DNA from: an uncultured Gammaproteobacteria bacterium
GTDB lineage: Bacteria > Pseudomonadota > Gammaproteobacteria > GCA-001735895
Length of the DNA: 64,000 bases
Direction: 5' to 3'
Assembly: GCA_963768295.1 (NCBI GenBank)
Contig: CAVYHN010000027.1
Coordinates: 127,009 to 191,008 of the forward strand
Shown: positions 1 to 64,000 of the stretch, piece after piece
How the letters are laid out: the number at the start of each line of letters is the position of its first letter
Position numbering within the stretch: the stretch's first letter is position 1
Translations under genes and position numbers: made by a program
Notes under the pieces: generated by a model
What the model was told of the DNA's origin: nothing
Database searches by the model: none
Seen by the model: the letters and a program-made list of their open reading frames with translations, nothing else

Positions 1-833
1 GAAATTCTGCGGAAATGGTCGCGCGTCAGGCGGAAACTGCCGAGGCTGACCGAGTGTAATTTTTGCGCGTCAATTTCAGCAAATACCTGGTCGAGTAAAT
101 CGACGAAGGCGGTCTGGTATTGGCGGTGATAAACGACCGGGTCGAAACGCAATCCCACCAGCCAGCCGGCTTCGATCAGTCGACGCATCGCCTCGATTCG
201 TTTTGCGATCGAAGGCACGCCGTTTTCGAGTTTGCTATGGCTGAACTGGTCGCTGAAGCTGAACGCGGTTACGACACGCGCGACTGGTTCCATCTTGAGC
301 ATCGAGCGCACCTGGGTGCTTTTGGTGCGCAGTTCCATCCAGGCATTGTCGATGGCCGCAACAAGCGGGATAAAATAATCGGTGAAGCGTGTCATCGGTT
401 CATTCGCCAGGCTGTCGCAGTCATAACCCGAGTAAAACCATACCGGCTTGCCCTGGTGCAGCGCGGCGATCTGTCTGATCTGGTCACCGAAGTCTTCATA
501 ATTGACGAACAGCACCTGGTGCGCGGACTGGTACATGCCCTGTAAAAAACAGTAGCGACAGTCGTAGAGGCAGTTGAGCATATGCGAAAAATAATAATTG
601 TAATCACCCCCGAGTCCGTAACCCTCGGGTGCCGCCAGTACCTGTCCCTTGTTCTTGTGGGCGATTATTATCGCCGGATTCTTTTTCTGTAAGCGGAAGT
701 TCTGTGAGCGCGGATTGAAGACCTCGCCATAGTGCTCGATTTCTATCCGCGGCAGTTTATGCAGGCGTTCGAGCAACTGCTGCGTGCGTGGGTGATTGCG
801 CACCGCCGTTTCCACGTAAACACAGCTAACCAC
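1..833 (-). CDS. Radical SAM protein, spore-photoproduct-lyase (SPL)-like family. It is partial: the C-terminus runs off the left edge.
   Basis: Minus-strand translation from GTG at 833 gives VVSCVYVETAVRNHPRTQQLLERLHKLP...FSHMLNCLYDCRYCFLQGMY with a CxxxCxxC radical-SAM cysteine motif. The ORF stays open to position 1. Confidence 0.55.
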   Translation of the reverse strand, partial: MVSCVYVETAVRNHPRTQQLLERLHKLPRIEIEHYGEVFNPRSQNFRLQKKNPAIIIAHKNKGQVLAAPEGYGLGGDYNYYFSHMLNCLYDCRYCFLQGMYQSAHQVLFVNYEDFGDQIRQIAALHQGKPVWFYSGYDCDSLANEPMTRFTDYFIPLVAAIDNAWMELRTKSTQVRSMLKMEPVARVVTAFSFSDQFSHSKLENGVPSIAKRIEAMRRLIEAGWLVGLRFDPVVYHRQYQTAFVDLLDQVFAEIDAQKLHSVSLGSFRLTRDHFRRI

Positions 834-835
834 GA

Positions 836-1645
836 TTACAAATCCTCGCTATCGCGAAAGCTGATTTGTTCCAGGGCCTGAATCATCGAACGGGCGGAAC
901 TTTGTGACGCCAGCTGCCCCAGCAGAGACTCGGCACTGAAATTACGATTACCCAGGTAGCGCCATAAAACCCGTAATTGGTTTTTCTGAGTTTGCGTGAA
1001 ATGCGCCATCGATAAAAGCTGTTGCCAGGCTTCGGGCGCAAGCTCCAGCGCCGCGATTTCCCGCCTGAGTTCGAGTAATGCTTGTGCCTGCCGATCGATC
1101 GAATCGATATGCTGTTGCACCAGTTCACTCACCCGCTGACGATTTTTACCCGTTTGCTGCCTGCGATTGTCGCTGACAATCTTCAGGCTCTGGGTTAACT
1201 CGGCGCTACTGAAACGCAGGGCAGCGTGTATGAAACCGCTGGCTTCCATGTCGAACAGGGTGTCATCCCGGTAGTTGTCACTGGGCTGGCCCAGGGTCAG
1301 GCAGGCGCTGCCCGCCAGCGACGAAGCTGCCACGGGGGCCGGGTAGTAACGCTGGCCGCTATCGGCATCGACCACCTTGTTCAGCAAAAACAAATCTCCC
1401 ATATCGTGCTCGGCGGCGCCGGCGACGCCCAGGTTAATCCAGGCAATCGAGCTTGCGTCGGGATTACTTGCCGCGATCCACGCGCTGGCCGCGGCGCTTG
1501 CGATCTTGCCGATTCCGCTGATGATACAAACCATATCGTCGCCATGGTAAACATCGAATGCCCGCGCATCATGCGATTTCTTCAAGCGGTAATAATCGAT
1601 TACGGGTTTGGCCTCGCAATGCAGTGCGCATACCCAGATCAGCAT
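836..1645 (-). CDS. PNP/MTA-nucleosidase family phosphorylase (hopanoid-associated HpnG-like)
   Basis: 269 aa, MLIWVCALHCEAKPVIDYY...GIGKIAS...GVAGA; resembles the PNP_UDP_1 fold. Its stop overlaps the downstream radical SAM start. Confidence 0.5.
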   Translation of the reverse strand: MLIWVCALHCEAKPVIDYYRLKKSHDARAFDVYHGDDMVCIISGIGKIASAAASAWIAASNPDASSIAWINLGVAGAAEHDMGDLFLLNKVVDADSGQRYYPAPVAASSLAGSACLTLGQPSDNYRDDTLFDMEASGFIHAALRFSSAELTQSLKIVSDNRRQQTGKNRQRVSELVQQHIDSIDRQAQALLELRREIAALELAPEAWQQLLSMAHFTQTQKNQLRVLWRYLGNRNFSAESLLGQLASQSSARSMIQALEQISFRDSEDL

Positions 1646-2484
1646 GACGATGCAGCCGGCGCGGTTTTACACCACTGTTCGCGCAAGGGCGCAAACTCTT
1701 CGATCAGTTGCTGGTTGCCGTGTTTGATGGCGCCCCTGAGCAGGATATCGAGCTTTGCCGACAACGTGGCCGCCGCCGCTGCCTGCTGATCGGTCGATAG
1801 ATTTTCTCCGGCGAGCAGTCGATGCAGAGCGCGGACGCGAAACTGATCCATCACCGGATGCTGGCGCGACAACTGGTCGGCGTGGCCGCCATACTTGACG
1901 ATCAGGGCCTGGTCGAGATAGCACACCGGGTAGCGATGGCATAGCCGCAGCCATAAGTCATAGTCTTCGCAGGCGGGAAGGGTTTCGTCGAACAGGCCGA
2001 GTTCCAGCAGCACTGCTTTTTTGATCACCGAGGCGGACGGGGAGATAGCGCATAGCGGCAGGCATTGTTCGAAAATCCAGCCACCGCTTTTACGATGCTT
2101 GTTCATCGGATTGACGCGGACACCGCTGCGCATCCAGATCTCATCGGAGTGGAACAACACGAATTCGGGCTGTTGCCGCTGCGTATCTCGAATTTTTTCT
2201 AGCTTGTCGGGCAGCCAGCGGTCGTCTGAGTCCAGCAACGCTATCCATTCGCAGCCGGCCGCCTCGATACCCCGATTACGCGCGGCGCTGACCCCGAGAT
2301 TCGGCTGGCGCATGATCTTCACCTCGGGAAACGCGCGCGCGACCATGGCGGCGCTGCCATCGGTCGAACCATCGTCGACCAGAATGACTTCATCGGCCTC
2401 TGAGCATTGCTGGTACACCGACTGCAGCGCGCGTTCAAGCGTATGTTTGCGATTGTAGCTAGGTATGACGACGGAGATTTGCAT
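1639..2484 (-). CDS. Family 2 glycosyltransferase
   Basis: MQISVVIPSYNRKHTLERALQSV...DDGSTDGS, a GT2 N-terminal signature with a DxD region (LDSDD). Confidence 0.8.
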   Translation of the reverse strand: MQISVVIPSYNRKHTLERALQSVYQQCSEADEVILVDDGSTDGSAAMVARAFPEVKIMRQPNLGVSAARNRGIEAAGCEWIALLDSDDRWLPDKLEKIRDTQRQQPEFVLFHSDEIWMRSGVRVNPMNKHRKSGGWIFEQCLPLCAISPSASVIKKAVLLELGLFDETLPACEDYDLWLRLCHRYPVCYLDQALIVKYGGHADQLSRQHPVMDQFRVRALHRLLAGENLSTDQQAAAAATLSAKLDILLRGAIKHGNQQLIEEFAPLREQWCKTAPAASSC

Positions 2485-2507
2485 GGCTGCCGGCGGCAGG
2501 GATCCGC

Positions 2508-2840
2508 TCAGGAATTCTGCGGGATGCTGGACTGCCCCGGGAAATTGGTGACGCTAGTGCCGTCACTGTCGAGGATGCGGTTCTTGCCGCTACGCTCGAC
2601 TTCGTCGATACGAATTACGGCGAAATGGGGGATATAGGTATGCTTGACGTTGGCAAATTCGAGCTTAAGTTTTTCCTCGGCCGGATCGATCAGCAGCCTG
2701 GACTGCTCGCCAAAGATGATTTCGCCAATCTCGATAAAACCCGCCATCTGCGACTGGCTGACCTGATGCGCATAGAGTTCATAAATCCTGTTGTTGTTAT
2801 GAAACTGGATGCGGAAAGTTGGCTTCGATGATTTGGGCAT
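2508..2840 (-). CDS. DUF1820-family small protein
   Basis: 110 aa; YELYAHQVSQS...FIEIGEIIFGEQSRLLIDPAEEKLK...HFAVIRIDEV matches a conserved gammaproteobacterial DUF1820 pattern. Confidence 0.5.
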   Translation of the reverse strand: MPKSSKPTFRIQFHNNNRIYELYAHQVSQSQMAGFIEIGEIIFGEQSRLLIDPAEEKLKLEFANVKHTYIPHFAVIRIDEVERSGKNRILDSDGTSVTNFPGQSSIPQNS

Positions 2841-2849
2841 GATGAGAAA

Positions 2850-3110
2850 CTAATCCGACTGCATCAACTCGTCAAGCTCGCCGTCCATGTGGAGTTCGGT
2901 CAGTTCGGTAAAACCGCCTATGGGTCGGCCGTCGATGACGATTTGCGGGACGGTGCGCGCGCCGTTGGTAACCGCGAGAAATTCTTGCATCGCGGCATCG
3001 TCCCCATCGATGCGAACCTCTTCGTAATCGATATCCCATTTCTCCAGCATGGTTTTTGCCCGCGTGCAGAAGGCGCAGTGGGCGGTGCTATAAACGGTAA
3101 CTCGGGACAT
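2850..3110 (-). CDS. grxC: Glutaredoxin (Grx3-like) with a CAFC active site
   Basis: MSRVTVYSTAHCAFCTRAK...TVPQIVIDGRPIGG, a Grx fold with a CxxC motif. Start taken at the internal Met. Confidence 0.75.
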   Translation of the reverse strand: MSRVTVYSTAHCAFCTRAKTMLEKWDIDYEEVRIDGDDAAMQEFLAVTNGARTVPQIVIDGRPIGGFTELTELHMDGELDELMQSD

Positions 3111-3194
3111 CAATCCTGGCCTCATGATTTCGGGAGCGCAATTCTACTACAGATTTTTATAACTGCCATAGTCCGCGCGTGAGAGCCTGGCCGA

Positions 3195-5669
3195 CTAGCT
3201 GGAACTCTTGATCGCGAGAATCGCCTGGTTGCGCAGGGTTTTAAGCAAGCTGAGCTGGCTATCGGTAATGTTGATCGATTCCGCGTCGGCGCTATCGATG
3301 TAAATCATCGCGATCGGCGCCTGTTTGACGATAATTGGGAAGATTGTAAAACTGCGCGCGGCAATGTTGTTATGGTACCAGGCGGGAATCTTGTCGTGGA
3401 TTTTTTCATCCCGAGTGTTGTCGATCCGAATATCGACGTTATTTTTAAAGGCCACGTGAAACACGTCCGATTGTGCTTGCAGCGGAATTGCGAAGTGTTC
3501 GATTATATTTTCAACGTCGTCGCCGTAACCAAAACGAGCCCTGATACTGTCGGTTTTTTTGTCTTTCAGGCATAACACCACGCGCGAGCCACCGAAGGCG
3601 CGATAAATGGTTTCCAGTATCATCTGCATGACCTGATTGATGCTGTACTCGCCGGTGAGCGTATTGGTGATATCCTGAATGCCGTCGGTAAGCACCTTGT
3701 CCACCGATTGGTTTTGCGGCGGGGCCAGTTCGACAAGGATTTCCACACTGTCGGTAACGCCGAATTCCTGCCGGGCGGCGTCCTGTGGAGCCTCGGGTTC
3801 CTGGTTGCCACTGGAAGAGATCTGCTGATAGTAAAGGCTTTTATCGAGGTCGAACTGGATCAGCCGGGAGAACTGGGTCAACTCCTTGTGACAGTTTTCC
3901 AGCAGCGCGGACACATTGCTCTCGTCGAGCGCGAGCGCCGCGGAGAATTGTTCCGCGAGGCGCTTGATTGCTGGCGCCTGCTGTTCCAGCGGTAAGGTCA
4001 GGCAGGCGCCAAGCGCGCTGCTGAACTGGGCGATCAAATGCAGGTTTTCCTCGGCGCTGCTCGCTGCGGGTAAATCGTCGAAGTCGAGCGGCAGCATGCT
4101 GTCGGTTATCAGCTTGGGGAAACCCCACTCGCGCGCCACCGACATGCCAAGGCGCGGGTAGCTGATGCCCAGCACCTGTATAACCGCCGCCGTCTCGCTA
4201 CAGTCCTGTCGCAACATCAGTTTGTCGATCGCGCGCGCTTCTTCGTGCAGGTAGAAGCGCACCAGCATTTTGCCGAGTTGTTGCAACAGGGCGCATAGAA
4301 ATGCTTCCTCGTGATTGGGGATATTGAGCCTGCGCGCCAACGAGTTTGCGAGCAGGCCGCTAAACAACGCCTGTACCGCATTCTCCTTGAGCTGTGAAGC
4401 CTGCAGTTTGTTCTGCATGTGCTCGAACAGCATCAGACCGGTGGCGATGCTGCGCACCGGATTGATGCCGAGCATGACAACGGCGCGCGAAATAGTGCTG
4501 ATCTTGCCGCCGCCACGGTTGTAGTAGGCCGAATTGACCAGGCGCAGCACCTTGTTGGTGAGCGAATAGTCTTTGAGAATGGTGTTGGAAACCGTGGTCA
4601 GGTTTTCGGTGTCGCTGGCCGAGGCCTGGTTTAAAACGCTGATGGTATGGGAAAAAGCCGGAAAGTCTTTCTTGTGACGCATGCGCCGCAACAAGAAGCT
4701 GACAGTGGCGCCACTATTGTCCCGCGCCGCCGCCACGTCATCCAGCGCGAGATAGTCGTTCAGCGCCTGTAGCATCGCATTAGCGTCCGGGAATCGTCGC
4801 TGCGGATTTTTTTCCAGCGATCTCAGGATTAATGCATCGAGACGTTCATCGACATCACTGTTTATTTTTGACGGCGGCTCGATCTGGCTATTGGCGATGG
4901 CGTTTAGCACCTGGTAGACGTCTTCACCACTAAACGCCGGTTTGCCGGTGAGTAGCTCGTAACACACCAGGCCGATCGAAAACACGTCGGATACCTTTTG
5001 ATGCTTGCGGGTCTCGATGTATTCCGGCGCCATGTATTGCGGCGTGCCATAGAGTGCGCCGTTGCTGCCGGCGGCGGCATCGGTAAGAAAGGCGAGTCCG
5101 AAATCGGCGATCTTGGCCTGCCCCTGTTCGCTGAGCATGATATTTGCGGGTTTAATGTCGCAATGCACGATACCCTGGCTATGCGCCGCGGCCGCACCGT
5201 TCAGAATATCGCGCATGATGCGAATTTTCCGGTCCATGTTGGCGCCGTGTCGAATTTGACTCTGCAGGGATTCACCGTCGATAAATTCGAACACCAGGAA
5301 GGGATTGTTGTCCTGCATGCCGATATCGAAAATGCTGACAATATTGGTATGTTGCAGTTTGCTGACGGTGCGGGCTTCGGCGAGAAATTGCTCGATGTTG
5401 CCATCGAGGCGCAATCCGGATTTCAAATTTACCGATTTGATTGCGACCTTGCGCTTCAGATCTGGATCGTGCGCCAGATATACGATTCCCTGGCTGCCCT
5501 TGCCGAGCACCTGCTGGATGTTGAAACGATCTATTTTTGGGGGGAAACTGGCTGCCACGTCAAACTGCAAAACCTTATCGGGTGTTTGAAGTATAGACGC
5601 CTGCTCGGACTCTGCCGCCCTTAGCCGGGTTCCTGTACCAGCACCCAGGGCTTTACCACCACGGCCCAC
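3195..5669 (-). CDS. Multidomain signalling protein: N-terminal Ser/Thr protein kinase, then an HDOD domain, then a C-terminal GAF-like domain
   Basis: Kinase motifs GKGSQGIVYLA, HCDIKPANIML, ADFG, APE; HDOD signature NKVLRLVNSAYY...ISTISRAVVMLGINPVRS; C-terminal GAF-like region. Confidence 0.75.
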   Translation of the reverse strand: MGRGGKALGAGTGTRLRAAESEQASILQTPDKVLQFDVAASFPPKIDRFNIQQVLGKGSQGIVYLAHDPDLKRKVAIKSVNLKSGLRLDGNIEQFLAEARTVSKLQHTNIVSIFDIGMQDNNPFLVFEFIDGESLQSQIRHGANMDRKIRIMRDILNGAAAAHSQGIVHCDIKPANIMLSEQGQAKIADFGLAFLTDAAAGSNGALYGTPQYMAPEYIETRKHQKVSDVFSIGLVCYELLTGKPAFSGEDVYQVLNAIANSQIEPPSKINSDVDERLDALILRSLEKNPQRRFPDANAMLQALNDYLALDDVAAARDNSGATVSFLLRRMRHKKDFPAFSHTISVLNQASASDTENLTTVSNTILKDYSLTNKVLRLVNSAYYNRGGGKISTISRAVVMLGINPVRSIATGLMLFEHMQNKLQASQLKENAVQALFSGLLANSLARRLNIPNHEEAFLCALLQQLGKMLVRFYLHEEARAIDKLMLRQDCSETAAVIQVLGISYPRLGMSVAREWGFPKLITDSMLPLDFDDLPAASSAEENLHLIAQFSSALGACLTLPLEQQAPAIKRLAEQFSAALALDESNVSALLENCHKELTQFSRLIQFDLDKSLYYQQISSSGNQEPEAPQDAARQEFGVTDSVEILVELAPPQNQSVDKVLTDGIQDITNTLTGEYSINQVMQMILETIYRAFGGSRVVLCLKDKKTDSIRARFGYGDDVENIIEHFAIPLQAQSDVFHVAFKNNVDIRIDNTRDEKIHDKIPAWYHNNIAARSFTIFPIIVKQAPIAMIYIDSADAESINITDSQLSLLKTLRNQAILAIKSSS

Positions 5670-5935
5670 AGTGAAGCTTCATTGCTGACCCAGGCGCGCG
5701 CCTGGTCGTCGGAGACTGGCCCCAACTGGTTCGCGACAGTCCATTCGTGGACCTGTTCGACGTCGTCCTGCTGCAGTGCGTAAGCCACGTCCACCAGGTC
5801 AAGCTCGGCGGACACCCGCATGACCTTGCCGGCGGCAAAGAAGCGTTGCAACTCCATCCACGGAATTTCTGCGGTTTCGCTATTGATTTTGGCTCGCTTG
5901 AGTTCGCGATCCTGGCGCAGCAGTTCCTCGATCAC
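5621..5935 (-). CDS. Small conserved hypothetical protein (DUF2288-like)
   Basis: 104-aa ORF. It overlaps the kinase start by 49 nt, so the start codon is uncertain. Confidence 0.4.
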   Translation of the reverse strand: MIEELLRQDRELKRAKINSETAEIPWMELQRFFAAGKVMRVSAELDLVDVAYALQQDDVEQVHEWTVANQLGPVSDDQARAWVSNEASLWAVVVKPWVLVQEPG

Positions 5936-6861
5936 GCGACGGACTGAATGATATCGACGCCGTCCAGCGGGGTAGATTGAATGGTATCCCGGACGGTGAA
6001 AATGGCTTCCTTGCGCGGGTAGTGTTTACGCCAGGCAATCGCCACGGTACGGCTCGGTGAAGGTTTGGAAAACGGCTTGATGTCGATCAGCGCCTCGTTC
6101 TTGTGGCTTTGCGTGACACTGGTGCGCGGCAACACCGTAATGCCAGTGCCGGCTGCCACCATATGGCGTATGGTTTCCAGCGAACCACCTTCGAGGGTAC
6201 GCGTCAGTTCGCTATCGCCCGACATGCAATCGGGGCAGGCCTGAATCACCTGGTCACGAAAGCAGTGCCCGGCACCCAGCAACATCAAATCCTGGGATGC
6301 CAGATCCTCCGGTCGAATCTCCTCGCGTTGTTTCCACTCGTGGTTGCGCGGCAGGGCAACGATGAAGGGTTCGTCGTATAGCGGCGCGGTTTCGATCCCG
6401 GGCTCGTCGAAGGGGTAGGAGATGATGATTGCGTCGAGCGCGCCCTGCTTGAGCGACTGAAACAGATTGGCGGTGAAGTTTTCCTCGATAATCAGCTTCA
6501 GGTTGGGAGCGGTCTTGCGCAGTTTCGGGATCAGGCTGGGTAACAGGTAGGGTCCGATGGTGTAGATCACACCCAGCTTGAACTGTCCGGACAGGGGGTC
6601 TTTCCCCTGCTGTGCGATTTCGGTCAGGATCTGCGCCTCCTGCAGCACGATATAGGCCTGGTTGATAATTTGCTGGCCGATTTCGGTGATGCGGATTTCA
6701 TTCTTGGAGCTGCGTTCGAACAGGCGAACACCGAGCTCCTCTTCCAGTTTCTTTATCGCGATACTTAAGGTAGGCTGGCTCACGAAACAGGCCTGAGCGG
6801 CCTTACCGAAATGATTCTTTTGCGATACCGCGACGATGTACCGGAGTTCGGTTAGAGTCAT
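5932..6861 (-). CDS. oxyR: LysR-family regulator, OxyR-like
   Basis: MTLTELRYIVAVSQ...FGKAAQACFVSQPTLSIAIKKLEEELGV plus a GHCFRDQ redox-cysteine region homologous to OxyR C199. Confidence 0.75.
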   Translation of the reverse strand: MTLTELRYIVAVSQKNHFGKAAQACFVSQPTLSIAIKKLEEELGVRLFERSSKNEIRITEIGQQIINQAYIVLQEAQILTEIAQQGKDPLSGQFKLGVIYTIGPYLLPSLIPKLRKTAPNLKLIIEENFTANLFQSLKQGALDAIIISYPFDEPGIETAPLYDEPFIVALPRNHEWKQREEIRPEDLASQDLMLLGAGHCFRDQVIQACPDCMSGDSELTRTLEGGSLETIRHMVAAGTGITVLPRTSVTQSHKNEALIDIKPFSKPSPSRTVAIAWRKHYPRKEAIFTVRDTIQSTPLDGVDIIQSVA

Positions 6862-6932
6862 AATAGTTAAAATTTATTGATCTGATCGATAGATTTTGCA
6901 TAAAACGATCTTGTTTGCAATCAATAATCGCT

Positions 6933-7382
6933 ATGAAAAAAATTCTCCTCAAATTTTTAACGATCGAGTCGATTGAATCTGACCCGATTAATCTGGAACA
7001 CGCCTTGCGGGTCGCCACCGCGGTTTTGCTGGTCGAGGTCGCGCGTGCCGACTTCATCGTTCAGCCCGCCGAAAAGGCGCGCTTGCGAGAATTGCTGGAG
7101 CGGCAGTTCAGCCTGTCGACGGCGGAACTCGCTGCGTTGATGGAGGAAGCCGAAGCCGATGCCGACCGCCTGGTTTCGCTGCAGCATATTACACGCCTGT
7201 TAAACGAACACTATGACCACGCGATGAAACTGCGGGTGGTCGAGATGATGTGGCAACTGGTGTATGCCGACGGTAACAAGGACCATTACGAAGAGCACCT
7301 GATACGCCAGGTCGCTGATCTGCTCTATGTTTCACACGGCGAGTTCATTCAGGCTCGCCACAAGGCTGAGGGGCAGTCCTGA
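6933..7382 (+). CDS. TerB-family (tellurite-resistance-like, DjlA N-domain-like) protein
   Basis: The region ALRVATAVLLVEVARADF...EKARLRELL...LVYADG fits the TerB fold. Divergently transcribed from oxyR. Confidence 0.55.
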   Translation: MKKILLKFLTIESIESDPINLEHALRVATAVLLVEVARADFIVQPAEKARLRELLERQFSLSTAELAALMEEAEADADRLVSLQHITRLLNEHYDHAMKLRVVEMMWQLVYADGNKDHYEEHLIRQVADLLYVSHGEFIQARHKAEGQS

Positions 7383-7424
7383 TCTCCCTTCGAAGAAGGT
7401 TGCAACATTCTCGGTCGGAGCGAC

Positions 7425-8030
7425 CTAGAAATTACCCAGGTAGACGATTGGCGGCACGATCAGCATCTTCGCTACCAGTATCAGCAGGGTTGCGAGCAGT
7501 GGCGACAGATCGAGCCCCCCGATCGGCGGCAGAAATTTTCGCATCGGCCTGAGCACAGGTTCTGCGATCTTGTCGACCAGCCCGATCACGGGGTTGTATT
7601 GCCCCGGGCTAATCCAGCTGAGGATGACTTTGATGATTACCGCGACCAGGAAAACCGTCAGCACCAGGGCGATCAGGTCGGCAATGCAAAACACCAGTAA
7701 ACCGCCATAGCTGGTCCCGCTAATCGGCGCCATAACTCCGCCGATTTGAACCGCGGGAATCGAGAGTACGCGCATCAGTAGAAATTTGGCATATATCAAT
7801 AGCAGGCAAAGCGCGATCGCCGCGGCATCCTGGCCCGCGACGCTGGGGATGAAGCGGCGCAGGATGCGGAGCGGCGGCGTTGTCAGCTTGACGATGAACT
7901 GTGAAACCGGGTTGTAAAAATCGGCGCGTAGCATTTGCAGCAGGAAACGCAGCAGCACCAGTAGAATGTAAAGGTCGAACAGCGTGTTAATGATCAGCAT
8001 TAAAGGTGATGTCAGATATCCGGAACCCAT
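7425..8030 (-). CDS. yggT: YggT-family membrane protein
   Basis: Two YGGT repeats. Order yggT-proC-yggS matches Pseudomonas synteny. Confidence 0.8.
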   Translation of the reverse strand: MGSGYLTSPLMLIINTLFDLYILLVLLRFLLQMLRADFYNPVSQFIVKLTTPPLRILRRFIPSVAGQDAAAIALCLLLIYAKFLLMRVLSIPAVQIGGVMAPISGTSYGGLLVFCIADLIALVLTVFLVAVIIKVILSWISPGQYNPVIGLVDKIAEPVLRPMRKFLPPIGGLDLSPLLATLLILVAKMLIVPPIVYLGNF

Positions 8031-8035
8031 TTTGC

Positions 8036-8854
8036 CTAGCCTCCAGTTAATTCACGCGCCAACTCTTGCGCACGGTTATGGGCCGCCGCGGTGGCGTCGT
8101 CCACCAGTCGCTCGAGCTGATTATGCTGAAACGAAAGAATCGCCTGCTCGGTGGTGCCTTTTTTCGAGGTTACCTGCGCGCGCAGTTTGACCACGTCTTC
8201 TTCCAGCGCCATGCTGGCGGCACCGAGAGCGGTCTGGCGCGCGAGGCGGGCCGCAGTTGCCTGCGTTAAACCGAGTTTGACGCCGGCGGCCTCGAGCAAT
8301 TCGATAAAGTAAAAAAAGTAGGCAGGGCCACTACCCGATATCGCGGTTACGGCATCGAGATCGGCCTCGGCATCGACCCAGATACTGATGCCTACCGCCT
8401 GCATGATTTTTTCGGCCGTCGATTTCTGGCTTGCGCTAACCCGCGAGTTGGCGGCCAGGCCGGTGGCGCCGAGTTGCAGTAGCGACGGCGTATTGGGCAT
8501 GCAGCGCACGATGGTCCGGCCGCCACCTAACCAGTTATCGATTGCATCGATGGGTATGCCGGCGGCGATACTGACGAACATTTGCTCGGGCCTGGTCGGC
8601 AAAGCGGAAAGCTGTTGGCAGACGACCTGCATGACCTGGGGTTTGACCGCGAGCATTACCACCTCGGCCGCGCGCGCGCCGTCGAGGGTATCTTGCGAAG
8701 TGCCGATACTGAATCGATCCTGCAGTTGCTGCAGTTGCGCCGCATCGATGTCACAGGCGCTAAGCGCCGCGCTGTCGTAGTAGTTTGCTATCAGCCCACC
8801 GATCAGGCTGGTCGCCATATTGCCCGCGCCGATAAAGCAAATATTCTGATTCAA
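8036..8854 (-). CDS. proC: Pyrroline-5-carboxylate reductase
   Basis: MNQNICFIGAGNMATSLIGGL, an NADP-binding P5CR signature; 272 aa. Confidence 0.9.
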   Translation of the reverse strand: MNQNICFIGAGNMATSLIGGLIANYYDSAALSACDIDAAQLQQLQDRFSIGTSQDTLDGARAAEVVMLAVKPQVMQVVCQQLSALPTRPEQMFVSIAAGIPIDAIDNWLGGGRTIVRCMPNTPSLLQLGATGLAANSRVSASQKSTAEKIMQAVGISIWVDAEADLDAVTAISGSGPAYFFYFIELLEAAGVKLGLTQATAARLARQTALGAASMALEEDVVKLRAQVTSKKGTTEQAILSFQHNQLERLVDDATAAAHNRAQELARELTGG

Positions 8855-9534
8855 GTTCTTTCCCCGAAAATCGCGGTGCCAATCCTGACCAGGGTGGAAC
8901 CTTCCGCGATCGCGGCCTCCATATCCTGGGTCATGCCCATCGACAAGGTATCACAGTCGATTCCCTGCTGTCGCAGCGAAGCCAGCGCCGCCGCCAGTTG
9001 CGCAAAGGCGAGACGCTGCTCGGCAAAGGTTTCACGCGGCGCCGGGATGGTCATCAGCCCACGCAGGCGTATGCCGGGTAACTGGTGAATCGCGGCCGCC
9101 AGTTCGGGGATCGCGTCGAGTTCGATTCCAGCCTTGCTGTCTTCGTGATCGATATTGACCTGGATGCAGACGTTAAGCGGTTGCCTGTCCGCCGGGCGTT
9201 GTTCACTGAGCCGGCGCGCGATCTTGAGACGATCGATGCAGTGTGCCCAGTCGAAAGCCTCGGCGATATTGCGCGTCTTGTTGGACTGAATCGCACCGAT
9301 GAAATGCCAGCAAATGTCCAGATCAGCCAGTTCCTGCATTTTTTGCTGTGCTTCCTGCAGATAGTTTTCACCAAAATGCCTTTGTCCCAGTTCGAAGGCG
9401 TGACGTATATCACTGGCCGGTTTGCGCTTGCTGACGGCAAGCAGCAAAACCGAATCGGGATCGCGGCCGCAGGCCGTGGCGGCCTGCTCGATCTGGCTGT
9501 GGATCTGATTTAGATTTTTTTCAATATTCTGCAT
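8851..9534 (-). CDS. yggS: YggS-family PLP-binding homeostasis protein
   Basis: LLAVSKRKP...GENYLQE, alanine-racemase-N fold; 227 aa. Confidence 0.9.
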   Translation of the reverse strand: MQNIEKNLNQIHSQIEQAATACGRDPDSVLLLAVSKRKPASDIRHAFELGQRHFGENYLQEAQQKMQELADLDICWHFIGAIQSNKTRNIAEAFDWAHCIDRLKIARRLSEQRPADRQPLNVCIQVNIDHEDSKAGIELDAIPELAAAIHQLPGIRLRGLMTIPAPRETFAEQRLAFAQLAAALASLRQQGIDCDTLSMGMTQDMEAAIAEGSTLVRIGTAIFGERT

Positions 9535-9666
9535 AGGCTTTGCTATAGTTGATCATGTTAACGCATTGCTATAGCGAGCCCCCGATTATAATCAGTTTGT
9601 TAGCAACCGATAAGCAAAACCCGTCAAGAATTCTATAATACCTGTAAACCGATTTAAGGAAACTTC

Positions 9667-10701
9667 ATGGATATAGCTCAACTCCTGGCTTTTGGCGTCA
9701 AACAGGGCGCCTCCGACTTGCACCTGTCAGCGGGATTGCCGCCTATGATTCGCGTCGATGGCGATATTCGTCGCATCAATGTTCCGGAAATGGATCACAA
9801 GCAGGTTCACGACATGATTTATGACATCATGAGTGACAAGCAGCGTAAGGATTACGAGGAATATCTCGAAACCGACTTTTCCTTCGAAATTCCCGGACTG
9901 GCGCGTTTTCGCGTCAACGCGTTTAACCACAATCGCGGCGCCGGTGGCGTGTTTCGGACCATCCCGTCGAAGATTCTCAGCCTCGAGGATTTGAACGCGC
10001 CCAAAATATTCCAGGAAATTTCCGAGTACCCGCGCGGTATCGTGCTGGTTACCGGCCCGACCGGGTCCGGCAAATCGACCACCCTGGCGGCCATGGTCGA
10101 CTACAAAAACGATAGCGAATACGGCCATATCCTGACGGTTGAAGATCCGATCGAATTCGTACACGAAAGTAAAAAATGCCTGGTCAACCAGCGCGAAGTG
10201 CACCGCGATACGCTCGGCTTTAACGAAGCCCTGCGCTCGGCGTTGCGGGAAGACCCCGACACCATCCTGGTCGGCGAGATGCGCGACCTCGAAACCATTC
10301 GCCTGGCCTTGTCCGCGGCCGAAACCGGGCACCTGGTGTTTGGCACCCTGCACACCAGTTCGGCGGCGAAGACCATCGACCGTATCGTCGACGTCTTCCC
10401 GGCGGCGGAAAAAGCGATGGTAAGATCGATGTTATCGGAGTCGCTGAAGGCGGTAATCTCGCAGACCCTGATGAAGAAAATTGGCGGTGGACGTGTCGCT
10501 GCGCATGAAATCATGATCGGCACGCCCGCGATTCGTAACCTGATCCGTGAAGACAAGGTTGCGCAAATGTATTCGGCGATACAGACTGGACAAAATGTCG
10601 GCATGCAGACGCTGGATCAAAATTTGAAATCCATGCTCGCATCGGGCGTGGTGTCCAAAGATGAAGCCCAGCGTAAAGCCGCTAATCCGGATGCGTTATA
10701 A
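9667..10701 (+). CDS. pilT: Type IV pilus retraction ATPase PilT
   Basis: Near-colinear with P. aeruginosa PilT: MDIAQLLAFGVKQGASDLHLSAGLPPMIRVDGD, Walker A GPTGSGKST. Confidence 0.95.
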   Translation: MDIAQLLAFGVKQGASDLHLSAGLPPMIRVDGDIRRINVPEMDHKQVHDMIYDIMSDKQRKDYEEYLETDFSFEIPGLARFRVNAFNHNRGAGGVFRTIPSKILSLEDLNAPKIFQEISEYPRGIVLVTGPTGSGKSTTLAAMVDYKNDSEYGHILTVEDPIEFVHESKKCLVNQREVHRDTLGFNEALRSALREDPDTILVGEMRDLETIRLALSAAETGHLVFGTLHTSSAAKTIDRIVDVFPAAEKAMVRSMLSESLKAVISQTLMKKIGGGRVAAHEIMIGTPAIRNLIREDKVAQMYSAIQTGQNVGMQTLDQNLKSMLASGVVSKDEAQRKAANPDAL

Positions 10702-10732
10702 ACCAGCGATAAAAAGGTGCTAGGGGAGTCTA

Positions 10733-11902
10733 ATGGATCGTAATAAGGCAATCAGTTTTATGCATGACTTGCTGCGCATGATGGTGAGCAAGGATGGGTC
10801 GGACTTGTTTATTACCACGGGCTCGCCGCCGGCGATGAAAATCGATGGCAAGGTCGCGACGGTTTCCAAGCAGAATCTGTCGCCGAACCATACGCAAATG
10901 CTGGCGCGTTCAATCATGAACGACAAGCAGGTTTCCGAGTTCGAGGAAAAGCAGGAGTGTAACTTTTCGATCGCACTGCCCGGGGTGGCGCGTTTTCGTG
11001 TCAATGCATTCGTGCAGCGCGGCAGTTCGGGCCTGGTGCTGCGTATCATCAATTCTGAAATTCCGACTTTCGATGAATTGAACCTGCCGCCGATACTGAA
11101 GGATATCGCGATGACCAAGCGCGGCCTGGTCATTTTCGTCGGTGGCACGGGCTCGGGTAAATCGACTTCGCTGGCTTCCATGGTGGACTACAGAAACCGG
11201 AACACTCACGGGCATATTATTACGATCGAGGACCCGGTCGAATTCGTGCATGACCATCAAAACTGCCTGGTGACCCAACGCGAGGTCGGCGTCGATACCG
11301 AGTCTTATGAAATCGCGCTCAAGAACACGCTGCGGCAGGCGCCGGACGTCATCCTGATCGGCGAGGTGCGCGATCGCGAAGCCATGGAGCACGCGATCGC
11401 CTTCGCTGAAACCGGGCATCTCTGTCTAACGACTCTGCACGCCAACAGCACCAACCAGGCGCTGGATCGTATCATCAACTTTTTCCCCGACGAGCGTCGC
11501 CAGCAGTTGCTGATGGATCTGTCGCTCAACCTCAAGGGGATGGTGTCACAACGCCTGATCCCGAAAATCGATGGTGTCGGTCGTATCCCGGCGATCGAGG
11601 TCATGCTCAATACGCCGTTGATGGCCGACCTTATATTCAAGGGCGACGTGCACGAAATGAAATCGCTTATTGCAAAATCCAACGAGGCCGGAATGCAGAC
11701 CTTCGACCAGGCCCTGTTCGATCTCTACGAAGAGCAAAAAATTACTTTCGAAGACGCCCTGCGTAATGCTGATTCGGTTAACGATATTCGTCTGCGCATA
11801 AAGCTGGAAAGTGACACTGCGCGTAAAACCGGCGTGGTCGAAGACCATCGTGATTTCGAACTCGAGGAGTCGGATGACGATGTCGCTGGCGGTATTATCT
11901 AG
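10733..11902 (+). CDS. pilU: PilU (PilT-family ATPase)
   Basis: Matches the PilU pattern: GSDLFITTGSPPAMKIDG, GGTGSGKSTSLA, LIGEVRDREAMEHAIAFAETGHLCLTTLHAN. Confidence 0.9.
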   Translation: MDRNKAISFMHDLLRMMVSKDGSDLFITTGSPPAMKIDGKVATVSKQNLSPNHTQMLARSIMNDKQVSEFEEKQECNFSIALPGVARFRVNAFVQRGSSGLVLRIINSEIPTFDELNLPPILKDIAMTKRGLVIFVGGTGSGKSTSLASMVDYRNRNTHGHIITIEDPVEFVHDHQNCLVTQREVGVDTESYEIALKNTLRQAPDVILIGEVRDREAMEHAIAFAETGHLCLTTLHANSTNQALDRIINFFPDERRQQLLMDLSLNLKGMVSQRLIPKIDGVGRIPAIEVMLNTPLMADLIFKGDVHEMKSLIAKSNEAGMQTFDQALFDLYEEQKITFEDALRNADSVNDIRLRIKLESDTARKTGVVEDHRDFELEESDDDVAGGII

Positions 11903-11922
11903 CCCTAGCCCGGAGAAGTAGA

Positions 11923-13089
11923 ATGGCCCGCGAACCCACCACGCAACTGCTCGAACCCTATCTGAAAATAATGGTAGATAAACAGGCTTCGGACCTGTAT
12001 TTCGTTACCGGCGCACCGCCCAATATGAAAACCCAGGGCAACACCGCCGCGATTGCCAAGAATCCTTTCCAGAGCGGGCAGGTCATGAAACTGGCATACA
12101 GCCTGCTGAACGACGAGCAGGTGCGGGATTTCGAGATCAACCGTGAATTGAACCTGGGCTTCACGCTGAACGACGTCGGACGCTTCCGCGTCAATATCTT
12201 CATCCAGCGTTCCGAAGTATCGATGGTCATCCGTTACATCAAGTGGGAAATTCCGACTATCGACGAACTCGGCCTGCCGCAGATACTCAAGGAAGTGGTC
12301 ATGAACCAGACCGGCATGGTGCTGGTGGTGGGATCAACCGGTTCCGGTAAGTCGACCACGCTGGCATCGATGCTAAATCATCGCAACAATACTGTCGGCG
12401 GGCATATCCTGACGATCGAGGATCCGATCGAATTCGTGTTTCGGCACGACAAATCGATTGTGTCGCAGCGTGAAGTCGGTATCGATACCCTGAGCTACGC
12501 CAACGCGCTGCGCGAGGCGCTGCGCGAAGCCCCGGAAGTCATCATGATCGGTGAGGCGCGCGACGGCGAAACCATGAAGGCGGCGATCAACTTCGCCGAC
12601 ACCGGTCACCTGTGCCTGACCACGCTGCACGCGGTTAACTCGAACCAGGCGATGGACCGGATCATGAACATGTTTCCGACCGATATGCGTGATCAGCTGT
12701 TGATGGATTTATCGCTCAACCTGAAGGCGGTTATTTCGCAGCGCCTGGTGCCGGGCATGCAGGGTAAACTGGCCTGTGCGGTCGAGATCATGATGAACAC
12801 GCCTTATATTTCAGAACTGTTGCGCGAGGGTAATTTCAACGAGATCAAGGAAATCATGGAGAAGGGCGATACCACCGGTATGCAGACCTTCGACCAGTCG
12901 CTTTACCATCTCTACAAGGCGGATGCGATCACGATCAAGAATGCGCTGGCCTACGCGGATTCCAGTACCAACCTCGAATGGAAGATCAACTTCGGTGGTG
13001 AGCAACCGTCATCGCAGGATACCCGCCACCAGCTGAACAAGCAGGGCGCTGCACTTGAAGAGTTGACCCTGCCCTCCGAAGAAGACTAG
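11923..13089 (+). CDS. Second PilU/PilT-family ATPase paralog
   Basis: Motifs ASDLYFVTGAPPNMKTQG, GSTGSGKSTTLA, GHLCLTTLHA. Third tandem retraction ATPase. Confidence 0.85.
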   Translation: MAREPTTQLLEPYLKIMVDKQASDLYFVTGAPPNMKTQGNTAAIAKNPFQSGQVMKLAYSLLNDEQVRDFEINRELNLGFTLNDVGRFRVNIFIQRSEVSMVIRYIKWEIPTIDELGLPQILKEVVMNQTGMVLVVGSTGSGKSTTLASMLNHRNNTVGGHILTIEDPIEFVFRHDKSIVSQREVGIDTLSYANALREALREAPEVIMIGEARDGETMKAAINFADTGHLCLTTLHAVNSNQAMDRIMNMFPTDMRDQLLMDLSLNLKAVISQRLVPGMQGKLACAVEIMMNTPYISELLREGNFNEIKEIMEKGDTTGMQTFDQSLYHLYKADAITIKNALAYADSSTNLEWKINFGGEQPSSQDTRHQLNKQGAALEELTLPSEED

Positions 13090-13245
13090 TCCAGTTCATC
13101 ATTAGCCAGGCGCCTCATTCCGTGTCTGGATAATCCCACCGCCCGGCAACCGGGGCAGCCCGGTTATCTTGAAGCGCCAGTTTCCCGACGAAAAACCTGT
13201 ACGTTCCCCGTAAGGTCGATCTGCGCTCTACCGCGCCTAATTTAA

Positions 13246-13330
13246 AGAAAGCAGGCGCTCAGAAATCCGCGTTGACCGGTTGAGCTGACAACCCTTTTGA
13301 GACGCCCACTAAGAAAGCCACGTCGAATGA
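13246..13330 (+). repeat. Island repeat family, degenerate copy (I0)
   Basis: tttgagacgcccactaagaaagcc resembles module M2 of the other copies. Confidence 0.35.
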
Positions 13331-13527
13331 GATGACTTAGATTGTTACTCTATTTGTTAATTAGCTAACTGCCCATTCTGCGTTCGCCAGAATCAACGTA
13401 TTTGCGATCAGACAGTCCCTTTAGATGACCTGTATCAATTACTATGCTTCGAAACAGCCCATTTAACCCATTTGGGTGAAGACAGGGATGACATATTTAT
13501 ATTTTATGGGAAAATATAGCAGGGAAA

Positions 13528-14208
13528 ATGAGGAGTAAGATGAAGCTTAAATCATTCTTGGTTGGTTATTGTTTATTTTTATACTCTGGCCAAACTTTGG
13601 CAGCATTAATAACGTACGACTATTCATTCGATACACCACAATTTAACGAAAACCCGTTTGGGCCGGTGAATGATTTACTCCAGCTTGCGGGGTCAACGAT
13701 AACTGGATCTATAACTCTGGATACAGACAATATTGGTGTTCGCAATCCGATAGGGACACGGACTTGGGATGGTTATGCGGTGAGTTCTGGAGGACTAACT
13801 CACAGTGGAGAACTAGACCTGGTCGGTTTCGATACTCAAGCTAGTGTAGCCTATACGCCATATCTCCCAGATAACCCGGGCACTATTCTTAATAGTATTT
13901 CGGGTTGGACTATCCAAGATAGTGATGAGATTCGATTCGATCTTACAATTGACTTCGAACAACTACGAGTTGCAGCACAGTGCTCGGACTTAAAACCAGA
14001 TCCCGATGATATTGGTGTATACGACGCTTGCATAGAAAATGGCAGTACTTATAACAGGAGTATTGCGAATTATCGACCATTAACGAACCTCAGTTTAGCT
14101 CAAGTTCCAGCATCCCCATCACCTGTCCCAGTACCAGCAGCTGTGTGGTTATTCGGTACAGCACTTATTGGATTAGTAGGATTTAGTAAGCGAAGAAAAT
14201 CTGCTTAA
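13528..14208 (+). CDS. Secreted protein with a VPLPA-CTERM (exosortase-type) sorting signal
   Basis: N-terminal signal peptide. C-terminus VPVPAAVWLFGTALIGLVGFSKRRKSA. Confidence 0.7.
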   Translation: MRSKMKLKSFLVGYCLFLYSGQTLAALITYDYSFDTPQFNENPFGPVNDLLQLAGSTITGSITLDTDNIGVRNPIGTRTWDGYAVSSGGLTHSGELDLVGFDTQASVAYTPYLPDNPGTILNSISGWTIQDSDEIRFDLTIDFEQLRVAAQCSDLKPDPDDIGVYDACIENGSTYNRSIANYRPLTNLSLAQVPASPSPVPVPAAVWLFGTALIGLVGFSKRRKSA

Positions 14209-14232
14209 CCAATAGCCTGTGAATTAACTTGA

Positions 14233-14262
14233 AGCCCCGCTATCGTGCGGGGCTTTTTTTTA
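14233..14262 (+). terminator. Rho-independent terminator
   Basis: agccccgc-tatcgt-gcggggct hairpin followed by T9. Confidence 0.75.
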
Positions 14263-14270
14263 TTGAATGG

Positions 14271-14375
14271 TGAGTGTCCGAAATTGGCCAAAAAATGTCT
14301 CCCACTAAAGCTCTATGAGCGTCAGCTTACGAGAAAACCGACGCTCAGACTCGATACATCAGGGGCAAGAACCGA
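14271..14375 (+). repeat. Island repeat copy I1 (modules M1-M2)
   Basis: gagtgtccg..ttggcc...gagcgtcagcttacgagaaaaccgacgctc hairpin. Confidence 0.6.
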
Positions 14376-14564
14376 CCCAACTGAGACACTGCTGCCAAAC
14401 ATCTCAGCCAATCAGGTGGTAGATTTAATCCCGATCCACCTAATAAAGTCGAGATAACAATTACCTATAACAAATCAAACGTGGCTATCAGAATAATGTT
14501 TGATGTGTAATTATGAACATCCATCGGGCCGCAAATATTAAACAAAAGATAGGGAGTAAAGATT

Positions 14565-16043
14565 ATGCGTACTTTTAGTTTATTAGCTGCACTATTTGTT
14601 ACATTTATGATGTTTAGTCTCCAAGCAAAAGCACAAAGCATTCCTCCGGCCTCCGATTGGAGCGCCAGTAACGTTATCACTCTAAATAGAAACTCTCCTG
14701 AACCGACCATGGCAGTGATTGATATTGCTACCGGCGTACTCCTGTCTTACGACGCGCCAACTGGCGGAATCAATGTTGGCACATCGGGACGCCAATACAA
14801 TTTTGTTACCAATGCATCGGTATCTAGTATTCTCACGTTCGACTTATCTATCGACGCAATTAACGGAACATTCAATAATTCGCTAACACTAGAAATCCTA
14901 CATAATGGTAACGTCGTTAGTACTCTGGATTCGACAACTGCGAATACATACACTGCTGATTTTCCAAATCAATCTCTGGACCTTAGTGCCGGTGACTCTT
15001 GGGGCATAAGAGCAACTGCTGGCAACTTTTCTCAGAGCACTGGGACAAGTTCCGAGATTTTAGTAACAAGTATAGAAAATCAAGTCCGATATGATGTTGC
15101 AGATGATTGGAGCGATATTCAAAATCCGAACGGTGTCTGGACCTACGCGGGCGACAGCGGAGCTCTATTGACCATCAATCAGACGGACTGGGATCCGGGG
15201 AATATATTCTTCTCTAGCCAGCAGCAAGCATGGGCTGACGCGATATTCCCAACTCCTGGGCATGTGCCGATGTGGTTCAGGACCTCAGGGCCTTCCGCTC
15301 TAGATGTAACCGGGGTGGGCATGCACGGTTCGGAGGGAGGCAACGTTGCGTGGGTCGGAGTTGTCTGGACGAGTCCGACAGATGGAACGATCAATATTGA
15401 TGGCGGCGTATGGCATGCATTTAAGGCGATTGACAGTTTTGGAAGTGACCACCGGGTCAGAAATTCGGATTGGAGACTTAGACTCAATAACACTGTGCTT
15501 GCTTCCGGAAATGTTTCTGGCACGGATGGTTTTTCGTCCGCCTCACCCTTCGCATTTTCTGCCGGGTCCAACGGCACGTCGTTAAGTGATATACCCATAG
15601 TAGCGGGTGATGACCTGGTCCTGGAATTCATCAGTCCCACTAGTTTCGCGACATTTATTGGTATCGATTTTGTTGTGACTCTTAATCATCCCACTCCCGT
15701 AAGCACACCGCAATGCGACATCCAGTTGAACCAGGCTAACTATGTCGATGGTGAAACAGTAACCGCGAACGTTTTCCGTTTTGCAAATCCGACAGGGGTT
15801 CCTGTTGCAACGGAGATAAAATGCTGGTTGGGCGTGCCCGGAGTTCCACCCATACCAGTTATCAATGTTGGCGCAGATGGTAGTGTCGTGTTCCCAGCAG
15901 GCATGGATATTGATTATGGACCCATTCCACTCTTTCCTGTTACCGGCCTGCCGCGTGGTAGCTACGAGTTGAGCTGTCGCTTGCTGGACCCAGTTACCGG
16001 TGAACTTCTCTGCGAAGATCGTAACTTTTTCGACATCCAGTAA
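14565..16043 (+). CDS. Secreted hypothetical protein (492 aa)
   Basis: Signal peptide MRTFSLLAALFVTFMMFSLQAKA; Ser/Thr/Asn/Gly-rich. Confidence 0.55.
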   Translation: MRTFSLLAALFVTFMMFSLQAKAQSIPPASDWSASNVITLNRNSPEPTMAVIDIATGVLLSYDAPTGGINVGTSGRQYNFVTNASVSSILTFDLSIDAINGTFNNSLTLEILHNGNVVSTLDSTTANTYTADFPNQSLDLSAGDSWGIRATAGNFSQSTGTSSEILVTSIENQVRYDVADDWSDIQNPNGVWTYAGDSGALLTINQTDWDPGNIFFSSQQQAWADAIFPTPGHVPMWFRTSGPSALDVTGVGMHGSEGGNVAWVGVVWTSPTDGTINIDGGVWHAFKAIDSFGSDHRVRNSDWRLRLNNTVLASGNVSGTDGFSSASPFAFSAGSNGTSLSDIPIVAGDDLVLEFISPTSFATFIGIDFVVTLNHPTPVSTPQCDIQLNQANYVDGETVTANVFRFANPTGVPVATEIKCWLGVPGVPPIPVINVGADGSVVFPAGMDIDYGPIPLFPVTGLPRGSYELSCRLLDPVTGELLCEDRNFFDIQ

Positions 16044-16065
16044 ATAGGTAGATCCAAGACCACTA

Positions 16066-16089
16066 AGCCCCGCTCCGGCGGGGTTTTTC
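16066..16089 (+). terminator. Rho-independent terminator
   Basis: gccccgc-tccg-gcgggg hairpin followed by T5. Confidence 0.65.
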
Positions 16090-16099
16090 ATTTCTGCCG

Positions 16100-16262
16100 A
16101 GCGTCTCTTGTTGGCCGATTCGAGAAGCCTGGGAGGCAGATTTCAGCGTCTCCTATTGAGAAAACTGACGCTCACACCTGATGAAGCAGCGGCGATCTAC
16201 GACCCACAACGGACCCTCAGCGTTCCAGCTTTGCCGCGTCCGGCTGCATGCGCTTGTTAGAG
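16100..16262 (+). repeat. Island repeat copy I2, complete (M1-M2-M3 plus the 3' attC-like unit 16204-16262)
   Basis: cttgttggccga...agcgtctcctattgagaaaactgacgct...cagcggcga...CCACAAC..gctgcatgcgcttGTTAGAG. The TTA of the terminal core is the stop codon of minus-strand gene 16257-16877. Confidence 0.7.
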
Positions 16263-16877
16263 TTTTTTGGAGCTATTGGCTCTCGCTGCATATAGGCCCA
16301 GTAATCCAGAGGCAAACAATACCAATGCCCCTGGAATGGGTACAGCGCTTATTGTTCCACTGACGTTGGATTCCAGATCGCCAAATTGTGTTAAAGCACC
16401 TTGAAGCGCTCCTACTCTCAATCGGTCAATAGTACTACTTAAGACTAGGTCAAAAAGCTCAGTCGTGCTTCCAGGAGGTAAAAAAGGATTTGTGCCAATG
16501 TCAAATACAATGCTGAAACTACCAGCTGTAATTCCGTCAATTGTTGGACCAGTTCCTGTAAACAATAAATTAAACCAACCCGCTGAATTGATCGTAGATA
16601 TTAAAGCATTTTCTGCAGTGAAGGCTTGCGCTCCGTAAGTACTATCAATCCAACTGAATGTGCCAGAAACACTGTCGATTGTTGATGTGCTAATGTTCCC
16701 ATTACCAATGTTGAATATGATGTCCGATGTGACCGTTGTTCCAATAGGTAACAAGTTTAAAGCCTGTGGAAGTCCACTGCTCATATCAGCTGAGGTGTTT
16801 ACTGACACCAATGCTGCATGGGAATTGGTTGCAATGACTAAAGTTATTGCTCCAAGTAATTTGACTAGTAGTTTCAT
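16257..16877 (-). CDS. Secreted protein with a PEP-CTERM/VPLPA-CTERM-like C-terminal sorting signal
   Basis: Signal peptide; C-terminus VPIPGALVLFASGLLGLYAARANSSKKL. The stop lies inside the repeat core, and GTTAGAG sits 38 nt upstream of the ATG. Confidence 0.6.
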   Translation of the reverse strand: MKLLVKLLGAITLVIATNSHAALVSVNTSADMSSGLPQALNLLPIGTTVTSDIIFNIGNGNISTSTIDSVSGTFSWIDSTYGAQAFTAENALISTINSAGWFNLLFTGTGPTIDGITAGSFSIVFDIGTNPFLPPGSTTELFDLVLSSTIDRLRVGALQGALTQFGDLESNVSGTISAVPIPGALVLFASGLLGLYAARANSSKKL

Positions 16878-17135
16878 ACTTTCTCCTTGTTGTGCTTCTT
16901 TCTTCTTAAAACTCTAACTTTGATTTAGACGGATGCTGTATTTTTCGGCAATAGACGGAATCCGCCTATTGCATTTGATTCTTTTTATGAAAATAGATGG
17001 CACGTCATTGTTATTATGTATTTTCCTGGTTCCTATTTCCTAAAAATATTTATGGCAATCCGAGATTCCGCTTTTCGTCAAAAGAGTTATACCAGCCTAT
17101 CCAGGCGAACTCAACGAATGCCCGGTTCGTGCCTG

Positions 17136-17345
17136 AAGCAGTAGTTATATTACAAATCCTGAATGTCGGCTGTTGGCCGAAGATTGCCTCCCGCCCTAGT
17201 TTTTTGAGGGTCTCCTTTGGAGAAAACAGACGCCCAAAAATTCCCATTGAGCGGCAGAAACCGCATCCCGAAACAGACGCTCGCGCCAGTGTCGAACCAA
17301 TTGCGCCGCGGGCGCTTTGTCCGATTGCATGCGCTTGTATGGTTG
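17136..17345 (+). repeat. Island repeat copy I3 (long 5' extension, then M1-M2-M3 and the 3' unit)
   Basis: The 48-bp extension gaagcagtagttatattacaaatcctgaatgtcggctgttggccg is identical to copy I11. It contains the exact 19-mer ttggccgaagattgcctcc. It ends GTCGAAC...gattgcatgcgcttgtatgg. Confidence 0.7.
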
Positions 17346-17410
17346 TTCCTGGAGTGTATTCACCTTTTAACTCCCCCTTTCATTGAGTTTTTCTATAGTA
17401 AAAAGTGATT

Positions 17411-18535
17411 TCACTCGTCGAACGAACAAGGCGACAGGCTCATTTTCGGGCCCTGCCCAAGTAACCAGGTTGTCAGTTTATCGGGATCCACTCCAAAACC
17501 ATCCCAGAGGTCCTCATCAAGGTGAACCTCCGAATCGATCGAGTATGAATGAAACTCGGGACTGTCGAAGATATATGGAAAGCTACCTTTCCAGCGACCG
17601 CCGCATACACAATTTCGGGTTGGCTCCGGCGAACATTCCCATCGACGCCGTAGCAACAGTTTTTGTCCCGCGACCGTGTTCTCGCAAGCGACAGATGGAA
17701 AACCAACGCCGAGCGCGATGTAAATCGGGGCGGTTTCCTGCGACAGGCCCTCGCATTTAACAAGTTCGAAATGTGGGTCGATGATATCGACCGGTGATAC
17801 TTCTCCAGATGCGTAGCGTTTTTCGAGTTCGGCCTCGAGTTCGCCCAGCGGCGTATCGGGGTCACTCGGTCTCAGCACACGCTTGCGAAACGCTGCGGCG
17901 CCAACCGCTATCTCACTGTGATCAATGACCCTGCCGGGCGCGCCGTCCCAACTCGCGAGTGCACGAGCGACAGCGGCGAAATGATCCATCGCCTCTTCTC
18001 TGCAAACATTGGGGCGTATCCGGAAAGGCCAGGGCTCCGTGAGCTGCCAGACGACCTCACCGTTTTGCCGATCCTTTAGTAGATAGGTTATATCCGTGAA
18101 TTGCCCGGCGTTCTTACTGATCTGCCAACCTTTCGGGGGATAGATTTTCGGGAGATATTTTATCATCGTGAACGGCTGGACGTCGGGCTTAATGATTTGC
18201 CAATCTTTCGGGAGATAGATGATATCCGGCTTTGAGGCTCTACTTTCCAGGGAGTATCTGGCGGCTGCGCCCTGATGCACCAGCGTCAGACCACTTCGGT
18301 CCAGCCAGTTGGCCAATACCTCGCCGAACTGCGCCTCGTACAAAAAGAACTTATAGCCCGCCCAACTCCGACAGCTGAAACCAGGCCCGGGGACGAACCC
18401 TTGTGGCTGATGTATCAAGATACTGTCACTGACGGTCGCGGTGGGGGTAACGCTAACCGGAGGTCTAAGCTGTTTCGGCGAGTTCGTGATGCCACAGCCA
18501 ACGAGCAAAAAAATACATGCGGCCAATGCCGCCAT
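17411..18535 (-). CDS. Hypothetical lipoprotein
   Basis: ORF 17411-18592. The likely start is MAALAACIFLLVGCG with a lipobox LVGC. No recognisable domain. Confidence 0.5.
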   Translation of the reverse strand: MAALAACIFLLVGCGITNSPKQLRPPVSVTPTATVSDSILIHQPQGFVPGPGFSCRSWAGYKFFLYEAQFGEVLANWLDRSGLTLVHQGAAARYSLESRASKPDIIYLPKDWQIIKPDVQPFTMIKYLPKIYPPKGWQISKNAGQFTDITYLLKDRQNGEVVWQLTEPWPFRIRPNVCREEAMDHFAAVARALASWDGAPGRVIDHSEIAVGAAAFRKRVLRPSDPDTPLGELEAELEKRYASGEVSPVDIIDPHFELVKCEGLSQETAPIYIALGVGFPSVACENTVAGQKLLLRRRWECSPEPTRNCVCGGRWKGSFPYIFDSPEFHSYSIDSEVHLDEDLWDGFGVDPDKLTTWLLGQGPKMSLSPCSFDE

Positions 18536-18889
18536 GTGACCGAGGGCGACGCCCGAACTAAACCGCCGACAGCTAAATATGGGCTTTTCCAAGTGCTTCT
18601 CCCGTGGGCATAGTACAAATAACTAGAAGAATAAAAGTTCTATCTGCCAGTATCAATCGGCGAAATCAAATCCAGGATCTATCCTTTTTTTCTGTTATTT
18701 ACTGTAATGCCTGAATAATTGCCCACCGTTTTGCCTTTTGTTCCCTAATGTTTAACAGTTGATTATTTGGAGGGCTCAACTGGTGTTTTATGCAGTTGGT
18801 ACAAATATTGCGATGTTAAGCAAAATTTTGTCATCTATTTTCAATAAACTCTATGTCCGCTTCTGGCTATTCTCGGAAGCCTGGACCTT

Positions 18890-18965
18890 GAATGCAAGCG
18901 TCTGTTATTGAGGGAGTGCCCGCGCCGAGAAGTTTATGATGACTGATTGCGCTTGCTATGTTCCA
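18890..18965 (+). repeat. Island repeat, degenerate 3' unit (I16)
   Basis: gcaagcgtctgttattgaggga...ctgattgcgcttgctatgttcc. It supplies the stop TAG of gene 18956-19213. Confidence 0.45.
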
Positions 18966-19213
18966 CCCTTCATTCCCGGTACTTCACCTTCAAATCCCTC
19001 TGCGATTCTTTGGCGCGCACTTCCGAGCAAAGATTCGTACTCCTGATCGAAAAATGCAGGCGAAGTCCTATCGATCTGTCCAGCTATCTTCATCAGGGCG
19101 ATGTATTCAGCAGAATGGATGAATTCAAGTTTATCTGATTCGTCGAATCTGTGAAAAAAATCGAATAAGACCACTGCCTCATCTTCAGTGATGTTCAAAG
19201 TATAATCGTTCAT
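18956..19213 (-). CDS. Small hypothetical protein (85 aa)
   Basis: ORF bounded by repeats; no recognised domain. Confidence 0.4.
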   Translation of the reverse strand: MNDYTLNITEDEAVVLFDFFHRFDESDKLEFIHSAEYIALMKIAGQIDRTSPAFFDQEYESLLGSARQRIAEGFEGEVPGMKGGT

Positions 19214-19248
19214 AATTCTTCACCTGTGAAAACAACATTAACACTATA

Positions 19249-19370
19249 CGGTTTTTATCCTGATAACATATCGTCACGATATATGTGGGAGGCTGCTATT
19301 GGTCGATCTCAGAAGCTCAACTTTCGAGAATGAGCGCCTCCTGTGAGGAAACCGTGAGGAAACCGGGACA
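19249..19370 (+). repeat. Island repeat copy I4 (5' extension, M1-like, M2-like)
   Basis: ggtttttatcctgataacatat...gggaggctgctattggtcg...gagaatgagcgcctcctgtgaggaaacc. Confidence 0.5.
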
Positions 19371-19534
19371 GATTTAGTTGTTTTTGACTGAACCTACCTC
19401 GAGTAATATATTCACCTGGAGTTATATAAATCTGTCCCGGTATTTTCCGTTCCGGTATTTTCCGGTATTTTTATATTTTGTCTGTGTCGTGAAAGGTATA
19501 ATGACGCAATTTGCGCTGCATACCGGGCACTAGT

Positions 19535-20086
19535 ATGAACACTGAGATCAATTACAAGAGTAACCCTTTGAATGGAGTTGGTTTAAAAAACTTGTTGATC
19601 GAAATAGTGGATCACTATGGTTTTCAGATTCTCTTCGCCTATTTAAACATCAATTGTTTTAAGAATAATCCGAGCATTGAATCCAGTGTGAAGTTTCTTA
19701 AGAAAACAGATTGGGCGCGTGAAAAGGTCGAAGCTTTCTATTTGTACGAATTTAAAAGTTTACCTAAAGCATCGTCAGAACAGTTTACACTACCTCCCAG
19801 GGATCGAATTGTTCCAAATGATCAAACGCCAGGTACGCCTGCTGAACTGAGCCTTGAGGATGCTGAGCAATTGAGTGAGGAGCGTGCAGTAAAAGCTGCT
19901 GTATGGGATCTGGATGCAGGACGTCGCTCGGGCAAGAGCTTTAACACTCAACAAAACAAGCGTTCCAATGAACGAGACAGTATTCATAGTGAGAAGAATG
20001 ATCTTGAGTTGCCGGAATCAGCAAGTCGCTCTGATGAGGGAGACATCGATCCATGGGGGAATTGGAAAAATAAATCGGGACGCTAA
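19535..20086 (+). CDS. DUF2132 (VF530-like) domain protein with a C-terminal low-complexity extension
   Basis: [21 protein letters not shown]...[20 protein letters not shown] matches the DUF2132 core. Confidence 0.55.
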
Positions 20087-20143
20087 TTATGTATCTACTG
20101 AATCGGGGCAAGAGCAGTTAACGGCTGCTCTTCATAATTATCT

Positions 20144-20266
20144 GGGCGTCCGGTGTTGGCCGAAGATTGCCTCCTACCATGACTTGACGAGCGGCAGCTT
20201 ACGAGAAAGTTGCCACTGAAATCATATACACCAGCAGCCGATTTCGGTTATTCAATTTGTTAGGTG
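20144..20266 (+). repeat. Island repeat copy I5
   Basis: gggcgtccggtgttggccgaagattgcctcc...tgccactgaaatcat..cagcagccg...tttGTTAGGT. The TTA of the core is the stop of gene 20260-20499. Confidence 0.65.
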
Positions 20267-20499
20267 GACGATTGGTCATTTTTTCTCTGGTACTCTCGGA
20301 CGGCCAACACGAGGAAGAGAATCAAACACGCCCCGGAAATTACAATCCACGCAATCTTTCCGGCCTCGCTTTCTATTGGTTTTTGAGTCCAGAAAATCAC
20401 CTCAGCATTAGCATAATTTAGTAATGTCAGGGCTCCAATAACCACCGAGCAGAAGGCCAACATGGCGAGCCAGACCAGCATGAACAATTTATGCTTCAT
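20260..20499 (-). CDS. Small membrane protein (2 TM helices)
   Basis: 79 aa with two hydrophobic helices; the stop is embedded in the repeat core ACCTAAC. Confidence 0.45.
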   Translation of the reverse strand: MKHKLFMLVWLAMLAFCSVVIGALTLLNYANAEVIFWTQKPIESEAGKIAWIVISGACLILFLVLAVREYQRKNDQSST

Positions 20500-20524
20500 T
20501 CAGTTCATCGGCTCTTCTCACCTG

Positions 20525-20589
20525 GCGCCTCGCATCAGCGGCAAAATGCGCGCGTAGCGGGCACTTTGTCCGACAGCATGCGCTTGTTA
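20525..20589 (+). repeat. Island repeat copy I6 (3' attC-like unit only)
   Basis: catcagcggcaaaatgcgcgcg...ctttgtccgacagcatgcgcttGTTAGGGC. Confidence 0.6.
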
Positions 20590-20593
20590 GGGC

Positions 20594-20872
20594 TCATTGG
20601 AAAATATTCAAATTTTTTTTCCGTTCCTCGGTGAATTCCCACCATTTTTTTAAAGGGCCACCTTCCATATATCTCACCGCGGAAATGAACACATCAAGAA
20701 CGCATGGGTCGTGTCTCTTTTGTGTGATGCTGCAAAGGTCTCTATATAACTGATATGGATCTTTCCCTATCAGTTCGGTTGGCTTATCCAGGCCTAAAGC
20801 AAAGAAATCTTTCTCAATAGCTAAACCAACGTTTGGGATGTCACGAAATTGGTTTATGTCGCTCCGTTTCAT
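20594..20872 (-). CDS. Helix-hairpin-helix small protein (TfoX-C/Cdd1-like)
   Basis: DIPNVGLAIEKDFFALGL...DPCVLDVFISAVRYMEGG. GTTAGGT lies 14 nt upstream of the ATG and CCCTAAC lies at the stop. Confidence 0.5.
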   Translation of the reverse strand: MKRSDINQFRDIPNVGLAIEKDFFALGLDKPTELIGKDPYQLYRDLCSITQKRHDPCVLDVFISAVRYMEGGPLKKWWEFTEERKKNLNIFQ

Positions 20873-20887
20873 TTCTATTCTTTGATG

Positions 20888-21055
20888 ACCTAACAGTCTA
20901 ATTATAAGGTTTTTGACCTGATAACATATTACCGCTTCAATGATGGGAGGCTGCTCCTGGCCGAAATACGAAGCTCATCGTATGCGATCGAGCGTCTTCT
21001 TTGGGGAAAACAGATCCTCAAATTACATAAATCAGTGGCGATAAACGATCCTAGT
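20888..21055 (+). repeat. Island repeat copy I7 (CCTAAC core, then M1-like, M2 and M3)
   Basis: aCCTAACagt...gggaggctgctcctggccg...gagcgtcttctttggggaaaacaga...atcagtggcgataaacgatcc. Confidence 0.55.
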
Positions 21056-21127
21056 GTGGCTGACTTTTAAGCCACGAATTTTAGGGGAATGTATCTTTCA
21101 CCATTTGATTTTGGCCAATTTTTAAAT

Positions 21128-21988
21128 TCAGTTTCGCGACCAAACTCGCGGGTATAGATCTGTTCCCGGGCGATCACCCGGCTTGAGTCCATGTTCTGTC
21201 ATGACGGAGCTGTGATCTGGATCCATCCCGCAGTCCCTAAACTTGATGCGTACGTCATCGCCCAGCCACTTGGTAGTGAATACTCGCAAGTCGGTATCTT
21301 CATGTAGTTTGCCCGACCCGCCATGTATGATCCGGCTATTGAAAGCCACACAGTCGCCCGGTTGCATATCCCAGCTTACGACACCGAAACTTTCAGGGTC
21401 GGCATCAATGTCTGGGAGGGCAACTTCAGTGACGCCCGAGAAATCGACCTGGTCGACCGCTATTTTGCCATCCGGATTTAAAGCACCGAAGTTGTACTGG
21501 TAAAACACGGAGTCGAGTCGGTGAGAGCCGGGCACGAAAGCCAGAGCGTTTTCCCGTTTGACCGGAACCAGCGGCATCCAAAGAGTGCAAGTGTCATAGC
21601 CCTCCACAGACCAATAGGGCTCGTCCTGGTGCCAGGGCGTAGCAAACTGACTGCCCGGGGAGCGCACAAATACTGCATCGAAGTAGAAGTTGATATGTGC
21701 CGACTTCATCAACTGGCCGGCAATTTGGGCGGCGGGCGAATCAAAAATAAACTGTCGGTACTCGTTGATACCCTGCCATGCCTGGCTATCCCAAAACATG
21801 GTGCGTCCCTCGGCGTCCCGGTCCCACACGCGAGAGCGGTCTGTCGGATCTTCACAATTGGCGATCAGCCCCTTATCCAGCAGATCAATCCATTCCAGGT
21901 CAAACAAACCGCGAAGCAGGACAACTCCGTCACGTTGATAGGTTGTAATCTGCTCTGATGTAACTGGGCGAAGTAAATCACTATTCAT
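21128..21988 (-). CDS. Phytanoyl-CoA dioxygenase (PhyH) family Fe(II)/2-oxoglutarate oxygenase
   Basis: 286 aa; HQDEPYW (HxD) and a downstream H...R region typical of PhyH. Confidence 0.75.
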   Translation of the reverse strand: MNSDLLRPVTSEQITTYQRDGVVLLRGLFDLEWIDLLDKGLIANCEDPTDRSRVWDRDAEGRTMFWDSQAWQGINEYRQFIFDSPAAQIAGQLMKSAHINFYFDAVFVRSPGSQFATPWHQDEPYWSVEGYDTCTLWMPLVPVKRENALAFVPGSHRLDSVFYQYNFGALNPDGKIAVDQVDFSGVTEVALPDIDADPESFGVVSWDMQPGDCVAFNSRIIHGGSGKLHEDTDLRVFTTKWLGDDVRIKFRDCGMDPDHSSVMTEHGLKPGDRPGTDLYPRVWSRN

Positions 21989-22397
21989 AATTTTTATATT
22001 TTAAGTATGAAAGTTTTAAATACAAGAAGTAGGTCTTGTTTAGCCATAGGCGTAAATAGGAAAATTCAGTGAGTAATTACATTGGCGTGAAAACAATTGT
22101 CTATGGAAATAAGATGGTTGCTTAGTTACCACTGTTTTAAACCGGAATCAGTCTATTCAGCAGAATCGGAGACGGATATGAACACCTCTATCTAAGCTCG
22201 TCCCAAAGCCAATGGCTGCTTGTGGCGAAGATCGCCACCCAGTTCTTGTATTTAAGTGTCTGCTTGTGAAACGCATCGCAAAAAAATCCTTAACGGATCG
22301 AAATTGCGGATTCATTTATACGAAGTGTGTGATGGTAGACATATATTTCCCATGACGCGTCTTATTCTTTAGGTATTATGCGTCACGAAAAATCATT

Positions 22398-22700
22398 ATG
22401 AACGGCAGCGCAAACAGCGTATTTGATACCCTGGAAGGCCGAACATTTATAATCGGCAGAGAAGGGCATATATACGTCAGTGACCCCTCTGCGAGCAAAG
22501 AGCATGCCGAGATGAAAATTGCTGACGGGAGAATCCGTATTCGAGACCTGGGTTCAACCAATGGGATCTACGTCGTGAAAGATAATAAACCAGTGCGCCT
22601 CAAGGAAGATTATGTGGAACCACATCAAACTATTGCGATAGGTGAGCAGAAGTTCACAATTCAAAGCTTGCTGACGATTGTTGGTGCCTTTGCTAGTTAA
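22398..22700 (+). CDS. FHA-domain protein (stand-alone, 100 aa)
   Basis: GREGHIYVSD...SKEHAEMKI..GRIRIRDLGSTNGIYV matches the FHA signature. Confidence 0.7.
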   Translation: MNGSANSVFDTLEGRTFIIGREGHIYVSDPSASKEHAEMKIADGRIRIRDLGSTNGIYVVKDNKPVRLKEDYVEPHQTIAIGEQKFTIQSLLTIVGAFAS

Positions 22701-22750
22701 TCCCATTCTTTTTGGCGTGCAACCTGGTCAGACAGAGTTAAAGTAAAGCT

Positions 22751-22927
22751 CAGTGGCAGCTGTTGGCCGAGGGTCGCCTCTGAACTCTAAGTTTTGAGTG
22801 TCAGCTAACGGGAAAGCAGGCGCTTAAAACTCAAAGATCAACTTCCCGCTAACTACTCAAAGCTGATATTCAGCACCAGGCAAACTGAAGCCGTATTGTT
22901 CTATCCGACTGCATGTGCTTGTTATGG
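22751..22927 (+). repeat. Island repeat copy I8, complete (M1-M2 plus the 3' unit 22847-22927)
   Basis: cagtggcagctgttggccgag...gagtgtcagctaacgggaaagc...CGCTAACtactcaaagctg...atccgactgcatgtgcttGTTATGG. The TTA is the stop of gene 22922-23164. Confidence 0.7.
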
Positions 22928-23164
22928 TTTTTTCTTTTGATCGCCCCCTTTGCTGCCGTTACTATCGCCGATACCATAACCAGAAGGGAAAGATATCCAT
23001 TTCCCATGATCTGCACCATGAGAAATTCCTACTCCCAATATGACCGGCAAAATACCCCACAGACTATCATCATGCAGGATCACGTAAAACCCATATCCGA
23101 GAATGCAAAGCCCTATAATTCTTTGAATATATATTCGTCTAATTGAGTAGTATTGAGTAACCAT
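22922..23164 (-). CDS. Small membrane protein
   Basis: ORF 22922-23173. The ATG at 23164 lies inside the GTTATGG core of repeat I9. Hydrophobic 80-aa product. Confidence 0.4.
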   Translation of the reverse strand: MVTQYYSIRRIYIQRIIGLCILGYGFYVILHDDSLWGILPVILGVGISHGADHGKWISFPSGYGIGDSNGSKGGDQKKKP

Positions 23165-23219
23165 AACGCTCAAATCAGCGGCACAGCTTTGCTAGGTCCG
23201 ACTGCATGCGCCTGTATGG
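23161..23219 (+). repeat. Island repeat copy I9: minimal 59-bp attC-like unit with inverted 7-bp termini
   Basis: CCATAAC-gctcaaatcagcggcacagctttgctaggtccgactgcatgcgcc-TGTATGG. It fills the whole spacer between two minus-strand genes. Confidence 0.65.
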
Positions 23220-23239
23220 TTCTGTGTGCAATATTGGAA

Positions 23240-23584
23240 TTACCCAGCTCTACTACCGTTTGGCATGTGCAGTTCTGGCATAGCCAAACAAGGTGTGAGC
23301 TTGTCGGCATAACCAATATCGAAAAGCATCCCTTGAGATACTTCACCAGCCATTTTTCGGTCTGGTAAATTAACGACGAACAAGGCTTGCATGCCTTCAA
23401 TCTCATACGGGTTTTCACGCTTTTGCTTTATACCAGCGAGAATTGAGCGAATATGATTCCCAGGGTCTACGGCCAACTTGTCAGAATCCTTTACTTCTGA
23501 CACTGTTGTAATCGTGCCGACTCGAATGTCTAGCTTTTCAAAATCCTCGAATGCGATTAATTCTTTAATAGGTGCTTGATTCAT
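23240..23584 (-). CDS. tRNA-binding (EMAP/CsaA/YgjH-like) domain protein
   Basis: IAFEDFEKLDIRVGTITTVSEVKDSDKL...VVNLPDRKMAGEVSQGMLF; canonical GTTAGGC sits 47 nt upstream of the ATG. Confidence 0.65.
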   Translation of the reverse strand: MNQAPIKELIAFEDFEKLDIRVGTITTVSEVKDSDKLAVDPGNHIRSILAGIKQKRENPYEIEGMQALFVVNLPDRKMAGEVSQGMLFDIGYADKLTPCLAMPELHMPNGSRAG

Positions 23585-23625
23585 CTTAATGTCTTTTAGT
23601 TAAATTTGTTGCAATAGCCTAACAG

Positions 23626-23790
23626 TAGCGTTAAAAAATAATTGACCGTACGACATATTATCACTTTATTATTGGGGGGTCGCTATTGGCCGAAGATTGC
23701 CTCCTGGCCCAGCCAATTGAGCGTCTCCTTGCGAGAAAACTGCCACTGAAATCATTAGAATCAGCAGCCGCGTCCGATCCTAAGCCGACA
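23626..23790 (+). repeat. Island repeat copy I10 (GCCTAAC core, M1, M2, M3)
   Basis: GCCTAACagtagcg...gctattggccgaagattgcctcc...gagcgtctccttgcgagaaaactgccactgaaatcat...cagcagccg. Confidence 0.65.
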
Positions 23791-23934
23791 CTGGGAAACG
23801 AAATTTCAAGAGCTGCTATGTGCCCGAAGCTGCCATTGATACCGACATGACCTGCGTTTTTAGTGACGTAAAGTGGTGCGAAATATGCTCGTGTCTATGT
23901 GAATGTTAGCTTGCTTAGATAACTAACATGCTTA

Positions 23935-25371
23935 TCATTGAAACGCAGGAATAATATATTTCTTCATAATATTATCAGCGGATGAAGTACCATCGAAATC
24001 GTATGCAGTAGTAACAACAACCAGGTTTAATTTTTTTATAATAATTATTCGTTGACCTCCAAAACCAAAAGCGGCTATTGCCCTATATTTCTTGCCGTTA
24101 ACGTAATAAATTCTGCTCCACCAATAATATCCATATCCGCTCCATTTGTTATCATTGGTTGTAATATGTTTTGTTGTGGATTCTTCTATCCACTCTTCAT
24201 CTATGATTTGCTGATCGTTCCAAGTTCCCTTCTCCAACATAATTTGACCAATTTTTGCCATATCACGGGGGCGTAATCTAAGTCCTCCTGCTGAATTCTG
24301 CCGACCGTCCGTTTGTTTTTCCCAATACGCATTTTCTATACATAAATTTGATAACGAGCTTTTTCCGACAAAATCCGCGAGGGATGCTGCACCTGTTGCA
24401 TTCTTTATTATTTCGCCTATTACGGTGACATATCCACCACTGTAGGTAAAAACCTCTCCCGGAACATATACCGAAGGAACCGAAAGAGTAAACTCAATGG
24501 AATCAGTACTATTCATCTCTCGCCTTCGAATGTTATTTGGATGTTTATATGATGGGTTATGCTCATCCCAGTCTAATCCGGCGGACATGGTCAATAAGTC
24601 TTTAATTGTGATTTTCTCCTTTTTACCAATAAGGATAGATTTGTACTTTGGTAAGTATTTAAGGATAGGGTCATCGACACTTTCAATAAAACCTCTATTT
24701 ATTGCATCTCCTAAAAGTAAGGAGGTAAAGCTTTTGCTGATCGACTGCATCTGATGGTTTTCTTCCTGGCTCCATCCCCGAAAATACTGCTCTACAACAA
24801 GCTTTCCATCTTTCAAAATCAACAAACCGTTTTGTTTCCCGAATGAACCGTTTTTCAGTTTTTCAATGAATTCGTTTGTTATTTTATCGTCGCCACTAAC
24901 TTCGATAACGGAACCCGTTTTGATACCTTGTTGGCATTCTGCTTGTGTTTGGTTTTCGCCTATCTTGTCCAAACCATCTAACGAATCGTAAATACCTTCC
25001 TCATATCTTGTTTGAGGTATATGCAATCTTGTAAGGCTTTTTTCCAATTGACCTTTTTCTTTGATTGTCAAATGCTGATATTTTCCATTTTCCAATTTAT
25101 TAAATCGACCACGAATATTGAAGCTTTTCAGACGAAGGTCCGTATCCGTTTCCAGGATTATTTCATCTTTTCCTCTCCAATCTTTTCCAAACAGTTTCCC
25201 ATTTTGTTCATTAATGATTACTTTATAGTCTCCAAGGATTACATTATAAGCTCCACTTGCACGATCAGAATAGAAGCCAACATACTTGTCACTTTCAAAA
25301 TTGGTAATTCCAGAGCTACCCGCACATGCAGATAGAAATAAAACAGATGTGATCACTAGATAATATTTCAT
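23935..25371 (-). CDS. Serine hydrolase of the beta-lactamase/PBP family with an N-terminal lipoprotein extension
   Basis: Lipobox LSAC; SISKSF (SxxK) active-site motif; 478 aa; very AT-rich. Confidence 0.6.
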   Translation of the reverse strand: MKYYLVITSVLFLSACAGSSGITNFESDKYVGFYSDRASGAYNVILGDYKVIINEQNGKLFGKDWRGKDEIILETDTDLRLKSFNIRGRFNKLENGKYQHLTIKEKGQLEKSLTRLHIPQTRYEEGIYDSLDGLDKIGENQTQAECQQGIKTGSVIEVSGDDKITNEFIEKLKNGSFGKQNGLLILKDGKLVVEQYFRGWSQEENHQMQSISKSFTSLLLGDAINRGFIESVDDPILKYLPKYKSILIGKKEKITIKDLLTMSAGLDWDEHNPSYKHPNNIRRREMNSTDSIEFTLSVPSVYVPGEVFTYSGGYVTVIGEIIKNATGAASLADFVGKSSLSNLCIENAYWEKQTDGRQNSAGGLRLRPRDMAKIGQIMLEKGTWNDQQIIDEEWIEESTTKHITTNDNKWSGYGYYWWSRIYYVNGKKYRAIAAFGFGGQRIIIIKKLNLVVVTTAYDFDGTSSADNIMKKYIIPAFQ

Positions 25372-25488
25372 GAACTCTTTATTCTCCTTAAGAGCTAACA
25401 GAGAATTCTACAGACTCCCTGTTTACTGAGTTTTAGGGAGTCTGTAAAACCCAGTATACGTGAATGGGCAAAGGTCTCCTAAGTGCCG

Positions 25489-25600
25489 GAAGCAGTAGTT
25501 ATATTACAAATCCTGAATGTCGGCTGTTGGCCGTACCAGGAAGCTCGAAACCCGCGTTTAAGTGTCTGTTTACGAGATAAAATCACGCAAGACAAAATAC
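25489..25600 (+). repeat. Island repeat copy I11
   Basis: Shares the 48-bp 5' extension with I3, then ttggccgtaccaggaagctcg...gtttaagtgtctgtttacgagataaaatcacgc. Confidence 0.6.
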
Positions 25601-25602
25601 AG

Positions 25603-25624
25603 CAAACTGATCGATTTAACTCAT
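25603..25624 (+). promoter_or_regulatory. Conserved motif ATTTAACyCATTTGGGTGAwG upstream of plus-strand cassette genes; candidate promoter or operator
   Basis: A near-identical 21-mer occurs at 13461-13481, upstream of gene 13528. This copy is about 70 nt upstream of gene 25693. Confidence 0.3.
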
Positions 25625-25692
25625 TTGGGTGATGTGGATGAGTCAATCGCTTGTGTAGTATCGGTTTAACTAAGTATGACTGATGAGGAAAT

Positions 25693-25953
25693 ATGGATAC
25701 TCAGCCTCAAATTGAACCAACATCAACGGCTCGTCTTTTAATTTGCCTGAGTCTTGCAATCGATGAGACCAAGCTAATCAAATCTATCAAAAATTCAACG
25801 GCATTGATTAAGCAATTAGAAGCAGAGAATCCTTCCTCGCACAGATTGCTTTTCTTAAAGAGAGAAATATCGAATTTTGAAGCTAGACTGGCGAAAACTC
25901 GCGGTAAAGCCAGCAGAATAAAAACCGTTACCAAGCTACCAAAATTCAAATAG
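25693..25953 (+). CDS. Small hypothetical protein (86 aa)
   Basis: ORF bounded by repeats, with the conserved upstream motif. Confidence 0.4.
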   Translation: MDTQPQIEPTSTARLLICLSLAIDETKLIKSIKNSTALIKQLEAENPSSHRLLFLKREISNFEARLAKTRGKASRIKTVTKLPKFK

Positions 25954-25973
25954 CTCAGGCCTTTTATTTATGC

Positions 25974-26040
25974 GGCCGTTCCTGGCCGAAGATTGCCTCC
26001 GAACTTTTTTTTGAGTGTCGGCCTAGGGAAAGCTGATCCT
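25974..26040 (+). repeat. Island repeat copy I12 (M1-M2)
   Basis: gccgttcctggccgaagattgcctccgaactttttttgagtgtcggcctagggaaagc. Confidence 0.6.
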
Positions 26041-26121
26041 TTCCTATTTTGCCTTTGCAGTTAAGTCGGATACCCGTAGCCTCGAGTGGAACAAGTAAAC
26101 TGTCAGCACAAATTACAATAT

Positions 26122-26565
26122 TTAATGCTCTGCAAATACCTCCATATTTCCCTGTTCATCGAAGCTTATGACGTTATGGGATTGGACCGTACCCCCACTT
26201 TCCATACCCGGCGTGCCAACAGGCATGCCCGGGACCGCAATCCCCTTGATGTCTGGCCGGAAAAGTAACAGCCGCTTGATATCCCGGTGGGTAATATGGC
26301 CCTCGACTATATATCCATCGATGACCGCGGTATGACAGGCCGCCAGTCTTTCCGGTACCCCGAGGCGCTTTTTCACCGCTAGAACGTCGCGAGTACTCTC
26401 AATTGTGACGTTGTAGTTTCTATCCTGTAAATACTTTACCCACTTGGTACAACAGCCACACTCGGGATTTTTGTAGACCACTATATCCTTTACTGGAGCG
26501 TCGCTGGCGAAAGCCATTGTTACGGTCAGGATATTTAATATTCCTAACATTAAAATCGATTTCAT
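26122..26565 (-). CDS. DUF411 metal-binding protein (copper/silver-resistance-associated family)
   Basis: Signal peptide; CGCC...MPVGTPGMESGG are conserved DUF411 motifs. Confidence 0.65.
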   Translation of the reverse strand: MKSILMLGILNILTVTMAFASDAPVKDIVVYKNPECGCCTKWVKYLQDRNYNVTIESTRDVLAVKKRLGVPERLAACHTAVIDGYIVEGHITHRDIKRLLLFRPDIKGIAVPGMPVGTPGMESGGTVQSHNVISFDEQGNMEVFAEH

Positions 26566-26657
26566 CTTGATGCCCCTGTCGATAAAGAACGCTATAGGTA
26601 AATATAGGATGTACCCGATATTAATCCAATCCCTGATTCCAGCTGCCCCTCAATATC

Positions 26658-26757
26658 ACGAACTCAGCGGCGAAAGGCGACCCAATGCCGACCCCCGCAA
26701 ATGTTTCGAATTGCCAGTGTAACGGGTACTTTGCTCGACTACATGCACTTTTAATTA
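26658..26757 (+). repeat. Island repeat copy I13 (M3 plus a degenerate 3' unit)
   Basis: CACGAACtcagcggcgaaaggcgaccc...ctttgctcgactacatgcacttttaattaagg. Confidence 0.5.
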
Positions 26758-26795
26758 AGGAAAACTGCTGTTTGATCCTTTACTCTGTTGGTTCT

Positions 26796-27632
26796 TTATT
26801 TCACTTGTGACCAGCCATGTTCAGGTCGATATTCAACTTTATAAATTTCGCTATTTAGAAACCAAGCGACAATAGCATTACCCTCGTTATCGATATTGAT
26901 TTTTGGATAGGTGTATACCCTAGTGCCGATATCGCTGATCAACACAGGCCCTGACCAGCCCGTGTGCTCACTGTAAACAGCCGCATAGATAAACTGCAAA
27001 TCCTGATTCCAGGTAATCGCGGACTGGCCATGATTGTTAATCGTTTCATCGACTCTTCCCAAATTAATCCCCGGCATCGCCAAGTCCAGGTCAGCCAGCT
27101 CAAAATCCTGAGGCAGGGTGTCGTCGTTAACCATGACGGAGAATATTGATTCCCGGGAGGAGTGTTGAAACAGTGGATTAGGTCGAAGGGAAGGCAAAGT
27201 GACATACAAATTGTCCCGGGCAGCGTTATCGCCATTCGCATCGTGCGCGTGAACTTCGATGTTATTTTCTCCAGACGACAAGTTGATTGTGAATTCCCAT
27301 TCTCCGGTACTACTGGTGAAACTGGTACAGCTATCAATCGATGGAAAATTGAAAACACAGATGAAAATATCAGAGCTGGGATTACACTCAACAACCGGAA
27401 TGAAAAAAGGCCATGGAAAACTTGTTTCGCAAACATTAACCGTTTTCTGAAACACCGTGCCGCTTACCGTAATTTGCGATTGGCTAGGCATAGCCTGGTA
27501 GGCACTGGAACTGGTAGGTGTCTCTATTTTAATCCAGCCGTCACTTTCCTCGTCATCACTATCACTACTCCCGCAACCACTTAGAATTAGCAATGCGGCA
27601 AACAGGATAGGAAAGAAATTATGAGTTTTCAT
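26796..27632 (-). CDS. Hypothetical lipoprotein (278 aa)
   Basis: Lipobox ILSGCGSS followed by a D/E/S-rich linker. Confidence 0.5.
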   Translation of the reverse strand: MKTHNFFPILFAALLILSGCGSSDSDDEESDGWIKIETPTSSSAYQAMPSQSQITVSGTVFQKTVNVCETSFPWPFFIPVVECNPSSDIFICVFNFPSIDSCTSFTSSTGEWEFTINLSSGENNIEVHAHDANGDNAARDNLYVTLPSLRPNPLFQHSSRESIFSVMVNDDTLPQDFELADLDLAMPGINLGRVDETINNHGQSAITWNQDLQFIYAAVYSEHTGWSGPVLISDIGTRVYTYPKINIDNEGNAIVAWFLNSEIYKVEYRPEHGWSQVK

Positions 27633-27802
27633 TTTCTCACCATGATCGGTTAGTAGAACTTCGATTGAGGTGAGTATAAATCCCCAAATTTCTGGCTACG
27701 ACCCGTCGAGGAATAGTAGCGGAATATGCAACTAAAGGGATTGCTGCCTACTACATCTTCGGAGAAATCCATGACTTGATTACACATAATCAAGCATTTG
27801 GC

Positions 27803-27880
27803 GAGTGTCAGCTCCTGGCCGTACCAAGAAGCTCGCAACTCTTTAATGAGCGTCTCCTTTGGAGAATGAGCAGGACTGGC
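27803..27880 (+). repeat. Island repeat copy I14 (M1-M2)
   Basis: gagtgtcagctcctggccgtaccaagaagctcg...gagcgtctcctttggagaatgagc. Confidence 0.55.
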
Positions 27881-28022
27881 CCACGATAATTTCACCCTGC
27901 CATGGGTATGGCTTAGTCGATTTGCTCGGGTTTGTTGCAAGCAGGTGTTTATTCCTCTTTTACTCATTGGGTCATCGCTGAGCCTACGTTAAACTGAGAA
28001 TAATCGTTTTTCGCCGAGGTAA

Positions 28023-31000
28023 TTGGAGGCGATGGGTAAATACGTTCTCACTTTTTTGAAACTACTGCCAGGGCTGTTGTTCCTGGCCGGACTCGGCTTA
28101 TATATATTTCGCGTACCACTTATGGACAGTCTGCTGATTGGTCAGTTAACGCGGCTCGGTGTTCCAATGAACTCCGTCACAGTCAAAGAGGTTTCACTGA
28201 ACGAACTTGAATTACGCAAACTTTCACTAGGTGCTGCAAACGAATTGCGGGCTGACAAAATAAACGCCACATGGACGCTGCCAGGCTTGTTTGAGGGAGA
28301 ACTGCAAACGGTGGAGATTAGCGGTCTGCAGTTATTGCTCGACCTGACTGGAAAAAATCATCCTCTCGGATCGTTACAGAAACTGATTGGGAATGAAGGC
28401 GATACCGAAAATAATAAACTTCCACAGGTATCGCTGCTCGATGCAAAAGTCGATCTACACACCGCATTAGGGAATTTTACAGTCAATCTACATGGCGACA
28501 TTAAACCAGGGCCGTCAGACAAAAAACTAATAGCCATCAATATTGAGACCAGCGCAGAGCCAGGCCATGTAATTGCTGATCTCACTGCAACGCTGGAAGC
28601 TGGCGGAAAACTGCAGGGAGTACTAACGGTATCGCAAGCCGCGCTGTCACTACCCGATTTAAATATTTCCGAGATACGGGGCAAAAGCTCCTTCGAATGG
28701 AAAGATAATCGGCCGCAGGCTATCAGCGCTGATTTTGTTTTATCACATATCGGCCTTCCAGGCGGTGGGCCACAGGACGAAGCCTTTGAACAGGGCGTAA
28801 TCACTCTGCAAATGAATGCGACGGATGCGCGCATTAAAGGCGAATTATTGGCGGCAGAACATGCGTCCGGGCTTGCTTTTACTGTGACGTTGAATGATTA
28901 CCGACGTCAACCCGGCATCGTAGCTGATGTCACGGCCGAAGTTAATGCTGACAGTGTTATCTGGCGTTTATCCGGACTATCTCAACCAGACAAAGGATTT
29001 GCCAGCTTGACAGTGAGGGCTGATGGGAAAACACCTGCATTGCGGACAGCTGGTGACAACTGGCGAAGCTGGTTGCAGCACAGCACACTGCAGGGCCAGG
29101 GCATTCTCAGACTGGATGGACTCGATTTCGCACAAAAAGTTGCTGATCTCAACGGTGATGTTGAGATTAAAACTGAATTGGCTGACGGACTGGGAAAATT
29201 AACGCTTGCAGAAGACAGCAGCATCGAAGCCTCCGGCCTGGATCCTGATTGGATCGAGCGTCTCGGAATCCCCTCGACGCTGCTCGCTGGGCTAAAACAG
29301 GATACAAAACTGCGCATTACGAGCAAAGGTGAAAATAGTGCAACCGTAACTATCGGCATGATGGCCGATGAAACTCAAATGGATCTTGCAACTGATCTGG
29401 AGTTTATTGTTGATAAAGCGCGAGCCGACATAAGCGCACGGGCAGAGGTCATCATTAGTCGGCAAAACCAGGTGACAGTATTCAAACTTGGTGAGGTCAA
29501 TGTCATCTCTTCAGGATTCAAATACGCCGGTAACACGATCGACAAATTGACTTTGAGCGGCAACTTGCAGGGGTCAGCCGATACATGGGCGGGGGAGCTG
29601 GACCTTGCCGCAGATGCAAAACGATTTCATCTCGGCCAACTGGCTGCGCGCCAGACAAGCGTTAGTTTGCCGATGCGGGTCAACTTCAAAGAACAAGGCG
29701 GGCAACTGTCACTACGCAAGCCGGGACAGATGACAGTTGCAAAACTTGCGCCGTTCAAGGCGTTTCGAGTCAAAGGACCTTTGAAATTGCACCTTCCCAG
29801 GTCTGATATCCGGTTTGCGTGGGGATCCCGGGGTTTGTCATTGGAAAATCAGGTTACGCTGCAACCTGGCAACTTCACGTTGCTTGTCAACCGCGATGAC
29901 GCGCCGGAGCTGGAAATGGAAATTCGTCCCGGGAAGATTTCGCACACGGGCAGGATGGAAACTACAGGTCAGATCGATGGCAAGAGCATTATCAGCGCAG
30001 CCGGCATTACTTTGCCGCAATACCAGATTCAACTGGAAGAAATCACGACTACGATAAGCCACGGTGAATCAGGCGAGCTTCAACTCGCCGATTTCAGAAT
30101 TGATCGGCTGCAACATCTGGCGCCAAAACCTTATTTTGCGCCGATCAGTCTGGCCGGCCACGTGAAGCTTGGGAGCAAGCGTTTATTCATCGACGCCCTT
30201 GGCGGCATACCCGGTAAACAATATTTAAAACTAGCTGCCGTGCATGGGCTCGATACGGGCGAGGGTAACCTGAAACTGGATGTTGCCCCGTTGACATTCT
30301 CACCCGGCGCATTGCAACCGGTTGCGCTTTTCCCTGGTCTGGGCATGCTGAAGTCCGTCAGTGGCTCTGCCAGCGCCAGTAACCACATCGGTTGGTTGAA
30401 AACAGGTATTGAAAGCGGTGCCGAGATTAATATACAGAACCTGTCTTTTACTCAGAATGGAACCACTGTCAGCGACCTGTCAGCCGCGTTACAACTGACG
30501 GACCTGTTATCTCCCAAAAGCCTTCCGCGGCAAAAAATTACGGTTCGACGTCTCGATCCTGGTGTTGCCATGGAGGATATGGAAATTATATACAGGATTC
30601 AGGGAACAGACTCGACTCAGCTCGCCATCGACCAAGCCCAGCTGTCTATGATCGGCGGTACGCTGTCGACAGGCCCTGTCGTAATTGACCCTTTATCCAG
30701 CTCTACCAACCTGGTGTTTCAAGTGGCCAATCTCGACCTCGAAGCACTGTTCAAATTGATAGATGTCGAGGGGCTTGCGGGGGACGGGCGTCTTGACGGC
30801 AGTATTCCACTGACTTTGAGAAATGAATCTGTCTCGATCGAAGACGGCGTGCTTACCGCAAACAAGCCGGGGATACTTCGCTTAAAGTCAGAAAAGGTGT
30901 CGAACTTACTGGCTGGCAGCGCTGAAGATGTCGATCTGCTGTTGCAGGCGCTGACGGAATTTCACTACACCGAACTGATATTGAAAATGAATAATTCTGC

Positions 31001-31178
31001 ACACAATGACCTGCTGACTACACTTTCCTTGCTTGGCAATAATCCGAATGTCCTCGAAGGACGGTTATTTCGTTTGAATATCAATCTGGAAAGTAATATC
31101 GGTGCAATCCTGAACGCCCTCGGCCAGGCTTATGGAGTATCCAGTAAAGCCCTTCAGCGAGTGTTCAGATTACACTAG
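28023..31178 (+). CDS. ydbH: YdbH-family (AsmA-like, DUF940) large envelope protein
   Basis: 1051 aa with an N-terminal TM anchor, followed by ynbE and ydbL homologs as in E. coli ydbH-ynbE-ydbL. Confidence 0.75.
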   Translation: MEAMGKYVLTFLKLLPGLLFLAGLGLYIFRVPLMDSLLIGQLTRLGVPMNSVTVKEVSLNELELRKLSLGAANELRADKINATWTLPGLFEGELQTVEISGLQLLLDLTGKNHPLGSLQKLIGNEGDTENNKLPQVSLLDAKVDLHTALGNFTVNLHGDIKPGPSDKKLIAINIETSAEPGHVIADLTATLEAGGKLQGVLTVSQAALSLPDLNISEIRGKSSFEWKDNRPQAISADFVLSHIGLPGGGPQDEAFEQGVITLQMNATDARIKGELLAAEHASGLAFTVTLNDYRRQPGIVADVTAEVNADSVIWRLSGLSQPDKGFASLTVRADGKTPALRTAGDNWRSWLQHSTLQGQGILRLDGLDFAQKVADLNGDVEIKTELADGLGKLTLAEDSSIEASGLDPDWIERLGIPSTLLAGLKQDTKLRITSKGENSATVTIGMMADETQMDLATDLEFIVDKARADISARAEVIISRQNQVTVFKLGEVNVISSGFKYAGNTIDKLTLSGNLQGSADTWAGELDLAADAKRFHLGQLAARQTSVSLPMRVNFKEQGGQLSLRKPGQMTVAKLAPFKAFRVKGPLKLHLPRSDIRFAWGSRGLSLENQVTLQPGNFTLLVNRDDAPELEMEIRPGKISHTGRMETTGQIDGKSIISAAGITLPQYQIQLEEITTTISHGESGELQLADFRIDRLQHLAPKPYFAPISLAGHVKLGSKRLFIDALGGIPGKQYLKLAAVHGLDTGEGNLKLDVAPLTFSPGALQPVALFPGLGMLKSVSGSASASNHIGWLKTGIESGAEINIQNLSFTQNGTTVSDLSAALQLTDLLSPKSLPRQKITVRRLDPGVAMEDMEIIYRIQGTDSTQLAIDQAQLSMIGGTLSTGPVVIDPLSSSTNLVFQVANLDLEALFKLIDVEGLAGDGRLDGSIPLTLRNESVSIEDGVLTANKPGILRLKSEKVSNLLAGSAEDVDLLLQALTEFHYTELILKMNNSAHNDLLTTLSLLGNNPNVLEGRLFRLNINLESNIGAILNALGQAYGVSSKALQRVFRLH

Positions 31179-31302
31179 GCATACTGCCCATCGTTGATGC
31201 CCGGGGTAGATGGGTATCTGGATTACTGCTAAGCTGATTTTGTAATTGGTAAGTATTTATCCGCCAGGATAATGTGAAATTAACCCGGAGTGAGTACGAT
31301 CT

Positions 31303-31503
31303 ATGCGCAGGAACTATCATATAAATTTTGTCTCAGTTGTCGCAGTGCTGCTACTCATGACGGCCTGTACACCAACTGTCAGAGTTGAAGCGCCAAAAGA
31401 ACCAATCACGATTAACCTCAATATCAAACTGGATGCTGATGTGCGCGTGAAACTGCAAGAAGAGGCAAAAAAAGATATTGAATCGAATCCGGATGTTTTT
31501 TAA
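31303..31503 (+). CDS. ynbE: YnbE-family lipoprotein
   Basis: LLLMTACTPTVRVEAPKEPITINLNIKLD matches the YnbE consensus. Confidence 0.8.
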   Translation: MRRNYHINFVSVVAVLLLMTACTPTVRVEAPKEPITINLNIKLDADVRVKLQEEAKKDIESNPDVF

Positions 31504-31544
31504 TGAAAGTATTTACCAGTAAATATATTTTTCGGGAGGACAGC

Positions 31545-31889
31545 ATGCTGCGAAATTTCAGTTCAGGTTTCTACAGATCCATCATGATGACTATCGCGGT
31601 ATTTCTATTGGCGAGTGGAGTTACAGCCTGGGCCGGTTCACTGCAGGACTTGCGTGCTTCCGGCGCACTCGGTGAAAGTGCCAGTGGCTATACGGTGGCA
31701 CGTGATCCCAGCGCAACTGCGGAGGTTGCTTCGATCAACGAGAAACGCAAGGCCGTCTATGCGGAAAAGGCGGCAGCTCAGGGTGTAAGTATCGAGCAGG
31801 TTGGTAAGGTTTATGCGAAGGAGATATTCGAGAAAGTCCCGGCTGGCACCTGGCTTCAAAACGAGCAAGGCCAGTGGTTAAAGAAATGA
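31545..31889 (+). CDS. ydbL: YdbL-family (DUF1318) periplasmic protein
   Basis: The ORF is open from 31503 (TAATG overlap with the ynbE stop). An SD-supported Met lies at 31545. DUF1318-like core. Confidence 0.65.
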   Translation: MLRNFSSGFYRSIMMTIAVFLLASGVTAWAGSLQDLRASGALGESASGYTVARDPSATAEVASINEKRKAVYAEKAAAQGVSIEQVGKVYAKEIFEKVPAGTWLQNEQGQWLKK

Positions 31890-31997
31890 AAATCGTTCAG
31901 TTGTTGTCACAGAGGGCGGCAATTTAATTCGGGATATCGCATGTTAAGCTGGAAATAGAATTATTCAATTCCCTAAGTATAGCTAGCCTTTTATCCC

Positions 31998-32130
31998 AGT
32001 GTCCGTTGTTGGCCGAAGAGCCTCCCACCTTAGTTGCGTGAGGGTCTGCTATTCAGAATAGTTGCCGCTCAAACTCGATGAATCAGCGGCGATAACCGAC
32101 TCTTAACGGACTCCGAGTCCGTCATGCCGG
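31998..32130 (+). repeat. Island repeat copy I15, located outside the AT-rich island
   Basis: cagtgtccgttgttggccgaagagcctccc...gagggtctgctattcagaatag...aatcagcggcgataaccgactc, within a 525-bp gene-free gap. Confidence 0.55.
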
Positions 32131-32414
32131 CCTGCGAGCCGATACGACAGCTGCTGGCCGTTCTCCGCCTCTGAAAAACCTGAAAACAGTGTCTGCAATC
32201 GAGCAGACAGACATTCAAAAACGATTCATAGGGGGCGGCTAAAGACCGAGGTCGGTGGCTAATGCTGCTCGCGGCGTTCCGCTTGAACGAATCGCTATGT
32301 TGACCCGAATATGCGCCAGGCAACATTGCCATAGGCTGAGGTATTGCGCCTGAGTTTATAGTTGCCTCTGAATAGGGCTGACGGAGCGCACAGGCTAGAC
32401 GTGGTTCTGGCTCC

Positions 32415-33263
32415 TTACAAGGCTTCTTCTAGTCGCGCCAGGCGTTGTTGTTCTTCGAGCATGGCCTGTTTGATTTCTTCGATTACTGCGCCGACGTCTG
32501 GGTCTAACTCGATCGCGTCGTACTCGCCACTGAGCGCGACCTCCGGATGTAAATCGCCAGCCTCGTATAATGCCCAGATTTCTTTGGCGTATCGAGTATT
32601 CAGTATTTCCGGGGCATACAAGCCATAGTAGCTCGTGATTTTATTAATATCACGCGCGAGCAATCGTGCAGCATTGTTATTGGCTGCCGCGTTTACCACC
32701 TGTGGCAGATCTATAATGACCGGGCCATAGTCGTCGACCAGCACATTGAATTCCGACAGATCACCATGCACCAGTCCTTCGCAAAGCATGCGAACGACGT
32801 AACGCATCATCAGCTCATGATCTTCGATGGCCTGCTCGGCAGACATGGCGACGTCGTTCAGACGTGGCGCTTCAAATCCATCTTCATCGCAAATCAACTC
32901 CATTAGCAAAACGCCGTCGAAGCAACCATAGGGTTTAGGCACGCGCACGCCGACCCTGGCGAGTCGAAACAGTGCGTCCACTTCGGTGTTTTGCCAGACC
33001 TGCTCCTGCTCCTTGCGGCCAAAGCGCGAACCCTTTTCCATCGCGCGTGCGCGTCGGCTATTGCGCACTTTACGACCTTCCTGATATTGCGTTGCCTGTT
33101 TGAAGCCGCGTTTGTCGGCTTCTTTATAAATTTTGGCGCAGCGCATTTCGCTACCACAGCGCACGATAAACACATCGGCTTCTTTTCCACTCATGAGCGG
33201 ACGGATCACTTCGTCGACCAGGCCGTCTTCGACGAGGGGTTTGATTCGTTTAGGGATTTTCAT
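32415..33263 (-). CDS. RIO-like serine protein kinase (PA4780 family)
   Basis: RIO domain with the lysine and catalytic region (LVHGDLSEFNVLV). Confidence 0.7.
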   Translation of the reverse strand: MKIPKRIKPLVEDGLVDEVIRPLMSGKEADVFIVRCGSEMRCAKIYKEADKRGFKQATQYQEGRKVRNSRRARAMEKGSRFGRKEQEQVWQNTEVDALFRLARVGVRVPKPYGCFDGVLLMELICDEDGFEAPRLNDVAMSAEQAIEDHELMMRYVVRMLCEGLVHGDLSEFNVLVDDYGPVIIDLPQVVNAAANNNAARLLARDINKITSYYGLYAPEILNTRYAKEIWALYEAGDLHPEVALSGEYDAIELDPDVGAVIEEIKQAMLEEQQRLARLEEAL

Positions 33264-33555
33264 CGCGGCCTTATACCCTAGTTAAGCCGAGTATGAAAGC
33301 AAATGCCGGTAGTATCGATGCGAAGCATTGGTCACCCGCTCGATATTAGCTAGTTGTCCTAAAATGCAAGTCCATCAAATTAACGTACTCTGTGTCGGCG
33401 TCGTCGGCATTTACCGTAGGTTCAATTTACAACAACTGGAGTTACCGGATCGAGTTAGTCGACCTTGAACAGACCCTGAGCCTTCCATACTACAAGCCAT
33501 GCCCGCGCAACGAGGGCCCACACCGCTTATTCGCCGGCATCGAAAAACCAGTTTC

Positions 33556-34233
33556 TTAATCGAACTGGATAGCTTGCAATTTCCGGATTTGATCCCGCAG
33601 ATGGCCGGGCGTAAACGCAATGGCTGCCGGATCATTCTGTACCGCTCGAGTGCAGACTACGGGGCTGCGCAGCGACAACGGCACGTAACGCAAGGTTAAC
33701 CCCGATTTGGAAACTGCGGTTAAACAGTTCTTTTCGGTGATCAGTTCTTCGGGCAGGCTGGCAATGATGCGGCTATCGACCTTGTGAATCATGCGATTGA
33801 GAAACTCCTCATCCCAGAATATCGCCCACGCGCGGAAATAAATATTCGCGTAGTGGCGTTTTCCCTTCACGGGATCGAGTTCGAGGCGTTTCAACGCTTC
33901 TCTCGATATGCGACTTTCCAGGTAGCTGGGCTTATGCCGGTTGCGCATTAGTTGCCAATGCCGCCTCGACTCCCCAATGGAGTAAAGGTTTTCAGCTAGC
34001 TCGAAAACCTCACTCGTCATGGTGTAACCGGGCAGTTTGTCCACCTCATCAAGGCTGCTTGCGACGACTATCTGGGCCACTTGCTTGATTGAGATATCGC
34101 TCTTTCTGCACAAATCTGACAAATCGTATGCTTCGCCGGTTTTGACGTACTCGGCCAGCAAGCTCGCGTCCAGCATCGATGGTGGCAGGCTTCGTATTTC
34201 GATGGCCAGCGTTCTGGCACTGTCATTATTCAT
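33556..34233 (-). CDS. DUF4116 repeat-containing hypothetical protein
   Basis: ELITEKNCLTAVSKSGLTLRYVP...VCTRAVQNDPAAIAFTP matches DUF4116 repeats. Confidence 0.5.
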   Translation of the reverse strand: MNNDSARTLAIEIRSLPPSMLDASLLAEYVKTGEAYDLSDLCRKSDISIKQVAQIVVASSLDEVDKLPGYTMTSEVFELAENLYSIGESRRHWQLMRNRHKPSYLESRISREALKRLELDPVKGKRHYANIYFRAWAIFWDEEFLNRMIHKVDSRIIASLPEELITEKNCLTAVSKSGLTLRYVPLSLRSPVVCTRAVQNDPAAIAFTPGHLRDQIRKLQAIQFD

Positions 34234-34244
34234 ATCCGAGTTCT

Positions 34245-34586
34245 TTAGCGTGGCAGCAGAATGGTTTCAAACCAGGCTCTCCGGTTTAGCCCGGCCCGCG
34301 TTAAGTCATATATAACTAACTCTGGATATTCTCTCCAATAGAAGTATAAATCCAGATCCTTGGTAAATATTGTCAGGGTAAACGGTAGCGTTATAAAGTT
34401 GTTTATCGAATAAAATTTTATCGCTTCATTGTCAGGCGCCTGCGCCTGGCTGATTGCCGCCTGCTGCAGGAAATTTGCCAGAGCCGGCTTTGGCGAAGGG
34501 AGCTCCCAATTCCCAGCAGTGAAATCATCCCGGGTTAATTCTGGACGATCCAGGAGGGGCCTCATGTCAGTCGCGAGGGGATCCAT
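34245..34586 (-). CDS. Hypothetical protein (113 aa)
   Basis: Open reading frame only. Confidence 0.35.
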   Translation of the reverse strand: MDPLATDMRPLLDRPELTRDDFTAGNWELPSPKPALANFLQQAAISQAQAPDNEAIKFYSINNFITLPFTLTIFTKDLDLYFYWREYPELVIYDLTRAGLNRRAWFETILLPR

Positions 34587-34704
34587 CGGTCGCCGGCTAA
34601 TTGGAAACTGTGGTCAACATTTTTACGCTTTGGTATCGCCAAATCTCGTAATACCCGGTTTCAGGCAGCTAAGCGCAGGCACTCAGTGGAAGGCAATACC
34701 TGAG

Positions 34705-35190
34705 CTAGACCTCAATCGGGATCTCGAAGCCGAGTTTGACATTCTCCATCACCACCATGGTCTTGAAGCTCTTGATGTGCGGTGATTCCCAGAAAAACGA
34801 CTGCGTAAACTGCTCGTAGTCCGCCAGCGATCTCGACACTACCAGCAACACGAAGTCAGCGTCGCCGGTAGTATAGAAGGCCTGTAGAATCCTCGGGTTT
34901 TCAGTAATCGAACGTTTGAAGTCCTGCACGATATCGCGCCGGTCCCGCTCAAGGTTTACGAACACCAGGGTAAAGACCTCGTAGTCGAGGCGGGCGGGGT
35001 CGACGATCGAGACATCCCTCTGGATGGTGCCATCCTGGCGCATTTTATTGACCCGGCGCTTGGCTGCCGTGGGCGAGAGGTTCACGGCCTCGCCCAGTTT
35101 TTCGGTGCTGCTCAGGGCGTCCCGCTGCAGCAGCTGTAGCAAGGACCTGTCAATGGCGTCAATTTGAACATCGTCGTAATTATCTTTCAT
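34705..35190 (-). CDS. Lrp/AsnC-family transcriptional regulator
   Basis: HTH (LSSTEKLGEAVNLSPTAAKRRVNKM) plus a RAM domain. Confidence 0.85.
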   Translation of the reverse strand: MKDNYDDVQIDAIDRSLLQLLQRDALSSTEKLGEAVNLSPTAAKRRVNKMRQDGTIQRDVSIVDPARLDYEVFTLVFVNLERDRRDIVQDFKRSITENPRILQAFYTTGDADFVLLVVSRSLADYEQFTQSFFWESPHIKSFKTMVVMENVKLGFEIPIEV

Positions 35191-35380
35191 CTTGCAGTTA
35201 ACCGTCGTCTAAAGGCCCTGATACGCAGTATTATCGCATAATCTGTCGATACAATAGAGCGCAGTACTGACATCCCGCGAAGGCAGCGTTTCGCACAAGG
35301 TAACCAGTCTCGCCCAGTGTCCGGTTCTGGTCGTATAAATCTTTAGTAATGTCCGTTGTGAAAAGCCGGCGCCAGAGATA

Positions 35381-35750
35381 TTGAATATGCCAGAGGGAAA
35401 AGTACTCAAGCAGCGGGACAGGCACCTGGATCGATTAAACGATTCGAGCCTGTTGTGCGACCGCGCCTACATTGACGGCGAGTGGTGCGAGGGCGACGAC
35501 GATGCGCGTTTCGATGTCACCAATCCGGCGGATGGCGCCTGGTTGGCGGCGGTATCGAGCGTCGGCGCCGCACAGAGCCTTGCTGCGGTCGACGCGGTTG
35601 ATGCGGCAGCCAGGGAATGGTCGGAGTCAATTGCACCAGGGTTACCGGTGCGCCGATCCCATTGGGCGGCATGAAACAATCCGGCCGCGAACGCGAAGGA
35701 GCCAGGCAGGGCATGGAAGCCTGCACCGAAGTCAAATACGTTTGCCGGGA
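35381..35750 (+). pseudogene. gabD: Remnant of succinate-semialdehyde/aldehyde dehydrogenase (gabD-like) with a roughly 1.1-kb internal out-of-frame deletion
   Basis: The first frame encodes an ALDH N-terminus (YIDGEWCEGDDDARFDVTNPADGAW...AAREW), stopping at 35674. A different frame from about 35602 encodes an ALDH C-terminus (VGVNC...PIPLGGMKQSGRERE...TEVKYVCRDYD*). Confidence 0.7.
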
Positions 35751-35796
35751 TTACGATTGAACACCCGGCTAATCGCTTAACGAATCAGGAAATACG

Positions 35797-37233
35797 ATGA
35801 GTAATAATACTGTCTTGAATACACCGAGTAGCGCCGCAGCGGCGACCGAAGAGTTGGCGCAGGGCGACCGCGCCACGACCCTGCACCCGTTTACCGCGGT
35901 GCGCGCTTACGAAGCGGATGAAACCGGCGGGCCGCGCATCATTGAATCTGGAAAGGGAATCCGTATTACCGACGCTGACGGCAAAACCTCGATCGACGGG
36001 TTCGCCGGACTCTATTGCGTCAATATCGGTTACGGACGCACCGAGGTCGCGGACGCGATATCCGAACAGGCACATCAGCTCGCCTATTATCACTGTTACG
36101 CAGGGCACACCACGCGTGCGCTGGCGCAGCTGTCGCAACGCCTGATCGACCTGGCGCCGGGCAATATGCGCAAGGTGTTCTATGGCCTGTCCGGCTCCGA
36201 TGCCAACGAAACCGAGGCCAAGCTGGTCTGGCATTACCATAACCTGATCGGCAAGCCCGACAAGAAAAAAATCATTGCGCGCGATCGCGGCTATCACGGT
36301 TGTTCGGTCGTTTCCGGGTCGATGACCGGCATGAATTTTTACCATGCCCATATGGACCTGCCGGTGCTCGGTATTTTGCATACCGGGGTTCCACATTATT
36401 ACTGGGGCGCCGAGGCAGGCGAAACCGAGCTTGATTTTTCACGCCGCCGGGCCGCGGAACTCGAACAGATGATACTCGCCGAGGGCGCGGATACCGTCGG
36501 CGCCTTTATCGCGGAACCGGTGCTCGGCACCGGCGGGATTATTCCCCCGCCAGAGGGTTACTGGGACGAAATCCAGGCAGTACTCAAAAAATATGACGTG
36601 CTGCTGATTGCGGACGAGGTGGTCACCGCCTTTGGCCGCATCGGCGCCTGGTTCGGCTCTTCGGTCTACGCTATGGAACCCGACCTGATCACAGTGGCCA
36701 AGGGCCTTACCTCCGCTTACGCGCCGCTGTCCGCGGTGATTATCGGTGATCGCGTGTCCGACGCGCTGTCGTCGCATTCCGACGAGATCGGCGTCTTTTC
36801 GCACGGCTATACCTACAGCGGCCACCCAATTTGCGTCGCGGCGGCCAATGCTAACCTGGATGTATTGCAAAAGGACCAGATCGTCGAGCACGTGGCTGAC
36901 CTCGGCAACGCGCTGCGCGACGCCCTGGCCGAGGCGGTCAAGGATTCGCCGATCATCGCTGAGGTGCGTGGTGTCGGTATGCTCGCGGCGATTGAGTTCG
37001 TCGCCGACCCGGAAAACAGGGTCCGCTTCGACGCGAGCCACAAGGTCGGTGCGAAAATGTCGGCCGCCTGTCTCGCCAATGGCTTGATCGCGCGCGCCAT
37101 GCCCCACGGCGATATCCTCGGGTTTGCGCCGCCCCTGATCACGACGCGTGACGAGATCAATGAAATTGCCGCAATCGTGCGCAAATCTGTGTCGACGGTG
37201 TGCGACGACCTCAGGCAGGCTGGTATTATCTGA
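35797..37233 (+). CDS. Class III PLP-dependent aminotransferase (omega-amino acid:pyruvate / SpuC-GabT-like)
   Basis: 478 aa; GLYCVNIGYG, DEVVTAFGRIGAWFG, PLP-lysine region TVAKGLTSAY. Confidence 0.85.
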   Translation: MSNNTVLNTPSSAAAATEELAQGDRATTLHPFTAVRAYEADETGGPRIIESGKGIRITDADGKTSIDGFAGLYCVNIGYGRTEVADAISEQAHQLAYYHCYAGHTTRALAQLSQRLIDLAPGNMRKVFYGLSGSDANETEAKLVWHYHNLIGKPDKKKIIARDRGYHGCSVVSGSMTGMNFYHAHMDLPVLGILHTGVPHYYWGAEAGETELDFSRRRAAELEQMILAEGADTVGAFIAEPVLGTGGIIPPPEGYWDEIQAVLKKYDVLLIADEVVTAFGRIGAWFGSSVYAMEPDLITVAKGLTSAYAPLSAVIIGDRVSDALSSHSDEIGVFSHGYTYSGHPICVAAANANLDVLQKDQIVEHVADLGNALRDALAEAVKDSPIIAEVRGVGMLAAIEFVADPENRVRFDASHKVGAKMSAACLANGLIARAMPHGDILGFAPPLITTRDEINEIAAIVRKSVSTVCDDLRQAGII

Positions 37234-37412
37234 AGCAGGCGCTTGTCCACTTTATAAATCGGTCACCAAGGGCCTGATGATTTTCGGGCTTCACCGTCGT
37301 GGCTGCGCCCTCCCGCGATGCAGAGATGTCGTGCCCTGGAGAGGGCCCAGGTCAGCCGCGAGGGGATCCAACGCGCGCCCACTCAATGGGAAGCTGTCGT
37401 CGAGCCAGTAAA

Positions 37413-38690
37413 TTAAAGTTGGTAAACGATTTCGGCGGCGATGATGGTGTGGGTGACGCTGCCGCGGAAATCCCAGCCTTCGAAGGCCGTGTTCCTGCCC
37501 TTGGAGACAAAATTGACCGCCTGACAGATCCAGTGGGTTTCGGGGTCGACGATGATCAGGTCCGCGACCTCGCCGGCTTCGATTTTACCGCCGGGCAGCC
37601 CCATGATGGTAGCTGGATTCAGCGTCAGCCTGGCGATCAGGTCGGCCAGCGGCAGCACGTCCTCCTCGACCAGGCGCAGCGCCAGGGGCAGGAGGGTGTC
37701 GAGCCCGCTGATGCCGGGTTCTGCCGACGGGTAGGGTTTCAGCTTGGCGTCGACCTCATGCGGCTGGTGATCCGAGCACAGGCAGTCGATGGTGCCATCA
37801 GCCACACCCTCGCGCAGCGCATCGCGGTCTGACTCACTGCGCAGCGGCGGGATAGTAAACATGTTGCTATCGAAATAGCCGATATCGTGATCGGTGAGAA
37901 ATAACTGGTGGATGGCGCAATCGGCGCTGATCGGCAAGCCCTTGGCCTTGGCGCGGCGAATCATGTCGACCGAGCGCGCGCAGGAAAGCTGGCCGAAATG
38001 CGTGCGCGCGCCGGTCTGCGCCACCAGTTCGATGTCTTTGGCCAGCGCCGCGGTTTCGGCTGCTTCCGGGATCGCGGGCAGCCCTAGCCGGGTCGAGATA
38101 GCGCCCTCGTGGGCGCAGCCGTTGCCGAGCAATTCATGGTCCAGGGGCTGAATGATAACCATCGACTGCTGACCCGCGGCATAGTCCATCGCGCGTCGCT
38201 GCACCAGGTTGTTGGCCAGTGGAATCTTGGCATTGCTGAACGCAATGCAGCCGTTATCGCGCAGGCTCGCCATGTTGCTGAGTTGCTCGCCGCCGAGCCC
38301 GCGAGTCAGCGCACCGATCGGATAGACATGTGCCCTGTGTCCAAACATTTCATTGCGATGGTGGATCAACTCGACGGTGGCCGAATTGTCGATCGCCGGC
38401 TGTGTGTCCGGGGGCAGGCACAGGCTGGTGATTCCGTTTTTGATCGCGGCCAGGGTCTCGCTTTCGATGTTGGCCTTTTCCGGTTGCCCGGGGTCGCGCA
38501 GTCGCGCCTGGCAATCGATCAGGCCGGGCATGATCCAGCGGCCGGCGGCATCGATCGTCTGCGTTGCCTGGAAACTATCTGGCGCCTTGTCGATACCGAC
38601 GATCTTGCCATCCTGCAGATATAAATCGGCCTGGCGTTGCGTCGATCCGGCGGCTTCAACCAGCAGACCGTTTTTGATATGCAGGCTCAA
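37413..38690 (-). CDS. pyrC': Dihydroorotase-like non-catalytic subunit PyrC' (pseudoenzyme partner of aspartate carbamoyltransferase)
   Basis: Amidohydrolase fold, but the N-terminal metal-binding HxH is replaced ([13 protein letters not shown]). Overlaps the pyrB stop (ATGA). Confidence 0.75.
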
Positions 38691-39670
38691 GTCTGGCTCC
38701 CGGACTGCAGTCCAGATTGCCGGACAATCATCGACATCACCGCCATGCGCACCGAGATACCGAAGCTTACCTGCTGCAGGATGACCGACTGGCTGCCATC
38801 CATGACACTGGACTCGATTTCGACGCCGCGGTTGGCTGGACCGGGATGCATGACGATTGCATCTGGCTTCGCCCGTTGTAAACGTTCCTGCGACAGACCG
38901 TACTTGCGGAAGTATTCTTTTTCACTGGGCAGCAATGCGCCGCGCATGCGCTCTTTTTGCAGGCGCAGCATGATGATGACATCGACGTCCTTGAGCCCTC
39001 GCTCGAGGTCTTCGTAAACACTCACCCCGAGGGATTCGGTAGCCACCGGCAGCAGGGTGCGTGGCGCGATAACCCGAATCTCGGCGGTGTTGAGCAGGTT
39101 CAGCGCGTGGATTTGCGAACGCGCGACCCGCGAATGCAGGATATCGCCGACGATTGCGACCCTGAGTCCACTGAAGTCTTTCTTGTAGTGGCGGATGGTG
39201 TACATGTCGAGCATGGCCTGGGTCGGATGCTCGTGTTGACCGTCACCGGCGTTGAGCACGGATACTCCCGGGCGCACATGCTGTGCGAAAAAATAAGCAC
39301 TGCCGCTGTCCTGGTGGCGGATGACGAACATATCGATTTGCATCGCCTCCAGGTTCTGCAGGGTATCGAGCAGCGATTCACCCTTGACCGTTGCCGAAGT
39401 GTCGACATTGAGGCTCAGGATATCGGCCGACAGACGCTGTTCGGCCAGTTCGAAGGTGGATCGGGTGCGGGTACTCGCTTCGAAAAACAGGTTGGCGACC
39501 GTTATGCCGCGCAGGATCGGGACTTTCTTGATGGTTCGATCGGCGACCGAGGTAAAGGATTGTGCGGTATCGAGTATCTCGGTAAGAATAGCCTGGTCGA
39601 GGCCCTCGATACTGAGAAAGTGCCTGAGTCGGCCATTTTCATCGAGCTGAATATTACCGTTAGTCGGCAT
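38687..39670 (-). CDS. pyrB: Aspartate carbamoyltransferase catalytic subunit
   Basis: STRTR and HPxQ motifs. Start taken at MPTNG immediately after the pyrR stop. Confidence 0.9.
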
Positions 39671-40172
39671 GACGCTCCAGGGTCTTGATGACCAGGCGCA
39701 GCGGATCCGGTCCTTCGAGTTTGATGTGGCTGCCGGAGTCGAGTTCCATGGTCGCGCCGACGATATCGGCCTGGATCGGTATTTCACGTTCACCGCGATC
39801 GATCAGAATCGCGAGGATGATTTTTTTCGGGCGTCCGTAGTCGAAAATCTCGTTCATCGCGGCGCGCACGGTGCGGCCCGAATGCAAAACGTCGTCAACC
39901 AGGACAATGGTTTTATCATCGATTTCCATCGGCAGGCTGGACGGTTTGACCGTAGGATGCAGGCCGCTGCGGGTAAAATCGTCGCGGTAAAACGAAATGT
40001 TCAGACGCCCCAGTTCGGTGTCGGGCGCAATCCGTCGATGCAGCTGTTCGGCGATCCAGGCGCCGCCGGTTTCGATGCCGACGATGATGGGTTGCGTTGC
40101 GGGAGAAGAAAAATAAGGAGTCAGTGCCTGGCTTAGCTTTTCGATCAGCGATTCGACTGGGGGTAGGGACAC
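39660..40172 (-). CDS. pyrR: Bifunctional pyr-operon regulator / uracil phosphoribosyltransferase PyrR
   Basis: PRTase motif [12 protein letters not shown]; 170 aa. Confidence 0.9.
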
Positions 40173-40248
40173 TTAGACTCCACTGGTTTGTGCGGTCGCT
40201 TTATAGCATAAAATCGATCTGATTACAGTACCCGATGGCCTGCAGATT

Positions 40249-40662
40249 TTACTGGCTTGCTTGCTCACGCAGCCAGGATTCGGTGATCAGGGCGGCGGCG
40301 AGGCTGTCGATTTCGGTTTTGGACTTTTTGCGCTGATTCTCGATCGCGAGTTGATAAGCTTCGCGCGTGGTCAGGCGTTCGTCGATTAACACGGTCTTGA
40401 TGCCGAATCGACCTTCGAGCTGGCGCCCGAAGCGTTGCGCGCGCTGGCTCATTTCCTGCTGCTCGCCTTTCATATTCAACGGCAGGCCGACGACCAGCAC
40501 CTGGGGTTGCCACTCCAGCAGAATCCGTTCGATGCCTTTCCAGTCGTTGCTTTTGAGTGCGCCTAGCGGGCTGGCCTGTCGGGTTAGTGTTTGCCCTACG
40601 GCAATGCCGGTCCAGTGCGTGCCAAAATCGAAACCGATGACCGTCTTTATCGGTTCTGTCAT
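40249..40662 (-). CDS. ruvX: Holliday-junction resolvase-like YqgF/RuvX
   Basis: VIGFDFGTHWTGIAVGQ...LPLNMKG. Confidence 0.9.
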   Translation of the reverse strand: MTEPIKTVIGFDFGTHWTGIAVGQTLTRQASPLGALKSNDWKGIERILLEWQPQVLVVGLPLNMKGEQQEMSQRAQRFGRQLEGRFGIKTVLIDERLTTREAYQLAIENQRKKSKTEIDSLAAALITESWLREQASQ

Positions 40663-40673
40663 TCGCCGCGAAT

Positions 40674-41240
40674 TCAGGCGTTACCGCTGACGGGAGAGAG
40701 CGAACTTAAATCGAAGCCGAGTGAATCGAAGGCGACCTGCCACTTGTTTTCGGGTTTTTCATGAAACAGCAAATCGGGATTGCAGGTCGAGGTTAACCAC
40801 GAGTTTTGCTGCAACTCGGATTCCAGCTGACCCGAGGCCCAGCCGGAAAACCCGAGTATGACGAGGTAATCTTCGGGCCCTTTGCCGTTGGCGATTGCCT
40901 GCAGGATGTCGACCGAGCTGGTCAGGTTGATACCGCTGGAAACCTCGACGCTGTTTTGCCAGCTGCCAGGGTCAGAATGCAGGACAAAACCCTGCTCTAG
41001 CTGCACCGGACCGCCGATGTATACCGGCTGATGTCTGATTTTCTCGTCTTCACACTTGATGTTCAGCTGCTTGAAGATGTCTTCCAGCACCTGCGAGGTT
41101 TCGTGGTTGACGACCAGTCCCATGCTGCCGTGTTCGCTGTGTTCGCACATATAGACAAGGCTGGAGGCAAAAATCGGATCCTTGATTGCCGGGGTTGCAA
41201 TCAGGCATTTGTCGACGAGACTGGCTGTTTGCTGGGTCAT
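40674..41240 (-). CDS. algH: YqgE/AlgH-family protein
   Basis: 188 aa, CLIATPAIKDPIFASSLVYMCEH. Confidence 0.85.
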   Translation of the reverse strand: MTQQTASLVDKCLIATPAIKDPIFASSLVYMCEHSEHGSMGLVVNHETSQVLEDIFKQLNIKCEDEKIRHQPVYIGGPVQLEQGFVLHSDPGSWQNSVEVSSGINLTSSVDILQAIANGKGPEDYLVILGFSGWASGQLESELQQNSWLTSTCNPDLLFHEKPENKWQVAFDSLGFDLSSLSPVSGNA

Positions 41241-41249
41241 TACTAGTCG

Positions 41250-42140
41250 TTAGCTTACTCCGCTTTGGGTTCTAAAGCGATTGCTTTTGAAATCCCAGGT
41301 CCTGATTATGACGATTTGATCGGCTCGTTCCCTTAGTTCTTCGGAAAAGGGCGCAAACGGCTGGGCCATGCGCAGGATGCGTCGGGCGGCTTCATCGAGC
41401 ACGCTGGTTCCGGAAGACGCGGTAATTTGCATGTCGAGCACCTCACCGGACGCGTTCAGGCGCACACTCATGCGCAGCCGGCCGGCAAGGTTATTGATTC
41501 TGGCTTCCTGCGGGTAGTTGAGGTTGCCGGTGTGCTCGATTTTCTGCACCCAGGAGGACAGGTAACTGGCCTCGACTGCCTTGCGCGTGCTGGCGGTTAA
41601 GGTCAGCGTTTTCGGGCGCCTGGCATAATCAATCGTCATTTGCCTGATTTCCGCCTGCAAGCGGGCAATCTTGCTCTCGCGCTGCTCGACTTCGCTGGCT
41701 TTTTTGCTGTTGGAATCCTTCGCGCGCTGCTGTTGCTGCTGCTGCATGCTGGTATCTGACTCGCTTTGGGTCAGGTAGTAAAGGTTACTGATCGCCAGTT
41801 GTTGCCTGCGCAGCTCGGTCTGATCCCGGTCTGACAGGCCTTTCTGATTGAGCGGCGTCGCCGCCGATACGGGTGCGGAAGGGCGGGCTTTTTCTTCGGT
41901 GTTGCCGCCACCCGCCTGGTTTTCCTGCGCCAGGAAATCGGGATTTTCGACGGTTTCAAAGGTTTTCGCGTTAGCCAGAATGATATCGAGACTCGGCAGG
42001 GGGTCTGTATTGCTGTGGTCGGACGAAGTAAACCCGACGCCCAGCACCACAATGGCATGCAGTGTCAGTGCCAGAAACAAAGTGAAGCCGAGTCGATCAC
42101 TGGCGGTGATGCGTGGCTGGATTGCTTGTGCTTGGGCCAT
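41250..42140 (-). CDS. tonB: TonB-family energy transducer
   Basis: N-terminal TM, Pro/Glu/Lys-rich linker, C-terminal TonB domain. Confidence 0.7.
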   Translation of the reverse strand: MAQAQAIQPRITASDRLGFTLFLALTLHAIVVLGVGFTSSDHSNTDPLPSLDIILANAKTFETVENPDFLAQENQAGGGNTEEKARPSAPVSAATPLNQKGLSDRDQTELRRQQLAISNLYYLTQSESDTSMQQQQQQRAKDSNSKKASEVEQRESKIARLQAEIRQMTIDYARRPKTLTLTASTRKAVEASYLSSWVQKIEHTGNLNYPQEARINNLAGRLRMSVRLNASGEVLDMQITASSGTSVLDEAARRILRMAQPFAPFSEELRERADQIVIIRTWDFKSNRFRTQSGVS

Positions 42141-42195
42141 ATAGGGTGTCTATTGTGCCAAGAATGAGTCTAGATAACCAGTAAAACTCGTTGAA

Positions 42196-43221
42196 TTAGT
42201 TAACAATTTTAATTTGCCATGGTACGTTAATTTCGAGCTTTTCGAAGAGTGAGCGACTCGCCAGAATTTCCCGCGACTGGCTGATAAGCAAAAAGTCCTC
42301 GATGTTTAAGGATAGTGCCAAATCCCCGCTTTTGCCCAGACCATCGATCATTAGAACCGTAGCCGCAACATCGGCGCGCACCGGGTCGCCGACAAGTACC
42401 GTGGCAGAACTCTGTCCGCGCGATGATTCGCCGGTACGCGGATCGATTATGTGATGCGTCAAGCGTTCGCCGCGTTGGTACTGGCGCCGGTAGTTTCCCG
42501 AGGTGAACAGGCTGTGGCTGCCGCTCAATTCCAGGCGGGCGATGATACCGGGCGCGAATGGATTTTGAATGCCGAGCCGCCAGGGGCGCCCGAAACGATT
42601 GCCCGCGATCTTCATGTCGCCGCCGGCATTGACGATGTAGTTCTCGATGCCCTGGCGATCGAGGAAATCGGCGATCAGACCGATCGCGTAACCCTTGGCA
42701 ATGCCGCCAAGATCGATTTGTAGTGCGGGATTGCTGCTGGTGGCGAGACCGGCGACGATTTTCAGATTCCGCATGCTGGGCAGGTCGCGTTTGAGCGCAG
42801 CGATTGCCGCGGCGTCGACCGCGCTGTCATGAAATCCGTAGGCGGCAATCAATTTGCCGAGTGCGGGATTGAACAGGCCACCGCTGGCATCGTGGTATTC
42901 GAGACTCAGTTGCAACAATTCGGCCAGGCTGTCCGGTACCCGCGCCTGCCCGTTGCGCTGTAATTCAGCGTTGAAGCGGGTTAAGTCGCTATCCTCCCAG
43001 GCATGCCACAGGCCGCGATAGTGACGCAGCCGAGACTCGATTTCACCAAGCAGTGACTCCGCCAGATGCAAATCTTCGGTGATCATCGTGATTTCGATAA
43101 TCGTGCCGAACTCGAGCAGGTGCTGCTCGACCAGGTGCTGTTTGCGTTCGCAAGCGCACAGCGCGATCGCCAACAAAAGCAGCCAGATGTTCCTTAAGCG
43201 GAAAGACGGCGCTCGATGCAC
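42196..43221 (-). CDS. apbE: FAD:protein FMN transferase ApbE (lipoprotein)
   Basis: Lipobox LCAC; GGIAKGYAIG motif. Confidence 0.85.
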   Translation of the reverse strand: MHRAPSFRLRNIWLLLLAIALCACERKQHLVEQHLLEFGTIIEITMITEDLHLAESLLGEIESRLRHYRGLWHAWEDSDLTRFNAELQRNGQARVPDSLAELLQLSLEYHDASGGLFNPALGKLIAAYGFHDSAVDAAAIAALKRDLPSMRNLKIVAGLATSSNPALQIDLGGIAKGYAIGLIADFLDRQGIENYIVNAGGDMKIAGNRFGRPWRLGIQNPFAPGIIARLELSGSHSLFTSGNYRRQYQRGERLTHHIIDPRTGESSRGQSSATVLVGDPVRADVAATVLMIDGLGKSGDLALSLNIEDFLLISQSREILASRSLFEKLEINVPWQIKIVN

Positions 43222-44150
43222 GTAAACAGGTCGGCGCTGATGTTGAGCCCGAAATCGCGATCGAGTTCGCGGATGCAGGTTGGACTGGTAACGTTAATTT
43301 CGGTGATGTAGTCACCAATGACGTCGATGCCGACAAACAAAAGGCCGCGCGCGCGCAGATCGTCACCGAGCTGGTCGCACAACCATTGGTCGCGTTCGCT
43401 AAGCGCCTGAGCGCGGGTGCTCGCGCCAGCCGCGATATTGCCGCGGTTTTCGCCGGCGGCGGGTAAACGCGCCAGCGCGTAGGGGATGGCGACGCCGTCG
43501 ATTAGCAGGATACGCTTGTCGCCTTCGCTGATCTCCGGAATGAAACGCTGCACCATGGTCTGGGATTTACCATGTTTGGAAACGGCTTCGATAATCGAAT
43601 TGGTGTTGGGGTCGCCGGCCTGGATGCGAAAAATCGACTGGCCGCCCATACCGTCCAGCGGCTTGACGATGACGTCTTTATGCTGGTTGATAAATTCCCT
43701 GATGATTTCCGGGCTTCGGCTGACCCGCGTCTCGACGCAACATTGGGGAAAGACGCGGGTGTAAAGCTTTTCATTACAATCTCGCAGGCTGGCCGGCCGG
43801 TTGACAACCAGTACCCCGTTCTCCTCCGCCTGTTCCAGGATGTAGGTGCAGTAGATGTATTCGAGATCGAACGGCGGGTCCTTACGCATCAGAATCGAGT
43901 CCAGTTCATCCAGGCGGCAGCGCCCCGTGGCGCCGTAATCGAACCAGTCTTCATTGTCGTCACGCAGGCTGAGTTTGCGAAATTGCCCCATGGCAACGCC
44001 ATTGTCGAGGAAGATATCGTCAAGCTGAAAGTAATAAATCTGCCAGCCACGCGCCTGCGCTTCCAGCATCATGGCCAGGCTTGAATCCTTCCAGGGTTTG
44101 ATGGCTTCGATTGGATCCATCACGATCCCGAGCTTGCGGTCTGTGGGCAT
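43194..44150 (-). CDS. gshB: Glutathione synthetase
   Basis: MPTDRKLGIVMDPIEAIKPWKDSS plus the ATP-grasp fold; 318 aa. Confidence 0.9.
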   Translation of the reverse strand: MPTDRKLGIVMDPIEAIKPWKDSSLAMMLEAQARGWQIYYFQLDDIFLDNGVAMGQFRKLSLRDDNEDWFDYGATGRCRLDELDSILMRKDPPFDLEYIYCTYILEQAEENGVLVVNRPASLRDCNEKLYTRVFPQCCVETRVSRSPEIIREFINQHKDVIVKPLDGMGGQSIFRIQAGDPNTNSIIEAVSKHGKSQTMVQRFIPEISEGDKRILLIDGVAIPYALARLPAAGENRGNIAAGASTRAQALSERDQWLCDQLGDDLRARGLLFVGIDVIGDYITEINVTSPTCIRELDRDFGLNISADLFTCIERRLSA

Positions 44151-44452
44151 AAAGGTAGTTTATTCGAGCGATGATTGCGGTTGTCCGAAGTTTACTGAAT
44201 TAAACCTGGCAAAAACATCAAAATATCCTTTATTCGGCAAGCTTTGCTGGTTGCATCTTCGGCTTGTTAAACCCGGTTTTATGAACTACTTTTGAAGGTG
44301 ATGGTTTTTCAAGATTTTGTCAGTGAAAATCGGATTCATATCGTAGAATCTACATCATATTGTTTAATTAAATGACTGGTTTTACTTGGAAATATCAATA
44401 TAATCTTGTCGTATAAAGTGGGGGATACCCACTGTTAATCCCCGGGGGTTAT

Positions 44453-44866
44453 GTGAACACCGAGTCTCAGATAGCAGAAGGAGCGCCGGAAATGGGCAAC
44501 CTGAACGTCAAGGTAATGGTTATTGACGACAGTAAGACCATCCGCCGCAGTGCTGAAACCCTGCTGAAAAAAGTGGGTTGCGAGGTTGTGACCGCGGTCG
44601 ACGGTTTCGAGGCGCTGGCCAAAATCGCCGAACATAAACCGGATATTATTTTCGTCGACATCATGATGCCGCGTCTGGATGGTTACCAGACCTGCGCCTT
44701 GATCAAGAACAATCAAACCTTCAAGGCGACGCCGGTCATCATGCTGTCCAGCAAGGATAGTATTTTCGATCGCGCGCGCGGCCGTATCGTAGGCTCCGAG
44801 AAATATCTAACCAAGCCCTTTTCGAAGGAAGACCTGATCAATGCAATCACCACGCATGTCGGCTAG
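44453..44866 (+). CDS. pilG: Twitching-motility response regulator PilG (CheY-like)
   Basis: VMVIDDSKTIRRSAETLLKKVGCEVVTAVDGFEALAKIAEHKPDIIFVDIMMPRLDGYQTCALIKNN is about 80% identical to PaPilG. Alternative start at 44492. Confidence 0.9.
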   Translation: MNTESQIAEGAPEMGNLNVKVMVIDDSKTIRRSAETLLKKVGCEVVTAVDGFEALAKIAEHKPDIIFVDIMMPRLDGYQTCALIKNNQTFKATPVIMLSSKDSIFDRARGRIVGSEKYLTKPFSKEDLINAITTHVG

Positions 44867-44902
44867 GCCTTAACGGTCAGCGAAAATAGAGGTAGTTCCC
44901 GA

Positions 44903-45298
44903 ATGACGCACATTTTAATTATTGATGACTCGCCTACCGAGGTGCATGTATTCAAAAACATGCTGATGAATAACGATATCGAAGTTTCGGTTGCCAAGAA
45001 TGGTGAAGAAGGCATCGAAAAAGCGATTGAAATGAAGCCCGATTGCATTTTGATGGATGTGGTAATGCCTGGCAAAAACGGCTTTCAGGCGACGCGCGAC
45101 CTGAGCCGGAATCCGGCGACTTCGTCAATACCGGTCATCATCATTACTACCAAGGATCAGGAAACCGACAAAATCTGGGGCATGCGCCAGGGCGCCAAGG
45201 ATTACATCGTCAAGCCAGCGGATGAACGCGACCTGATCATGCGCATTAACAAGGTGCTCGGTTCCGACCGCACACACGAAGACGGCGCGATCGATTAG
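44903..45298 (+). CDS. pilH: Response regulator PilH
   Basis: ILIIDDSPTE...PVIIITTKDQETDKIWGMRQGAKDYIVKP. Confidence 0.9.
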   Translation: MTHILIIDDSPTEVHVFKNMLMNNDIEVSVAKNGEEGIEKAIEMKPDCILMDVVMPGKNGFQATRDLSRNPATSSIPVIIITTKDQETDKIWGMRQGAKDYIVKPADERDLIMRINKVLGSDRTHEDGAID

Positions 45299-45300
45299 CA

Positions 45301-45834
45301 ATGCCCATTACCTCGCCATTTGAAATATTGAACAGGCTGGATCAGCGTTTTCGCAAAAACTCGAGCGGCTTGCCTGTGGCCAAGGCGGTGGTCGATGACT
45401 GGATCGGAATCGGTTTTGCGATTAATGACATTCCGTTGATCGCGAAAATGGACGATGTCAGTGAAATACTGCCGCCGCCCGAAACCATACGGGTACCGGG
45501 GGTCGCGCCCTGGGTCAAGGGGTTGGCAAATATTCGCGGCAGTTTGATGCCGGTCCTGGATATGAATGGTTATCTTTATGGAAAACCGACCAATATTCGC
45601 AAGGAAAGCAGGATATTGATCATCAATAAACTGGGTATTGTTGCCGGCCTGCTGGTTGATGAAGTTTATGGGTTACGACGTTTTAAACCCGAGGAGCATC
45701 AAAAACAAATCAAGCAGGACGCGGGTTCGGTGGGGGAGTATCTGGCCGGCACCTTCGTTGATCAGGTGCGACGCTGGAATGTTTTCAGTGTTGAAAAACT
45801 GGCCAGGACTGAGCAGTTCCTGAGAGTGGTTTAA
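45301..45834 (+). CDS. pilI: CheW-like coupling protein PilI
   Basis: CheW domain, located between pilH and pilJ. Confidence 0.8.
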   Translation: MPITSPFEILNRLDQRFRKNSSGLPVAKAVVDDWIGIGFAINDIPLIAKMDDVSEILPPPETIRVPGVAPWVKGLANIRGSLMPVLDMNGYLYGKPTNIRKESRILIINKLGIVAGLLVDEVYGLRRFKPEEHQKQIKQDAGSVGEYLAGTFVDQVRRWNVFSVEKLARTEQFLRVV

Positions 45835-45863
45835 ATGGCAGTTAGCTATGCATTGAGGAACCA

Positions 45864-48014
45864 ATGGCAGTATTAGACAAAGTAAAAAATTTGTTTCCGG
45901 CACGAGCATCAGGCGCAGGTTTATCGATTGCACAGGGCGGAGGCATGAACAAGAAGGTCGTTCTGGTCGGCGTCTTGCTGGTGATCGCGGTCCTGGCAAT
46001 GGTGTTGATGTTCGTCATCGAATCGGGACAGGCGCGCAAGAACAAACTTTATGCAGCCATTGCCTCGGAACAGCAGGTTATTTCTCAACAGATTGCGGTC
46101 AATGCACTAGAGGCCGCCGCCGGCCAGGAACAGGCATTCGATCGCCTGGCGACAAATCAGAATCGTTTTCTGGCCAATCTTGAAAAGTACAACAATGGCG
46201 CCCCGGGGCAGGATCTACCCCCCTTGCCGGTGCATTTTTCAGCGGAATTTTCGAACCTGAAAGCCATCTGGAGTGACTATGACAAGGATATCGCGACGGT
46301 CGTCGCGGCCAAGAACTCGATTGCCACGGTCAGTGATTATGTCACGCAAATCAATGAATCGCTGCCGGAATTGATATCGCTTTCCGATCGCGTGGTCGAT
46401 GAACTGGTCAATGCCAACGCGCCGCGAAAAAATATTGCCGTCGCCGCTCGACAGGTGATTCTGATCCGCGGTATCGAGCATAGCCTCAACCAGATACTGA
46501 CTGACGGCGAAGTGGTCATGGCGGCGGCGGATCGTTTCGCTACCGATGCCACCAAGGTGGAAACGCAATTGCTGGCGATGCTCGAAGGTAACGCTGAGCT
46601 CGGGATTAGCAAGTTCACCGGCACTGCCGTGATCGGCAACCTGCTGCAATTTGCCGACCTTTACTCGGTCGTGCGTAAGAACGTGCGTGAGATTCTCGAT
46701 AATTCAGCGCAAATTTTCAAAGTGCACGAGGCGGCGTTGAATATCGATCAATTGAGCCCGCTGATACTGTCCTCCGCCAGCGATCTGATCGTGGCCATCG
46801 AGCGCAACGATGCCGAGGGTAATGTCTTTAACCTGATCGGTTATTTACTAGGGGCCGCTGCAATGCTGCTGCTGGTATGGCTGATCTTTCTCATTTCGAG
46901 CGAATCGAAGAAAAGCCTGGCGGAATCCCAGGAGCAAAACGAAAAAAACCAGCGCGCGATCCTGCGCCTGCTCGATGAGATGACCAATCTGGCGGATGGT
47001 GACCTGTCGACGCATACCACGGTAACGGAAGACATCACCGGCGCGATCGCCGACTCGGTGAACTACTCCATCGACGCCTTGCGTGATCTGGTCAGCACCA
47101 TTAACAACACCGCAAACCAGGTTCGCGGCGCGGTGCGCAAAACCCAGAACATGACCGGCGAACTCGCCGAGGCCAGTGACGCCCAGGCGCGCCAGATAAC
47201 CGCGGCCAGTAGCGCCGTCACAGAAATTTCCAAGTCGATGTCACAGGTCTCCGAGCGCGCCGCCGACTCGGCCGAGGTGGCGCGAAAATCGGTAAGTATT
47301 GCGCACAAGGGGGGTGAAACGGTACGCCAGACCATCGACGGCATGGAAACCATACGCGAGCAGATCCAGGAGACCTCCAAGCGGATCAAGCGACTGGGTG
47401 AATCGTCCCAGGAAATCGGGGATATCGTAAACCTGATTACTGAGATATCCGATCAAACCAACATTCTCGCCCTCAACGCGGCGATACAGGCGTCGATGGC
47501 GGGCGAGGCTGGTCGCGGTTTCGCAGTGGTCGCGGACGAGGTGCAGCGACTCGCGGAAAGAACCGGTGATGCGACCAAGCAGATAGAGACGCTGGTTAAG
47601 GCCATCCAGGCGGATACCAACGAAGCCACGGTTTCGATGGAGCAGAGCACCGCCAACGTGGTCAAGGGTGCCAAGCTGACCGAAAACGCGGGTAGCGCGC
47701 TCGATCGAATCGAGCAGGTTTCGATGAACCTGGCGCAACGCATTCTGGAGATTTCCGACGCCACGCGGGACCAGGCCCAGGACAGTGTGCAAATCACCGA
47801 GACCATGGATGTGATTCAGGAAATCACCGCCAAAACTTCCGAAGGCTCGGAGCAGGCTTCCTCGGCGATCGGCGAACTATCGGACATGGTAAAAGATATG
47901 CAGACCTCGGTGGCGGGCTTCAAGCTGCCGGGTGTCAGCTCGGTCGAAAGCACCATGGTGCAGGATCCCGATGACCTGGCCGCGCTGGGCCTGGGCGCCG
48001 AGGCGGCGAAATAG
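45864..48014 (+). CDS. pilJ: Methyl-accepting chemotaxis protein PilJ
   Basis: The C-terminal 400 aa are nearly colinear with PaPilJ ([18 protein letters not shown]...[17 protein letters not shown]). Confidence 0.9.
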
Positions 48015-48022
48015 GTCAATCG

Positions 48023-48790
48023 ATGACTCCTCAGGAAACCTCGATAAAACACAGTGCGCTTGGGTGGGTCAAGAAATCCATCGATGACAACCTGTCCGAG
48101 ATCAAGACCGATCTCAAGCTTTATATCGAAGAGGGCGACGAGGCTTTACTGGAGCGGGTCAAGGAGCGGCTAGGCGTCATCCAGGGCGTGTTGATGATGA
48201 TCGAGCAATACGGCGCGGCGATGCTAACCGAGGAAATGGTCGCGCTGGTCGATTTTATCACCGAGAACAAACAGGAGCAGAGCGAACCGGCGCTGGAAGT
48301 CATGCTGCGCGCGGTACTGCAATTGCCCGATTATCTCGAGCATATCCAGTCGGGGCATCGCGATATCCCAATGGCAATCCTGCCTCTGTTGAACGATATC
48401 CGCGCGGTCAGAAACCAGGATCTGTTTTCCGAGAAGCTACTGTTTCTGCCCGATTTGTCGATGCACCAGGATGGCGCCGAGATTCAGGCGATCGACAAGG
48501 ATCAGAATCAGGCCTCCAAACTGCTGGCCAGGAAGCTGCGGCCGGTGTATCAACTGGCGCTGGTCAATGTGATCAATGGAACAATCGGTCGAGGAAAGCC
48601 TCAAGCGCCTGGAAAAAGTATGCGAAACCCTGGAAGAGCGCTCCTTTTCCGAGCAGATTGCCCGTATCTGGTGGATTGTCGGCGCCTTGATCGAATCGGT
48701 TTCACGCCAGCAGCTGGAACTCGGGGTGTCGATAAAAAGCCTGTTGGGCAAGGTGGACGCGCTGTTTCGAGTCATCCTGATCATCGGTGA
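48023..48790 (+). CDS. chpA: N-terminal FimL/ChpA-like segment. Either a separate ORF or the 5' part of chpA split by a +1 frame change near 48573-48600.
   Basis: Frame-2 ORF LGWVKKSIDDNLSEIKTDLKLYIEEGDEALLERVKE... Its last 70 codons overlap the chpA frame and look non-native. Confidence 0.5.
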   Translation: MTPQETSIKHSALGWVKKSIDDNLSEIKTDLKLYIEEGDEALLERVKERLGVIQGVLMMIEQYGAAMLTEEMVALVDFITENKQEQSEPALEVMLRAVLQLPDYLEHIQSGHRDIPMAILPLLNDIRAVRNQDLFSEKLLFLPDLSMHQDGAEIQAIDKDQNQASKLLARKLRPVYQLALVNVINGTIGRGKPQAPGKSMRNPGRALLFRADCPYLVDCRRLDRIGFTPAAGTRGVDKKPVGQGGRAVSSHPDHR

Positions 48791-51700
48791 ACGCGGTTTA
48801 CTGCAGCGTCAACCGGTTGAGCTAATCAAGAATTTTCTGTATTACATCGCCCAGCCGGAATGCGATGGGCCCAAGACCCAGGCGATCAAGACCGCTTATC
48901 GACTGGAGCAGTTCCTGCCTTCCGAATCGGCACGTAGCGAAGTGCTGGATAATATCGCTGGACCGAACCAGGCCCTGTTAAAAACGGTCGCCGAAGCGAT
49001 GAAAGCCGACATCGAGTCGGTCAAATCCACCCTCGAGGTATACGTCAACGGGGATTTGTCCAGGGTCAGCGCGTTGAAGGATCTGCCGGGGGAAATGCAT
49101 ATCATTTCCGACACCCTGGCCATGATCGGGCTCGGCTCGCAGCGGCAGCTGATAGAAGCTCAGATTGAAGTCGTCAAGAACATCGTCGGAGGCAATAGCC
49201 CTGCCGAAGAAGAGCAGCTGCTATCGATGGCTGGCGAATTGTTGCAGGTGGAGCAGTCGCTCGACCAGATGCAGAAGCGGCAGCCGCTAAGCGCGAGCCA
49301 ACCGAAATCGGAAAGCGACGTGTCGCGCGACTATGAACTGGACAGCGTGCTCAGCGCGGTCGTCACCGCCACCCTCGACGATATCCAGAAAACCAAGAAC
49401 GCAATCCTCGAGTTCATAAAAGATCCGAGCCGCGGTGAAAATATCGATCTCTGCATCAGCTTGATGAGCGAATCGCGGGGTGCGCTGGAGCTGCTCGGCG
49501 AGCAGCGAGCGGTCGCCGTGGTTGAGGGGTTACTGACCTATTTAAGGGGTTACGACATTGTTGCCTTCATGGACTCCAGTCGGCTGGATGCGCTGTCTCA
49601 GGCCGTTGTCAGCCTGGAGTACTACCTCGAAGCGCTGGGCGAGCGCCGCAGCGACGCCAGCAGCATTCTTGATTTTGCCGACGTTCAGCTGCAGGAGCTG
49701 CTGGCAAGCATGCCCGCCGAGCCGGTAGCGGAGGCCGCCGGGGAACCGGTTGTGGTCGACGATCAATCCACGACACCTGAATCGCCGGCGGTAGCCGGCG
49801 TCGCACCAGCGCCGGAAGATAACGCTGGCGCCAGCGTTGCCGAATCCCCCGCCGCGGTCGTAGCGGAACTCGCGGTGGATGCCGACGCCGTGGAGTTGGA
49901 GTATGAAGCAGATGAAACCATAATAAACGAATACGGCCCTGAAACCGCGCCCGCGGCGGACGGGTCGTTAGCGCAGAACTCGGCCGCCGCGCAACCGGCA
50001 GATACCAATTTCGACGCAGAGCCGGAAGCAATTCATGCGTCTCCCGAAGACGCCCGTGACTCGTCTGAAGTCGAGTCGCGCGAGCCGATCACAACCGACG
50101 CAGTCGAGACGCTTAAGCCGGCGGCGGAAAACCAGCTTAAGATCGTGCCGATCGATGATGAGGCAGTGGTTTTAAAGCCTGGCAGCGATCCCGAGATTCT
50201 CGAAATTTATCTCGAGGAGGCCGAGGAAGAATCGCAGAATATCGCGCGCCTGCAGCAGGACTGGCTGTTACATCCCGAAGATGAAAACGCGGTAAAGAAT
50301 ATCCGCCGGGCTTTTCATACCATCAAGGGTAGCGGGCGACTGGTGGGCGCGATGAAAATCGGTGAGTTTGCCTGGGACTTCGAGCAATTGCTGAATCGGC
50401 TTATTGACCGGACCATTCCTCCCAGCAAGCAGATTATCGATGCGGTCGGTGAAGCGGCCCGGGTATTGCCTGAGCTGGTGACCGAATTGAAGACATCGGT
50501 TGCGCCGCAGGCGGATGTCAACTATCTGCGGGGACTGGCGCGTGCCCTGGCGGAGTTCAAGGCCGAACAGCTGATGATCGATCATACGCAGCGGCGAGCG
50601 CTGGTGGAATCACCCGATGATCGAATTACCGATGGCGATGAAACCGAGTGGAAAGGCATGGGTGTCGGTGCGACCACGCAGATAATTCCCCCTGACAAAC
50701 TAACCGCCGCACTGCTCGAGGAAATCGAGCCTGACACCATGCGCGTCGATCGGGATGCTTTCGAGACCGTCAAGGCGCAGGCCGAGCAGTCGGGCGCCGG
50801 CAAAGAGCCCGATTTCGATGATACGCTGCTGGCGCAGCCGCCGGAAATCCCGCGCGCCGGGGAAATGCGCGAAGCCTCGGAGACGGCGAACTTCACGGTT
50901 GCCGATTTTGAGTTTGACGAGTCGTCAGTGGAGTACACGCAGGCGATCGATTATGCGCACAGACCAGACGAGGAAAACGAGGTCGAGTTTGAGAAAATCG
51001 ATGCCGTGCAACTCGAGTCGGTTGAAGCGGACGCCGATGAAGCGATCAAGATAGAAACCATCGGCGAGGATTTCCTCGGTGATGACTTCGACGATTCGGC
51101 GGACGATGAAATATCGATCGAAGCGGTGCAGACGCCGCCGGCTACCGAGCCTGAAGCTGAGGCTGAGGCTGAGGTCGCCGCAAGCGCCGAGGTCGAGGCC
51201 GATATCCCGATGATCGAAGTTGTCGAGCCGGAAGTCGAAGAGCTGGTAGCGGATACCCCTTTTGCCGAAGCCGAAGCCGAAGCCGAAGTTGAAGCCGAAG
51301 TTGAAGCCGAAGTTGAAGCCGAAGTTGAAGCCGAAGTTGAAGCCGAAGTTGAAGCCGAAGTTGAAGCCGAAGCCGAAGTTGCAGCCGCGACAGAAACGGC
51401 TGACTCGTCACCGGAGCTGGTGGAACTGACCGAGGTTGAAGAAATTGTCATGCAGGCGCCCGAAACCGAGATCGCGGGCATGACGCTCGAGGCCAACGAT
51501 CTCGAAGCTTCCGCAGATGATGCATCGGCGTCGGCAGCGCCCGCGGCCGAGAGTTTGCGGGATGAGGCTACGCCGGCGGATGCCCCCGACCAGGCATCTG
51601 AGCAGGAGACCCCCCCCGACCCTTTAGTGGATATGACAGGGAGCCAGGTGCCTGGAGAAGAGGTAGAGGCAGGCGAGTCCAGGGTCCAAGAGCCGGCCGC

Positions 51701-54503
51701 AGCAACCGGCCTGTCGTTCGATCCGGAGTTGCTGATAATTTATCAACAAGAAGTAGAACAGCACCTAAGCATAGTAAGTTCCGCCCTTGATCATGCCGAG
51801 CAGATCAAGGAGCTAATCCCTGGCGAAGAAATTTACCGCGCCCTGCACACCATTCATGGCGCCTCGCGCACCGCGGATATCGCGACCATCGGCGAACTTT
51901 CCGGCTTGATGGAAAAGCCCCTGAAGACTGCTGTTGCGCAGAAGATGGCGCTCGATCACGAAATCGTAGCGCTGTACCGGCAGGGTCAGCACGCGCTGCA
52001 AAGCATGACCGATGCACTGGTCGCGACCCGGCAGCTACCCGAAATTCCCGAAGATCTGGGCATCAGTTTCAAGGCCCTGGCGGAAGATTTCGAAGAGCAC
52101 ACTGTCGAAATTTCCGAGGAGGAAGCCGAGCCAACCGGCGAGTTTGTCGATACGCTGACGATGATGAACGAAGCGGTCGATGCGGAACAGGATAACGAGC
52201 TGCTAACGATCTTTGTCGACGAAGCCAACGAATTGCTGGAGATGAGCGACAATACGCTGCACGAATGGGCGCAGCAGCGGACCGATGATTCGGGCGCGAT
52301 GGATTACAACGCGGTGATGGAATTGCAACGCTATCTGCATACGCTGAAGGGCGGCGCGCGCATGGCGGAAATCAACGAGATCAGCGATCTCTCGCATGAA
52401 ATGGAATCGATGTTTATCGCGGTAATCGATGGGCGGGTCGACAAGAACGATAACCTGATCGAACTACTCAAGGATTGCTTCGACCTGTTGCATCAGCAGG
52501 TCGTCGAAGCCCAGCAGGGCGAGAGCCTGAGCGATTCCTCGGCCCTGGTGCAACTGCTCAAAATTCTGCGCCGAGGTGAAGCTGAGGATAGTTCGGCCGA
52601 AGGTAGCGAAATGGGCATCGATGTGGACAGCGAAGACATCGATATTGTTAGCGAAAACCTTCCCGGAGAACCGCTGTCAGGCGCGGAACGGCCATCCCAG
52701 GACGTCATCAAGGTACGCTCCGATTTGCTCGATAACCTGGTAAATTCGGCCGGCGAAGTCAGTATCTACCGCGCGCGCATGGAACAGCAGGTCGCCGGTC
52801 TGGGCTCTCATCTGGGTGAGCTCGGGCAAACCATTTCGCGCCTCAAGGTTCAACTGCGTAGCCTCGAGGCCGAAACCGACGCGCAGATCCATTTCAGTCA
52901 TCGCGCCGAAGCCGGTAGATCGGAATTCGATCCCCTGGAGATGGACCGCTACACGATGATACAGGAGCTGTCGCGTTCGCTGAGTGAATCGGTCAACGAC
53001 TTATCCAGTCTGCAGGGTTTGCTGGGTGAGCAGGTCAAGGATTCGGAAACCCTGCTGTTGCAACAATCGCGTGTCAATACCGACCTGCAGGACGGCCTGA
53101 TCAAGAGCCGCATGGTGAAGTTTTCGGGCCTGTTGTCGCGCCTGCGTCGACTGGTGCGGCAGAGTAGCCAGGAACTCGGCAAGAAAGCCGAGCTGGTCAT
53201 TACCGGTGAGGAAAATGAAGTCGATAACAAGGTGCTCGACCGCATGGTCGCGCCGCTTGAGCATATTATCCGTAACGCCCTGTCGCACGGTATTGAAACC
53301 CCGGTTGAGCGGGTCAAGAAAGGCAAGCCGGAAACCGGCAGGATCGCGATAGATATCACCCGTGACGGCTCCGAAGTCGTGATTCGCGTTAGCGACGACG
53401 GTGCAGGCGTCAATATCGAAAAGGTTCGCAGCCGGGCGGTCCAGCTCGGGCTGCTGGAAAAGAGTCACAACCTCAGCGAGTCCGACCTGGTGCAGTATAT
53501 TCTCGAGCCCGGGTTCAGCACCGCGGATCATGTTACCCAGCTGTCCGGGCGAGGCGTGGGTATGGACGTGGTCGATATTGAAGTCAAGCAGCTGAGCGGC
53601 ACCCTGCAGATCGAGACCACTCCAAGGGGCACCACTTTTGTCGCGCGCCTGCCGTTCACCTTATCGATCAACCAGGCTATCCTGGTGCGTACCGGCGATG
53701 AAACCTACGCCATTCCCCTGATTAATATCGAAGGTATCACGCGGCTGGATACCGAGAGCTTGCTCGAGTATTACCGCCAGGAGGCGCCCGAACTCGAATA
53801 CGCCGGTCAGCGCTTCGCCCTGCATAACCTGGCGAAACTGGTAGACACGGGAGTCCAGTTCCGGGCCGGTGGCGAAGTCGACAAGCAACCGGTTATCCTC
53901 AGTCGCGCGGGCGATGTTCGGATCGCCCTGCATGTCGATGAAATCATCGGTAACCGCGAGATCGTCGTAAAAACACTCGGCAAGCAGCTGAGCCAGATCA
54001 AGGGTCTCGCCGGTGCGAGCATCCTCGCCGACGGCAGCGTGGTACTGATTCTGGATATCAATGGCCTGATTCGACAAAGCGCCGCCAACGCGGTCAAGGT
54101 GGTTTACCAGTCGGACACGGACGGTCTCGCGCAAGCCCGCAATACCGTCATGGTGGTCGACGACTCGATCACGATGCGTCGCGTCGCCAGTAAACTGCTG
54201 GAACGACATAACTATGAAGTGGTAACCGCCAAGGATGGAGTCGATGCGCTGGCACAGTTACAGGACGTCCGGCCCGACGTGATGCTGCTGGATATCGAAA
54301 TGCCGCGCATGGATGGATTCGAGCTGGCAACACATATGCAAAACGAGGAAACCTATTCCGCAATTCCAATCATCATGATCACCTCGCGTACCGGAGAAAA
54401 ACACCGCGATCGCGCCCTGGAGATCGGCGTCGCCAATTACATGGGCAAGCCGTACCAGGAAGACGAGCTGATCGAGAATATCCAGAGCGCGCTGGGCAGG
54501 TAG
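48576..54503 (+). CDS. chpA: ChpA/PilL hybrid histidine kinase: multiple Hpt domains, an acidic low-complexity linker, CheA-like HATPase and CheW domains, and a C-terminal receiver
   Basis: 1975 aa; Hpt motifs (RAFHTIKGSGRLVG, HTIHGASRTA, LHTLKGGARMA); C-terminal VMVVDDSITMRRV...LLDIEMPRMDG receiver. Confidence 0.85.
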   Translation: MEQSVEESLKRLEKVCETLEERSFSEQIARIWWIVGALIESVSRQQLELGVSIKSLLGKVDALFRVILIIGERGLLQRQPVELIKNFLYYIAQPECDGPKTQAIKTAYRLEQFLPSESARSEVLDNIAGPNQALLKTVAEAMKADIESVKSTLEVYVNGDLSRVSALKDLPGEMHIISDTLAMIGLGSQRQLIEAQIEVVKNIVGGNSPAEEEQLLSMAGELLQVEQSLDQMQKRQPLSASQPKSESDVSRDYELDSVLSAVVTATLDDIQKTKNAILEFIKDPSRGENIDLCISLMSESRGALELLGEQRAVAVVEGLLTYLRGYDIVAFMDSSRLDALSQAVVSLEYYLEALGERRSDASSILDFADVQLQELLASMPAEPVAEAAGEPVVVDDQSTTPESPAVAGVAPAPEDNAGASVAESPAAVVAELAVDADAVELEYEADETIINEYGPETAPAADGSLAQNSAAAQPADTNFDAEPEAIHASPEDARDSSEVESREPITTDAVETLKPAAENQLKIVPIDDEAVVLKPGSDPEILEIYLEEAEEESQNIARLQQDWLLHPEDENAVKNIRRAFHTIKGSGRLVGAMKIGEFAWDFEQLLNRLIDRTIPPSKQIIDAVGEAARVLPELVTELKTSVAPQADVNYLRGLARALAEFKAEQLMIDHTQRRALVESPDDRITDGDETEWKGMGVGATTQIIPPDKLTAALLEEIEPDTMRVDRDAFETVKAQAEQSGAGKEPDFDDTLLAQPPEIPRAGEMREASETANFTVADFEFDESSVEYTQAIDYAHRPDEENEVEFEKIDAVQLESVEADADEAIKIETIGEDFLGDDFDDSADDEISIEAVQTPPATEPEAEAEAEVAASAEVEADIPMIEVVEPEVEELVADTPFAEAEAEAEVEAEVEAEVEAEVEAEVEAEVEAEVEAEAEVAAATETADSSPELVELTEVEEIVMQAPETEIAGMTLEANDLEASADDASASAAPAAESLRDEATPADAPDQASEQETPPDPLVDMTGSQVPGEEVEAGESRVQEPAAATGLSFDPELLIIYQQEVEQHLSIVSSALDHAEQIKELIPGEEIYRALHTIHGASRTADIATIGELSGLMEKPLKTAVAQKMALDHEIVALYRQGQHALQSMTDALVATRQLPEIPEDLGISFKALAEDFEEHTVEISEEEAEPTGEFVDTLTMMNEAVDAEQDNELLTIFVDEANELLEMSDNTLHEWAQQRTDDSGAMDYNAVMELQRYLHTLKGGARMAEINEISDLSHEMESMFIAVIDGRVDKNDNLIELLKDCFDLLHQQVVEAQQGESLSDSSALVQLLKILRRGEAEDSSAEGSEMGIDVDSEDIDIVSENLPGEPLSGAERPSQDVIKVRSDLLDNLVNSAGEVSIYRARMEQQVAGLGSHLGELGQTISRLKVQLRSLEAETDAQIHFSHRAEAGRSEFDPLEMDRYTMIQELSRSLSESVNDLSSLQGLLGEQVKDSETLLLQQSRVNTDLQDGLIKSRMVKFSGLLSRLRRLVRQSSQELGKKAELVITGEENEVDNKVLDRMVAPLEHIIRNALSHGIETPVERVKKGKPETGRIAIDITRDGSEVVIRVSDDGAGVNIEKVRSRAVQLGLLEKSHNLSESDLVQYILEPGFSTADHVTQLSGRGVGMDVVDIEVKQLSGTLQIETTPRGTTFVARLPFTLSINQAILVRTGDETYAIPLINIEGITRLDTESLLEYYRQEAPELEYAGQRFALHNLAKLVDTGVQFRAGGEVDKQPVILSRAGDVRIALHVDEIIGNREIVVKTLGKQLSQIKGLAGASILADGSVVLILDINGLIRQSAANAVKVVYQSDTDGLAQARNTVMVVDDSITMRRVASKLLERHNYEVVTAKDGVDALAQLQDVRPDVMLLDIEMPRMDGFELATHMQNEETYSAIPIIMITSRTGEKHRDRALEIGVANYMGKPYQEDELIENIQSALGR
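51264..51381 (+). repeat. In-frame 12-bp tandem repeat (gccgaagttgaa x about 7, flanked by gccgaa hexamers) inside chpA, encoding (EAEV)n
   Basis: Visible directly in the sequence. It produces artefactual antisense ORFs rich in STSA and RLQL. Confidence 0.9.
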
Positions 54504-54512
54504 CGCTAAGCC

Positions 54513-54992
54513 ATGAATGATAAAGCCACCTCGGTTCGCTGCATGCTGCTGCAATTGACTTCGCTGAACCTGTTGATCCCAAACTCGGCGGTGGCTGAAA
54601 TTATTGGTTACTCGACGCCGCGCCGCCTGCCTGATACCAGCGACTGGTTTTCCGGCGTCGTATTGTGGCGCGGGGTTTATGTGCCCGTGGTTGTGGTCGA
54701 GCAAATGTGCAATATAAGTGCCGCCCAGGTGGGCCCGCGCGCGCGCATTGCCATCGTATACAATCCGGAAAAGGATCCGGATTTACCCTATATCGGAGTT
54801 CACATGCAGGATATTCCGCGCGCTTACCTCGCCGAGGCTGAAAGCATGGAGTCGGGCAGTGACGAGAATCTCAGCCCCTACCTGATAACGCGAGTCGATG
54901 ACGAGCAGCTGGCGCGAGTCATTCCCGATATGGACAGGATCATTACCGACCTCAAGCTCGAGTTTAACCAGAGCCGTATCGAAGAGCTCTGA
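54513..54992 (+). CDS. chpC: CheW-like protein (ChpC-like)
   Basis: 159 aa with a CheW-fold pattern, immediately downstream of chpA. Confidence 0.6.
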   Translation: MNDKATSVRCMLLQLTSLNLLIPNSAVAEIIGYSTPRRLPDTSDWFSGVVLWRGVYVPVVVVEQMCNISAAQVGPRARIAIVYNPEKDPDLPYIGVHMQDIPRAYLAEAESMESGSDENLSPYLITRVDDEQLARVIPDMDRIITDLKLEFNQSRIEEL

Positions 54993-55033
54993 CCCCCTCG
55001 AAGGGACCTGGGAGCTTTCCACAAGCCGACTAT

Positions 55034-55765
55034 CTAATCCAGATCTCCCAGAGCAGACTGAACAATGGCCAACGCCGCGGTCGCGGCGGTTTCGAAACGC
55101 AGTACGCGGCTACCGAGGCTGATCGGTTGAAATCCCGAGTCGCGGGCGAAGTCGATCTCCTGCGGATGCAATCCCCCTTCGGGGCCTAGCAGTATCGATA
55201 CGGAGGATTGAGAGGCTCGCAATACCGATGCCAGCGGTTTGCCGTCGAAATCGAGCAGCAGTTTGAGTGAGTCGGGAGCAGCGTCAAGTGCCTGTTCGAG
55301 CCTTGTGTTGAACATAATTTCAGGAATGATAGCGCGGCCGCACTGCTCGCAGGCGCTAACCGCCACGCCTCGCCAGTGCGCCAGTTTTCTGTCGAGCTGC
55401 GCCGGTTTCAAAGGGGACTGGGTGCGTTCGGCGTTGAACAGCGAAATTCTGCTGGCGCCGAGTTCGGTCGTTTTCTGGATCATCCAGTCGGTATGGTCGC
55501 TACGCCCGAGGCCCTGGATAATAACGCTTGCGAGCGCCGATTCGGTGCTTAGCGTCTGTGCCGCGCCGATTTCGGCCATGAGCCGTTTGCCATCGACCAG
55601 CAGACGGGCTTCGAAATCGACGCAAGCCCGGCCATTAAATAAAAAAAAGGCTGCGCCTGGTTTCAGGCGCAGCACATTTTTCAGGTAATGGCCCTGAGCC
55701 TTGTCGAGGGCTATGACCTGCCCACCGACAAGCTCGGCGTCGATGTATACGCGGGAGATCCGCAT
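55034..55765 (-). CDS. rsmE: 16S rRNA (uracil1498-N3)-methyltransferase RsmE
   Basis: MRISRVY... and a C-terminal SPOUT fold LGPEGG. Confidence 0.85.
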   Translation of the reverse strand: MRISRVYIDAELVGGQVIALDKAQGHYLKNVLRLKPGAAFFLFNGRACVDFEARLLVDGKRLMAEIGAAQTLSTESALASVIIQGLGRSDHTDWMIQKTTELGASRISLFNAERTQSPLKPAQLDRKLAHWRGVAVSACEQCGRAIIPEIMFNTRLEQALDAAPDSLKLLLDFDGKPLASVLRASQSSVSILLGPEGGLHPQEIDFARDSGFQPISLGSRVLRFETAATAALAIVQSALGDLD

Positions 55766-55777
55766 AGGCAAACTTGA

Positions 55778-57196
55778 CTAGTAGCGATAGGTATCGGGTT
55801 TGTAGGGGCCCTCGACCTTGACACCAATATAGTCGGCCTGTTCCTGGCTGAGCGTGGTCAGTTTGACGCCGATCTTCTCCAGGTGCAGACGCGCGACCTC
55901 TTCGTCGAGGTGCTTGGGCAGAACGTAAACCTCGTTTTGATACTTGCCCGGGTTGCAGAAAATTTCCATCTGCGCCAGCACCTGGTTGGTGAACGAGTTA
56001 GACATCACGAAACTCGGGTGACCGGTGGCGCAGCCCAGGTTGACCAGACGTCCTTCGGCCAGCAGGATAATGCGCCTGCCGTCGGGGAAGATGATGTGAT
56101 CGACCTGCGGCTTGATGTTTTCCCAGTCGTAGCCCTTCATTTCGGCGACCTGGATTTCGTTGTCGAAGTGACCGATGTTGCAGACAATCGACTGATCTTT
56201 CATCTGCTCCATGTGTTCCTTGCGGATGACATTGAAGTTGCCGGTTGCGGTGACGAAGATGTCGGCTTCCTTGCAGGCATCGTCCATGGTGACGACGCGG
56301 AAACCTTCCATCGCCGCCTGCAGCGCGCAGATCGGATCGATCTCGGTGACGAGTACGCTGGCGCCGAGGCCCTTGAGCGACTGCGCGCAACCCTTGCCGA
56401 CGTCGCCATAACCCAGCACCAGGGCGACCTTACCGGCGATCATGACGTCGGTAGCGCGCTTGATACCGTCAACCAGGGATTCACGACAGCCGTAGAGATT
56501 GTCAAATTTCGACTTGGTGACCGAATCGTTGACGTTGAAAGCGGGGAAGGGCAGTTCGCCTTTCGCCTGCATCTGGTAGAGGCGGTGCACGCCAGTGGTG
56601 GTTTCCTCGGTAACGCCCTGGATGTTTTGCTGGATGCTGGAATACCAGTTGGGCGATTCGGCCAATTTGGCGCGAATTGCCGCGAAGGCGATTTCTTCTT
56701 CCTCGGTTCCCGGGTTATCGAGCACCGATATATCTTTCTCGGCCTTGCTGCCGAGGTTGATCAGCATGGTCGCATCGCCACCATCATCGAGAATCATGTT
56801 AGGTGTGCCGCCATCATGCCATTGCATGATCTTGTGGGTGTACTGCCAGTAGTCTTCCAGTGATTCGCCTTTGATCGCGAATACCGGTACGCCGGATTCG
56901 GCAATTGCCGCGGCGGCGTGATCCTGGGTAGAAAAGATGTTGCAGGATGCCCAGCGCACTTCGGCGCCGAGCGCGACCAGGGTCTCGATTAAAACCGCGG
57001 TCTGGATGGTCATGTGCAGCGAACCGGCGATGCGCGCGCCTTTCAGCGGCTGTTCGGCGCCATACTTGCCGCGCAGGGATACCAGGCCTGGCATTTCGGT
57101 TTCTGCGATCGCGATTTCTTTGCGGCCCCAGGAAGCGAGTGAAAGGTCGGCGACCTTGTAATCTTCTTTGATAACGTCTTGCGCGTTAGCACTCAT
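55778..57196 (-). CDS. ahcY: Adenosylhomocysteinase
   Basis: 472 aa; NAD-binding region and the conserved SAHH N-terminus. Confidence 0.95.
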
Positions 57197-57364
57197 AAAT
57201 AATCTCCAAACTATTTATGAGCGCCGTTGTATTGATCCTGTGGGCGAGCCTGGCAGCCGGGCTGTCGCAACGCTCCTCGCACACAAGTCCCCTAATTCAG
57301 GGGACCGGTTAGTGTATCTATATACGCGCGGCTGTCAATTTGGATCAGTCTCGCTGGCGGCGGT

Positions 57365-58531
57365 TTAAAGACCCGCGTCGGCCTTTAACGCCTCGGCCTT
57401 GTCGATGCGTTCCCAGCTCAGATCGAGGTCTTCGCGCCCAAAGTGGCCGTAAGCCGCGGTCGGCTTGTAAATCGGCCGGATTAAATCGAGCATCGCTATC
57501 AATCCCTTGGGTCGCAGATCGAAATGGTCACGAATCAGCCGGATGATGCTATCGTCGGCGATAACCCCGGTACCGAAGGTGTCGACGCTGATGGATGTCG
57601 GTTCGGCAACGCCGATGGCGTAGGAGACCTGAACTTCGCAGCGTTCAGCGATGCCCGCGGCAACGATGTTCTTGGCCACGTAACGCGCCGCGTAAGCCGC
57701 CGAGCGGTCGACCTTGGAGGGGTCCTTGCCGGAAAAGGCGCCGCCACCGTGGCGCGCCATGCCGCCATAGGTATCGACGATGATCTTGCGCCCGGTCAGA
57801 CCGGCATCACCCACGGGGCCGCCAACGACAAAGCGGCCGGTTGGATTGATGTGGATATTCTCGTTTTTACACTGAGCGAGCCATTCGGCGGGTAACACCG
57901 GCTTTAATATGGTATCGATCACGCCTTCGCGTAAGGTCGCCAGGTCTACCGACTCCTTGTGCTGGGTCGACAGGACCACGGCCTCGAGACCGACCGGCTT
58001 GTGATGTTCATAGCGCAAGGTGACCTGGCTCTTGGCATCGGGCTGCAGCCAGTCGAGTTCGCCCGATTTGAAAACTTCGTGCTGGCGGCGTACCAGGCGA
58101 TGGGCGTAGGTAATCGGCGCCGGCATCAGCACGTCGGTTTCACTACAGGCGTAGCCAAACATCAGGCCCTGGTCGCCGGCGCCCTGTTCCTTTGCGTCAC
58201 CCTCGTCAACGCCCATGGCGATGTCGCCCGATTGTTTGCCGAGGCCGGTCAACACCGCGCAGGTCTTGCCATCGAAGCCGCATTCCGGATTGTCGTAACC
58301 GATTTCGCAGACGGTATCGCGCACCAGCGCTTCCATGTCGACCTCGGCATTGGTCGTGATTTCGCCGGCCAGCAGCACCATGCCGGTTTTGACCAGGGTT
58401 TCACAGGCAACCCTGGAACGTGGATCCTTTTCCAGCAGAGCATCGAGAACCGCATCGGAAATCTGGTCCGCCATCTTGTCCGGATGGCCGCCCGAGACCG
58501 ATTCGGAAGTAAATATGTATGAGCCCGACAT
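57365..58531 (-). CDS. metK: S-adenosylmethionine synthetase
   Basis: [26 protein letters not shown]. The ORF extends 11 codons upstream of the likely start. Confidence 0.95.
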
Positions 58532-58809
58532 GGCTTTCTCCGCTCGATTGTAAAAAAAACGCATTATATGTAAGACAAATCAAAATAACAGCATTGAATG
58601 CCAGCTGTATATAAAAGCTGGATACTCATAGAAGATTTTATGAGTTGCCGTCAATTTGCATTTACGAGAGAATAGCGCGCCTTGCCGAGCGCGCGCGTGT
58701 AGCGAGGAAAGTGAATTACCGGCCAGGTCGGTATTTGAACATGTGTATCTATAAATACTCGATATTAATCAAAAACTTATGTTAAAAACTTCGGTTTCGG
58801 GAGCGATCA

Positions 58810-60810
58810 ATGTCATCTCGTAAAACGCTAGCCAATGCGATTCGGGCGCTCGCCATGGATGCCGTGCAAAAGGCCAATTCCGGCCATCCAGGGGCCCCAA
58901 TGGGTATGGCCGATATCGCTGAAGTCCTTTATAACGACTTCATGCGCCATAACCCGGCAAACCCGGAATGGTGCGATCGCGATCGCTTCGTCATGTCGAA
59001 CGGGCATGGATCGATGTTGCCTTATTCGGTACTGCACCTGAGCGGTTACGAGGTCACTATCGAAGATCTGAAGAATTTTCGCCAGCTGCATTCGAAGACG
59101 CCGGGGCATCCCGAACACGGCTATGCGCCGGGTATCGAAACCACCACCGGGCCGCTGGGGCAGGGGATCGCCAACGCCGTCGGCATGGCGATCGCCGAGC
59201 GCGCGCTGGCCGCCGAATTCAATCGCGATAAATTCAATATCGTCGATCACTTTACCTATGTTTTCCTGGGCGATGGCTGCCTGATGGAGGGCATTTCACA
59301 TGAAGCCGGCTCGCTCGCGGGAACCCTTGGGCTCGGCAAGCTAATCGCATTCTGGGACGATAACGGTATCTCGATCGACGGCAAGGTGGAAGGCTGGTTT
59401 CTCGACGATACCCCGAAGCGCTTCGAGGCCTACGGCTGGCACGTGGTCGAGGTCGATGGCCATAACCCAGATGAAATCAAGATTGCGATCGAGGCGGCAC
59501 GCGCGATTACCGCCAAACCTTCGCTGATCTGTTGCAAGACCATTATTGGTTTTGGCGCGCCCAACAAGGCCGGCGGGCACGCCTGTCATGGCGCTCCGCT
59601 GGGCGAGGACGAGGTCGCGCTTGCGCGCATCGAACTGAACTGGGAGCACGCGGCTTTCGTGGTGCCGGACGAGGTTTACCAGGGTTGGGACCATCGTGAA
59701 AAGGGACGGCTCCAGGAAGAGGCCTGGGAGCAGAAGTTTACCGACTACCAGGCCGAGCACCCGGAACTGGCCGCCGAATTCGAGCGCCGCAGCCAGCGCG
59801 AGTTGCCGGAAAACTGGGAAGAGGCGGCGCAGGCTTTTATCGCCGAGGTCGACGAGGCCGCCGAAACCAGGGCCACGCGCCAGGCTTCACTGGCGGCCAT
59901 CGAGGCCTATTCGCCGCTATTGCCGGAGCTGTTCGGTGGTTCCGCGGACCTGGGTTGTTCCAACCTTACCGAGTGGTCCGGTTTCAAACCGATGCGCGCC
60001 GAATCACCGGACGCCAACTACATCAATTACGGGGTGCGCGAATTCGGCATGTCGGCGATGCTCAACGGTATCGTGCTGCATGGCGGCTTCATCCCCTTCG
60101 GCGCCACCTTCCTGGTGTTTTCCGAATACGCGCGTAACGCGCTGCGCATGGCCGCGCTGATGAAAATTCAAAGCATCTTCGTCTATACCCATGACTCGAT
60201 CGGGCTGGGCGAAGACGGGCCAACCCACCAGGCGGTGGAACAGATTCCGACGCTGCGCATGATTCCGAATATGCATCTGTGGCGCCCCTGCGATACGGTC
60301 GAAACCGCGGTTAGCTGGAAGGCTGCTATCGAACGCCGCGACGGGCCGACCTGCCTGGTGTTTTCGCGCCAGGGTCTGAAGCACCAGGCGCGCAGCCCGG
60401 AACAGATTGCAGCCATCGCGCGCGGCGGCTATATCCTGCGTGACTGCGAGGGCACGCCCGATGTCATTATCATCGCCACCGGTTCGGAAGTGGAGCTGGC
60501 GCTGGCCGCCTGCGAGTCGGAAGCGCTCGAAAATCAGAACATCCGCCTGGTATCCATGCCCAGCACCTCGGTGTTCGACCGGCAACCGCAGGAGTACCGC
60601 GACGAGGTGTTGCCGCCTGGCGTGAGCGCCCGCATCGCGGTCGAAGCCGCGGTCACTGGGGGCTGGTACAAGTATGTCGGATCCGACGGTATCGTCATCG
60701 GCATCGATACCTTTGGCGAGTCGGCGCCGGCCAAGGAATTATTCGCCTATTTCGGTTTCACTGTCGGCAAGGTGGTGGAAGCGGTCAACGGTCTTTTAGG
60801 AATAGATTAA
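58810..60810 (+). CDS. tkt: Transketolase
   Basis: 666 aa; ThDP motif [14 protein letters not shown]. Confidence 0.95.
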
Positions 60811-60817
60811 TTTTTAA

Positions 60818-61831
<1,014 letters not shown>

Positions 61832-61846
61832 GCTGAGACTAGCGTT

Positions 61847-63046
61847 ATGCCTGTACTGGAAATGACCGGCCTCGATCTGGCCGGCAAAAGGGTATTGATC
61901 CGCCAGGACCTGAACGTCCCGGTAAAGGATGGCGTCGTCACCAGCGATCAACGCATCAAGGCTTCGCTGCCGGCGATCCGGCAATGTATCGCTGCCGGCG
62001 CGCGGCTGATGATCATGTCGCATCTCGGCCGTCCCGAAGAGGGTAAGCCGGAGGCGCAGTTTTCGCTGCAGCCGGTTGCCGATTATCTCTCCGCAGCGCT
62101 CGGCAAGGCTGTGCCGCTGATCAGCGATTACCTCGAGCAGGCGCCCGCCATGGCTGACGGTGACGTGGTGCTGCTCGAGAACGTGCGCTTCAATCCGGGT
62201 GAAAAAACCAACGACGAAGACCTGTCGCGGCGCTATGCCGCACTCTGCGATATTTACGTCATGGATGCCTTCGGCACCGCGCATCGCGCCCAGGCTTCGA
62301 CGCATGGCGCCGGCCAGTATGCGCCGCTTGCCTGCGCCGGACCGCTGCTGGCGGCTGAACTCGATGCGCTTGGCAAGGCCCTGAACCAGCCGCGCAGCCC
62401 CGTGGTCGCCATCGTCGGCGGCTCCAAGGTATCGACCAAGCTGACCGTGCTCGAGGCCCTTTCCGGCATCGTCGACCAGTTGATTCCCGGCGGCGGTATC
62501 GCCAACACCTTCATCGCGGCCGCGGGCTATAACGTCGGCAAGTCGCTGGTCGAAGCGGACCTGATCCCCGAGGCCAGGCGGCTGGTGGAGCAGGCGCGCG
62601 CCAGGGGCGGCGATATCCCGATTCCGACCGACGTCGTTTGTGGCAAGGAGTTTTCGGAATCTGCGATCGCAACGGTGAAACCGGTATCCGAGGTCGAGGA
62701 CGATGACATGATCTTCGATATCGGCCCCGAGACCGCGGCGCATTTTGCCACGCTCCTGCAACAGGCGGCGACTATCGTCTGGAACGGTCCGGTCGGCGTG
62801 TTTGAATTCGACCAGTTCGGTAACGGTACCCGGGTGCTGGCCGAGGCGATTGCGGCCTCGCCGGCGTTCTCGATTGCCGGCGGGGGTGATACACTGGCCG
62901 CCCTCGACAAGTACGGCATAGCGCAACAGGTTTCGTATATATCCACCGGCGGTGGTGCTTTTCTCGAGTTCCTGGAAGGTAAAAAACTACCGGCAGTAGC
63001 CATGCTGGAACAAAGGTACTCAGACTATGAGAGCGGTTCTACGTAG
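61847..63046 (+). CDS. pgk: Phosphoglycerate kinase
   Basis: [17 protein letters not shown]. Confidence 0.95.
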
Positions 63047-64000
63047 AACGAAAATCGTCGCCACCCTCGGGCCCGCGACCGAATCAGACGCGGCCATCGA
63101 TAGCCTGATCAAGGCCGGGGTCGACGTAGTGCGCCTCAATTTTTCCCACGGTAAGCCAGACGAGCACCGCGCGCGCGCCGAGAAAATTCGCCGCATCGGG
63201 CTCGAAAACAATCGTCACCTGGCGATCCTCGCCGACCTGCAGGGTCCCAAGATCCGGCTCGAAAAATTTAAAAATGGCAAGGTCAATCTGGTGCTCGGTA
63301 ACAAGTTTTGTCTCAACGCCGAATGCCCCAACGGCGAGGGTGACAGCGAGCAGATCGGCATTACCTACAAGCAGCTGCCGCAGGATGTCAAGAACGAGGA
63401 TATCCTGGTGCTCGACGATGGCCGTATCGTGCTGCAGGTTGATTCGGTCGAAGGGCCTCGCATTCACTGCACGGTTCAGGTCGGCGGCGAACTCTCCGAC
63501 AACAAGGGCATCAACCTCAAGGGCGGCGGATTGACCGCCGAAGTGTTGACCGACAAGGATCGCGCCGATTTGAAAACCGCGGCGTTGATCGATGCCGACT
63601 ATCTCGCGGTTTCCTTCCCGAGAAACGCGACGGACATGATCCAGGCGCGCAAACTGCTCGACGCCGAGGGCAGCTCGGCCGGACTGATAGCCAAGATTGA
63701 GCGCGCCGAGGCGCTCGATAATCTGGAGGAAATTATCGAGCATTCCGCTGGGATCATGATCGCGCGTGGCGACCTCGGCGTCGAAATCGGTGACGCCAAG
63801 CTGCCGGCGGTGCAGAAAGAAATTATCAAGAAGGCACGCGACCTGAATTGCGTGACGATTACCGCAACGCAGATGATGGAGTCGATGCGCGATAGTCCGA
63901 TTCCGACGCGCGCCGAAGTATTCGATGTGGCCAACGCGGTGCTCGACGGTACCGATGCGGTCATGCTATCGGCCGAAACCGCGACCGGCGCCTACCCCAG
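63027..64000 (+). CDS. pyk: Pyruvate kinase (partial; runs off the right edge)
   Basis: [20 protein letters not shown]...[11 protein letters not shown]. It overlaps the pgk stop by 20 nt. Absent from the ORF table because no stop lies in the window. Confidence 0.9.

Follow-up and report, generated by a model that had tools for sequence, protein, structure and literature searches.

The DNA analysed was a stretch of 64,000 nucleotides from an uncultured gammaproteobacterium (hereafter, the window). An AT-rich block was found at 13090–28022, with a GC content of 0.39–0.52 compared with 0.53–0.63 in the flanks. Pfam scans placed two pilT/pilU-type ATPase genes (10733–11902 and 11923–13089) at its left boundary and ydbH (28023–31178) at its right, which bears out the preliminary description of a block interrupting pilU/ydbH synteny. 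The block contains about 17 ORFs, unrelated to one another and lying on both strands, a number close to the 16 counted previously, and their predicted domains include PEP-CTERM, VF530, Cdd1, PhyH, FHA, tRNA_bind, beta-lactamase fold, and DUF411. The PhyH gene together with its own hairpin and upstream region (21051–22052) was 88–90% identical to PhyH genes located in other contexts (L036 and L061). An Rfam search of the block matched no family; Rfam itself holds no attC family. The block and the genes referred to below are as follows.

13090–28022, no strand: AT-rich cassette block between the pilU-like gene and ydbH (GC profile; Pfam scans of flanking and internal ORFs)
21128–21988, minus strand: PhyH-family cassette gene (Pfam scan and comparison with related loci)
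28023–31889, plus strand: core operon of ydbH, a small ORF, and the ORF 31503–31889 (Pfam scan)

The spacers of the block had been described as carrying, almost without exception, one composite repeat. The composite consists of two separate families, an attC-type unit (its 3′ unit) and a second element, designated A* (its 5′ unit). The attC-type unit was recognizable in only four or five spacers, and A* in 15. The statement that all copies lie on the plus strand holds for A* (17 of 17) and not for the attC-type unit, whose top strand is the minus strand. A lineage-specific covariance model (CM R1), derived from 15 complete family members in related contigs, had four significant matches in the window. 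All four were within the block and on the minus strand. These and one marginal match are listed below.

16202–16264, minus strand: attC-type site, R″ CTCTAAC, R′ GTTGTGG (CM R1, 22.1 bits, E 2.2e-4)
17270–17345, minus strand: decayed attC-type site, 3′ end overlapping the right end of A* 17145–17284 (CM R1, 23.7 bits, E 6.7e-5)
20518–20594, minus strand: attC-type site, best copy, R″ CCCTAAC, R′ degenerate GCCAGGT (CM R1, 71.1 bits, E 1.9e-20)
22859–22929, minus strand: marginal attC-type remnant, R″ CCATAAC with the stop codon of ORF 22922–23164 (CM R1, 11.1 bits, E 0.9)
23159–23222, minus strand: attC-type site, R″ CCATAC, R′ GTTATGG (CM R1, 38.9 bits, E 6.9e-10; sequence)

In 1.5 Mb of DNA, this family was represented by 96 matches to the 5′ arm and 16 complete sites of 61–75 nt, all 16 of which have the inverted end cores R″ (RYYYAAC) and R′ (GTTRRRY). 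Fifteen complete sites share an attC-type layout of R″, spacer, L″ with two extra bases, variable stem, L′, and GTTRRRY. In the hand-drawn structure (alignment A2), 85.7% of cells pair. Covariation was 0.272 versus 0.162 after shuffling, with none of 500 shuffles as high, and dropped to 0.06–0.10 when slid; the variable stem showed 4–7 compensatory changes per pair. The bottom strand of L132:53–113 folded with z = −5.75, forming the R stem, the unpaired spacer, two bulges, and the loop, and that of the L045 site with z = −2.93. By definition (PMC2727003), attC has an unpaired central spacer, L boxes with 2–3 extrahelical bases on the R″–L″ arm, and a variable terminal stem-loop that keeps its structure and not its sequence; the extra bases were found in that position here, and on the bottom strand they are A and C. 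The covariation of these 15 sites and the four matches of the derived model in the window establish the 3′ unit as attC-type, as had been proposed.

The window sites retain the expected relationship to the adjacent genes. The best site comes after ORF 20594–20872. The R″ of 16202–16264 contains the stop codon of ORF 16257–16877, and its 3′ arm is common to the right end of A* 16090–16223. The R′ of 23159–23222 includes the ATG of the next ORF, 22922–23164, whose own R″ is CCATAAC. The stop codons reported at 16257, 20260, and 22922 do lie inside CTCTAAC, ACCTAAC, and CCATAAC, respectively. The proposed complementarity of cassette-boundary cores also stood up to permutation: in 12 consecutive site pairs (2 in the window and 10 in related loci), 35 of 48 variable positions matched, against a permuted mean of 25.0, and 20 of 100,000 permutations were as high (p ~2e-4), which fits the G/TT crossover of attC. 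The bottom strands of the five window copies folded no better than shuffles (z = +0.74, −0.94, +0.55, +0.53, and +1.28, with −0.94 for 20518–20594), indicating that these copies are decayed. That none of them folds better than shuffles agrees, together with the GCCAGGT in the R′ of the best site, with the earlier reading of a decaying array.

The nhmmer search placed 17 copies of A*, the better preserved of the two families, in the window, without exception on the plus strand. Fifteen are in the block, with E values of 4.5e-31 at best and 0.027 at worst, and two are outside.

13241–13311, plus strand: right half only (3′ arm of the tip and right end), left edge of the array (nhmmer E 0.027; consensus alignment)
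14258–14390, plus strand: full copy (nhmmer, 101.5 bits)
16090–16223, plus strand: full copy (nhmmer, 97.3 bits)
17145–17284, plus strand: full copy (nhmmer)
18842–18912, plus strand: left part, weak (nhmmer E 0.0025)
19282–19351, plus strand: left part, weak (nhmmer E 9e-4)
20137–20246, plus strand: copy (nhmmer, 79.5 bits)
20934–21053, plus strand: copy (nhmmer, 73.9 bits)
22204–22268, plus strand: left part, degenerate (nhmmer, 21.7 bits)
22741–22877, plus strand: full copy (nhmmer, 63.5 bits)
23660–23801, plus strand: full copy (nhmmer, 97.7 bits)
25503–25579, plus strand: left part (nhmmer, 25.9 bits)
25969–26040, plus strand: left part, at the DUF411 cassette (nhmmer; homology to L010)
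26641–26704, plus strand: right part (nhmmer, 25.8 bits)
27792–27866, plus strand: left half and tip, cut at GGAGAA, right edge of the array (nhmmer; consensus alignment)
31987–32117, plus strand: solo copy after the ydbH–ydbL operon, outside the block (nhmmer; comparison with L028)
32145–32247, plus strand: second, weaker copy adjoining the solo copy, outside the block (nhmmer, 30.3 bits)

A* is a 122-nt imperfect palindrome of two diverged inverted halves, with the consensus TGAGTGTCCGCTTC-TGGCCG-AAGATTGCCTCC-variable-TGAGCGTCTCCTTTGGAGAAAGCAGACGCTCA-...ATCAGCGGCGAT...CGACCCAAAGCAGACACTCA. Its left and right 20-nt ends pair in 68–88% of cells and lie about 85 nt apart, and the right-end core is CGACCCA versus TGGCCG in the left. 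The search for further copies yielded 534 non-overlapping ones in 1.5 Mb (the window and related contigs), 192 of them full and most of these without an attC arm. Many A* arrays occur per genome in uncultured Gammaproteobacteria, with up to 11 nhmmer matches per 8-kb locus. The copies are nearly always co-oriented within a locus, and arrays on one contig may face opposite ways (L011 versus L023; L034/L042 versus L061). The genes between copies were not biased in orientation (same strand, 56; opposite strand, 70). Many A* copies adjoin a conserved module that has a TATAAT box.

The preliminary description had included the long 5′ unit in attC, and this is not supported. The GTT/AAC triplet is not conserved in A*, the two bases preceding TGGCC vary freely among copies, and the placement of the GTTGGCC and CCACAAC "cores" differs from copy to copy (alignment A1), so they are not conserved cores. 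Covariation of A* was 0.149, identical to the shuffled value of 0.149, and RNAalifold gave no consensus fold; a folded-strand mechanism as in attC is therefore unsupported for A*. The element is also found on its own, as at 31987–32117 after the ydbH operon.

Breakpoints of flank homology were mapped in 16 pairs of A* copies with only one homologous flank. All seven left-homologous pairs lose homology directly after TGGCCG, most right-homologous pairs gain it at TGGCCG, and the switch lies elsewhere (tip loop or right end) in 4 of the 16; the related loci were picked by an 18-mer containing TGGCCG, which could colour these statistics. The base directly before TGGCCG goes with the left flank. 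In the window, 17129–17179 and 25483–25533 are 98% identical, and the identity ends directly after TGGCCG. The homology of the DUF411 cassette to L010 (94%) begins at 25983, the G after the T (25982) of TGGCCG. At the solo A* locus, the syntenic L028 is 90% identical as far as TGGCCGAAG, after which the two are unrelated, with the switch at about 32018. The core operon 28023–31889 is flanked by two A* crossover sites, at about 27817 and about 32012. In the related loci, L044:7600–7742 consists of the left of L050:6329–6462 and the right of L014:1051–1194, joined in CTGGCCG. The breakpoints lie in TGGCCG and not at G/TT; a canonical G/TT would fall at the variable base to the left of TGGCCG. 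These alignments indicate that the left half of A* has its own crossover point within TGGCCG, separate from that of attC, and they favour the "non-canonical recombination system" offered earlier as a fallback, as far as the 5′ unit is concerned.

No recombinase was found in the parts of the window examined. IntI1 by tblastn, IntI1 and XerD by phmmer against every ORF of 80 aa or more, and Y207 (described below) by tblastn had no match in the window, and Pfam scans of the block, 1–13 kb, and 32–42 kb detected no tyrosine recombinase, in line with the earlier report of none in the 64 kb, as far as the parts examined. Searches of the window and of the MAG loci L001–L091 (600 kb) turned up no Y207, intI, or other recombinase. 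Extending the intI search to 1.5 Mb of related DNA was likewise negative, the best protein (L202) scoring 169 bits against the integron-integrase cut-off of 265 bits. In the working definition of a CALIN, two or more attC sites share a strand and are separated by less than 4 kb, and intI is absent from the vicinity (PMC4889954). Since the window has four attC matches on the minus strand (starting at 16202, 17270, 20518, and 23159) and no recombinase was found in the parts examined, the locus is a CALIN by this definition, as suspected. A complete integron, with attI, Pc, and an intI gene (for a tyrosine recombinase with the IntI-specific extra domain) at the array head, is not present, no intI having been found in the window.

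A candidate enzyme for A* was encountered in other samples. Y207 is a tyrosine recombinase (PF00589) of 205–208 aa comprising the catalytic domain and about 40 N-terminal residues, and visual inspection of the sequence matches its residues to the catalytic positions RKHRHY. Of about 135 metagenome or viral loci picked solely by an A* 18-mer, 4 contained it; conversely, A* copies (2–9 each) were present at 12 of 13 Y207 loci examined. In these metagenomes the gene is physically flanked by A* left halves in inverted orientation. In about 9 of 12 independent contexts there was a same-strand left half about 45 nt upstream, an inverted one about 42 nt downstream, or both, the last in 4 of the 12. 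More than 8000 relatives were found, of which the best 120 were 75–93% identical and mostly on 1–5-kb contigs, as would be expected if a multicopy gene were bounded by repeats. Y207 scored 21–26 bits with the integron integrase model (cut-off 265), 58–59 bits with XerC (cut-off 335), and 71–74 bits with XerA (cut-off 220), and matched tyrosine-type DNA invertase models along its length with 22–26 bits (cut-off 222); the best PDB match was XerD (E 2.5e-4). Y207 thus falls below the cut-off of each named family. It may be the enzyme acting on A* and would then be encoded elsewhere in the genome; this assignment rests on association in other samples, the searches of the window and L001–L091 having yielded no recombinase. 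A* itself could be a gene-less, two-ended derivative of the ~860-bp Y207 unit.

Overall, the locus is probably an old chromosomal gene-cassette array of the integron type, assembled and rearranged through site-specific recombination and overlaid by a second such system at A*. The attC sites, on the minus strand and each right after a minus-strand ORF, would once have recombined at G/TT, a process that leaves cassettes starting with bases complementary to their own R″, and would since have decayed with no integron integrase present. Recombination between two A* copies would exchange whatever flanks either side. Two direct copies would release a circle with one rebuilt A*, which could re-enter at any A*; we infer that such circular intermediates exist. 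Release and re-entry may have produced co-oriented arrays at many chromosomal places, also beside core operons.

An alternative is a single system in which the attC-type unit and A* form one long, unusual attC served by an ordinary integrase elsewhere, the locus being a CALIN split from a sedentary chromosomal integron. Long attCs are known, for example VCR (PMC2727003). A* abuts three of the five attC-type sites in the window, their L′–R′ arm doubling as its right end; A* includes the L′ motif GCCGCTGAT, and its ends resemble R/L boxes. Moreover, 80 of the 96 attC 5′ arms run on into A* pieces instead of the canonical 3′ arm, with joints recurring directly after ..GCCCGCTAC and at TTTGGAG/AAA (slash, joint), so the two families are entangled in a way that two systems do not fully explain. 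However, A* occurs alone, its crossover and lack of covariation and of GTT/AAC differ from attC, complete short attCs of the same family occur without A* and bear their own G/TT footprint, and no protein passed the integrase cut-off. We consider the single system unlikely.

The two families were compared with integron cassettes, attC sites, and CALIN arrays. The 3′ unit has the R″, unpaired spacer, L″ with two extra bases, stem-loop, L′, and R′ of attC within 61–75 nt, follows ORFs directly, with stop codons in R″ and a G/TT footprint, and occurs at several sites on one strand with no integrase nearby, as in CALINs. A* follows integron logic in having one site per unit, a crossover near one end, and co-oriented arrays of unrelated genes. 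Unlike integron attC, the window copies are decayed, the bottom-strand extra bases are A and C rather than the usual T and G, and A* pieces are joined to most of the lineage's 5′ arms, while A* crosses over in TGGCCG with about 14 conserved nt beyond it instead of 6. Gene orientation in A* arrays is unbiased, arrays occur at many loci, and the candidate enzyme is not IntI.

Equally doubtful is that A* is a selfish REPIN/MITE-like miniature repeat transposing into the intergenic DNA of AT-rich islands, independent of the cassette array, with one-sided homologies as by-products of homologous recombination between copies. A* is a short palindromic doublet of diverged inverted halves with hundreds of copies, all intergenic, its arms contain CGTC as in CGTC-tagged REPs (PMC3733652), and some breakpoints fall in the conserved tip. 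Terminal inverted repeats shared with a putative autonomous partner are present (the paired 20-nt ends; Y207 bracketing), and a recombinase gene flanked by inverted half-repeats mirrors the REP–RAYT layout (PMC3116915). On the other hand, no insertion polymorphism was detected, the 192 full copies giving no junction-spanning match to an empty site, weak evidence given the limited sample. The arrays are co-oriented regardless of gene orientation, with 17 of 17 window copies on one strand, which random insertion does not give, and have switch points between unrelated flanks; the L050/L044/L014 joint lies within 7 nt, too short for homologous recombination; and Y207 is a PF00589 tyrosine recombinase, not an IS200-like Y1 HUH transposase.

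Least probable is that A* is mainly regulatory (an invertible switch, a terminator or insulator, or a small RNA), with Y207 flipping it like a Fim-type invertase and array building incidental: Y207 has the size of such invertases and matches their models along its length, its gene lies between inverted sites, the two inverted ends of A* are separated by about 85 nt, and the TATAAT-box module lies beside many copies, but the invertase scores are far below the cut-offs (22–26 versus 222 bits), the cores CGACCCA and TGGCCG differ, ~85 bp is very short for inversion, the block has no Rfam family and A* no structural covariation, and flank exchange between copies is left unexplained. Y207 resembles FimB/FimE in its ~200 aa with little beyond the catalytic domain and its association with inverted repeats, and differs from them in that score, in the position of its gene inside its own inverted repeats, and in its multicopy sites, which mark exchanges between loci.

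The proposed second recombination system at A* was also compared with two further groups of elements. As in Xer modules (dif/pdif, and IMEX such as CTX phage), tyrosine-recombinase sites would bound discrete gene modules with tandem accretion, and the best family matches of Y207 are the catalytic domains of XerA, XerC, and XerD; however, A* has no dif-like 11-6-11 site, pdif orientations alternate whereas A* is co-oriented, and Y207 lacks the N-terminal core-binding domain and is below all Xer cut-offs (71 versus 220–335 bits). Elements targeting attC (the IS1111-attC group and group IIC-attC introns) carry genes for DEDD transposases or reverse transcriptases, and the attC that they interrupt can be reconstructed by joining its two flanks, whereas no split attC was seen around A*, which also occurs far from any attC; A* resembles them as a second repeat inside cassette arrays, in fixed orientation and touching attC.

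The segment at 13090–28022, previously proposed to be a candidate CALIN (a cluster of attC sites without an integron integrase), was AT-rich, with a GC content of 0.39–0.52 compared to 0.53–0.63 in both flanks. It was adjacent to two pilT/pilU-type ATPase genes on one side and to ydbH on the other. A Pfam scan revealed about 17 unrelated ORFs on both strands, whose products were a PEP-CTERM protein, VF530, Cdd1, PhyH, FHA, tRNA_bind, a beta-lactamase-fold protein, and DUF411, with several assigned to no family. The GC profile and the Pfam scan agree with the AT-rich block of unrelated cassette genes in the preliminary description, and the preliminary observation as a whole was largely right. 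The flanks examined consisted of ordinary core genes (yggS-proC-yggT, pilT, RIO kinase, AsnC, pyrC/pyrB, ruvX, algH, and tonB).

By direct-repeat finding and reading of the spacers, the composite repeat of the block was separated into a 5′ unit, a palindromic repeat designated A*, and a 3′ unit with the attC arrangement R″-spacer-L″-stem-L′-R′. The conserved arm of the 3′ unit, read in the same sense as the minus-strand ORFs, was matched 96 times in 1.5 Mb, and 16 of these matches were complete attC-type sites of 61–75 nt with the form RYYYAAC-AAGC-GCAT[G]CAG[T]CGGAC-variable stem-loop-GCCGCTGATGCGAGGC-GTTRRRY. Fifteen complete sites from related loci were aligned. The classical attC drawing paired 85.7% of the cells in this alignment, and the covariation was 0.272, compared to 0.162 in shuffled alignments (none of 500 reached the observed value) and 0.06–0.10 when the partners were slid; compensatory changes recurred in the variable stem. 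The bottom strand of one complete related site folded with z = -5.75 into an R stem, an unpaired spacer, two bulged bases, and a loop. By definition, attC sites carry extra bases on the R″-L″ arm (PMC2727003); the extra bases of this family were on that arm and were A and C on the bottom strand. A non-canonical parse of the 3′ unit, with an 8–9-nt spacer and the extra bases on the other arm, was ruled out by the complete sites of the related loci. In 12 consecutive site pairs, R′ was complementary to R″ of the next site at 35 of 48 variable positions (permuted mean, 25.0; 20 of 100,000 permutations as good), and the boundary complementarity noticed earlier was thereby confirmed as a G|TT footprint. 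On this evidence, the 3′ units form a real family of attC sites.

With filters off, the whole window was searched with a covariance model derived from these 15 aligned sites. Four significant matches were obtained, all on the minus strand and all inside the block, in addition to a marginal one:

20518–20594, minus strand, attC-type site, 71 bits, R′ = GCCAGGT
23159–23222, minus strand, attC-type site, 39 bits
17270–17345, minus strand, attC-type site, 24 bits
16202–16264, minus strand, attC-type site, 22 bits
22859–22929, attC-type site, marginal match

As far as the 3′ unit is concerned, the four minus-strand matches form a CALIN as defined in PMC4889954. When the bottom strands of the five window copies were folded, none of the five was better than shuffled sequence. 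Since the best site has a degenerate R′ (GCCAGGT) and no copy folded above the shuffles, the window copies are decayed, as the preliminary description had suspected for the array.

The 5′ unit gave a different result. An 18-mer of A* (TGGCCGAAGATTGCCTCC) was searched in a set of genomes with a single representative per species and matched 91 stretches, nearly all from metagenome-assembled genomes (MAGs) of uncultured Gammaproteobacteria and on many different contigs per MAG; scans of metagenome and viral sequences added 135 loci. A* is an imperfect palindrome of 122 nt, in which the 20-nt ends pair and the interior contains an inner stem and a tip hairpin (GAGCGTC...GACGCTC) with variable stretches between them. 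In the window, a broadened profile detected 17 copies, every one on the plus strand; 15 were in the block, and the only others followed the ydbH operon:

31987–32117, plus strand, A* copy
32145–32247, plus strand, A* copy

The GTT and AAC cores read earlier in the 5′ unit did not hold, being freely varying positions among 79 aligned copies. RNAalifold yielded no consensus fold for A*. The composite was also considered as one long hairpin; the A* ends did pair, but the middle was unpaired, and the hand-drawn hairpin paired 61.6% of the cells with covariation no different from that of shuffles. Among 534 non-overlapping copies, 192 were full length, most of them with no attC arm nearby, and A* also stands alone, for example behind the ydbH operon. 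The CALIN reading is thus retained for the 3′ unit, but the 5′ unit, A*, does not belong to an attC site.

A third conserved module, AATTATAAGGTTTTTGACCTGATAACATATTATC, was present just to the left of many A* copies, both in the window (19234–19271 and 20892–20929) and in related loci such as L002, L009, L011, L023, L025, L034, L038, and L043. On the minus strand it reads ...CCTTATAATT, with a TATAAT box a short distance upstream of ORFs on that strand, and it may act as a promoter that travels with the units.

To locate the point of exchange in A*, 16 pairs of copies having only one flank in common were compared. All seven left-homologous pairs lost homology directly after TGGCCG, and in most right-homologous pairs homology began at TGGCCG; in four pairs the switch was elsewhere, at the tip loop or the right end. 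A G|TT-type point is excluded, because the base just before TGGCCG stayed with the left flank. L044:7600–7742 combined the left part of L050:6329–6462 with the right part of L014:1051–1194 (L-numbers denote related loci), and the joint was confined to CTGGCCG. The switch pattern was seen three times in the window: the segments 17129–17179 and 25483–25533 were 98% identical up to ...GTTGGCCG; the DUF411 unit matched L010 at 94% from position 25983, one base inside TGGCCG; and the syntenic ydbH locus of another MAG (L028) was 90% identical over 4.1 kb and diverged inside the solo A* right after TGGCCGAAG. Copies consisting of the left part only ended mostly at TTTGGAG|AAA.

A repeat that inserts by itself was weighed against a recombination site. 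No empty site was found for full-length copies; A* was nearly always co-oriented within a locus, different arrays of one contig could be opposed, and the genes between copies were not biased in strand (same strand, 56; opposite strand, 70). Taken together, these features are more easily reconciled with a recombination site than with a repeat that inserts. The opposed arrays on single contigs also ruled out an orientation that follows the direction of replication. A recurrent gene at the array ends was sought in the MAG loci, and only ordinary paralogous families (TPR regulators, FHA, ABC, and kinases) were found. The left edge of the block contained only the tip and right half of A* (13241–13311), and the right edge only the left half and tip, cut at GGAGAA (27792–27866). 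We infer that a circle opened at the A* tip and then joined to the chromosome would leave such halves. The core ydbH operon lies between two TGGCCG sites.

Three of the five attC sites in the window abutted A*, with the L′-R′ arm doubling as the right end of A*. In the wider sample, 80 of the 96 attC 5′ arms ran into A* pieces, not a canonical 3′ arm, and the joints recurred at two points, the middle of the variable stem and the tip of A*. If A* belongs to a second cassette system, such hybrid sites, composed of an attC 5′ arm and an A* module, might record one system taking over the cassettes of the other.

In the window, a tblastn search with IntI1 found no match, nor did a phmmer search of every ORF of 80 aa or longer with IntI1 and XerD as queries; these two queries served only as probes, and matches were re-scored against NCBIfam. 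Pfam scans of the block, 1–13 kb, and 32–42 kb detected no recombinase, and the ORFs of 42–64 kb were checked by tblastn and phmmer only. Within these scopes, the reported lack of a tyrosine recombinase in the 64 kb was borne out.

An HMM search with the IntI1 and XerD probes, covering all ORFs in 227 sources, revealed a recurrent small tyrosine recombinase in metagenome loci chosen solely by the A* 18-mer. This family of 205–208 aa, designated Y207, had PF00589 as its sole domain and scored below every NCBIfam cut-off (71–74 compared to 220 for XerA, and 21–26 compared to 265 for integron integrase). The closest solved structure was XerD (E = 2.5e-4), and in an alignment by eye its residues appeared to correspond to the catalytic positions. 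More than 8000 close relatives were found in public metagenomes; the best 120 were 75–93% identical and mostly on contigs of 1–5 kb, and their only naming in the sources searched was "integrase" on some JGI entries. Tblastn with Y207 gave no match in the window. Twelve independent contexts were compared; in about 9 of these, a left half of A* was located about 45 nt upstream of the gene on its strand and/or inverted about 42 nt downstream, and the linker sequences were conserved. Left halves were present on both sides in four contexts, and all but one of 13 loci examined had 2–9 further A* copies. The Y207 gene thus occupies a unit of about 860 bp, with inverted A* left halves as its boundaries. 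In appearance, A* resembles a gene-less fusion of two such unit ends, of which the right one has diverged (TGGGTCG for TGGCCG).

Other mobile genes were observed near A* or Y207. L118:214–1089 and L202:1850–2728, both on the plus strand, encode Xer/IntI-like tyrosine recombinases of 291–292 aa near A* pieces; they scored 158–169 bits on the integron-integrase model (cut-off, 265) and had no IntI-specific insertion, and an inverted A* left half lay about 130 nt upstream of the former. Beside Y207 loci were an IS91-family transposase fragment (Y2_Tnp) and an HTH-rich IS-like ORF (L246:1–137 and L251:792–1688); these arrays are shared with other mobile elements. In L111:1820–3542, the Y207 gene was in two fragments (residues 1–81 and 168–207) about 1.3 kb apart and appears to be disrupted by insertion.

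The likely picture for this locus is an array of attC sites on which a second recombination site, with a separate core and probably a dedicated enzyme, is superimposed. That A* and Y207 constitute a previously undescribed site-specific recombination system, a second and independent cassette system, is a tentative proposal that we consider somewhat less probable than its converse. In such a system, a minimal tyrosine recombinase lacking a core-binding domain would lie between inverted copies of its own site, and a site module of about 65 nt with the TGGCCG core would occur in gene-less palindromic form throughout the accessory genome of uncultured sediment Gammaproteobacteria. Arrays of self-expressed genes would be assembled and reshuffled at many chromosomal loci, in parallel to classical integron attC sites and partly built from their pieces. 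No published description of A* or Y207 was found within an incomplete coverage of the literature, which is weak evidence of novelty.

Among systems that stockpile and reshuffle single-gene cassettes, only integrons are, to our knowledge, well understood, and the origin of cassettes and the many integrase-less arrays are open questions of the field. Here, a bona fide but decaying attC array lies under a second repeat, whose behaviour is that of a recombination site with another core and which is tied to an abundant recombinase family carrying no informative name in the sources searched. If the link between A* and Y207 is true, many "orphan" environmental cassette arrays may be kept by something other than IntI, and tools seeking only attC and intI would overlook such a system. 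If it is false, what remains is an ordinary CALIN into which a palindromic repeat specific to the lineage has spread, and this would still be useful to know.

Several minor features of the window were also recorded. Directly before the array, three T2SSE-family ATPase genes stood in a row (9667–13089), one pilT-like and two pilU-like paralogues; an exact-protein look-up of the pilU-like gene gave no match. The PhyH gene segment (21051–22052), including its own downstream hairpin and upstream region, was 88–90% identical to L036:6743–7743 and L061:4187–5108, where it is in quite different surroundings beside a permease-like gene; the array seems to have taken up a complete transcription unit. 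In the left part of the block, an intrinsic-terminator-like GC hairpin and T-run lay between each of the two plus-strand genes and the A* copy that follows (14232–14262 and 16066–16090), whereas the minus-strand genes ran directly into an attC-type site. The 105-aa ORF at 27650–27967 on the minus strand overlaps the A* copy at 27792–27866, had no family match, and is unlikely to be a gene. Upstream of the VF530 gene (19340–19475), short direct repeats GAGGAAACCGTGAGGAAACCGGGACAG and CCGGTATTTTCCGTTCCGGTATTTTCCGGTATTTTT surround an inverted pair, GGGACAGATTTA...TAAATCTGTCCC, and could form an operator-like region. No tRNA genes were found. At gathering thresholds, the sole Rfam match was an SAH riboswitch far from the block (57212–57284, minus strand; 57 bits compared to a gathering score of 37), upstream of the minus-strand ORF 55778–57196, at its higher-coordinate side.

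Follow-up and report, generated by a model that had tools for sequence, protein, structure and literature searches.

Do the genes of exosortase-sorted surface proteins travel as single-gene cassettes, and if so, by what means? The question is raised by three consecutive genes in a 64,000-nucleotide stretch of DNA (the window) from an uncultured Gammaproteobacteria bacterium (GCA_963768295.1, contig CAVYHN010000027.1). The initial annotation described them as cassettes of an integron-like island, with cargo enriched in sorted and secreted proteins. Their products are referred to here as P1, P2 and P3.

A Strain-Specific Insertion of Foreign Genes

The three genes belong to the following locus:

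13090-37412, no strand assigned: strain-specific insertion of 24.3 kb between pilU and a dihydroorotase-like gene
13.1-35.3 kb: low-GC, repeat-bounded array within the insertion
34.7-37.2 kb: GC-rich block (AsnC, aldehyde-dehydrogenase fragment, aminotransferase)

The insertion consists of about 17-20 gene-sized modules and is missing from at least 12 pilU-anchored relatives, in which pilU is followed, after some 50-450 bp, by the homologue of the window from 37413 onwards. The closest relative, L101, carries a different 4-kb insert with other genes at the same pilU-adjoining site. Compared across relatives, the content of the locus thus differs. GC content is 0.470 at 13090-35340 and 0.567 in the flanks, and because the cargo itself (0.42-0.49) lies below the flanks (0.57), it is regarded as foreign. 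No tRNA was found. Rfam, searched with gathering and E-value thresholds, matched no repeat and returned only terminator-like matches and a SAH riboswitch.

Three Exported Proteins, Two with Putative Sorting Tails

13528-14208, plus strand: P1 ORF, 226 aa, with signal peptide, orphan-like N-terminal domain and tail VPVPAAVWLFGTALIGLVGFSKRRKSA
14231-14256, plus strand: intrinsic terminator of P1 (10-bp stem with 7 GC pairs, then a T run)
14565-16043, plus strand: P2 ORF, 492 aa, with signal peptide and three modules (residues about 1-170, 174-380 and 380-492)
16065-16086, plus strand: intrinsic terminator of P2 (9-bp stem with 6 GC pairs, then a T run)
16257-16877, minus strand: P3 ORF, 206 aa, with signal peptide, 8-stranded beta-barrel body and tail VPIPGALVLFASGLLGLYAARANSSKKL

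Direct reading and a simple heuristic place a signal peptide at the start of all three ORFs (MKLKSFLVGYCLFLYSGQTLA followed by A in P1, MRTFSLLAALFVTFMMFSLQAKA followed by Q in P2, MKLLVKLLGAITLVIATNSHA followed by A in P3), as had been proposed, and the terminators ascribed to the first two genes are also in place. The true start of P1 is probably the ATG at 13540, which would give 222 aa. The strand of P3 had gone unmentioned. Ser, Thr and Asn together make up 22.1% of P1, 25.6% of P2 and 28.6% of P3, compared with 14.7% in core ORFs, and the earlier description of a secreted, Ser/Thr/Asn-rich protein of 492 aa between two tail-bearing ones fits P2.

VPLPA-CTERM proteins are paired with a dedicated exosortase, XrtD. 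The candidate sorting domain of P1 occupies residues 200-224 of 226, at the extreme C-terminus, and consists of VPVPA, WLFGTALIGLVGF and SKRRK. It scores above the curated cut-off of TIGR02595 (PEP_CTERM; 17.9 bits, cut-off 16) and under the two others, being just below for PF07589 (19.5 bits, cut-off 20.7) and 0.75 bit short for the VPLPA-CTERM model TIGR03370 (24.6 bits, E=1.8e-5, cut-off 25.35), although all 25 positions of the latter are covered by the tail VPVPAAVWLFGTALIGLVGFSKRRK. This tail is common to hundreds of proteins with unrelated N-termini; the 582 database proteins that match P1 do so mostly in the tail alone, at up to 100% identity. Among tail-sharing proteins, 7 of 32 reach VPLPA-CTERM at E<=1e-5, and some bear VPLPA-CTERM as their NCBI name. 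Judged from its sequence, P1 carries a VPLPA-type PEP-CTERM tail, as was first suggested; the VPLPA assignment draws on the tail-sharing proteins, the VPLPA-CTERM score of P1 itself being just short.

The tail of P3 is more diverged. It spans residues 179-206, again at the extreme C-terminus (VPIPG, ALVLFASGLLGLYAA, RANSSKK), with a terminal helix at 182-205 in the AF2 model. P3 itself falls below every curated sorting-domain cut-off (PF07589, 11.3 bits; TIGR02595, unmatched at E<=1), and its only C-terminal matches, at E of about 0.01, are to PEP-CTERM family models. Across its family of 27 members there is an invariant VPxP (V179, P180, P182) with a membrane helix and a basic tail, and some members read VPEPG. 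TIGR02595 matches 5 of 17 members at E<=0.1, and the remaining NCBIfam matches of the family are all to PEP-CTERM-class models. These features suggest that P3 carries a diverged PEP-CTERM-like tail. Both proteins thus share with known substrates of PEP-CTERM/exosortase sorting (TIGR02595, PF07589; Haft and colleagues) a signal peptide and a C-terminal VPxP, hydrophobic helix and basic end, but differ from them in the replacement of the P-E-P glutamate (VPVPA in P1, VPIPG in P3) and, for P3, in falling under all cut-offs. Of the two exosortase-type tails originally called, both are present, and only that of P1 passes a model (TIGR02595). No exosortase or EPS locus was seen in the 64 kb of the window, nor was an exosortase found among ten multi-TM ORFs of related loci, which are transporters or MurJ.

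P2 has no C-terminal sorting tail and no match in Pfam or NCBIfam. Its 1212 homologues were found module by module, and elsewhere the modules are partnered with PKD, CHRD, PPC, BNR and lectin domains. The AF2 model consists of beta-sandwich domains, with pLDDT >93 at residues 380-492, and a fold search against the PDB gave only generic beta-sandwich matches (RbmA, Epf adhesin, GH2 Ig-like domains; TM <0.2). P2 is thus predicted to be a multi-beta-sandwich exported protein. Its C-terminal module was considered as a sorting tag and rejected, being internal or N-terminal in many homologues.

Remaining Cargo and Export Bias of the Island

17411-18592, minus strand: lipoprotein-like ORF, lipobox LLVGC (translation and heuristic; no family match)
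20260-20499, minus strand: small membrane-protein ORF, 79 aa (translation and heuristic)
22922-23173, minus strand: small membrane ORF
23935-25371, minus strand: lipoprotein of the serine beta-lactamase / PBP family, lipobox LSAC (PF00144, E=4.7e-28)
26122-26565, minus strand: periplasmic DUF411 protein (PF04214, E=1.2e-22)
26796-27632, minus strand: lipoprotein with Ig-like segment, lipobox LSGC (translation, domain search and heuristic)
28023-31889, plus strand: ydbH-ynbE-ydbL envelope operon within the array (PF11739, E=6.6e-67; PF07027, E=4.4e-22)
31303-31503: YnbE-like lipoprotein

The further lipoproteins and small membrane proteins that had been noted are represented here by four lipoproteins and two small membrane ORFs (20260-20499 and 22922-23173). 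Counted with a home-made signal-peptide heuristic on home-made ORF calls, exported products come from 12 of 27 island ORFs, compared with 4 of the window's 38 core ORFs (Fisher p=0.003) and 59 of 248 ORFs in related arrays (p=0.034). In this island the excess of exported proteins is genuine, and it largely agrees with what is known of integron cassettes, for whose cargo a signal-peptide excess of 16.1% vs 6.8% has been published (PMC10661359). PEP-CTERM-like tails occur in 2 of 27 island ORFs and 2 of 248 in related arrays (p=0.049, for two genes and a comparison chosen post hoc). VPLPA-/PEP-CTERM genes also adjoin the repeat described below in three further loci (L057, L024 and L092). The pair of PEP-CTERM genes is a trait of this locus and no rule of this array family. 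The proposed enrichment of the cargo accordingly stands for exported proteins at large but does not generalise for PEP-CTERM. The literature searched held no article linking PEP-CTERM to gene cassettes, in keeping with the remark that such cargo is rarely reported, but the signal-peptide excess as such was already on record. The interest of the cargo is modest; the type of array that holds it is more unusual.

A Repeat at the Borders of Exchangeable Modules

The module borders are marked by a repeat of about 125 nt, of which the copies around the three genes are:

13233-13308, plus strand: partial copy, comprising the right half, at the array's left edge (nhmmer, model positions 49-124)
14271-14391, plus strand: full copy between P1 and P2 (nhmmer, E=1.6e-23)
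16099-16258, plus strand: copy with a 3' tail ending in GCATGCGCTTG followed by TTAGAG (nhmmer, E=9.6e-31, model positions 2-157)
17160-17339, plus strand: full copy with tail, bounding the P3 module (nhmmer, E=4e-37)

The window holds about 17 copies, all on the plus strand, and none in its 42 kb of core flanks. Direct reading shows the TTA in the tail at 16099-16258 to be the stop codon of P3 on the opposite strand. The repeat is non-coding and conserved in sequence, an imperfect palindrome with inverted ends. There are 233 copies in 75 related loci, and copies are dispersed over many contigs per MAG. By completeness, 102 copies are full, 77 are left-only and 19 right-only, and 24 more extend from the left half some way into the right. 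Strand is uniform in 51 of 56 multi-copy loci, and the median spacing of 1086 bp amounts to about one copy per gene border. GC is 0.479 inside these arrays vs 0.517 outside. In about 250 kb of the pilU-anchored relatives there is a single copy, inside the insert of L101.

Across a clade of uncultured Gammaproteobacteria, marine and from sediment, this repeat delimits exchangeable, gene-sized modules at many loci, with content differing between strains. Modules that are about 90% identical across loci have different neighbours. The DUF411 module, for instance, is 94% identical to one in MAG L010, with homology beginning at the TGGCCG box of the repeat, and the ydbH-ynbE-ydbL operon is 90% identical to that of L028, with homology stopping inside the next repeat. 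A P2 homologue in L098 is flanked by the same repeat as in the window. Between loci, 57 of 113 internal homology end-points fall inside repeats, which make up 5% of the sequence (p about 4e-43). They are most frequent in the left half and do not mark a single position, being scattered across some 80 nt.

Proposed Recombination of the Array

The explanation that we favour, and hold to be reasonably probable, is that the island is an array of acquired export modules, some with putative exosortase tails, that is recombined at its repeats and has no canonical attC or IntI. P1, P2 and P3 would be three separate, horizontally acquired single-gene modules encoding Sec-exported, Ser/Thr/Asn-rich, all-beta proteins; the structural models consist of beta folds, and that of P3 ends in a membrane helix. 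Once P1 and P3 have been exported, a putative exosortase encoded elsewhere in the genome may recognise and cut their tails, so that both would end up anchored to the cell surface or matrix, or be released there. P2 is predicted to be a secreted or adhesin-like beta-sandwich protein. Modules are presumed to be gained, lost and swapped through recombination in the conserved left half of the repeat, by an enzyme that would be encoded elsewhere, with homologous recombination between copies possibly helping. The result would be an integron-like outcome reached without the canonical site or integrase. A more far-reaching version is tentative and, to us, somewhat doubtful: the island may be one case of an undescribed gene-cassette system without an adjacent integrase, which would use a sequence-conserved ~125-nt inverted-repeat site other than attC and shuffle single genes (among them exosortase substrates and other envelope proteins) between the many arrays of a genome and between genomes of the uncultured clade.

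No recombinase came up in the window or across roughly 600 kb of related arrays. The recurring ORF families of the arrays appear, from their sequences, to be CadC-like regulators, sensor proteins and FHA proteins. No transposase family recurs in the repeat-bearing arrays.

The absence of an associated recombinase is also what would be expected if there were no cassette system at all. The island would then be an ordinary genomic island or insertion hotspot, in whose intergenic spacers a MITE- or REP-like palindromic repeat has proliferated, its genes reshuffled only by homologous recombination between copies and its PEP-CTERM pair coincidental. Like ERIC, REP and MITE elements, the repeat is short, non-coding and an imperfect palindrome with inverted ends, and exists in many diverged and truncated copies; it is dispersed over many contigs per MAG, and partial copies are as common as the counts above show. 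It is conserved around a consensus without covariation, homology end-points are spread over its conserved left half, and PEP-CTERM tails are rare in other arrays. Homologous recombination between MITE-like repeats would fit both the lack of covariation and the ~80-nt spread of end-points equally well. Against this, copies are confined to low-GC accessory arrays, at about one per border of exchangeable modules, half of the homology end-points fall in repeats, and a uniform strand, as seen in 51 of 56 loci, is not what the free spread of a MITE predicts. No obvious target-site duplication flanks the repeat consensus. An ordinary island is considered unlikely.

Less likely still, indeed improbable, is a reading of the minus strand as that of a sedentary chromosomal integron or a CALIN, with ordinary cassettes, long or degenerate attC sites and an IntI outside the window. 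The initial annotation had likened the cargo to that of chromosomal integrons, and a likeness is borne out in part: both have low-GC single-gene modules that vary between relatives, a recurring imperfect palindrome in one orientation and export-rich cargo. In addition, 11 of 18 island ORFs lie on the minus strand. The 3' end reads GCATGCGCTTG followed by TTAGRG in six or seven copies of the repeat, and this TTA is the stop of minus-strand P3 and of the ORF at 22922-23173, as with R'' cores. Minus-strand sequence at 23157-23221 folds end to end (AACCATAC..GTTATGGTT).

The two defining components were, however, not found. With IntI1 as query, tblastn detected no intI in the 64 kb or in related loci; in L133, an unrelated locus, it does match a tyrosine recombinase, so the query works. 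Pfam searches of flanking ORFs gave no integrase. A covariance model built from five attC sites of L095, that is from one attC subfamily, recovers about 14 further attC-type L095 sites unused in building it, but its best match in the window has E=3.6, with matches at unrelated positions. A crude scan for AAC..GTT hairpins places the island no higher than its flanks and gives none at module borders. On an unguided MAFFT alignment of 16 sites, made in the search for canonical attC, RNAalifold placed no pairs. The arms of the palindrome, GTT at the 5' side and AAC at the 3' side, are the reverse of attC.

Folding points the same way. Single-copy repeat DNA folds no better than shuffles, RNAalifold gives no consensus fold for the repeat, pairing is 70.8% vs 70.3% in shuffles, and there is no compensatory covariation under a hand-named structure. 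Segments from the right arm to the TTAGRG tail also fold no better than shuffles, whereas L095 attC sites fold at z of -3.0 and -4.4. Read as its reverse complement, the 3' tail of the repeat resembles an R''-L'' arm; a position-weight matrix of the R'' arm found no excess of matches, and because this test came out at chance, the resemblance is not relied on. Nor are the ORFs mostly co-oriented, promoterless cassettes: they face both ways (11 opposite to the repeat and 7 on its strand in the window, 98 and 74 in related arrays, p=0.08), and P1 and P2 have their own terminators.

A Homologue of P3 in a Classical Integron

The remaining observation in favour of ordinary cassettes comes from L095, where a P3 homologue with 71% identity lies between two canonical attC sites of a classical integron array. 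This homologue is a true cassette, and therefore PEP-CTERM-class proteins can be cassette cargo. Should P1 and P3 prove to be genuine exosortase substrates, PEP-CTERM-class surface proteins would be tradable as single-gene modules, and the L095 homologue would extend such trade to classical integrons. That would link the make-up of cell surface and matrix to cassette-type gene flow, a connection not met with in the literature searched. In the repeat-bounded arrays there seems to be a cassette platform, one likely to escape standard integron tools, and what recombines these arrays bears on whether another site and another enzyme have given rise to integron-like gene capture.

In Methylotuvimicrobium sp. 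KM1, the P3 homologue adjoins a gene for a VPVPA-tail protein. P1 and P3 were considered as a conserved pair, and this was rejected, the KM1 neighbour being unrelated to P1 outside the tail.

Three exported proteins and their C-terminal tails

Three intact ORFs of the island, here called P1, P2 and P3, encode exported proteins, and the first two are followed by terminator-like elements:

13528-14208, + strand: P1, 226 aa
14231-14256: terminator-like hairpin and T run, 3' of P1
14565-16043, + strand: P2, 492 aa
16065-16086: terminator-like hairpin and T run, 3' of P2
16257-16877, minus strand: P3, 206 aa

All three ORFs are preceded by a GGAG-type ribosome-binding site, and each product has a classical Sec signal peptide at its N-terminus, as judged by direct reading and a heuristic. 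For a protein identical to P1, the public annotation places the start four residues downstream, giving 222 aa. The initial annotation of this interval as three signal-peptide proteins, two of them with their own terminators, is borne out, as is its description of P2 as a secreted protein rich in Ser, Thr and Asn (25.6%, versus 14.7% in the core ORFs of the window); P1 (22.1%) and P3 (28.6%) are rich in these residues too. The GC contents of P1, P2 and P3 are 0.43, 0.49 and 0.42, versus 0.57 in the flanks. At the sequence level the annotation is sound, except that it left the minus strand of P3 unstated and that the P3 tail is sub-threshold.

Exosortase-type sorting tails had been proposed for P1 and P3. 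The last 25 residues of P1 align to the sorting-domain models, passing TIGR02595 (PEP_CTERM, 17.9 bits, cut-off 16) and just failing TIGR03370 (VPLPA-CTERM, 24.6 bits, cut-off 25.35) and PF07589 (19.5 bits, cut-off 20.7). A database search with P1 returns 582 proteins, nearly all of which match in the tail only, at up to 100% identity and with unrelated N-terminal domains, as is usual for a sorting tag. Of 32 tail-sharing proteins, seven match VPLPA-CTERM at E<=1e-5, and some are named VPLPA-CTERM by NCBI. P3 alone passes no sorting-domain threshold. Its family is compact (27 proteins, 47-74% identity), with V179, P180 and P182 invariant and the middle residue of the motif being I, V, A, E or L (VPEPG/N in three members); a hydrophobic helix and then basic residues follow the motif. 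PEP-CTERM-class models are the sole NCBIfam matches of this family, and 5 of 17 members match TIGR02595 at E<=0.1. Because of the model scores, the shared tail and the P3-family motif, we accept P1 as a predicted PEP-CTERM protein of the VPLPA type and P3, on family evidence only, as a putative diverged PEP-CTERM-like protein.

P2 has no match in Pfam or NCBIfam. A HMMER search of 1.8 billion representatives finds 1212 relatives, which divide it into three modules (about 1-170, 174-380 and 380-492) that elsewhere pair with PKD, CHRD, PPC, BNR, lectin and haemolysin-type domains. The predicted structure consists of beta-sandwich domains (pLDDT >93 at residues 380-492), and its PDB matches are generic (RbmA, the Epf adhesin and Ig-like domains of GH2 enzymes, all with TM <0.2). 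P2 is best described as a probable secreted multi-domain beta-sandwich protein, which may possibly be adhesive. The module at residues 380-492 (window 15702-16043), a beta-sandwich of ~110 residues with four cysteines and no Pfam model, recurs in roughly 700 metagenome proteins (E<=1e-10), alone, with the other P2 modules, or with many different partner domains. It was considered as a sorting tag and rejected, since many relatives carry it at an internal position.

A variable insertion bordered by a repeat

With PilU as anchor, 80 metagenomic loci were fetched for comparison. In at least 12 relatives (PilU 67-89% identical), only about 50-450 bp separate pilU from the homologue of the dihydroorotase-like gene at window 37413-38690, which makes window 13090-37412 a 24.3-kb insertion; the GC content of window 13.1-35.3 kb is 0.47, versus 0.57 in the flanks. 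The closest relative (PilU 97%) carries at the same place a different 4-kb insert, encoding a membrane protein, an FAH-like enzyme and a beta-barrel protein and terminating in one copy of the ~125-nt repeat described below. The proposed comparison of related strains thus reveals a variable locus, with P1-P3 absent from the relatives at the PilU-anchored loci. A different insert, palindromic and ~420 nt long, occupies the otherwise empty junction of pilU and the dihydroorotase-like gene in a further relative (L107:1413-1832), which suggests that this junction is a hotspot where insertions recur.

Every module border of the island is marked by a ~125-nt, imperfectly palindromic element, present in about 17 copies, all on the + strand; the core flanks of the window, 42 kb in all, contain none. 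The copies at 13233, 14271, 16099 and 17160 bound P1, P2 and P3.

Repeat positions, + strand: 13233, 14271, 16099, 17160, 18851, 19286, 20143, 20944, 22212, 22752, 23673, 25514, 25972, 26641, 27803, 31998, 32146, 35313

The consensus is GAGTGTCCGCTTTTGGCCGAAGATTGCCTCC...TGAGCGTCTCCTTTGGAGAAAACAGACGCTCAAA...GCGGCGATTTACGACCCAAAACAGACACTC, and two subtypes are distinguished by what follows the TGGCCG box (AAGATTGCCTCC or TTCGAGAAGCC). The left half stays constant among copies, while the right half is often diverged or absent. No Rfam family matches the repeat. Among species-representative genomes, 91 stretches contain its 18-mer TGGCCGAAGATTGCCTCC. Nearly all of them belong to MAGs of uncultured Gammaproteobacteria, sampled from marine, sediment and host-associated sources, and the 18-mer recurs on many contigs per MAG. 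The 233 copies mapped in related loci share a single strand in 51 of 56 multi-copy loci, with a median spacing of 1086 bp, and the arrays have a GC content of 0.479 versus 0.517 outside.

Beside the array, an aldehyde-dehydrogenase-like ORF is present only as an N-terminal fragment (window 35381-35780), probably a pseudogene, next to genes for an AsnC regulator and class-III aminotransferase. Relatives lack this GC-rich block, too, at the pilU locus. Elsewhere in the window, an ordinary SAH riboswitch (57212-57284, minus strand, 57 bits) lies upstream of an adenosylhomocysteinase gene.

Repeats as borders of exchangeable modules

Different MAGs have modules in common with the island at about 90% identity and with differing neighbours: ydbH-ynbE-ydbL is shared with locus L028, PhyH with L036 and L061, and DUF411 with L010. 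Across loci, 57 of 113 internal end-points of homology fall inside repeats, which make up 5% of the sequence (p about 4e-43), and they concentrate in the conserved left half. These observations show that the repeats delimit exchangeable modules, which may in this respect fairly be called cassettes.

The ydbH-ynbE-ydbL envelope operon, normally a core operon, here lies inside an accessory array (window 28023-31889); it is 90% identical to the copy in the other MAG (L028:843-4942), and the homology stops in the next repeat. Two module ends (17129-17179 and 25483-25533) share a 51-nt segment at 98% identity; the match breaks off precisely at the end of GTTGGCCG, suggesting this box as a recombination breakpoint.

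Relation to integrons

The array layout and variability invite a reading as an integron or CALIN, an attC cluster without integrase. Six or seven repeat copies also carry a 3' tail, ..GCATGCGCTTG|TTAGRG, whose TTA serves minus-strand ORFs, P3 among them, as stop codon, and the segment 23157-23221 (minus strand) folds end to end. However, no integrase is found in the window or any related locus with an IntI1 query, which does find a tyrosine recombinase in an unrelated locus, and no recombinase family recurs in the arrays. The palindrome arms are GTT at the 5' side and AAC at the 3' side, the opposite of attC. Single-copy folds are no better than shuffles, RNAalifold predicts no consensus structure, and a hand-named structure pairs at 70.8% versus 70.3% in shuffles; the symmetry is a property of the consensus and is not kept by compensation. 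Trained on five canonical attC sites of L095, a metagenomic locus with a classical cassette array, a covariance model recovers about 14 further attC-type sites there, outside its training set, and none in the window. A crude AAC..GTT hairpin scan gives background level only, and an R'' position-weight matrix no excess of matches. ORF strands are mixed, 11 versus 7 in the island and 98 versus 74 in related arrays. We therefore conclude that the array, whose cargo the initial annotation likened to that of chromosomal integrons, is integron-like in layout and outcome but fails the defining integron/CALIN tests, the attC model representing a single attC subfamily. With repeats that fail the attC tests yet border exchangeable modules across a whole clade of uncultured Gammaproteobacteria, the array is the more unusual object.

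Some repeat copies are followed by a conserved tail, ..TTTGTCCGACTGCATGCGCTTGTTAGRG (16217-16260, 17300-17343, 20545-20593, 22890-22926, 23175-23221 and 26717-26760), which borders directly on minus-strand ORFs; in GTTAG, the TTA is at the same time the stop codon of P3 and of the ORF at 22922-23173. The reverse complement of the tail resembles an attC R''-spacer, a resemblance that statistical tests did not support.

Cargo of the array

The array cargo had been described as enriched in exported and exosortase-sorted proteins. By a home-made ORF caller and a signal-peptide/lipobox heuristic, export signals are carried by the following:

ORFs with export signals
Island: 12/27
Core of the same window: 4/38
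Related arrays: 59/248
Outside related arrays: 40/206

Exported proteins are thus abundant in the island (Fisher's test, p=0.003 against the window core, p=0.034 against related arrays), whereas the array family as a whole is enriched only mildly, if at all. A secreted-protein bias of cassette cargo is already known, the published figures for integron cassettes being 16.1% versus 6.8% (PMC10661359).

A regular expression and an HMM built from the tails of P1-search matches find PEP-CTERM-like tails only on P1 and P3 in the whole 64-kb window, and on 2 of 248 ORFs in related arrays (L057:1126-1845, VPLPA type; L024:2203-2823, VPEP). The two tails among about 23-27 island ORFs exceed an assumed genome-wide 0.3-2% (binomial p 0.002 to 0.08 by rate, post hoc), a weak excess of two genes that is absent in related arrays. 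Ten multi-TM ORFs from related loci, inspected for exosortases, are transporters and MurJ only. The interpretation of the cargo was half right: a foreign, variable, repeat-bounded array rich in exported proteins stands, and true integron cassettes do include PEP-CTERM-class genes, as in L095.

Homologues on other platforms

In L095, canonical attC sites at positions 1196-1284 and 1932-2020 flank a P3 homologue (71% identity, L095:1314-1925). The array there has 16-17 such sites (CCTAACAA...AAACGTTAGG), and its small ORFs are co-oriented. This classical cassette array (L095:1-9900) opens a 209-kb metagenomic contig, whose end truncates it on the integrase side. P3 homologues also occur as lone chromosomal genes, in Methylotuvimicrobium sp. 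KM1 and two further loci (L096 and L099). In L098, copies of the window's repeat family flank a P2 homologue (84% identity over 66% of the query). Genes of the P2/P3 type therefore move singly, and on platforms of more than one kind.

In KM1, a cultured methanotroph (CP173170.1), a VPVPA-CTERM gene lies directly upstream of the P3 homologue (L094:8893-10618), and the pair adjoins a ParE/RelB pair. The VPVPA-CTERM protein is unrelated to P1 outside the tail, and two tail-bearing genes are adjacent there as well.

Follow-up and report, generated by a model that had tools for sequence, protein, structure and literature searches.

The DNA analysed here (the window, a stretch of 64,000 nucleotides) contains a low-GC island at ~13.1-32.3 kb, with a GC content of 0.39-0.50 vs. 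0.55-0.61 in the flanks, and bordered by housekeeping genes. The cargo of the window is eclectic and cassette-like: VF530, Cdd1, PhyH, FHA, tRNA_bind, beta-lactamase fold, DUF411, and PEP-CTERM proteins. Seventeen repeat sites were located, all of them inside the island and on the + strand only (Table 1). Most contain all or part of a compound element of ~125 nt (M, with the order a-M1-M2-M3-a'), which is previously undescribed and lineage-specific; nothing was found in the literature on the 17-mer or on similar arrays. The first-pass annotation had proposed a modular, single-strand repeat family, and this family is real: apart from the uniform strand of the 17 sites, TTGGCCGAAGATTGCCTCC gave four window matches at ≤3 mismatches and 0 in 100 shuffles. 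A repeat search of the window yielded families D2, D5, D6, D8, D9, and D16. The consensus sequences of M2 and M3 agreed with those described before, the ORF coordinates bore out that neighbouring genes switch strand while the repeats stay co-oriented, and modules do occur in different combinations (left halves, right halves, M without M1, and fusions of M with attC arms). A common 5' extension was also recovered, the segments 17129-17179 and 25483-25533 being 98% identical over 51 nt (family D16). A 19-mer reported as exact in four copies is exact only in three (17173, 20156, and 23686); the fourth, with a single mismatch, starts at 25982 instead of 25986. It is the 18-mer TGGCCGAAGATTGCCTCC that is exact in all four.

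Table 1. Repeat sites and associated features of the window. Numbers refer to the 17 sites; the strand given for attC is that of its top strand.
No.	Feature	Position	Strand	Basis and remarks
1	Full M (a-M1-M2-M3-a')	14271-14393	+	nhmmer 81 bits, hmm 3-125; 63 nt past stop of + strand PEP-CTERM gene
2	Full M, subtype-2 M1 (TGGCCGATTCGAGAAGCC)	16098-16221	+	nhmmer 61 bits; alignment A1
	attC, left arm overlapping a' of preceding M (composite)	16202-16263	-	Covariance model R1, 30.3 bits, E 9e-6
	Left flank + a + TTGGCCG	17129-17179	+	Family D16; 98% identical to 25483-25533
3	Full M, subtype-1 M1 with exact 18-mer	17160-17283	+	nhmmer 92.9 bits
	attC overlapping a' end of M (composite), then stop of gene 17411-18592(-)	17271-17344	-	R1, 26.7 bits, E 8e-5
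4	Short composite: M left half (a-M1-M2L) joined at M2 loop to degenerate attC R''-L'' arm	18851-18960	+	Family D6, sequence, ORFs
5	M left half, break in M2 loop	19286-19351	+	Family D9; + strand VF530 gene begins 160 nt downstream
6	M, a' truncated	20143-20246	+	nhmmer 79 bits, hmm 3-106
7	Canonical attC	20518-20593	-	R1, 60.3 bits; alignment A2; gene 20594-20872(-) (Cdd1 family, Pfam) stops 1 nt off
8	M cut after CGATCC (X4, right before a')	20945-21050	+	Profile match, locus comparison
9	M left half upstream of + strand FHA gene	22205-22269	+	nhmmer hmm 4-64
10	M + attC R''-L'' arm	22750-22927	+	Profile match, ORFs; ORF 22922-23173(-) stop within GTTATGG
11	Canonical 63-nt attC; 7-bp R box (AACCATA/TATGGTT), L box with bulged T and A	23159-23221	-	R1, 79.9 bits; ssDNA fold; pair counts
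12	Full M	23673-23799	+	nhmmer 98 bits
13	M left half, subtype-2 M1, after 51-nt flank common with 17129-17179	25515-25577	+	Family D16, sequence
14	M left half + M2, left border of DUF411 cassette	25971-26040	+	Locus comparison
15	M right half (M2R-M3-a') + degenerate attC R''-L'' arm, right border of DUF411 cassette	26641-26760	+	Profile match, locus comparison
16	M left half upstream of ydbH-ynbE-ydbL operon	27802-27866	+	Profile match, gene annotation
17	Full M downstream of ydbL	31996-32118	+	Profile match, locus comparison

An integron attC site is bounded by R'' (RYYYAAC) and R' (GTTRRRY), two core sites in inverted orientation. Read on the minus strand, the 3' unit of the repeats and M3 together make up a canonical attC hairpin of the integron type, and the attC-like character previously ascribed to the 3' unit is explained by its being one arm of that hairpin, as seen from the fold, the covariance model, and the stops of minus-strand ORFs. 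The window yielded four matches to an attC covariance model, and these share one strand. Core sites, stem, loop, and position relative to ORFs were examined on the short sites (20518-20593 and 23159-23221) and on the composites (16202-16263 and 17271-17344). The canonical hairpins are 63-76 nt long, and their top strand is the minus strand of the window; the minus-strand ends read CCATAC...GTTATGG, CCCTAAC..., and CTCTAAC... (alignment A2) and carry R''/R' cores. Between them lie an L''/L' stem with extrahelical bases and a variable loop (13 to 40 nt). Folding of 23150-23222 as single-stranded DNA gave a 7-bp R box and a bulged T and A in GTCCGACTG, pairing with CAGCGGC, and in the helices of six sites the L-box and spacer were 92-93% paired and the outer R-box 56%. 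The attCs are located just 3' of co-oriented cassette ORFs: five ORFs of the minus strand have their stop inside the R'' end or no more than ~70 nt away from it (16257, 17411, 20594, 22922, and 23240), the stops at 16257 and 22922 being the TTA within GTTAGAG and GTTATGG, respectively. In the composite at 16202-16263, where the minus strand is likewise the top strand, gene 16257-16877(-) has its stop codon within R'' CTCTAAC, and in the composite at 18851-18960 gene 18956-19213(-) has its own within GCTATG.

M is built from four copies of a ~23-nt unit (a GAGYGTC box followed by a spacer, GG, and a purine run), two of them direct and two inverted. Site I (GAGCGTC-CGCTTCTGG-CCGAAGA) and site II (GAGCGTC-TCCTTTGG-AGAAAAC) are mutual direct repeats, and the inverted units correspond to M2R and a' (GAGCGTC-CGCTTTGG-GTCGTAAA on the other strand). 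Because two units are direct and two inverted, two nested hairpins sharing the same stem are possible in the consensus, which also contains an internal palindrome and is bounded by 12-nt inverted repeats (GAGCGTCCGCTT/AAGCGGACGCTC). The element ends in GAGYGTCCGC and GCGGACRCTC, with no RYYYAAC or GTTRRRY; its 5' edge is sharp and its 3' edge variable. The sole constant part of M1 is TGGCCG (91 of 119 copies, in a sample chosen independently of M1), the rest of the module falling into subtypes. An attC-like R'-L' arm (CTCAAAC-TCGATGAATCAGCGGCG) is embedded in M, and the attC covariance model matches M only where an R''-L'' arm comes next. Two earlier proposals found no support: GTTGGCC and AGCTAAC, taken for R'/R'' cores, are copy-specific variants not conserved across the family, and a literal reading as empty attC cassettes in tandem is not borne out by the covariance model, which gives no match on M1-M2. 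Vibrio cholerae repeats (VCRs) are ~125 bp long; M as a large attC of this type was rejected, since its ends are not R''/R' and the model found no match to it. GGAGG on the minus strand was discarded as a Shine-Dalgarno sequence or small ORF, because no start codon comes after it and the frames differ among copies.

Neither at the gathering threshold nor at E≤5 did the repeats match any Rfam family, and RNAalifold returned 0 consensus pairs on 89 copies of M. Pairing (65.9% vs. 65.9 ± 0.5 in shuffles) and covariation (0.158 vs. 0.159) were those of the shuffled control. These results speak against the structured RNA put forward in the first-pass annotation, and variants of M2 that had looked compensatory are not so across the 89 copies. 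Missing covariation is expected if the two sides of a hairpin come from different cassettes. Folding z values ranged from +1.1 to -0.9 for the window copies (no better than shuffles), and some MAG copies reached -2.8 to -4.95. G-T vs. A-C mismatches, used as a guide to the folding strand, gave a mixed signal with no strand-specific excess of G-T wobbles. Hand-drawn helices for M were also dismissed, having neither consensus nor covariation. Sub-threshold Rfam matches at 14154-14264 all concern one spot, the 3' end of a PEP-CTERM gene, and fit a terminator-type hairpin; another sub-threshold match, to the 3' end of RsmY (16065-16086), lies on a GC hairpin plus T-run after gene 14565-16043.

Related loci were collected by scanning with the 18-mer (91 stretches, mostly Gammaproteobacteria MAGs) and with a 20-mer of M2 (120 metagenome stretches, marine-sediment metagenomes in the related set). 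This related DNA of uncultured Gammaproteobacteria MAGs and marine-sediment metagenomes (~1.1 Mb) contains ~445 M and 83 attC arms, a ratio of ~5:1, and the strands of M and attC agree 71:4. An attC arm follows only 15 of 203 full M elements; on account of this proportion and of the 5:1 ratio, most boundaries are without a site known for IntI use. Multi-copy loci were co-oriented in 46/48 and 56/61 cases (102/109 in total), and palindromic double hits explain most of the rest. Within arrays the median spacing of M is 1107 bp, roughly one copy per gene. The orientation of genes inside arrays is mildly biased (82 vs. 57, by crude ORF calling), whereas in classical integrons it is strongly so. 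The position of M relative to genes varies: some copies follow + genes, and others lie on either side of - genes. Clusters of M are spread over many contigs in each genome, and in this respect M is more like a dispersed repeat than like a single integron. An ordinary MITE was rejected: the consensus ends are TIR-like, but orientation is uniform (102/109 loci) and the 3' end variable. An att duplication derived from tRNA or tmRNA was also rejected as a general explanation, with no tRNA or tmRNA in the window and 2 tRNAs in 37 loci. In one related locus (L046), a tRNA 3' fragment adjoins an M.

Comparison of loci located the points at which cassettes switch. In ~20 independent cassette pairs, ~90-97% identity changes to none, in both directions, exactly at TGGCCG, a sharpness that is inflated in appearance by the choice of loci through exact 18-mer or 20-mer matches. 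This junction (X1, the TGGCCG of site I) is the main and commonest one, and it is also seen within the window, where the identity of 17129-17179 and 25483-25533 ends exactly after TGGCCG. Three further junctions were distinguished: X2 is GAGAAA in the M2 loop, paralogous to X1, where left and right halves break; X3 lies between AAA and C after M2R, equivalent to the R' cleavage position of attC; and X4 lies between CGACC and C before a', as seen at 21050. X1 has no GTT/AAC triplet, and some other junctions fall between CTCAAA and C or between A and C in GAGAAA(AC). Since TGGCCG amounts to no more than 6-8 conserved bases, with a variable linker on one side and an equally variable M1 on the other, a site-specific event is favoured over homologous exchange. 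The DUF411 cassette, for example, is 94% identical in the MAG locus L010, the homology beginning at TGGCCG and stopping at the right border after M2R (between GCCCCT and CAA). The M at 20945-21050 adjoins a PhyH gene segment (21051-22052) found in non-array contexts in two other MAGs. Locus L028 has an orthologous ydbH operon (~90% identical) with a full M upstream; downstream of the operon its homology to the window ends ~23 nt into the element at 31996-32118, where no M was called in L028. No clean case of presence/absence polymorphism of a cassette was found among the compared loci.

A search for a recombinase gave negative results. Using an IntI1 query, tblastn found no match in the window or in the 91 loci, and in the 120 metagenome loci only one frameshifted fragment of a generic tyrosine recombinase. 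Pfam analysis of 40 window ORFs revealed no integrase or other recombinase, no recombinase recurred across the ~1.1 Mb of related loci, and the intI, attI, and Pc of a complete integron were not found next to the array. The array is therefore at most CALIN-like, and its catalytic step is one that we infer. On balance, and with moderate confidence, we favour an interpretation of the repeats as recombination sites between the cassettes of an integron-type array without an integrase (CALIN-like), situated amid chromosomal housekeeping genes. The array contains two co-oriented kinds of site, canonical attC hairpins and compound M, and its cassettes would be joined to one another, and swapped, at a few set positions of M (X1-X4), mainly X1. 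Exchange at X1-X4 would account for the left and right halves, M without M1, and the M-attC fusions, that is, for the modularity noted in the first-pass annotation. The exchange appears to be site-specific and catalysed in trans, with IntI as a plausible enzyme for attC and X3.

A more tentative proposal is that M belongs to a cassette-capture system distinct from the integron, whose putative trans-acting recombinase would read the GAGYGTC boxes, perhaps in the form of nested hairpins made by one strand, with exchange at TGGCCG and at the paralogous GGAGAAA. Under this proposal, arrays would be co-oriented, with genes pointing either way and located at many chromosomal places, and the attC arms would be either co-opted or ancestral.

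We consider it unlikely that M is a passive dispersed intergenic repeat (REP/BIME, ERIC, or non-autonomous MITE type) spread by transposition, with attC as mere neighbours and with the mosaicism arising from homologous or microhomology-mediated exchange and gene conversion at short conserved patches. Strict co-orientation in arrays (102/109 loci), regular ~1.1 kb spacing, and a sharp 5' edge with a variable 3' edge are difficult to reconcile with such a repeat, and so are the breaks, which cluster at a 6-nt motif amid variable sequence, too short for RecA-type exchange. The co-orientation of M with attC (71:4) and the arms shared in composite sites also argue against mere neighbourhood. What this alternative does explain is the 12-nt terminal inverted repeats and internal palindrome of the consensus, the presence of M on many contigs per genome, and the lack of covariation, together with window folds no better than shuffles, which fits neutral decay; some M also flank core genes at orthologous positions, e.g., upstream of the ydbH operon in L028.

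Movement of the cassettes as single-stranded DNA by an HUH enzyme (IS200/IS605 TnpA, RAYT, or Rep-like) seems improbable. The enzyme would recognise the GAGCGTC/GACGCTC hairpins and cut in the adjacent single-stranded stretch, M being a PATE-like end. In the two nested same-stem hairpins, the main junctions (TGGCCG and GAGAAA) fall in the part that would be unpaired, at a distance of 8-10 nt from the 5' arm on its 3' side. Strict single-strand orientation agrees with this mechanism, and a GC skew of ~+0.03 to +0.04 in the flanks suggests that the + strand is the lagging-strand template. Nevertheless, many copies have weak hairpin potential, G-T wobbles show no strand-specific excess, and no Y1/HUH, TnpB, or IscB was present among the 40 window proteins or the top families of 149 locus ORFs (180-460 aa). 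TnpA/TnpB/IscB-type proteins were likewise absent from the 40 window ORFs and 168 related-locus ORFs of 180-919 aa, a size range that an IS200-type TnpA of ~130-150 aa would escape.

The only transposases tied to M belong to IS1111/IS110-family (DEDD) elements, which have M as their target. In L073, an element coding for a PF01548 + PF02371 transposase is inserted exactly at X1 (GAGCGTCCG-CT-[IS]-CT-GTTGGCCG), where CT flanks it at either end; its inverted repeats (TAATCGGGCGTCA/GTCAGCCCGATTA) are subterminal. Locus L101 has another, distantly related member of the family, which abuts TGGCCG in the same orientation, so that a single exact position of the repeat is hit in a single orientation. 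Known targets of this family include attC ends (ISKpn4/ISPst6) and REP (ISPa11); its members use a short core for recombination and are able to transport cargo (PMC11187229). An IS110/IS1111-type DEDD recombinase guided by a seek/bridge RNA might catalyse X1 exchange, the cassettes being non-autonomous passengers, and the two equally oriented insertions at X1 would agree with it. We regard this as very improbable: only two elements occur among >400 M copies, the IS ends are absent from the cassettes, and the simplest reading is that M serves as IS target in the manner of attC for ISKpn4 and REP for ISPa11 (PMC11187229). As such a target, M represents a new natural target class for RNA-guided IS1111/IS110-family recombinases.

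It is scarcely credible that M is a structured non-coding or cis-regulatory RNA repeated beside each gene, since, in spite of a self-complementary consensus (65.9% of cells pair vs. 30-43% with slid partners), of MAG copies that fold well, and of conserved unpaired motifs (TGGCCG and GAGAAA), the Rfam, RNAalifold, and shuffling results given above are all negative and M has no fixed position relative to genes.

Coming back to the CALIN-like array that we favour, integrons are, to our knowledge, the only well-understood cassette-array system, and the origin of cassettes and attC and the frequency of integrase-less attC clusters are standing questions. Here, a lineage of uncultured sediment Gammaproteobacteria has hundreds of co-oriented boundary elements with attC arms and with exchange mainly at TGGCCG, and in the PhyH case the array holds a chromosomal gene along with the flanks native to it. 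Should the exchange be enzymatic, either integron integrases may have a substrate range reaching far past the attC hairpin or a second cassette system may exist; either way, these arrays would be a natural data set for studying the origin of cassettes.

CALINs lack an adjacent integrase, and the array resembles them and chromosomal integrons in many respects: co-oriented repeats with imperfect dyads, single genes at ~1 kb spacing in a low-GC island, repeats homogeneous within the lineage, canonical attCs with R''/R', L''/L', and bulges in the same arrays, stop codons in R'', cassette-typical cargo, and no adjacent integrase. In contrast to integrons, most boundaries carry M instead of an R''-L''...L'-R' hairpin that can fold; M does not end in RYYYAAC/GTTRRRY, its main junction is TGGCCG and not G followed by TT, and crossover takes place in or near its 5' part, not 6 nt from an end. 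Genes pointing both ways and many clusters per genome are further differences. With the targets of IS1111/IS110 elements, M shares being a repeated, potentially folded site struck at one position and in one orientation (L073 and L101), although the position is the linker/TGGCCG of M, unlike in the attC and REP targets described, and the IS are rare relative to the repeat (PMC11187229). Like the BIMEs of Escherichia coli, pneumococcal BOX, and ERIC, M consists of short intergenic modules in several combinations with a palindromic consensus; those repeats, however, occur scattered in both orientations without exchangeable gene units, whereas M forms co-oriented arrays and is linked to attC. Finally, strand specificity, hairpins, and cleavage beside the hairpin foot recall the IS200/IS605-derived PATEs and REP/RAYT, from which M differs in having no cognate HUH/TnpB in the scanned ORFs and in its location, which is between cassettes and not at both ends of a defined short element.

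The window was concluded to hold a cassette array of the integron kind without an integrase, resembling a CALIN (a cluster of attC recombination hairpins that lacks an integrase), in which the array boundaries are canonical attCs and, mostly, a lineage-specific compound site, M. Copies read by eye, an HMM search and an attC covariance model yielded 17 sites of a single polarity (see the table), located in a low-GC island (GC 0.39-0.50 versus 0.55-0.61 in the flanks); several families of direct repeats were detected in the window. Exact and approximate searches placed the family on the plus strand only, with genes running both ways, in agreement with the first-pass annotation. The 19-mer of module M1, reported there as exact in four copies, was exact in three, the fourth containing one mismatch; at <=3 mismatches it gave four matches versus none in 100 shuffles. 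The cargo of the island was eclectic and cassette-like, with genes in both orientations: two PEP-CTERM-type proteins, VF530, Cdd1, PhyH, FHA, tRNA_bind, a beta-lactamase-fold protein, DUF411 and ydbH-ynbE-ydbL. The flanks contained housekeeping genes (proC, yggS/T, three pilT/U paralogues, RIO kinase, pyrB/C, gshB, a PilJ-type chemoreceptor, ahcY with an SAH riboswitch, metK and tkt), and neither tRNA nor tmRNA was detected in the window. The array is bordered immediately on its left by three tandem PilT/PilU-type ATPase paralogues sharing ~70% DNA identity over several hundred bases (repeat families D3, D7 and D10). The riboswitch (RF01057, 57 bits) stands immediately upstream of an ORF of S-adenosylhomocysteine hydrolase size, with metK next, and a 12-nt tandem repeat, (GAAGCCGAAGTT)n in ~10 copies, encodes an acidic Glu/Ala/Val repeat within a very large protein of 1975 aa.

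Coordinates of features in the window and in related M-containing loci (L-numbers)
Feature	Sequence	Position	Strand
Two repeat copies and the gene between them	window	16100-17345	
17 repeat sites	window	14271 to 32118	+
19-mer copy with one mismatch	window	starts 25982	+
Short attC sites	window	23159-23221; 20518-20593	
Single-stranded DNA fold	window	23150-23222	
ORF stops in or beside GTTAG arm	window	16257; 22922; 20594; 23240; 17411	-
Stretches 98% identical through TTGGCCG	window	17129-17179; 25483-25533	
M cut and joined to PhyH segment	window	21050	
PhyH segment	window	21051-22052	
PhyH segment, non-array context	L036	6743-7743	
PhyH segment, non-array context	L061	4187-5108	
ydbH-ynbE-ydbL with M-type sites	window	27802-32118	
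ydbH-ynbE-ydbL with M-type site	L028	621-4942	
PilT/PilU-type paralogues	window	9667-13089	+
12-nt tandem repeat	window	51255-51402	+
ORF of 1975 aa	window	48576-54503	
S-adenosylhomocysteine hydrolase-size ORF	window	55778-57196	-
SAH riboswitch	window	57212-57284	-
metK	window	57365-58564	-
~70-nt repeat	L070	3357-3492; 2125	
~70-nt repeat	L017	4243	
~70-nt repeat	L062	4760	
M copy followed by tRNA 3' end	L046	~4623-4700	
M2-like hairpin and indel	L078	6330-6351	
M2-like hairpin and indel	L132	1340-1791	
IS110/IS1111-type element	L073	534-1870	
Transposase gene abutting TGGCCG	L101	~1430-2106	
Tyrosine-recombinase fragment	L159	1698-2082	-

The 3' unit of the repeats, earlier described as attC-like, proved to be a canonical attC read on the opposite strand. 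Short attC sites, present also in related loci, had the plus-strand form xxTAAC-GCCTCGCATCAGCGGC-(variable loop)-GTCCGACTGCATGCGCTT-GTTAGxx, and one such region, as single-stranded DNA, folded into an R box of 7 bp, a spacer left unpaired, an L box from which a T and an A bulge, and a small loop. Across six attC sites, pairing reached 92-93% in the L-box and spacer helices and 56% in the outer R-box helix. Since minus-strand ORFs stop in or beside the GTTAG-bearing arm, which is the longer one and has extra bases, the cassette top strand corresponds to the minus strand of the window, and the plus strand to the attC bottom strand. Four window attCs were identified with a covariance model based on six sites; for two of them the left arm is provided by a', the closing repeat at the 3' end of the preceding M. 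Module M3 (ATCAGCGGCG) and the attC L' arm are homologous. The motifs GTTGGCC and AGCTAAC, previously read as R'/R'' cores, turned out to be copy-specific, TGGCCG being the sole family-wide constant.

In copies from related genomes, M1-M2-M3 ran on into the closing repeat, giving an element of ~125 nt in all with the consensus GAGCGTCCGCTTC-TGGCCGAAGATTGCCTCC-CACCAGGGCTTTAT-GAGCGTCTCCTTTGGAGAAAACAGACGCTC-AAACTCGATGAATCAGCGGCGATTTACGACCC-AAAGCGGACGCTC. M holds four copies of one ~23-nt unit: site I (GAGCGTC-CGCTTCTGG-CCGAAGA) and its direct repeat, site II (GAGCGTC-TCCTTTGG-AGAAAAC), and two inverted units, M2R (the right side of the M2 hairpin) and a' (on the other strand, GAGCGTC-CGCTTTGG-GTCGTAAA), so that the consensus can fold as two hairpins that share a stem, one nested in the other. 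Within the two direct units, the place taken by TGGCCG in site I is taken by GGAGAA in site II. Several M copies from different MAGs carried another small repeat, of ~70 nt (TCGSYWGGTTATTCRGGGRAAAATTCTYAAATTTCGGATTT..CCATCGG), inserted in their M2 loop, and one M copy (a-M1-M2, in L046) was followed directly by a tRNA 3' end (GGTCGGAGGTTCAAGTCCTCCCAGGCCCGCCA), for which ARAGORN called no full tRNA.

The M1 18-mer was present in 91 stretches of GTDB genomes, the real matches being nearly all in uncultured Gammaproteobacteria MAGs, often with at least 10 contigs per MAG, and the M2 20-mer in at least 120 contigs from metagenomes of marine or estuarine sediment. Around 1.1 Mb of related DNA contained 445 M hits versus only 83 attC R''-L'' arms, M and attC agreeing in strand by 71:4; an attC arm came after just 15 of the 203 full M elements, and the attC model found 9 sites in 476 kb. 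M copies had a median spacing of 1107 bp and were co-oriented within loci (46/48 and 56/61, the exceptions being mostly palindromic double hits), and array gene orientation was only mildly biased (82 versus 57, by crude ORF calling). HUH-type mobilisation of single-stranded DNA, earlier proposed to fit such a strict orientation, is a possible alternative; no transposase or integrase was detected in the window. The ydbH-ynbE-ydbL operon, normally consisting of core genes, was ~90% identical in the window and L028 and in each was preceded by an M-type site (full in L028, a left half in the window), indicating that M can be conserved orthologously around non-cassette genes. A full M also lies downstream of ydbL in the window.

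Comparison of cassettes common to genomes (88-98% identity) revealed that identity was lost at fixed points. At ~20 independent junctions it started or stopped exactly at TGGCCG, in either direction, in loci gathered by exact 18-mer or 20-mer matches, which sharpens apparent boundaries at those motifs. Beyond these junctions were different M1 subtypes or unrelated DNA; two stretches within the window were likewise 98% identical through TTGGCCG and then divergent. Other junctions fell after M2R at CTCAA (the DUF411 cassette versus L010; L023 versus L045) and between CGACC and C before a', as in the window, where an M cut after CGATCC is joined to a PhyH segment comprising the gene, its native terminator and the upstream region. 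Two other MAGs carry this segment, at 88-90% identity, outside an array context, and the window may show a chromosomal gene that was recruited into an array. Both MAG copies have the same conserved downstream sequence, and in L061 an unrelated ORF and a terminator-like hairpin lie upstream of PhyH. An M2-like hairpin (CGATCGGCGTTTCTTTGGAGATCGACGCTCCAA), outside any M call, was located at the exact point of a 435-nt indel between L078 and L132.

The 5' edge of M was sharp (199 of 225 HMM hits begin at positions 1-15), and its 3' ends clustered at the M2 loop and at full length. Left halves (a-M1-M2L, ending at GGAGAAA) and right halves (AAAGCAGACGCTC-M3-a') were each found alone, and left halves were also joined to attC arms at GGAGAAA; with full M and attC fusions also occurring, the first-pass annotation was right that modules combine differently. 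It is possible that M is a passive REP- or MITE-like repeat exchanged by microhomology. TGGCCG is a 6-8-nt island with a variable linker on one side and a variable M1 on the other, and the concentration of breakpoints in it makes homology-driven exchange a poor fit and favours a site-specific event. From the fixed junctions we infer enzymatic site-specific recombination in trans, and the modules would be the segments between crossover points. We conclude that M and attC are evolutionarily linked and that cassettes are exchanged at M.

IntI acting at positions between AAA and C is plausible as the enzyme; to our knowledge, TGGCCG matches no known IntI core. A tblastn search with an IntI1 query, serving as a lead only, gave no match in the window or the 91 loci. 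Its sole match in 120 metagenome loci was a frameshifted fragment of a generic tyrosine recombinase in L159, the single such match to that query in ~1.1 Mb of M-containing DNA. This C-terminal fragment (..HDFRHTCASRLIQNG..LGH..RYAHL) has an M copy 1.4 kb away. The families recurring in the loci were cargo: adenylate cyclase/TPR regulators, PhyH, hydrolases, methyltransferases and transporters. DEDD/seekRNA recombinases are also possible as the agent. IS110/IS1111 transposase domains occurred in 2 of 149 ORFs from related loci. The L073 element (PF01548 and PF02371) has subterminal inverted repeats and is bordered by CT at either end: it lies between GAGCGTCCG-CT and CT-GTTGGCCG and therefore sits in the M linker. 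The transposase gene of L101 is distantly related to that of L073, lies directly against TGGCCG and has the orientation seen in L073.

M is unlikely to be a structured RNA: the repeats had no Rfam match even at E<=5, RNAalifold found zero consensus pairs across 89 distinct copies, and the covariation score was at shuffled level (0.158 versus 0.159). Hand-drawn helices had 65.9% of cells paired, equal to the shuffled mean (65.9 +/- 0.5), and slid controls 30-43%, so the consensus is self-complementary, yet individual copies lack compensation. The variable base of GAGnGTC/GACnCTC changed independently on the two sides, and the M2 variants earlier described as compensatory-looking were not compensatory across the 89 copies. 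Window copies folded like shuffles, and some MAG copies better (z down to -4.95). If hairpin sides routinely came from different cassettes, covariation in M would be expected to be missing, as is likewise expected for attC R''/R'.

M is undescribed in Rfam and in the literature searched. Members of the IS1111 family target one attC end or REP sequences via seekRNA (PMC11187229), and the IS1111/IS110 elements placed exactly at the M linker or TGGCCG indicate that they treat M like attC and REP sites. A separate cassette-recombination system seems to us the less likely reading, though a real possibility, and M is best filed as a previously undescribed variant of the attC/integron kind.

Follow-up and report, generated by a model that had tools for sequence, protein, structure and literature searches.

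A probable integron-type gene cassette with a mosaic attC site and a tRNA-binding OB-fold gene in an uncultured gammaproteobacterium

We analysed a 64-kb window of an uncultured gammaproteobacterial genome (the whole stretch of DNA under study, 64,000 nt) and find that nucleotides 23622–23161 of the minus strand very probably constitute an integron-type gene cassette, composed of a TTAGGC start, a leader, a promoterless ORF for a tRNA-binding OB-fold protein and a mosaic 59-nt attC site. As elements, the cassette and the attC sites are of a known type; what is new is the junction repeat beside them. The cassette and its upstream boundary comprise the following features, listed in the direction of the minus strand:

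23617–23662, minus strand: Z element, a mini attC-like sequence of ~46 nt, GATAAT..hairpin..ACTGTTAGGC
23585–23622, minus strand: 5′ end of the cassette, TTAGGC followed by a 32-nt leader
23240–23584, minus strand: tRNA_bind ORF of 114 aa (ATG at 23584, TAA at 23240), a stand-alone OB-fold domain (PF01588)
23220–23239, minus strand: 20-nt spacer between stop codon and attC, 16/20 nt identical to the homologous cassette at locus L008 (ttccaatattgcacacagaa vs ttttatattgcacacagag)
23161–23219, minus strand: attC site of 59 nt, consisting of R″ ACCATAC, AGGCG, L″ CATGCAGTCGGAC, loop, L′ GTGCCGCTGA, TTTGAGC and R′ GTTATGG

The 59-nt attC site

A sequence-only reading of this DNA had described a 59-bp element beginning 20 nt after the stop codon, with inverted CCATAAC/TGTATGG ends and with the ATG of the next gene inside its terminal core. 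Direct reading of nucleotides 23219–23161 confirms all of this: the ends are CCATAAC...TGTATGG on the plus strand and CCATACAGG...GCGTTATGG on the minus strand (in full CCATACAGGCGCATGCAGTCGGACCTAGCAAAGCTGTGCCGCTGATTTGAGCGTTATGG), and the in-frame ATG at 23164–23162 lies within GTTATGG. The description of the site as minimal did not hold, as 59 nt is an ordinary attC size. We predicted single-stranded DNA folds for both strands, as had been proposed, and obtained an attC-like hairpin of R box, spacer and L box, in which a 7-bp outer stem (AACCATA/TATGGTT) is followed by an internal loop and then an inner stem. In the structure of the family alignment A2 described below, unpaired G, T and A fall on the 5′ (R″/L″) arm of the ORF-sense strand, so that the complementary bottom strand has C, A and T unpaired on its 3′ arm. 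The window plus strand therefore corresponds to the bottom strand of a canonical attC site, and the orientation of the ORFs is the usual one. On this bottom strand the extrahelical bases follow each other closely (T-N3-A-N3-C), unlike the preferred T-N6-G; attCdfrA1 provides a natural precedent for extrahelical A and C, rather than T and G, on this strand (PMC3053210). Folding energies are unexceptional, with −10.9 and −8.8 kcal/mol for the two strands (z −1.3 and −0.3 relative to shuffles). In R′ (GTTATGG), the GTT exchange triplet is intact and there are two departures from GTTRRRY. R″ (ACCATAC) lacks the conserved AAC and can be read as CCATA-C, with one base missing opposite GTTATGG, where CCATAAC is expected. 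The CATAC form of R″ recurs at 17344 of the window and in another MAG (L081:5165).

The site belongs to a family. The motif YYMTAAC-AAGCGCATGCAGTCGGAC recurs immediately 3′ of five minus-strand ORFs in the window. In alignment A2, which combines ten attC-like sites from the window and six other contigs, 77.8% of cells are paired in the R box plus L box structure, compared to 28–44% in slid-partner controls; covariation amounts to 0.218 versus 0.119 in shuffles (0/500 shuffles as high), and nine pairs carry double changes. Covariance model R2, built from eight attC sites of other contigs and containing no window sequences, matches the 59-mer at 23221–23159 over its full length with 47.1 bits (E 9.6e-13), the top score in 64 kb, and model R1 scores the 59-mer at 65.3 bits. 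The next R2 matches lie at 20593–20518, 16263–16202, 17344–17270 and 22928–22853, and each of the five lies on the minus strand directly behind the 3′ end of an ORF of that strand. Rfam returned nothing for the 59-mer at gathering or E-value thresholds. Among the further sites, the one at 20518–20593 (minus strand) is canonical except that its R′ is mutated from GTT to GCC (GCGCCAGGT), which shows that decay does occur in this array. This loss probably locks a Cdd1-family ORF (20594–20872) and a 79-aa ORF (20260–20499) into one unit.

Cassette boundary, protein and other contexts

On the minus strand, the 5′ boundary reads ...ACT-GTTAGGC (23623–23617) and then continues into the leader. GTTAGGC ends the Z element and bounds the tRNA_bind cassette on its 5′ side; the junction falls between G23623 and T23622. 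The earlier reading had correctly noted this heptamer upstream of the ATG and placed it at a distance of 47 nt; the distance is 32 nt, or 39 nt counted from its G. Within the 64-kb window GTTAGGC occurs once, against 5.4 occurrences expected by chance, so that the heptamer has no evidential value by itself and does not recur here as a core. It gains meaning by homology to the same cassette boundary in L008: homology of the window to the L008 cassette starts at window position 23627, and the corresponding place in L008 reads ...tactGTTAGGCtat. The leader is 62% identical to that of L008, in which a Shine–Dalgarno-like GAGAAG motif is present that is not kept in the window. Three copies of Z were identified in the window, with the form GATAAY-ATG-TTATCAGG..CCTTATAA..ACT-GTTAGGN:

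23662–23617, minus strand: Z upstream of the tRNA_bind cassette
~20933–20880, minus strand: Z copy ending in GTTAGGT
~19275–19225, minus strand: Z copy ending in GTTAATG

Z ranges from ~46 to 50 nt in length, is also found at loci L024, L030, L074, L080, L086, L136 and L148, and is present in L008 in a hairpin-deleted version.

The 114-aa product matches the tRNA_bind domain PF01588 with an E-value of 1.7e-13 (Pfam) and has >7900 homologues, the best of which are 80–88% identical, typically 117 aa long, and derive from Photobacterium and from MAGs of Chloroflexota, Desulfobacterales and Azotimanducaceae. It had been called a CsaA-like tRNA-binding protein, an assignment that stands with respect to the tRNA-binding domain; the protein resembles Trbp111 and the MetRS C-terminal domain more closely than CsaA. 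In NCBIfam it remains under every cutoff, the top partial matches being MetRS C-terminal models, followed by CsaA and tRNA-binding protein models; the CsaA families score 44.8 bits against a cutoff of 171 (TIGR02222) and 32.6 against 119.65 (NF007496). For the closest cassette homologue, P0002 (88% identical), solved structures are matched at E-values of 2e-15 to 1e-8, with 2cwp, 1mkh and 1pyb (Trbp111) as the nearest. Like Trbp111, the MetRS C-terminal domain, CsaA and YgjH (PDB 2cwp, 1mkh, 1pyb, 2nzh, 3ers), the window protein consists of one tRNA_bind domain of ~110–117 aa. The KL.kL.VDfG motif is conserved in that family, and here the window copy differs: in a 15-sequence alignment it alone lacks three residues of the KLMKL strand (KLM of SDKLMKLTVDFG), and it carries an F to P exchange in the conserved VDFG. 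This copy of the gene looks slightly damaged and may have lost its function.

We found the same gene between different neighbours in metagenomic data, as the sequence-only reading had suggested looking for. In L008/L009 (88% identical protein) the gene is preceded by ...tactG|TTAGGCtat with DUF3024 upstream and is followed by cacacagaGCCTAAC...GTTAGGC, that is, a GCCTAAC...GTTAGGC attC site; the other neighbour is an ORF of unknown function. In L010 the gene lies between G|TTAGGT and a 59-nt GCCTAAC...GTTAGGC attC site, with HEAT_2 and DUF7000 as neighbours. In the window its neighbours are a beta-lactamase-fold gene and an 80-aa ORF. At L001–L007 and L126–L129, in Photobacterium-like and other chromosomal settings, the homologue has no attC and is a plain gene of the chromosome. 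Further contexts of the tRNA_bind cassette were not found among the 120 metagenome loci searched. The reading had named two observations that would speak against a cassette, namely a 59-mer without attC-like folding and homologues that always occur in one fixed context. The 59-mer folds like attC and matches the attC model, and the neighbours of the gene change.

The upstream cassette gene (23935–25371, minus strand) encodes a 478-aa beta-lactamase-fold protein (PF00144) with a lipoprotein-like N-terminus. This protein is far under the class C beta-lactamase cutoffs; in NCBIfam its best match, likewise under the threshold, is 3-succinylated cholic acid synthase.

Mismatched ends and the neighbouring 80-aa cassette

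The 5′ TTRRRY of a cassette is expected to be complementary to its own R″. In the window, TTAGGC stands against ACCATAC. The mismatch of 5′ and 3′ cores pointed out from the sequence is therefore real, and it reflects later change: the ends of the homologous L008 cassette match (TTAGGC and GCCTAAC), and the right half of the window site is shared with locus L136. Over R″ and the positions directly after it, 4/9 bases depart from L008, against 16/20 identical nucleotides in the adjoining spacer. The downstream cassette consists of two features:

22925–23164, minus strand: next cassette ORF, a small hydrophobic protein of 80 aa, with its ATG inside R′ (TT-ATG-G)
22853–22928, minus strand: weaker attC site of the 80-aa cassette, R″ ACCATAAC (R1 14.5 bits, E 0.04; R2 11.3 bits)

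Here the rule holds, as the 5′ TTATGGTT is the exact complement of the cassette's own R″ AACCATAAC, and this validates G|TTATGG as a junction. The 3′ end of the weaker attC site (22853–22867) overlaps a copy of the junction repeat described below (22741–22867). The 80-aa protein matches no family in Pfam or NCBIfam and has homologues P0128–P0131. The ORF is found at L136 (97% across its first 63 residues) as well as L130; both loci have the same start, TTATGGTTACTCAA, and in both the ORF is preceded by GCCGCTGATTTGAGYRTTATGG, but the left halves differ. Window and L136 share a block of ~95% identity extending from ~23190, in the attC loop, to ~22905, in L″ of the next attC site, and are unrelated outside it. 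Since L136 has the right half of the 59-mer in common with the window, together with the downstream ORF, the site is a mosaic.

Homology blocks ending in the middle of attC sites are not predicted by exchange at G|TT. An exchange inside the conserved 18-nt left half (AAGCGCATGCAGTCGGAC) would explain the mosaic, and its most likely cause would be that neighbouring attC sites underwent homologous exchange in their highly conserved left halves, rather than integrase action. By descent, the right half (loop, L′ and R′) goes with the downstream 80-aa ORF, and the left box, ACCATAC, has ceased to complement the cassette's own TTAGGC. Judged from the mosaic attC site and the in-frame deletion of three residues, the cassette gives the impression of a resident in slow decay, not of a fresh capture.

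Array setting, junction repeat and competing explanations

The cassette lies in an array of 18 kb (~14.2–32.3 kb) with a GC content of 0.39–0.52 versus 0.53–0.63 in the flanks, which contains unrelated small genes including PhyH, the beta-lactamase-fold protein, Cdd1, VF530, FHA, DUF411 and YdbH with DUF1318. The array-flanking ORFs encode a PEP-CTERM protein, a RIO1 kinase, a protein with a weak DUF4116 match (E 5e-4, below the Pfam cutoff) and AsnC. We detected no integron integrase in the 64 kb, using tblastn with an IntI query and Pfam scans of flanking ORFs; within the window this covers ~14 kb on the left side of the array and ~32 kb on its right. No attI was found beside the array in the window, so that neither component of a complete integron (intI and attI) is seen there. 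[quoted passage not shown] 2016, PMC4889954), and with five co-oriented attC matches between 16.2 and 23.2 kb and no intI in the window, the array fits this definition. Extending the search to 1.57 Mb of array-bearing DNA revealed no IntI.

On two metagenome contigs, L148 (214–2233) and L232 (1850–3959), a tyrosine recombinase of 291–292 aa, followed by an IS91-family transposase, lies beside copies of the junction repeat, the insertion in L148 being directly after a Z element. As integron integrases these recombinases were rejected, with 157–169 bits against a cutoff of 265.

Several features lie outside the array. Just to its left (9826–13089) are two adjacent paralogous genes, ~70% identical over stretches of 100–300 nt (repeat families D3, D6 and D9), which we read, purely from this repeat pattern, as putatively pilT/pilU-like. 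The GC-rich core-genome flank contains an SAH riboswitch at 57212–57284 (minus strand; RF01057, 57 bits, E 7e-8, Rfam). At 51147–51402 there are ~10 tandem copies of a 12-nt repeat, GAAGCCGAAGTT, which, if within a gene, would encode an acidic Glu-Ala/Glu-Val repeat.

Most cassette junctions of the array carry an additional imperfect palindromic repeat of ~130 nt, which we refer to as Type B. The tRNA_bind cassette with its plain attC site, which had been called the cleanest single example of the cassette architecture, is not the typical junction of the array. The window contains 15 copies, all on the minus strand:

14260–14386
16087–16215
17151–17274
18841–18935
19276–19389
20135–20251
20935–21059
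22208–22270 (partial)
22741–22867
23663–23790, between the beta-lactamase-fold gene (23935–25371) and Z; nhmmer 87.7 bits; repeats D2/D4
25506–25604
25962–26074
27794–27892
31987–32112
32143–32255

The consensus of the repeat is tgagnGTCnG..TTGGGTCGtaaaTCGCCGCTGA..TTTGAGCGTCTGTTTTCTCCAAAGGAGACGCTCA..GGGAGGCAATCTTCGGCCAnnAGCGGACnCTCA, and some copies have Z directly after them. In total, 515 copies were counted in 1.57 Mb of related MAG and metagenome contigs, co-oriented within arrays. Searching a 17-mer of the repeat retrieved many contigs of several Gammaproteobacteria MAGs, often at contig ends, and an overlapping 18-mer places the family in marine-type metagenome contigs. Type B has no match in Rfam at gathering or E-value thresholds, and RNAalifold gave no consensus structure. 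A long hairpin specified by hand is 69% paired without covariation, so that Type B is not a structure-conserved site of the attC kind. The halves of Type B resemble inverted copies of the attC 3′ half, and canonical attC sites occur in three forms: (i) complete and stand-alone, (ii) cut off after L′, with a full Type B copy adjoining, or (iii) as a left half fused to a Type B right half.

We considered three readings of Type B. A canonical long attC site was rejected, since whichever strand is read, GTT falls in the 5′ arm and AAC in the 3′ arm, the reverse of attC polarity. An inside-out attC site cleaved at GGCCAA|C was rejected as well, since the bases after CGGCCA vary and AAC is present in about one-third of the copies. 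A MITE inserted into attC is unsupported; there is no target duplication and no locus with the flanks joined or together. Pairs of Type B copies that share one flank break at the centre or at the conserved core GGAGGCAATCTTCGGCCA, two fixed points of exchange between genomes that bound a module of ~55 nt. Pairs sharing the downstream flank all break at the core (23/23), and among those sharing the upstream flank ~9 break at the centre and ~6 at the core. Segments 17129–17179 and 25483–25533 are 98% identical over 51 nt, comprising the Type B 3′ end and 40 nt of flank, and differ in the remaining repeat, another sign of patchwork exchange between junctions.

The Vibrio cholerae superintegron carries the VCR, a long, lineage-specific and co-oriented palindromic repeat at the cassette junctions of large arrays. 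Type B resembles it in length (~125–130 nt), lineage specificity, common orientation, palindromic character and position at the junctions of large arrays. It differs in the order of its arms, GTT (5′) and AAC (3′), which is the reverse of attC; AAC is present in just about one copy in three, covariation is absent, and a canonical attC half often lies beside the repeat or is fused to it. That Type B is an undescribed recombination or junction element, working with or instead of attC, is a rather speculative proposal.

The cassette itself shares with integron cassettes and CALINs (PMC4889954) a single ORF without a promoter, an imperfect palindrome after it that has R and L boxes and ends resembling RYYYAAC and GTTRRRY, unpaired bases on one arm, sites co-oriented with the ORFs, unrelated small genes, a GC content below that of the flanks, and occurrence of the cassette in other arrays. 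It departs from them in R″, which is ACCATAC and does not end in AAC, in a 5′ end that does not complement R″, in the mosaic attC site, in the missing intI and attI within 64 kb, and in the extra ~130-nt repeat at most junctions of the array. By the standard mechanism, an integron integrase would bind attC as a folded bottom strand (here the plus strand) at the R and L boxes, and exchange at G|TT would excise the unit as a circle to be re-inserted elsewhere; the strand used and the activity of the site are putative.

That the 59-mer is a mere intergenic transcription terminator or a chance palindrome is hardly credible. A GC-containing hairpin right after a stop codon, with an unremarkable energy, is what such a reading would expect, but there is no T-run, the match to an attC model derived from other loci is full-length at E ~1e-12, the R and L box anatomy of the family is conserved and covaries, and a homologous gene elsewhere has a canonical attC site at the same place. 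A somewhat unlikely alternative holds that the 59-mer has become an inactive relic inside a fused two-gene unit made up of the tRNA_bind gene and the 80-aa ORF. This unit would move, if at all, only between the GTTAGGC of Z and the attC/Type B sequence at ~22.85 kb. The R″ without AAC, mismatched to the cassette's own 5′ TTAGGC, the lost R′ of the neighbouring site at 20593–20518 and the unique deletion in the protein are consistent with this. Against it, the GTT of R′ is intact and the R box still pairs over 7 bp; the recurrence of the CATAC form of R″ suggests a tolerated variant, and the tRNA_bind gene and the 80-aa ORF each occur separately elsewhere.

Slightly better placed, though still a minority view, is the possibility that the units are shuffled mainly by a process other than IntI exchange at G|TT, with the attC sites here being largely historical marks. 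The conserved halves of attC and Type B could serve as places of homologous recombination or template switching, or Type B could be the substrate of an unknown recombinase. Such a process would account for the block shared with L136, which ends at the apices of two attC sites, and for the one-flank Type B pairs, which break in the conserved centre or core; no Type B copy has both flanks together elsewhere, and the 1.57 Mb of array-bearing DNA yielded no IntI. However, the 5′ TTRRRY of the 80-aa, DUF3024 and L008 tRNA_bind cassettes exactly complement their own R″, which is the footprint of G|TT exchange, and with short contigs and arrays at contig ends, an intI gene could be unassembled. We favour the reading of 23622–23161 as an integron-type cassette whose attC site has become mosaic.

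The cassette adds a non-resistance member to the environmental pool, a tRNA-binding OB-fold protein conserved at 80–88% identity across distant phyla, and represents a clean example of attC sites turning mosaic in resident arrays. If Type B is indeed a junction element, the tRNA_bind cassette with its plain 59-mer would be an exception in a system that mostly uses another junction. Its canonical boundaries serve as an anchor for reading the array and expose a lineage-specific junction repeat and mid-hairpin exchange points, both of which lie outside standard integron models.
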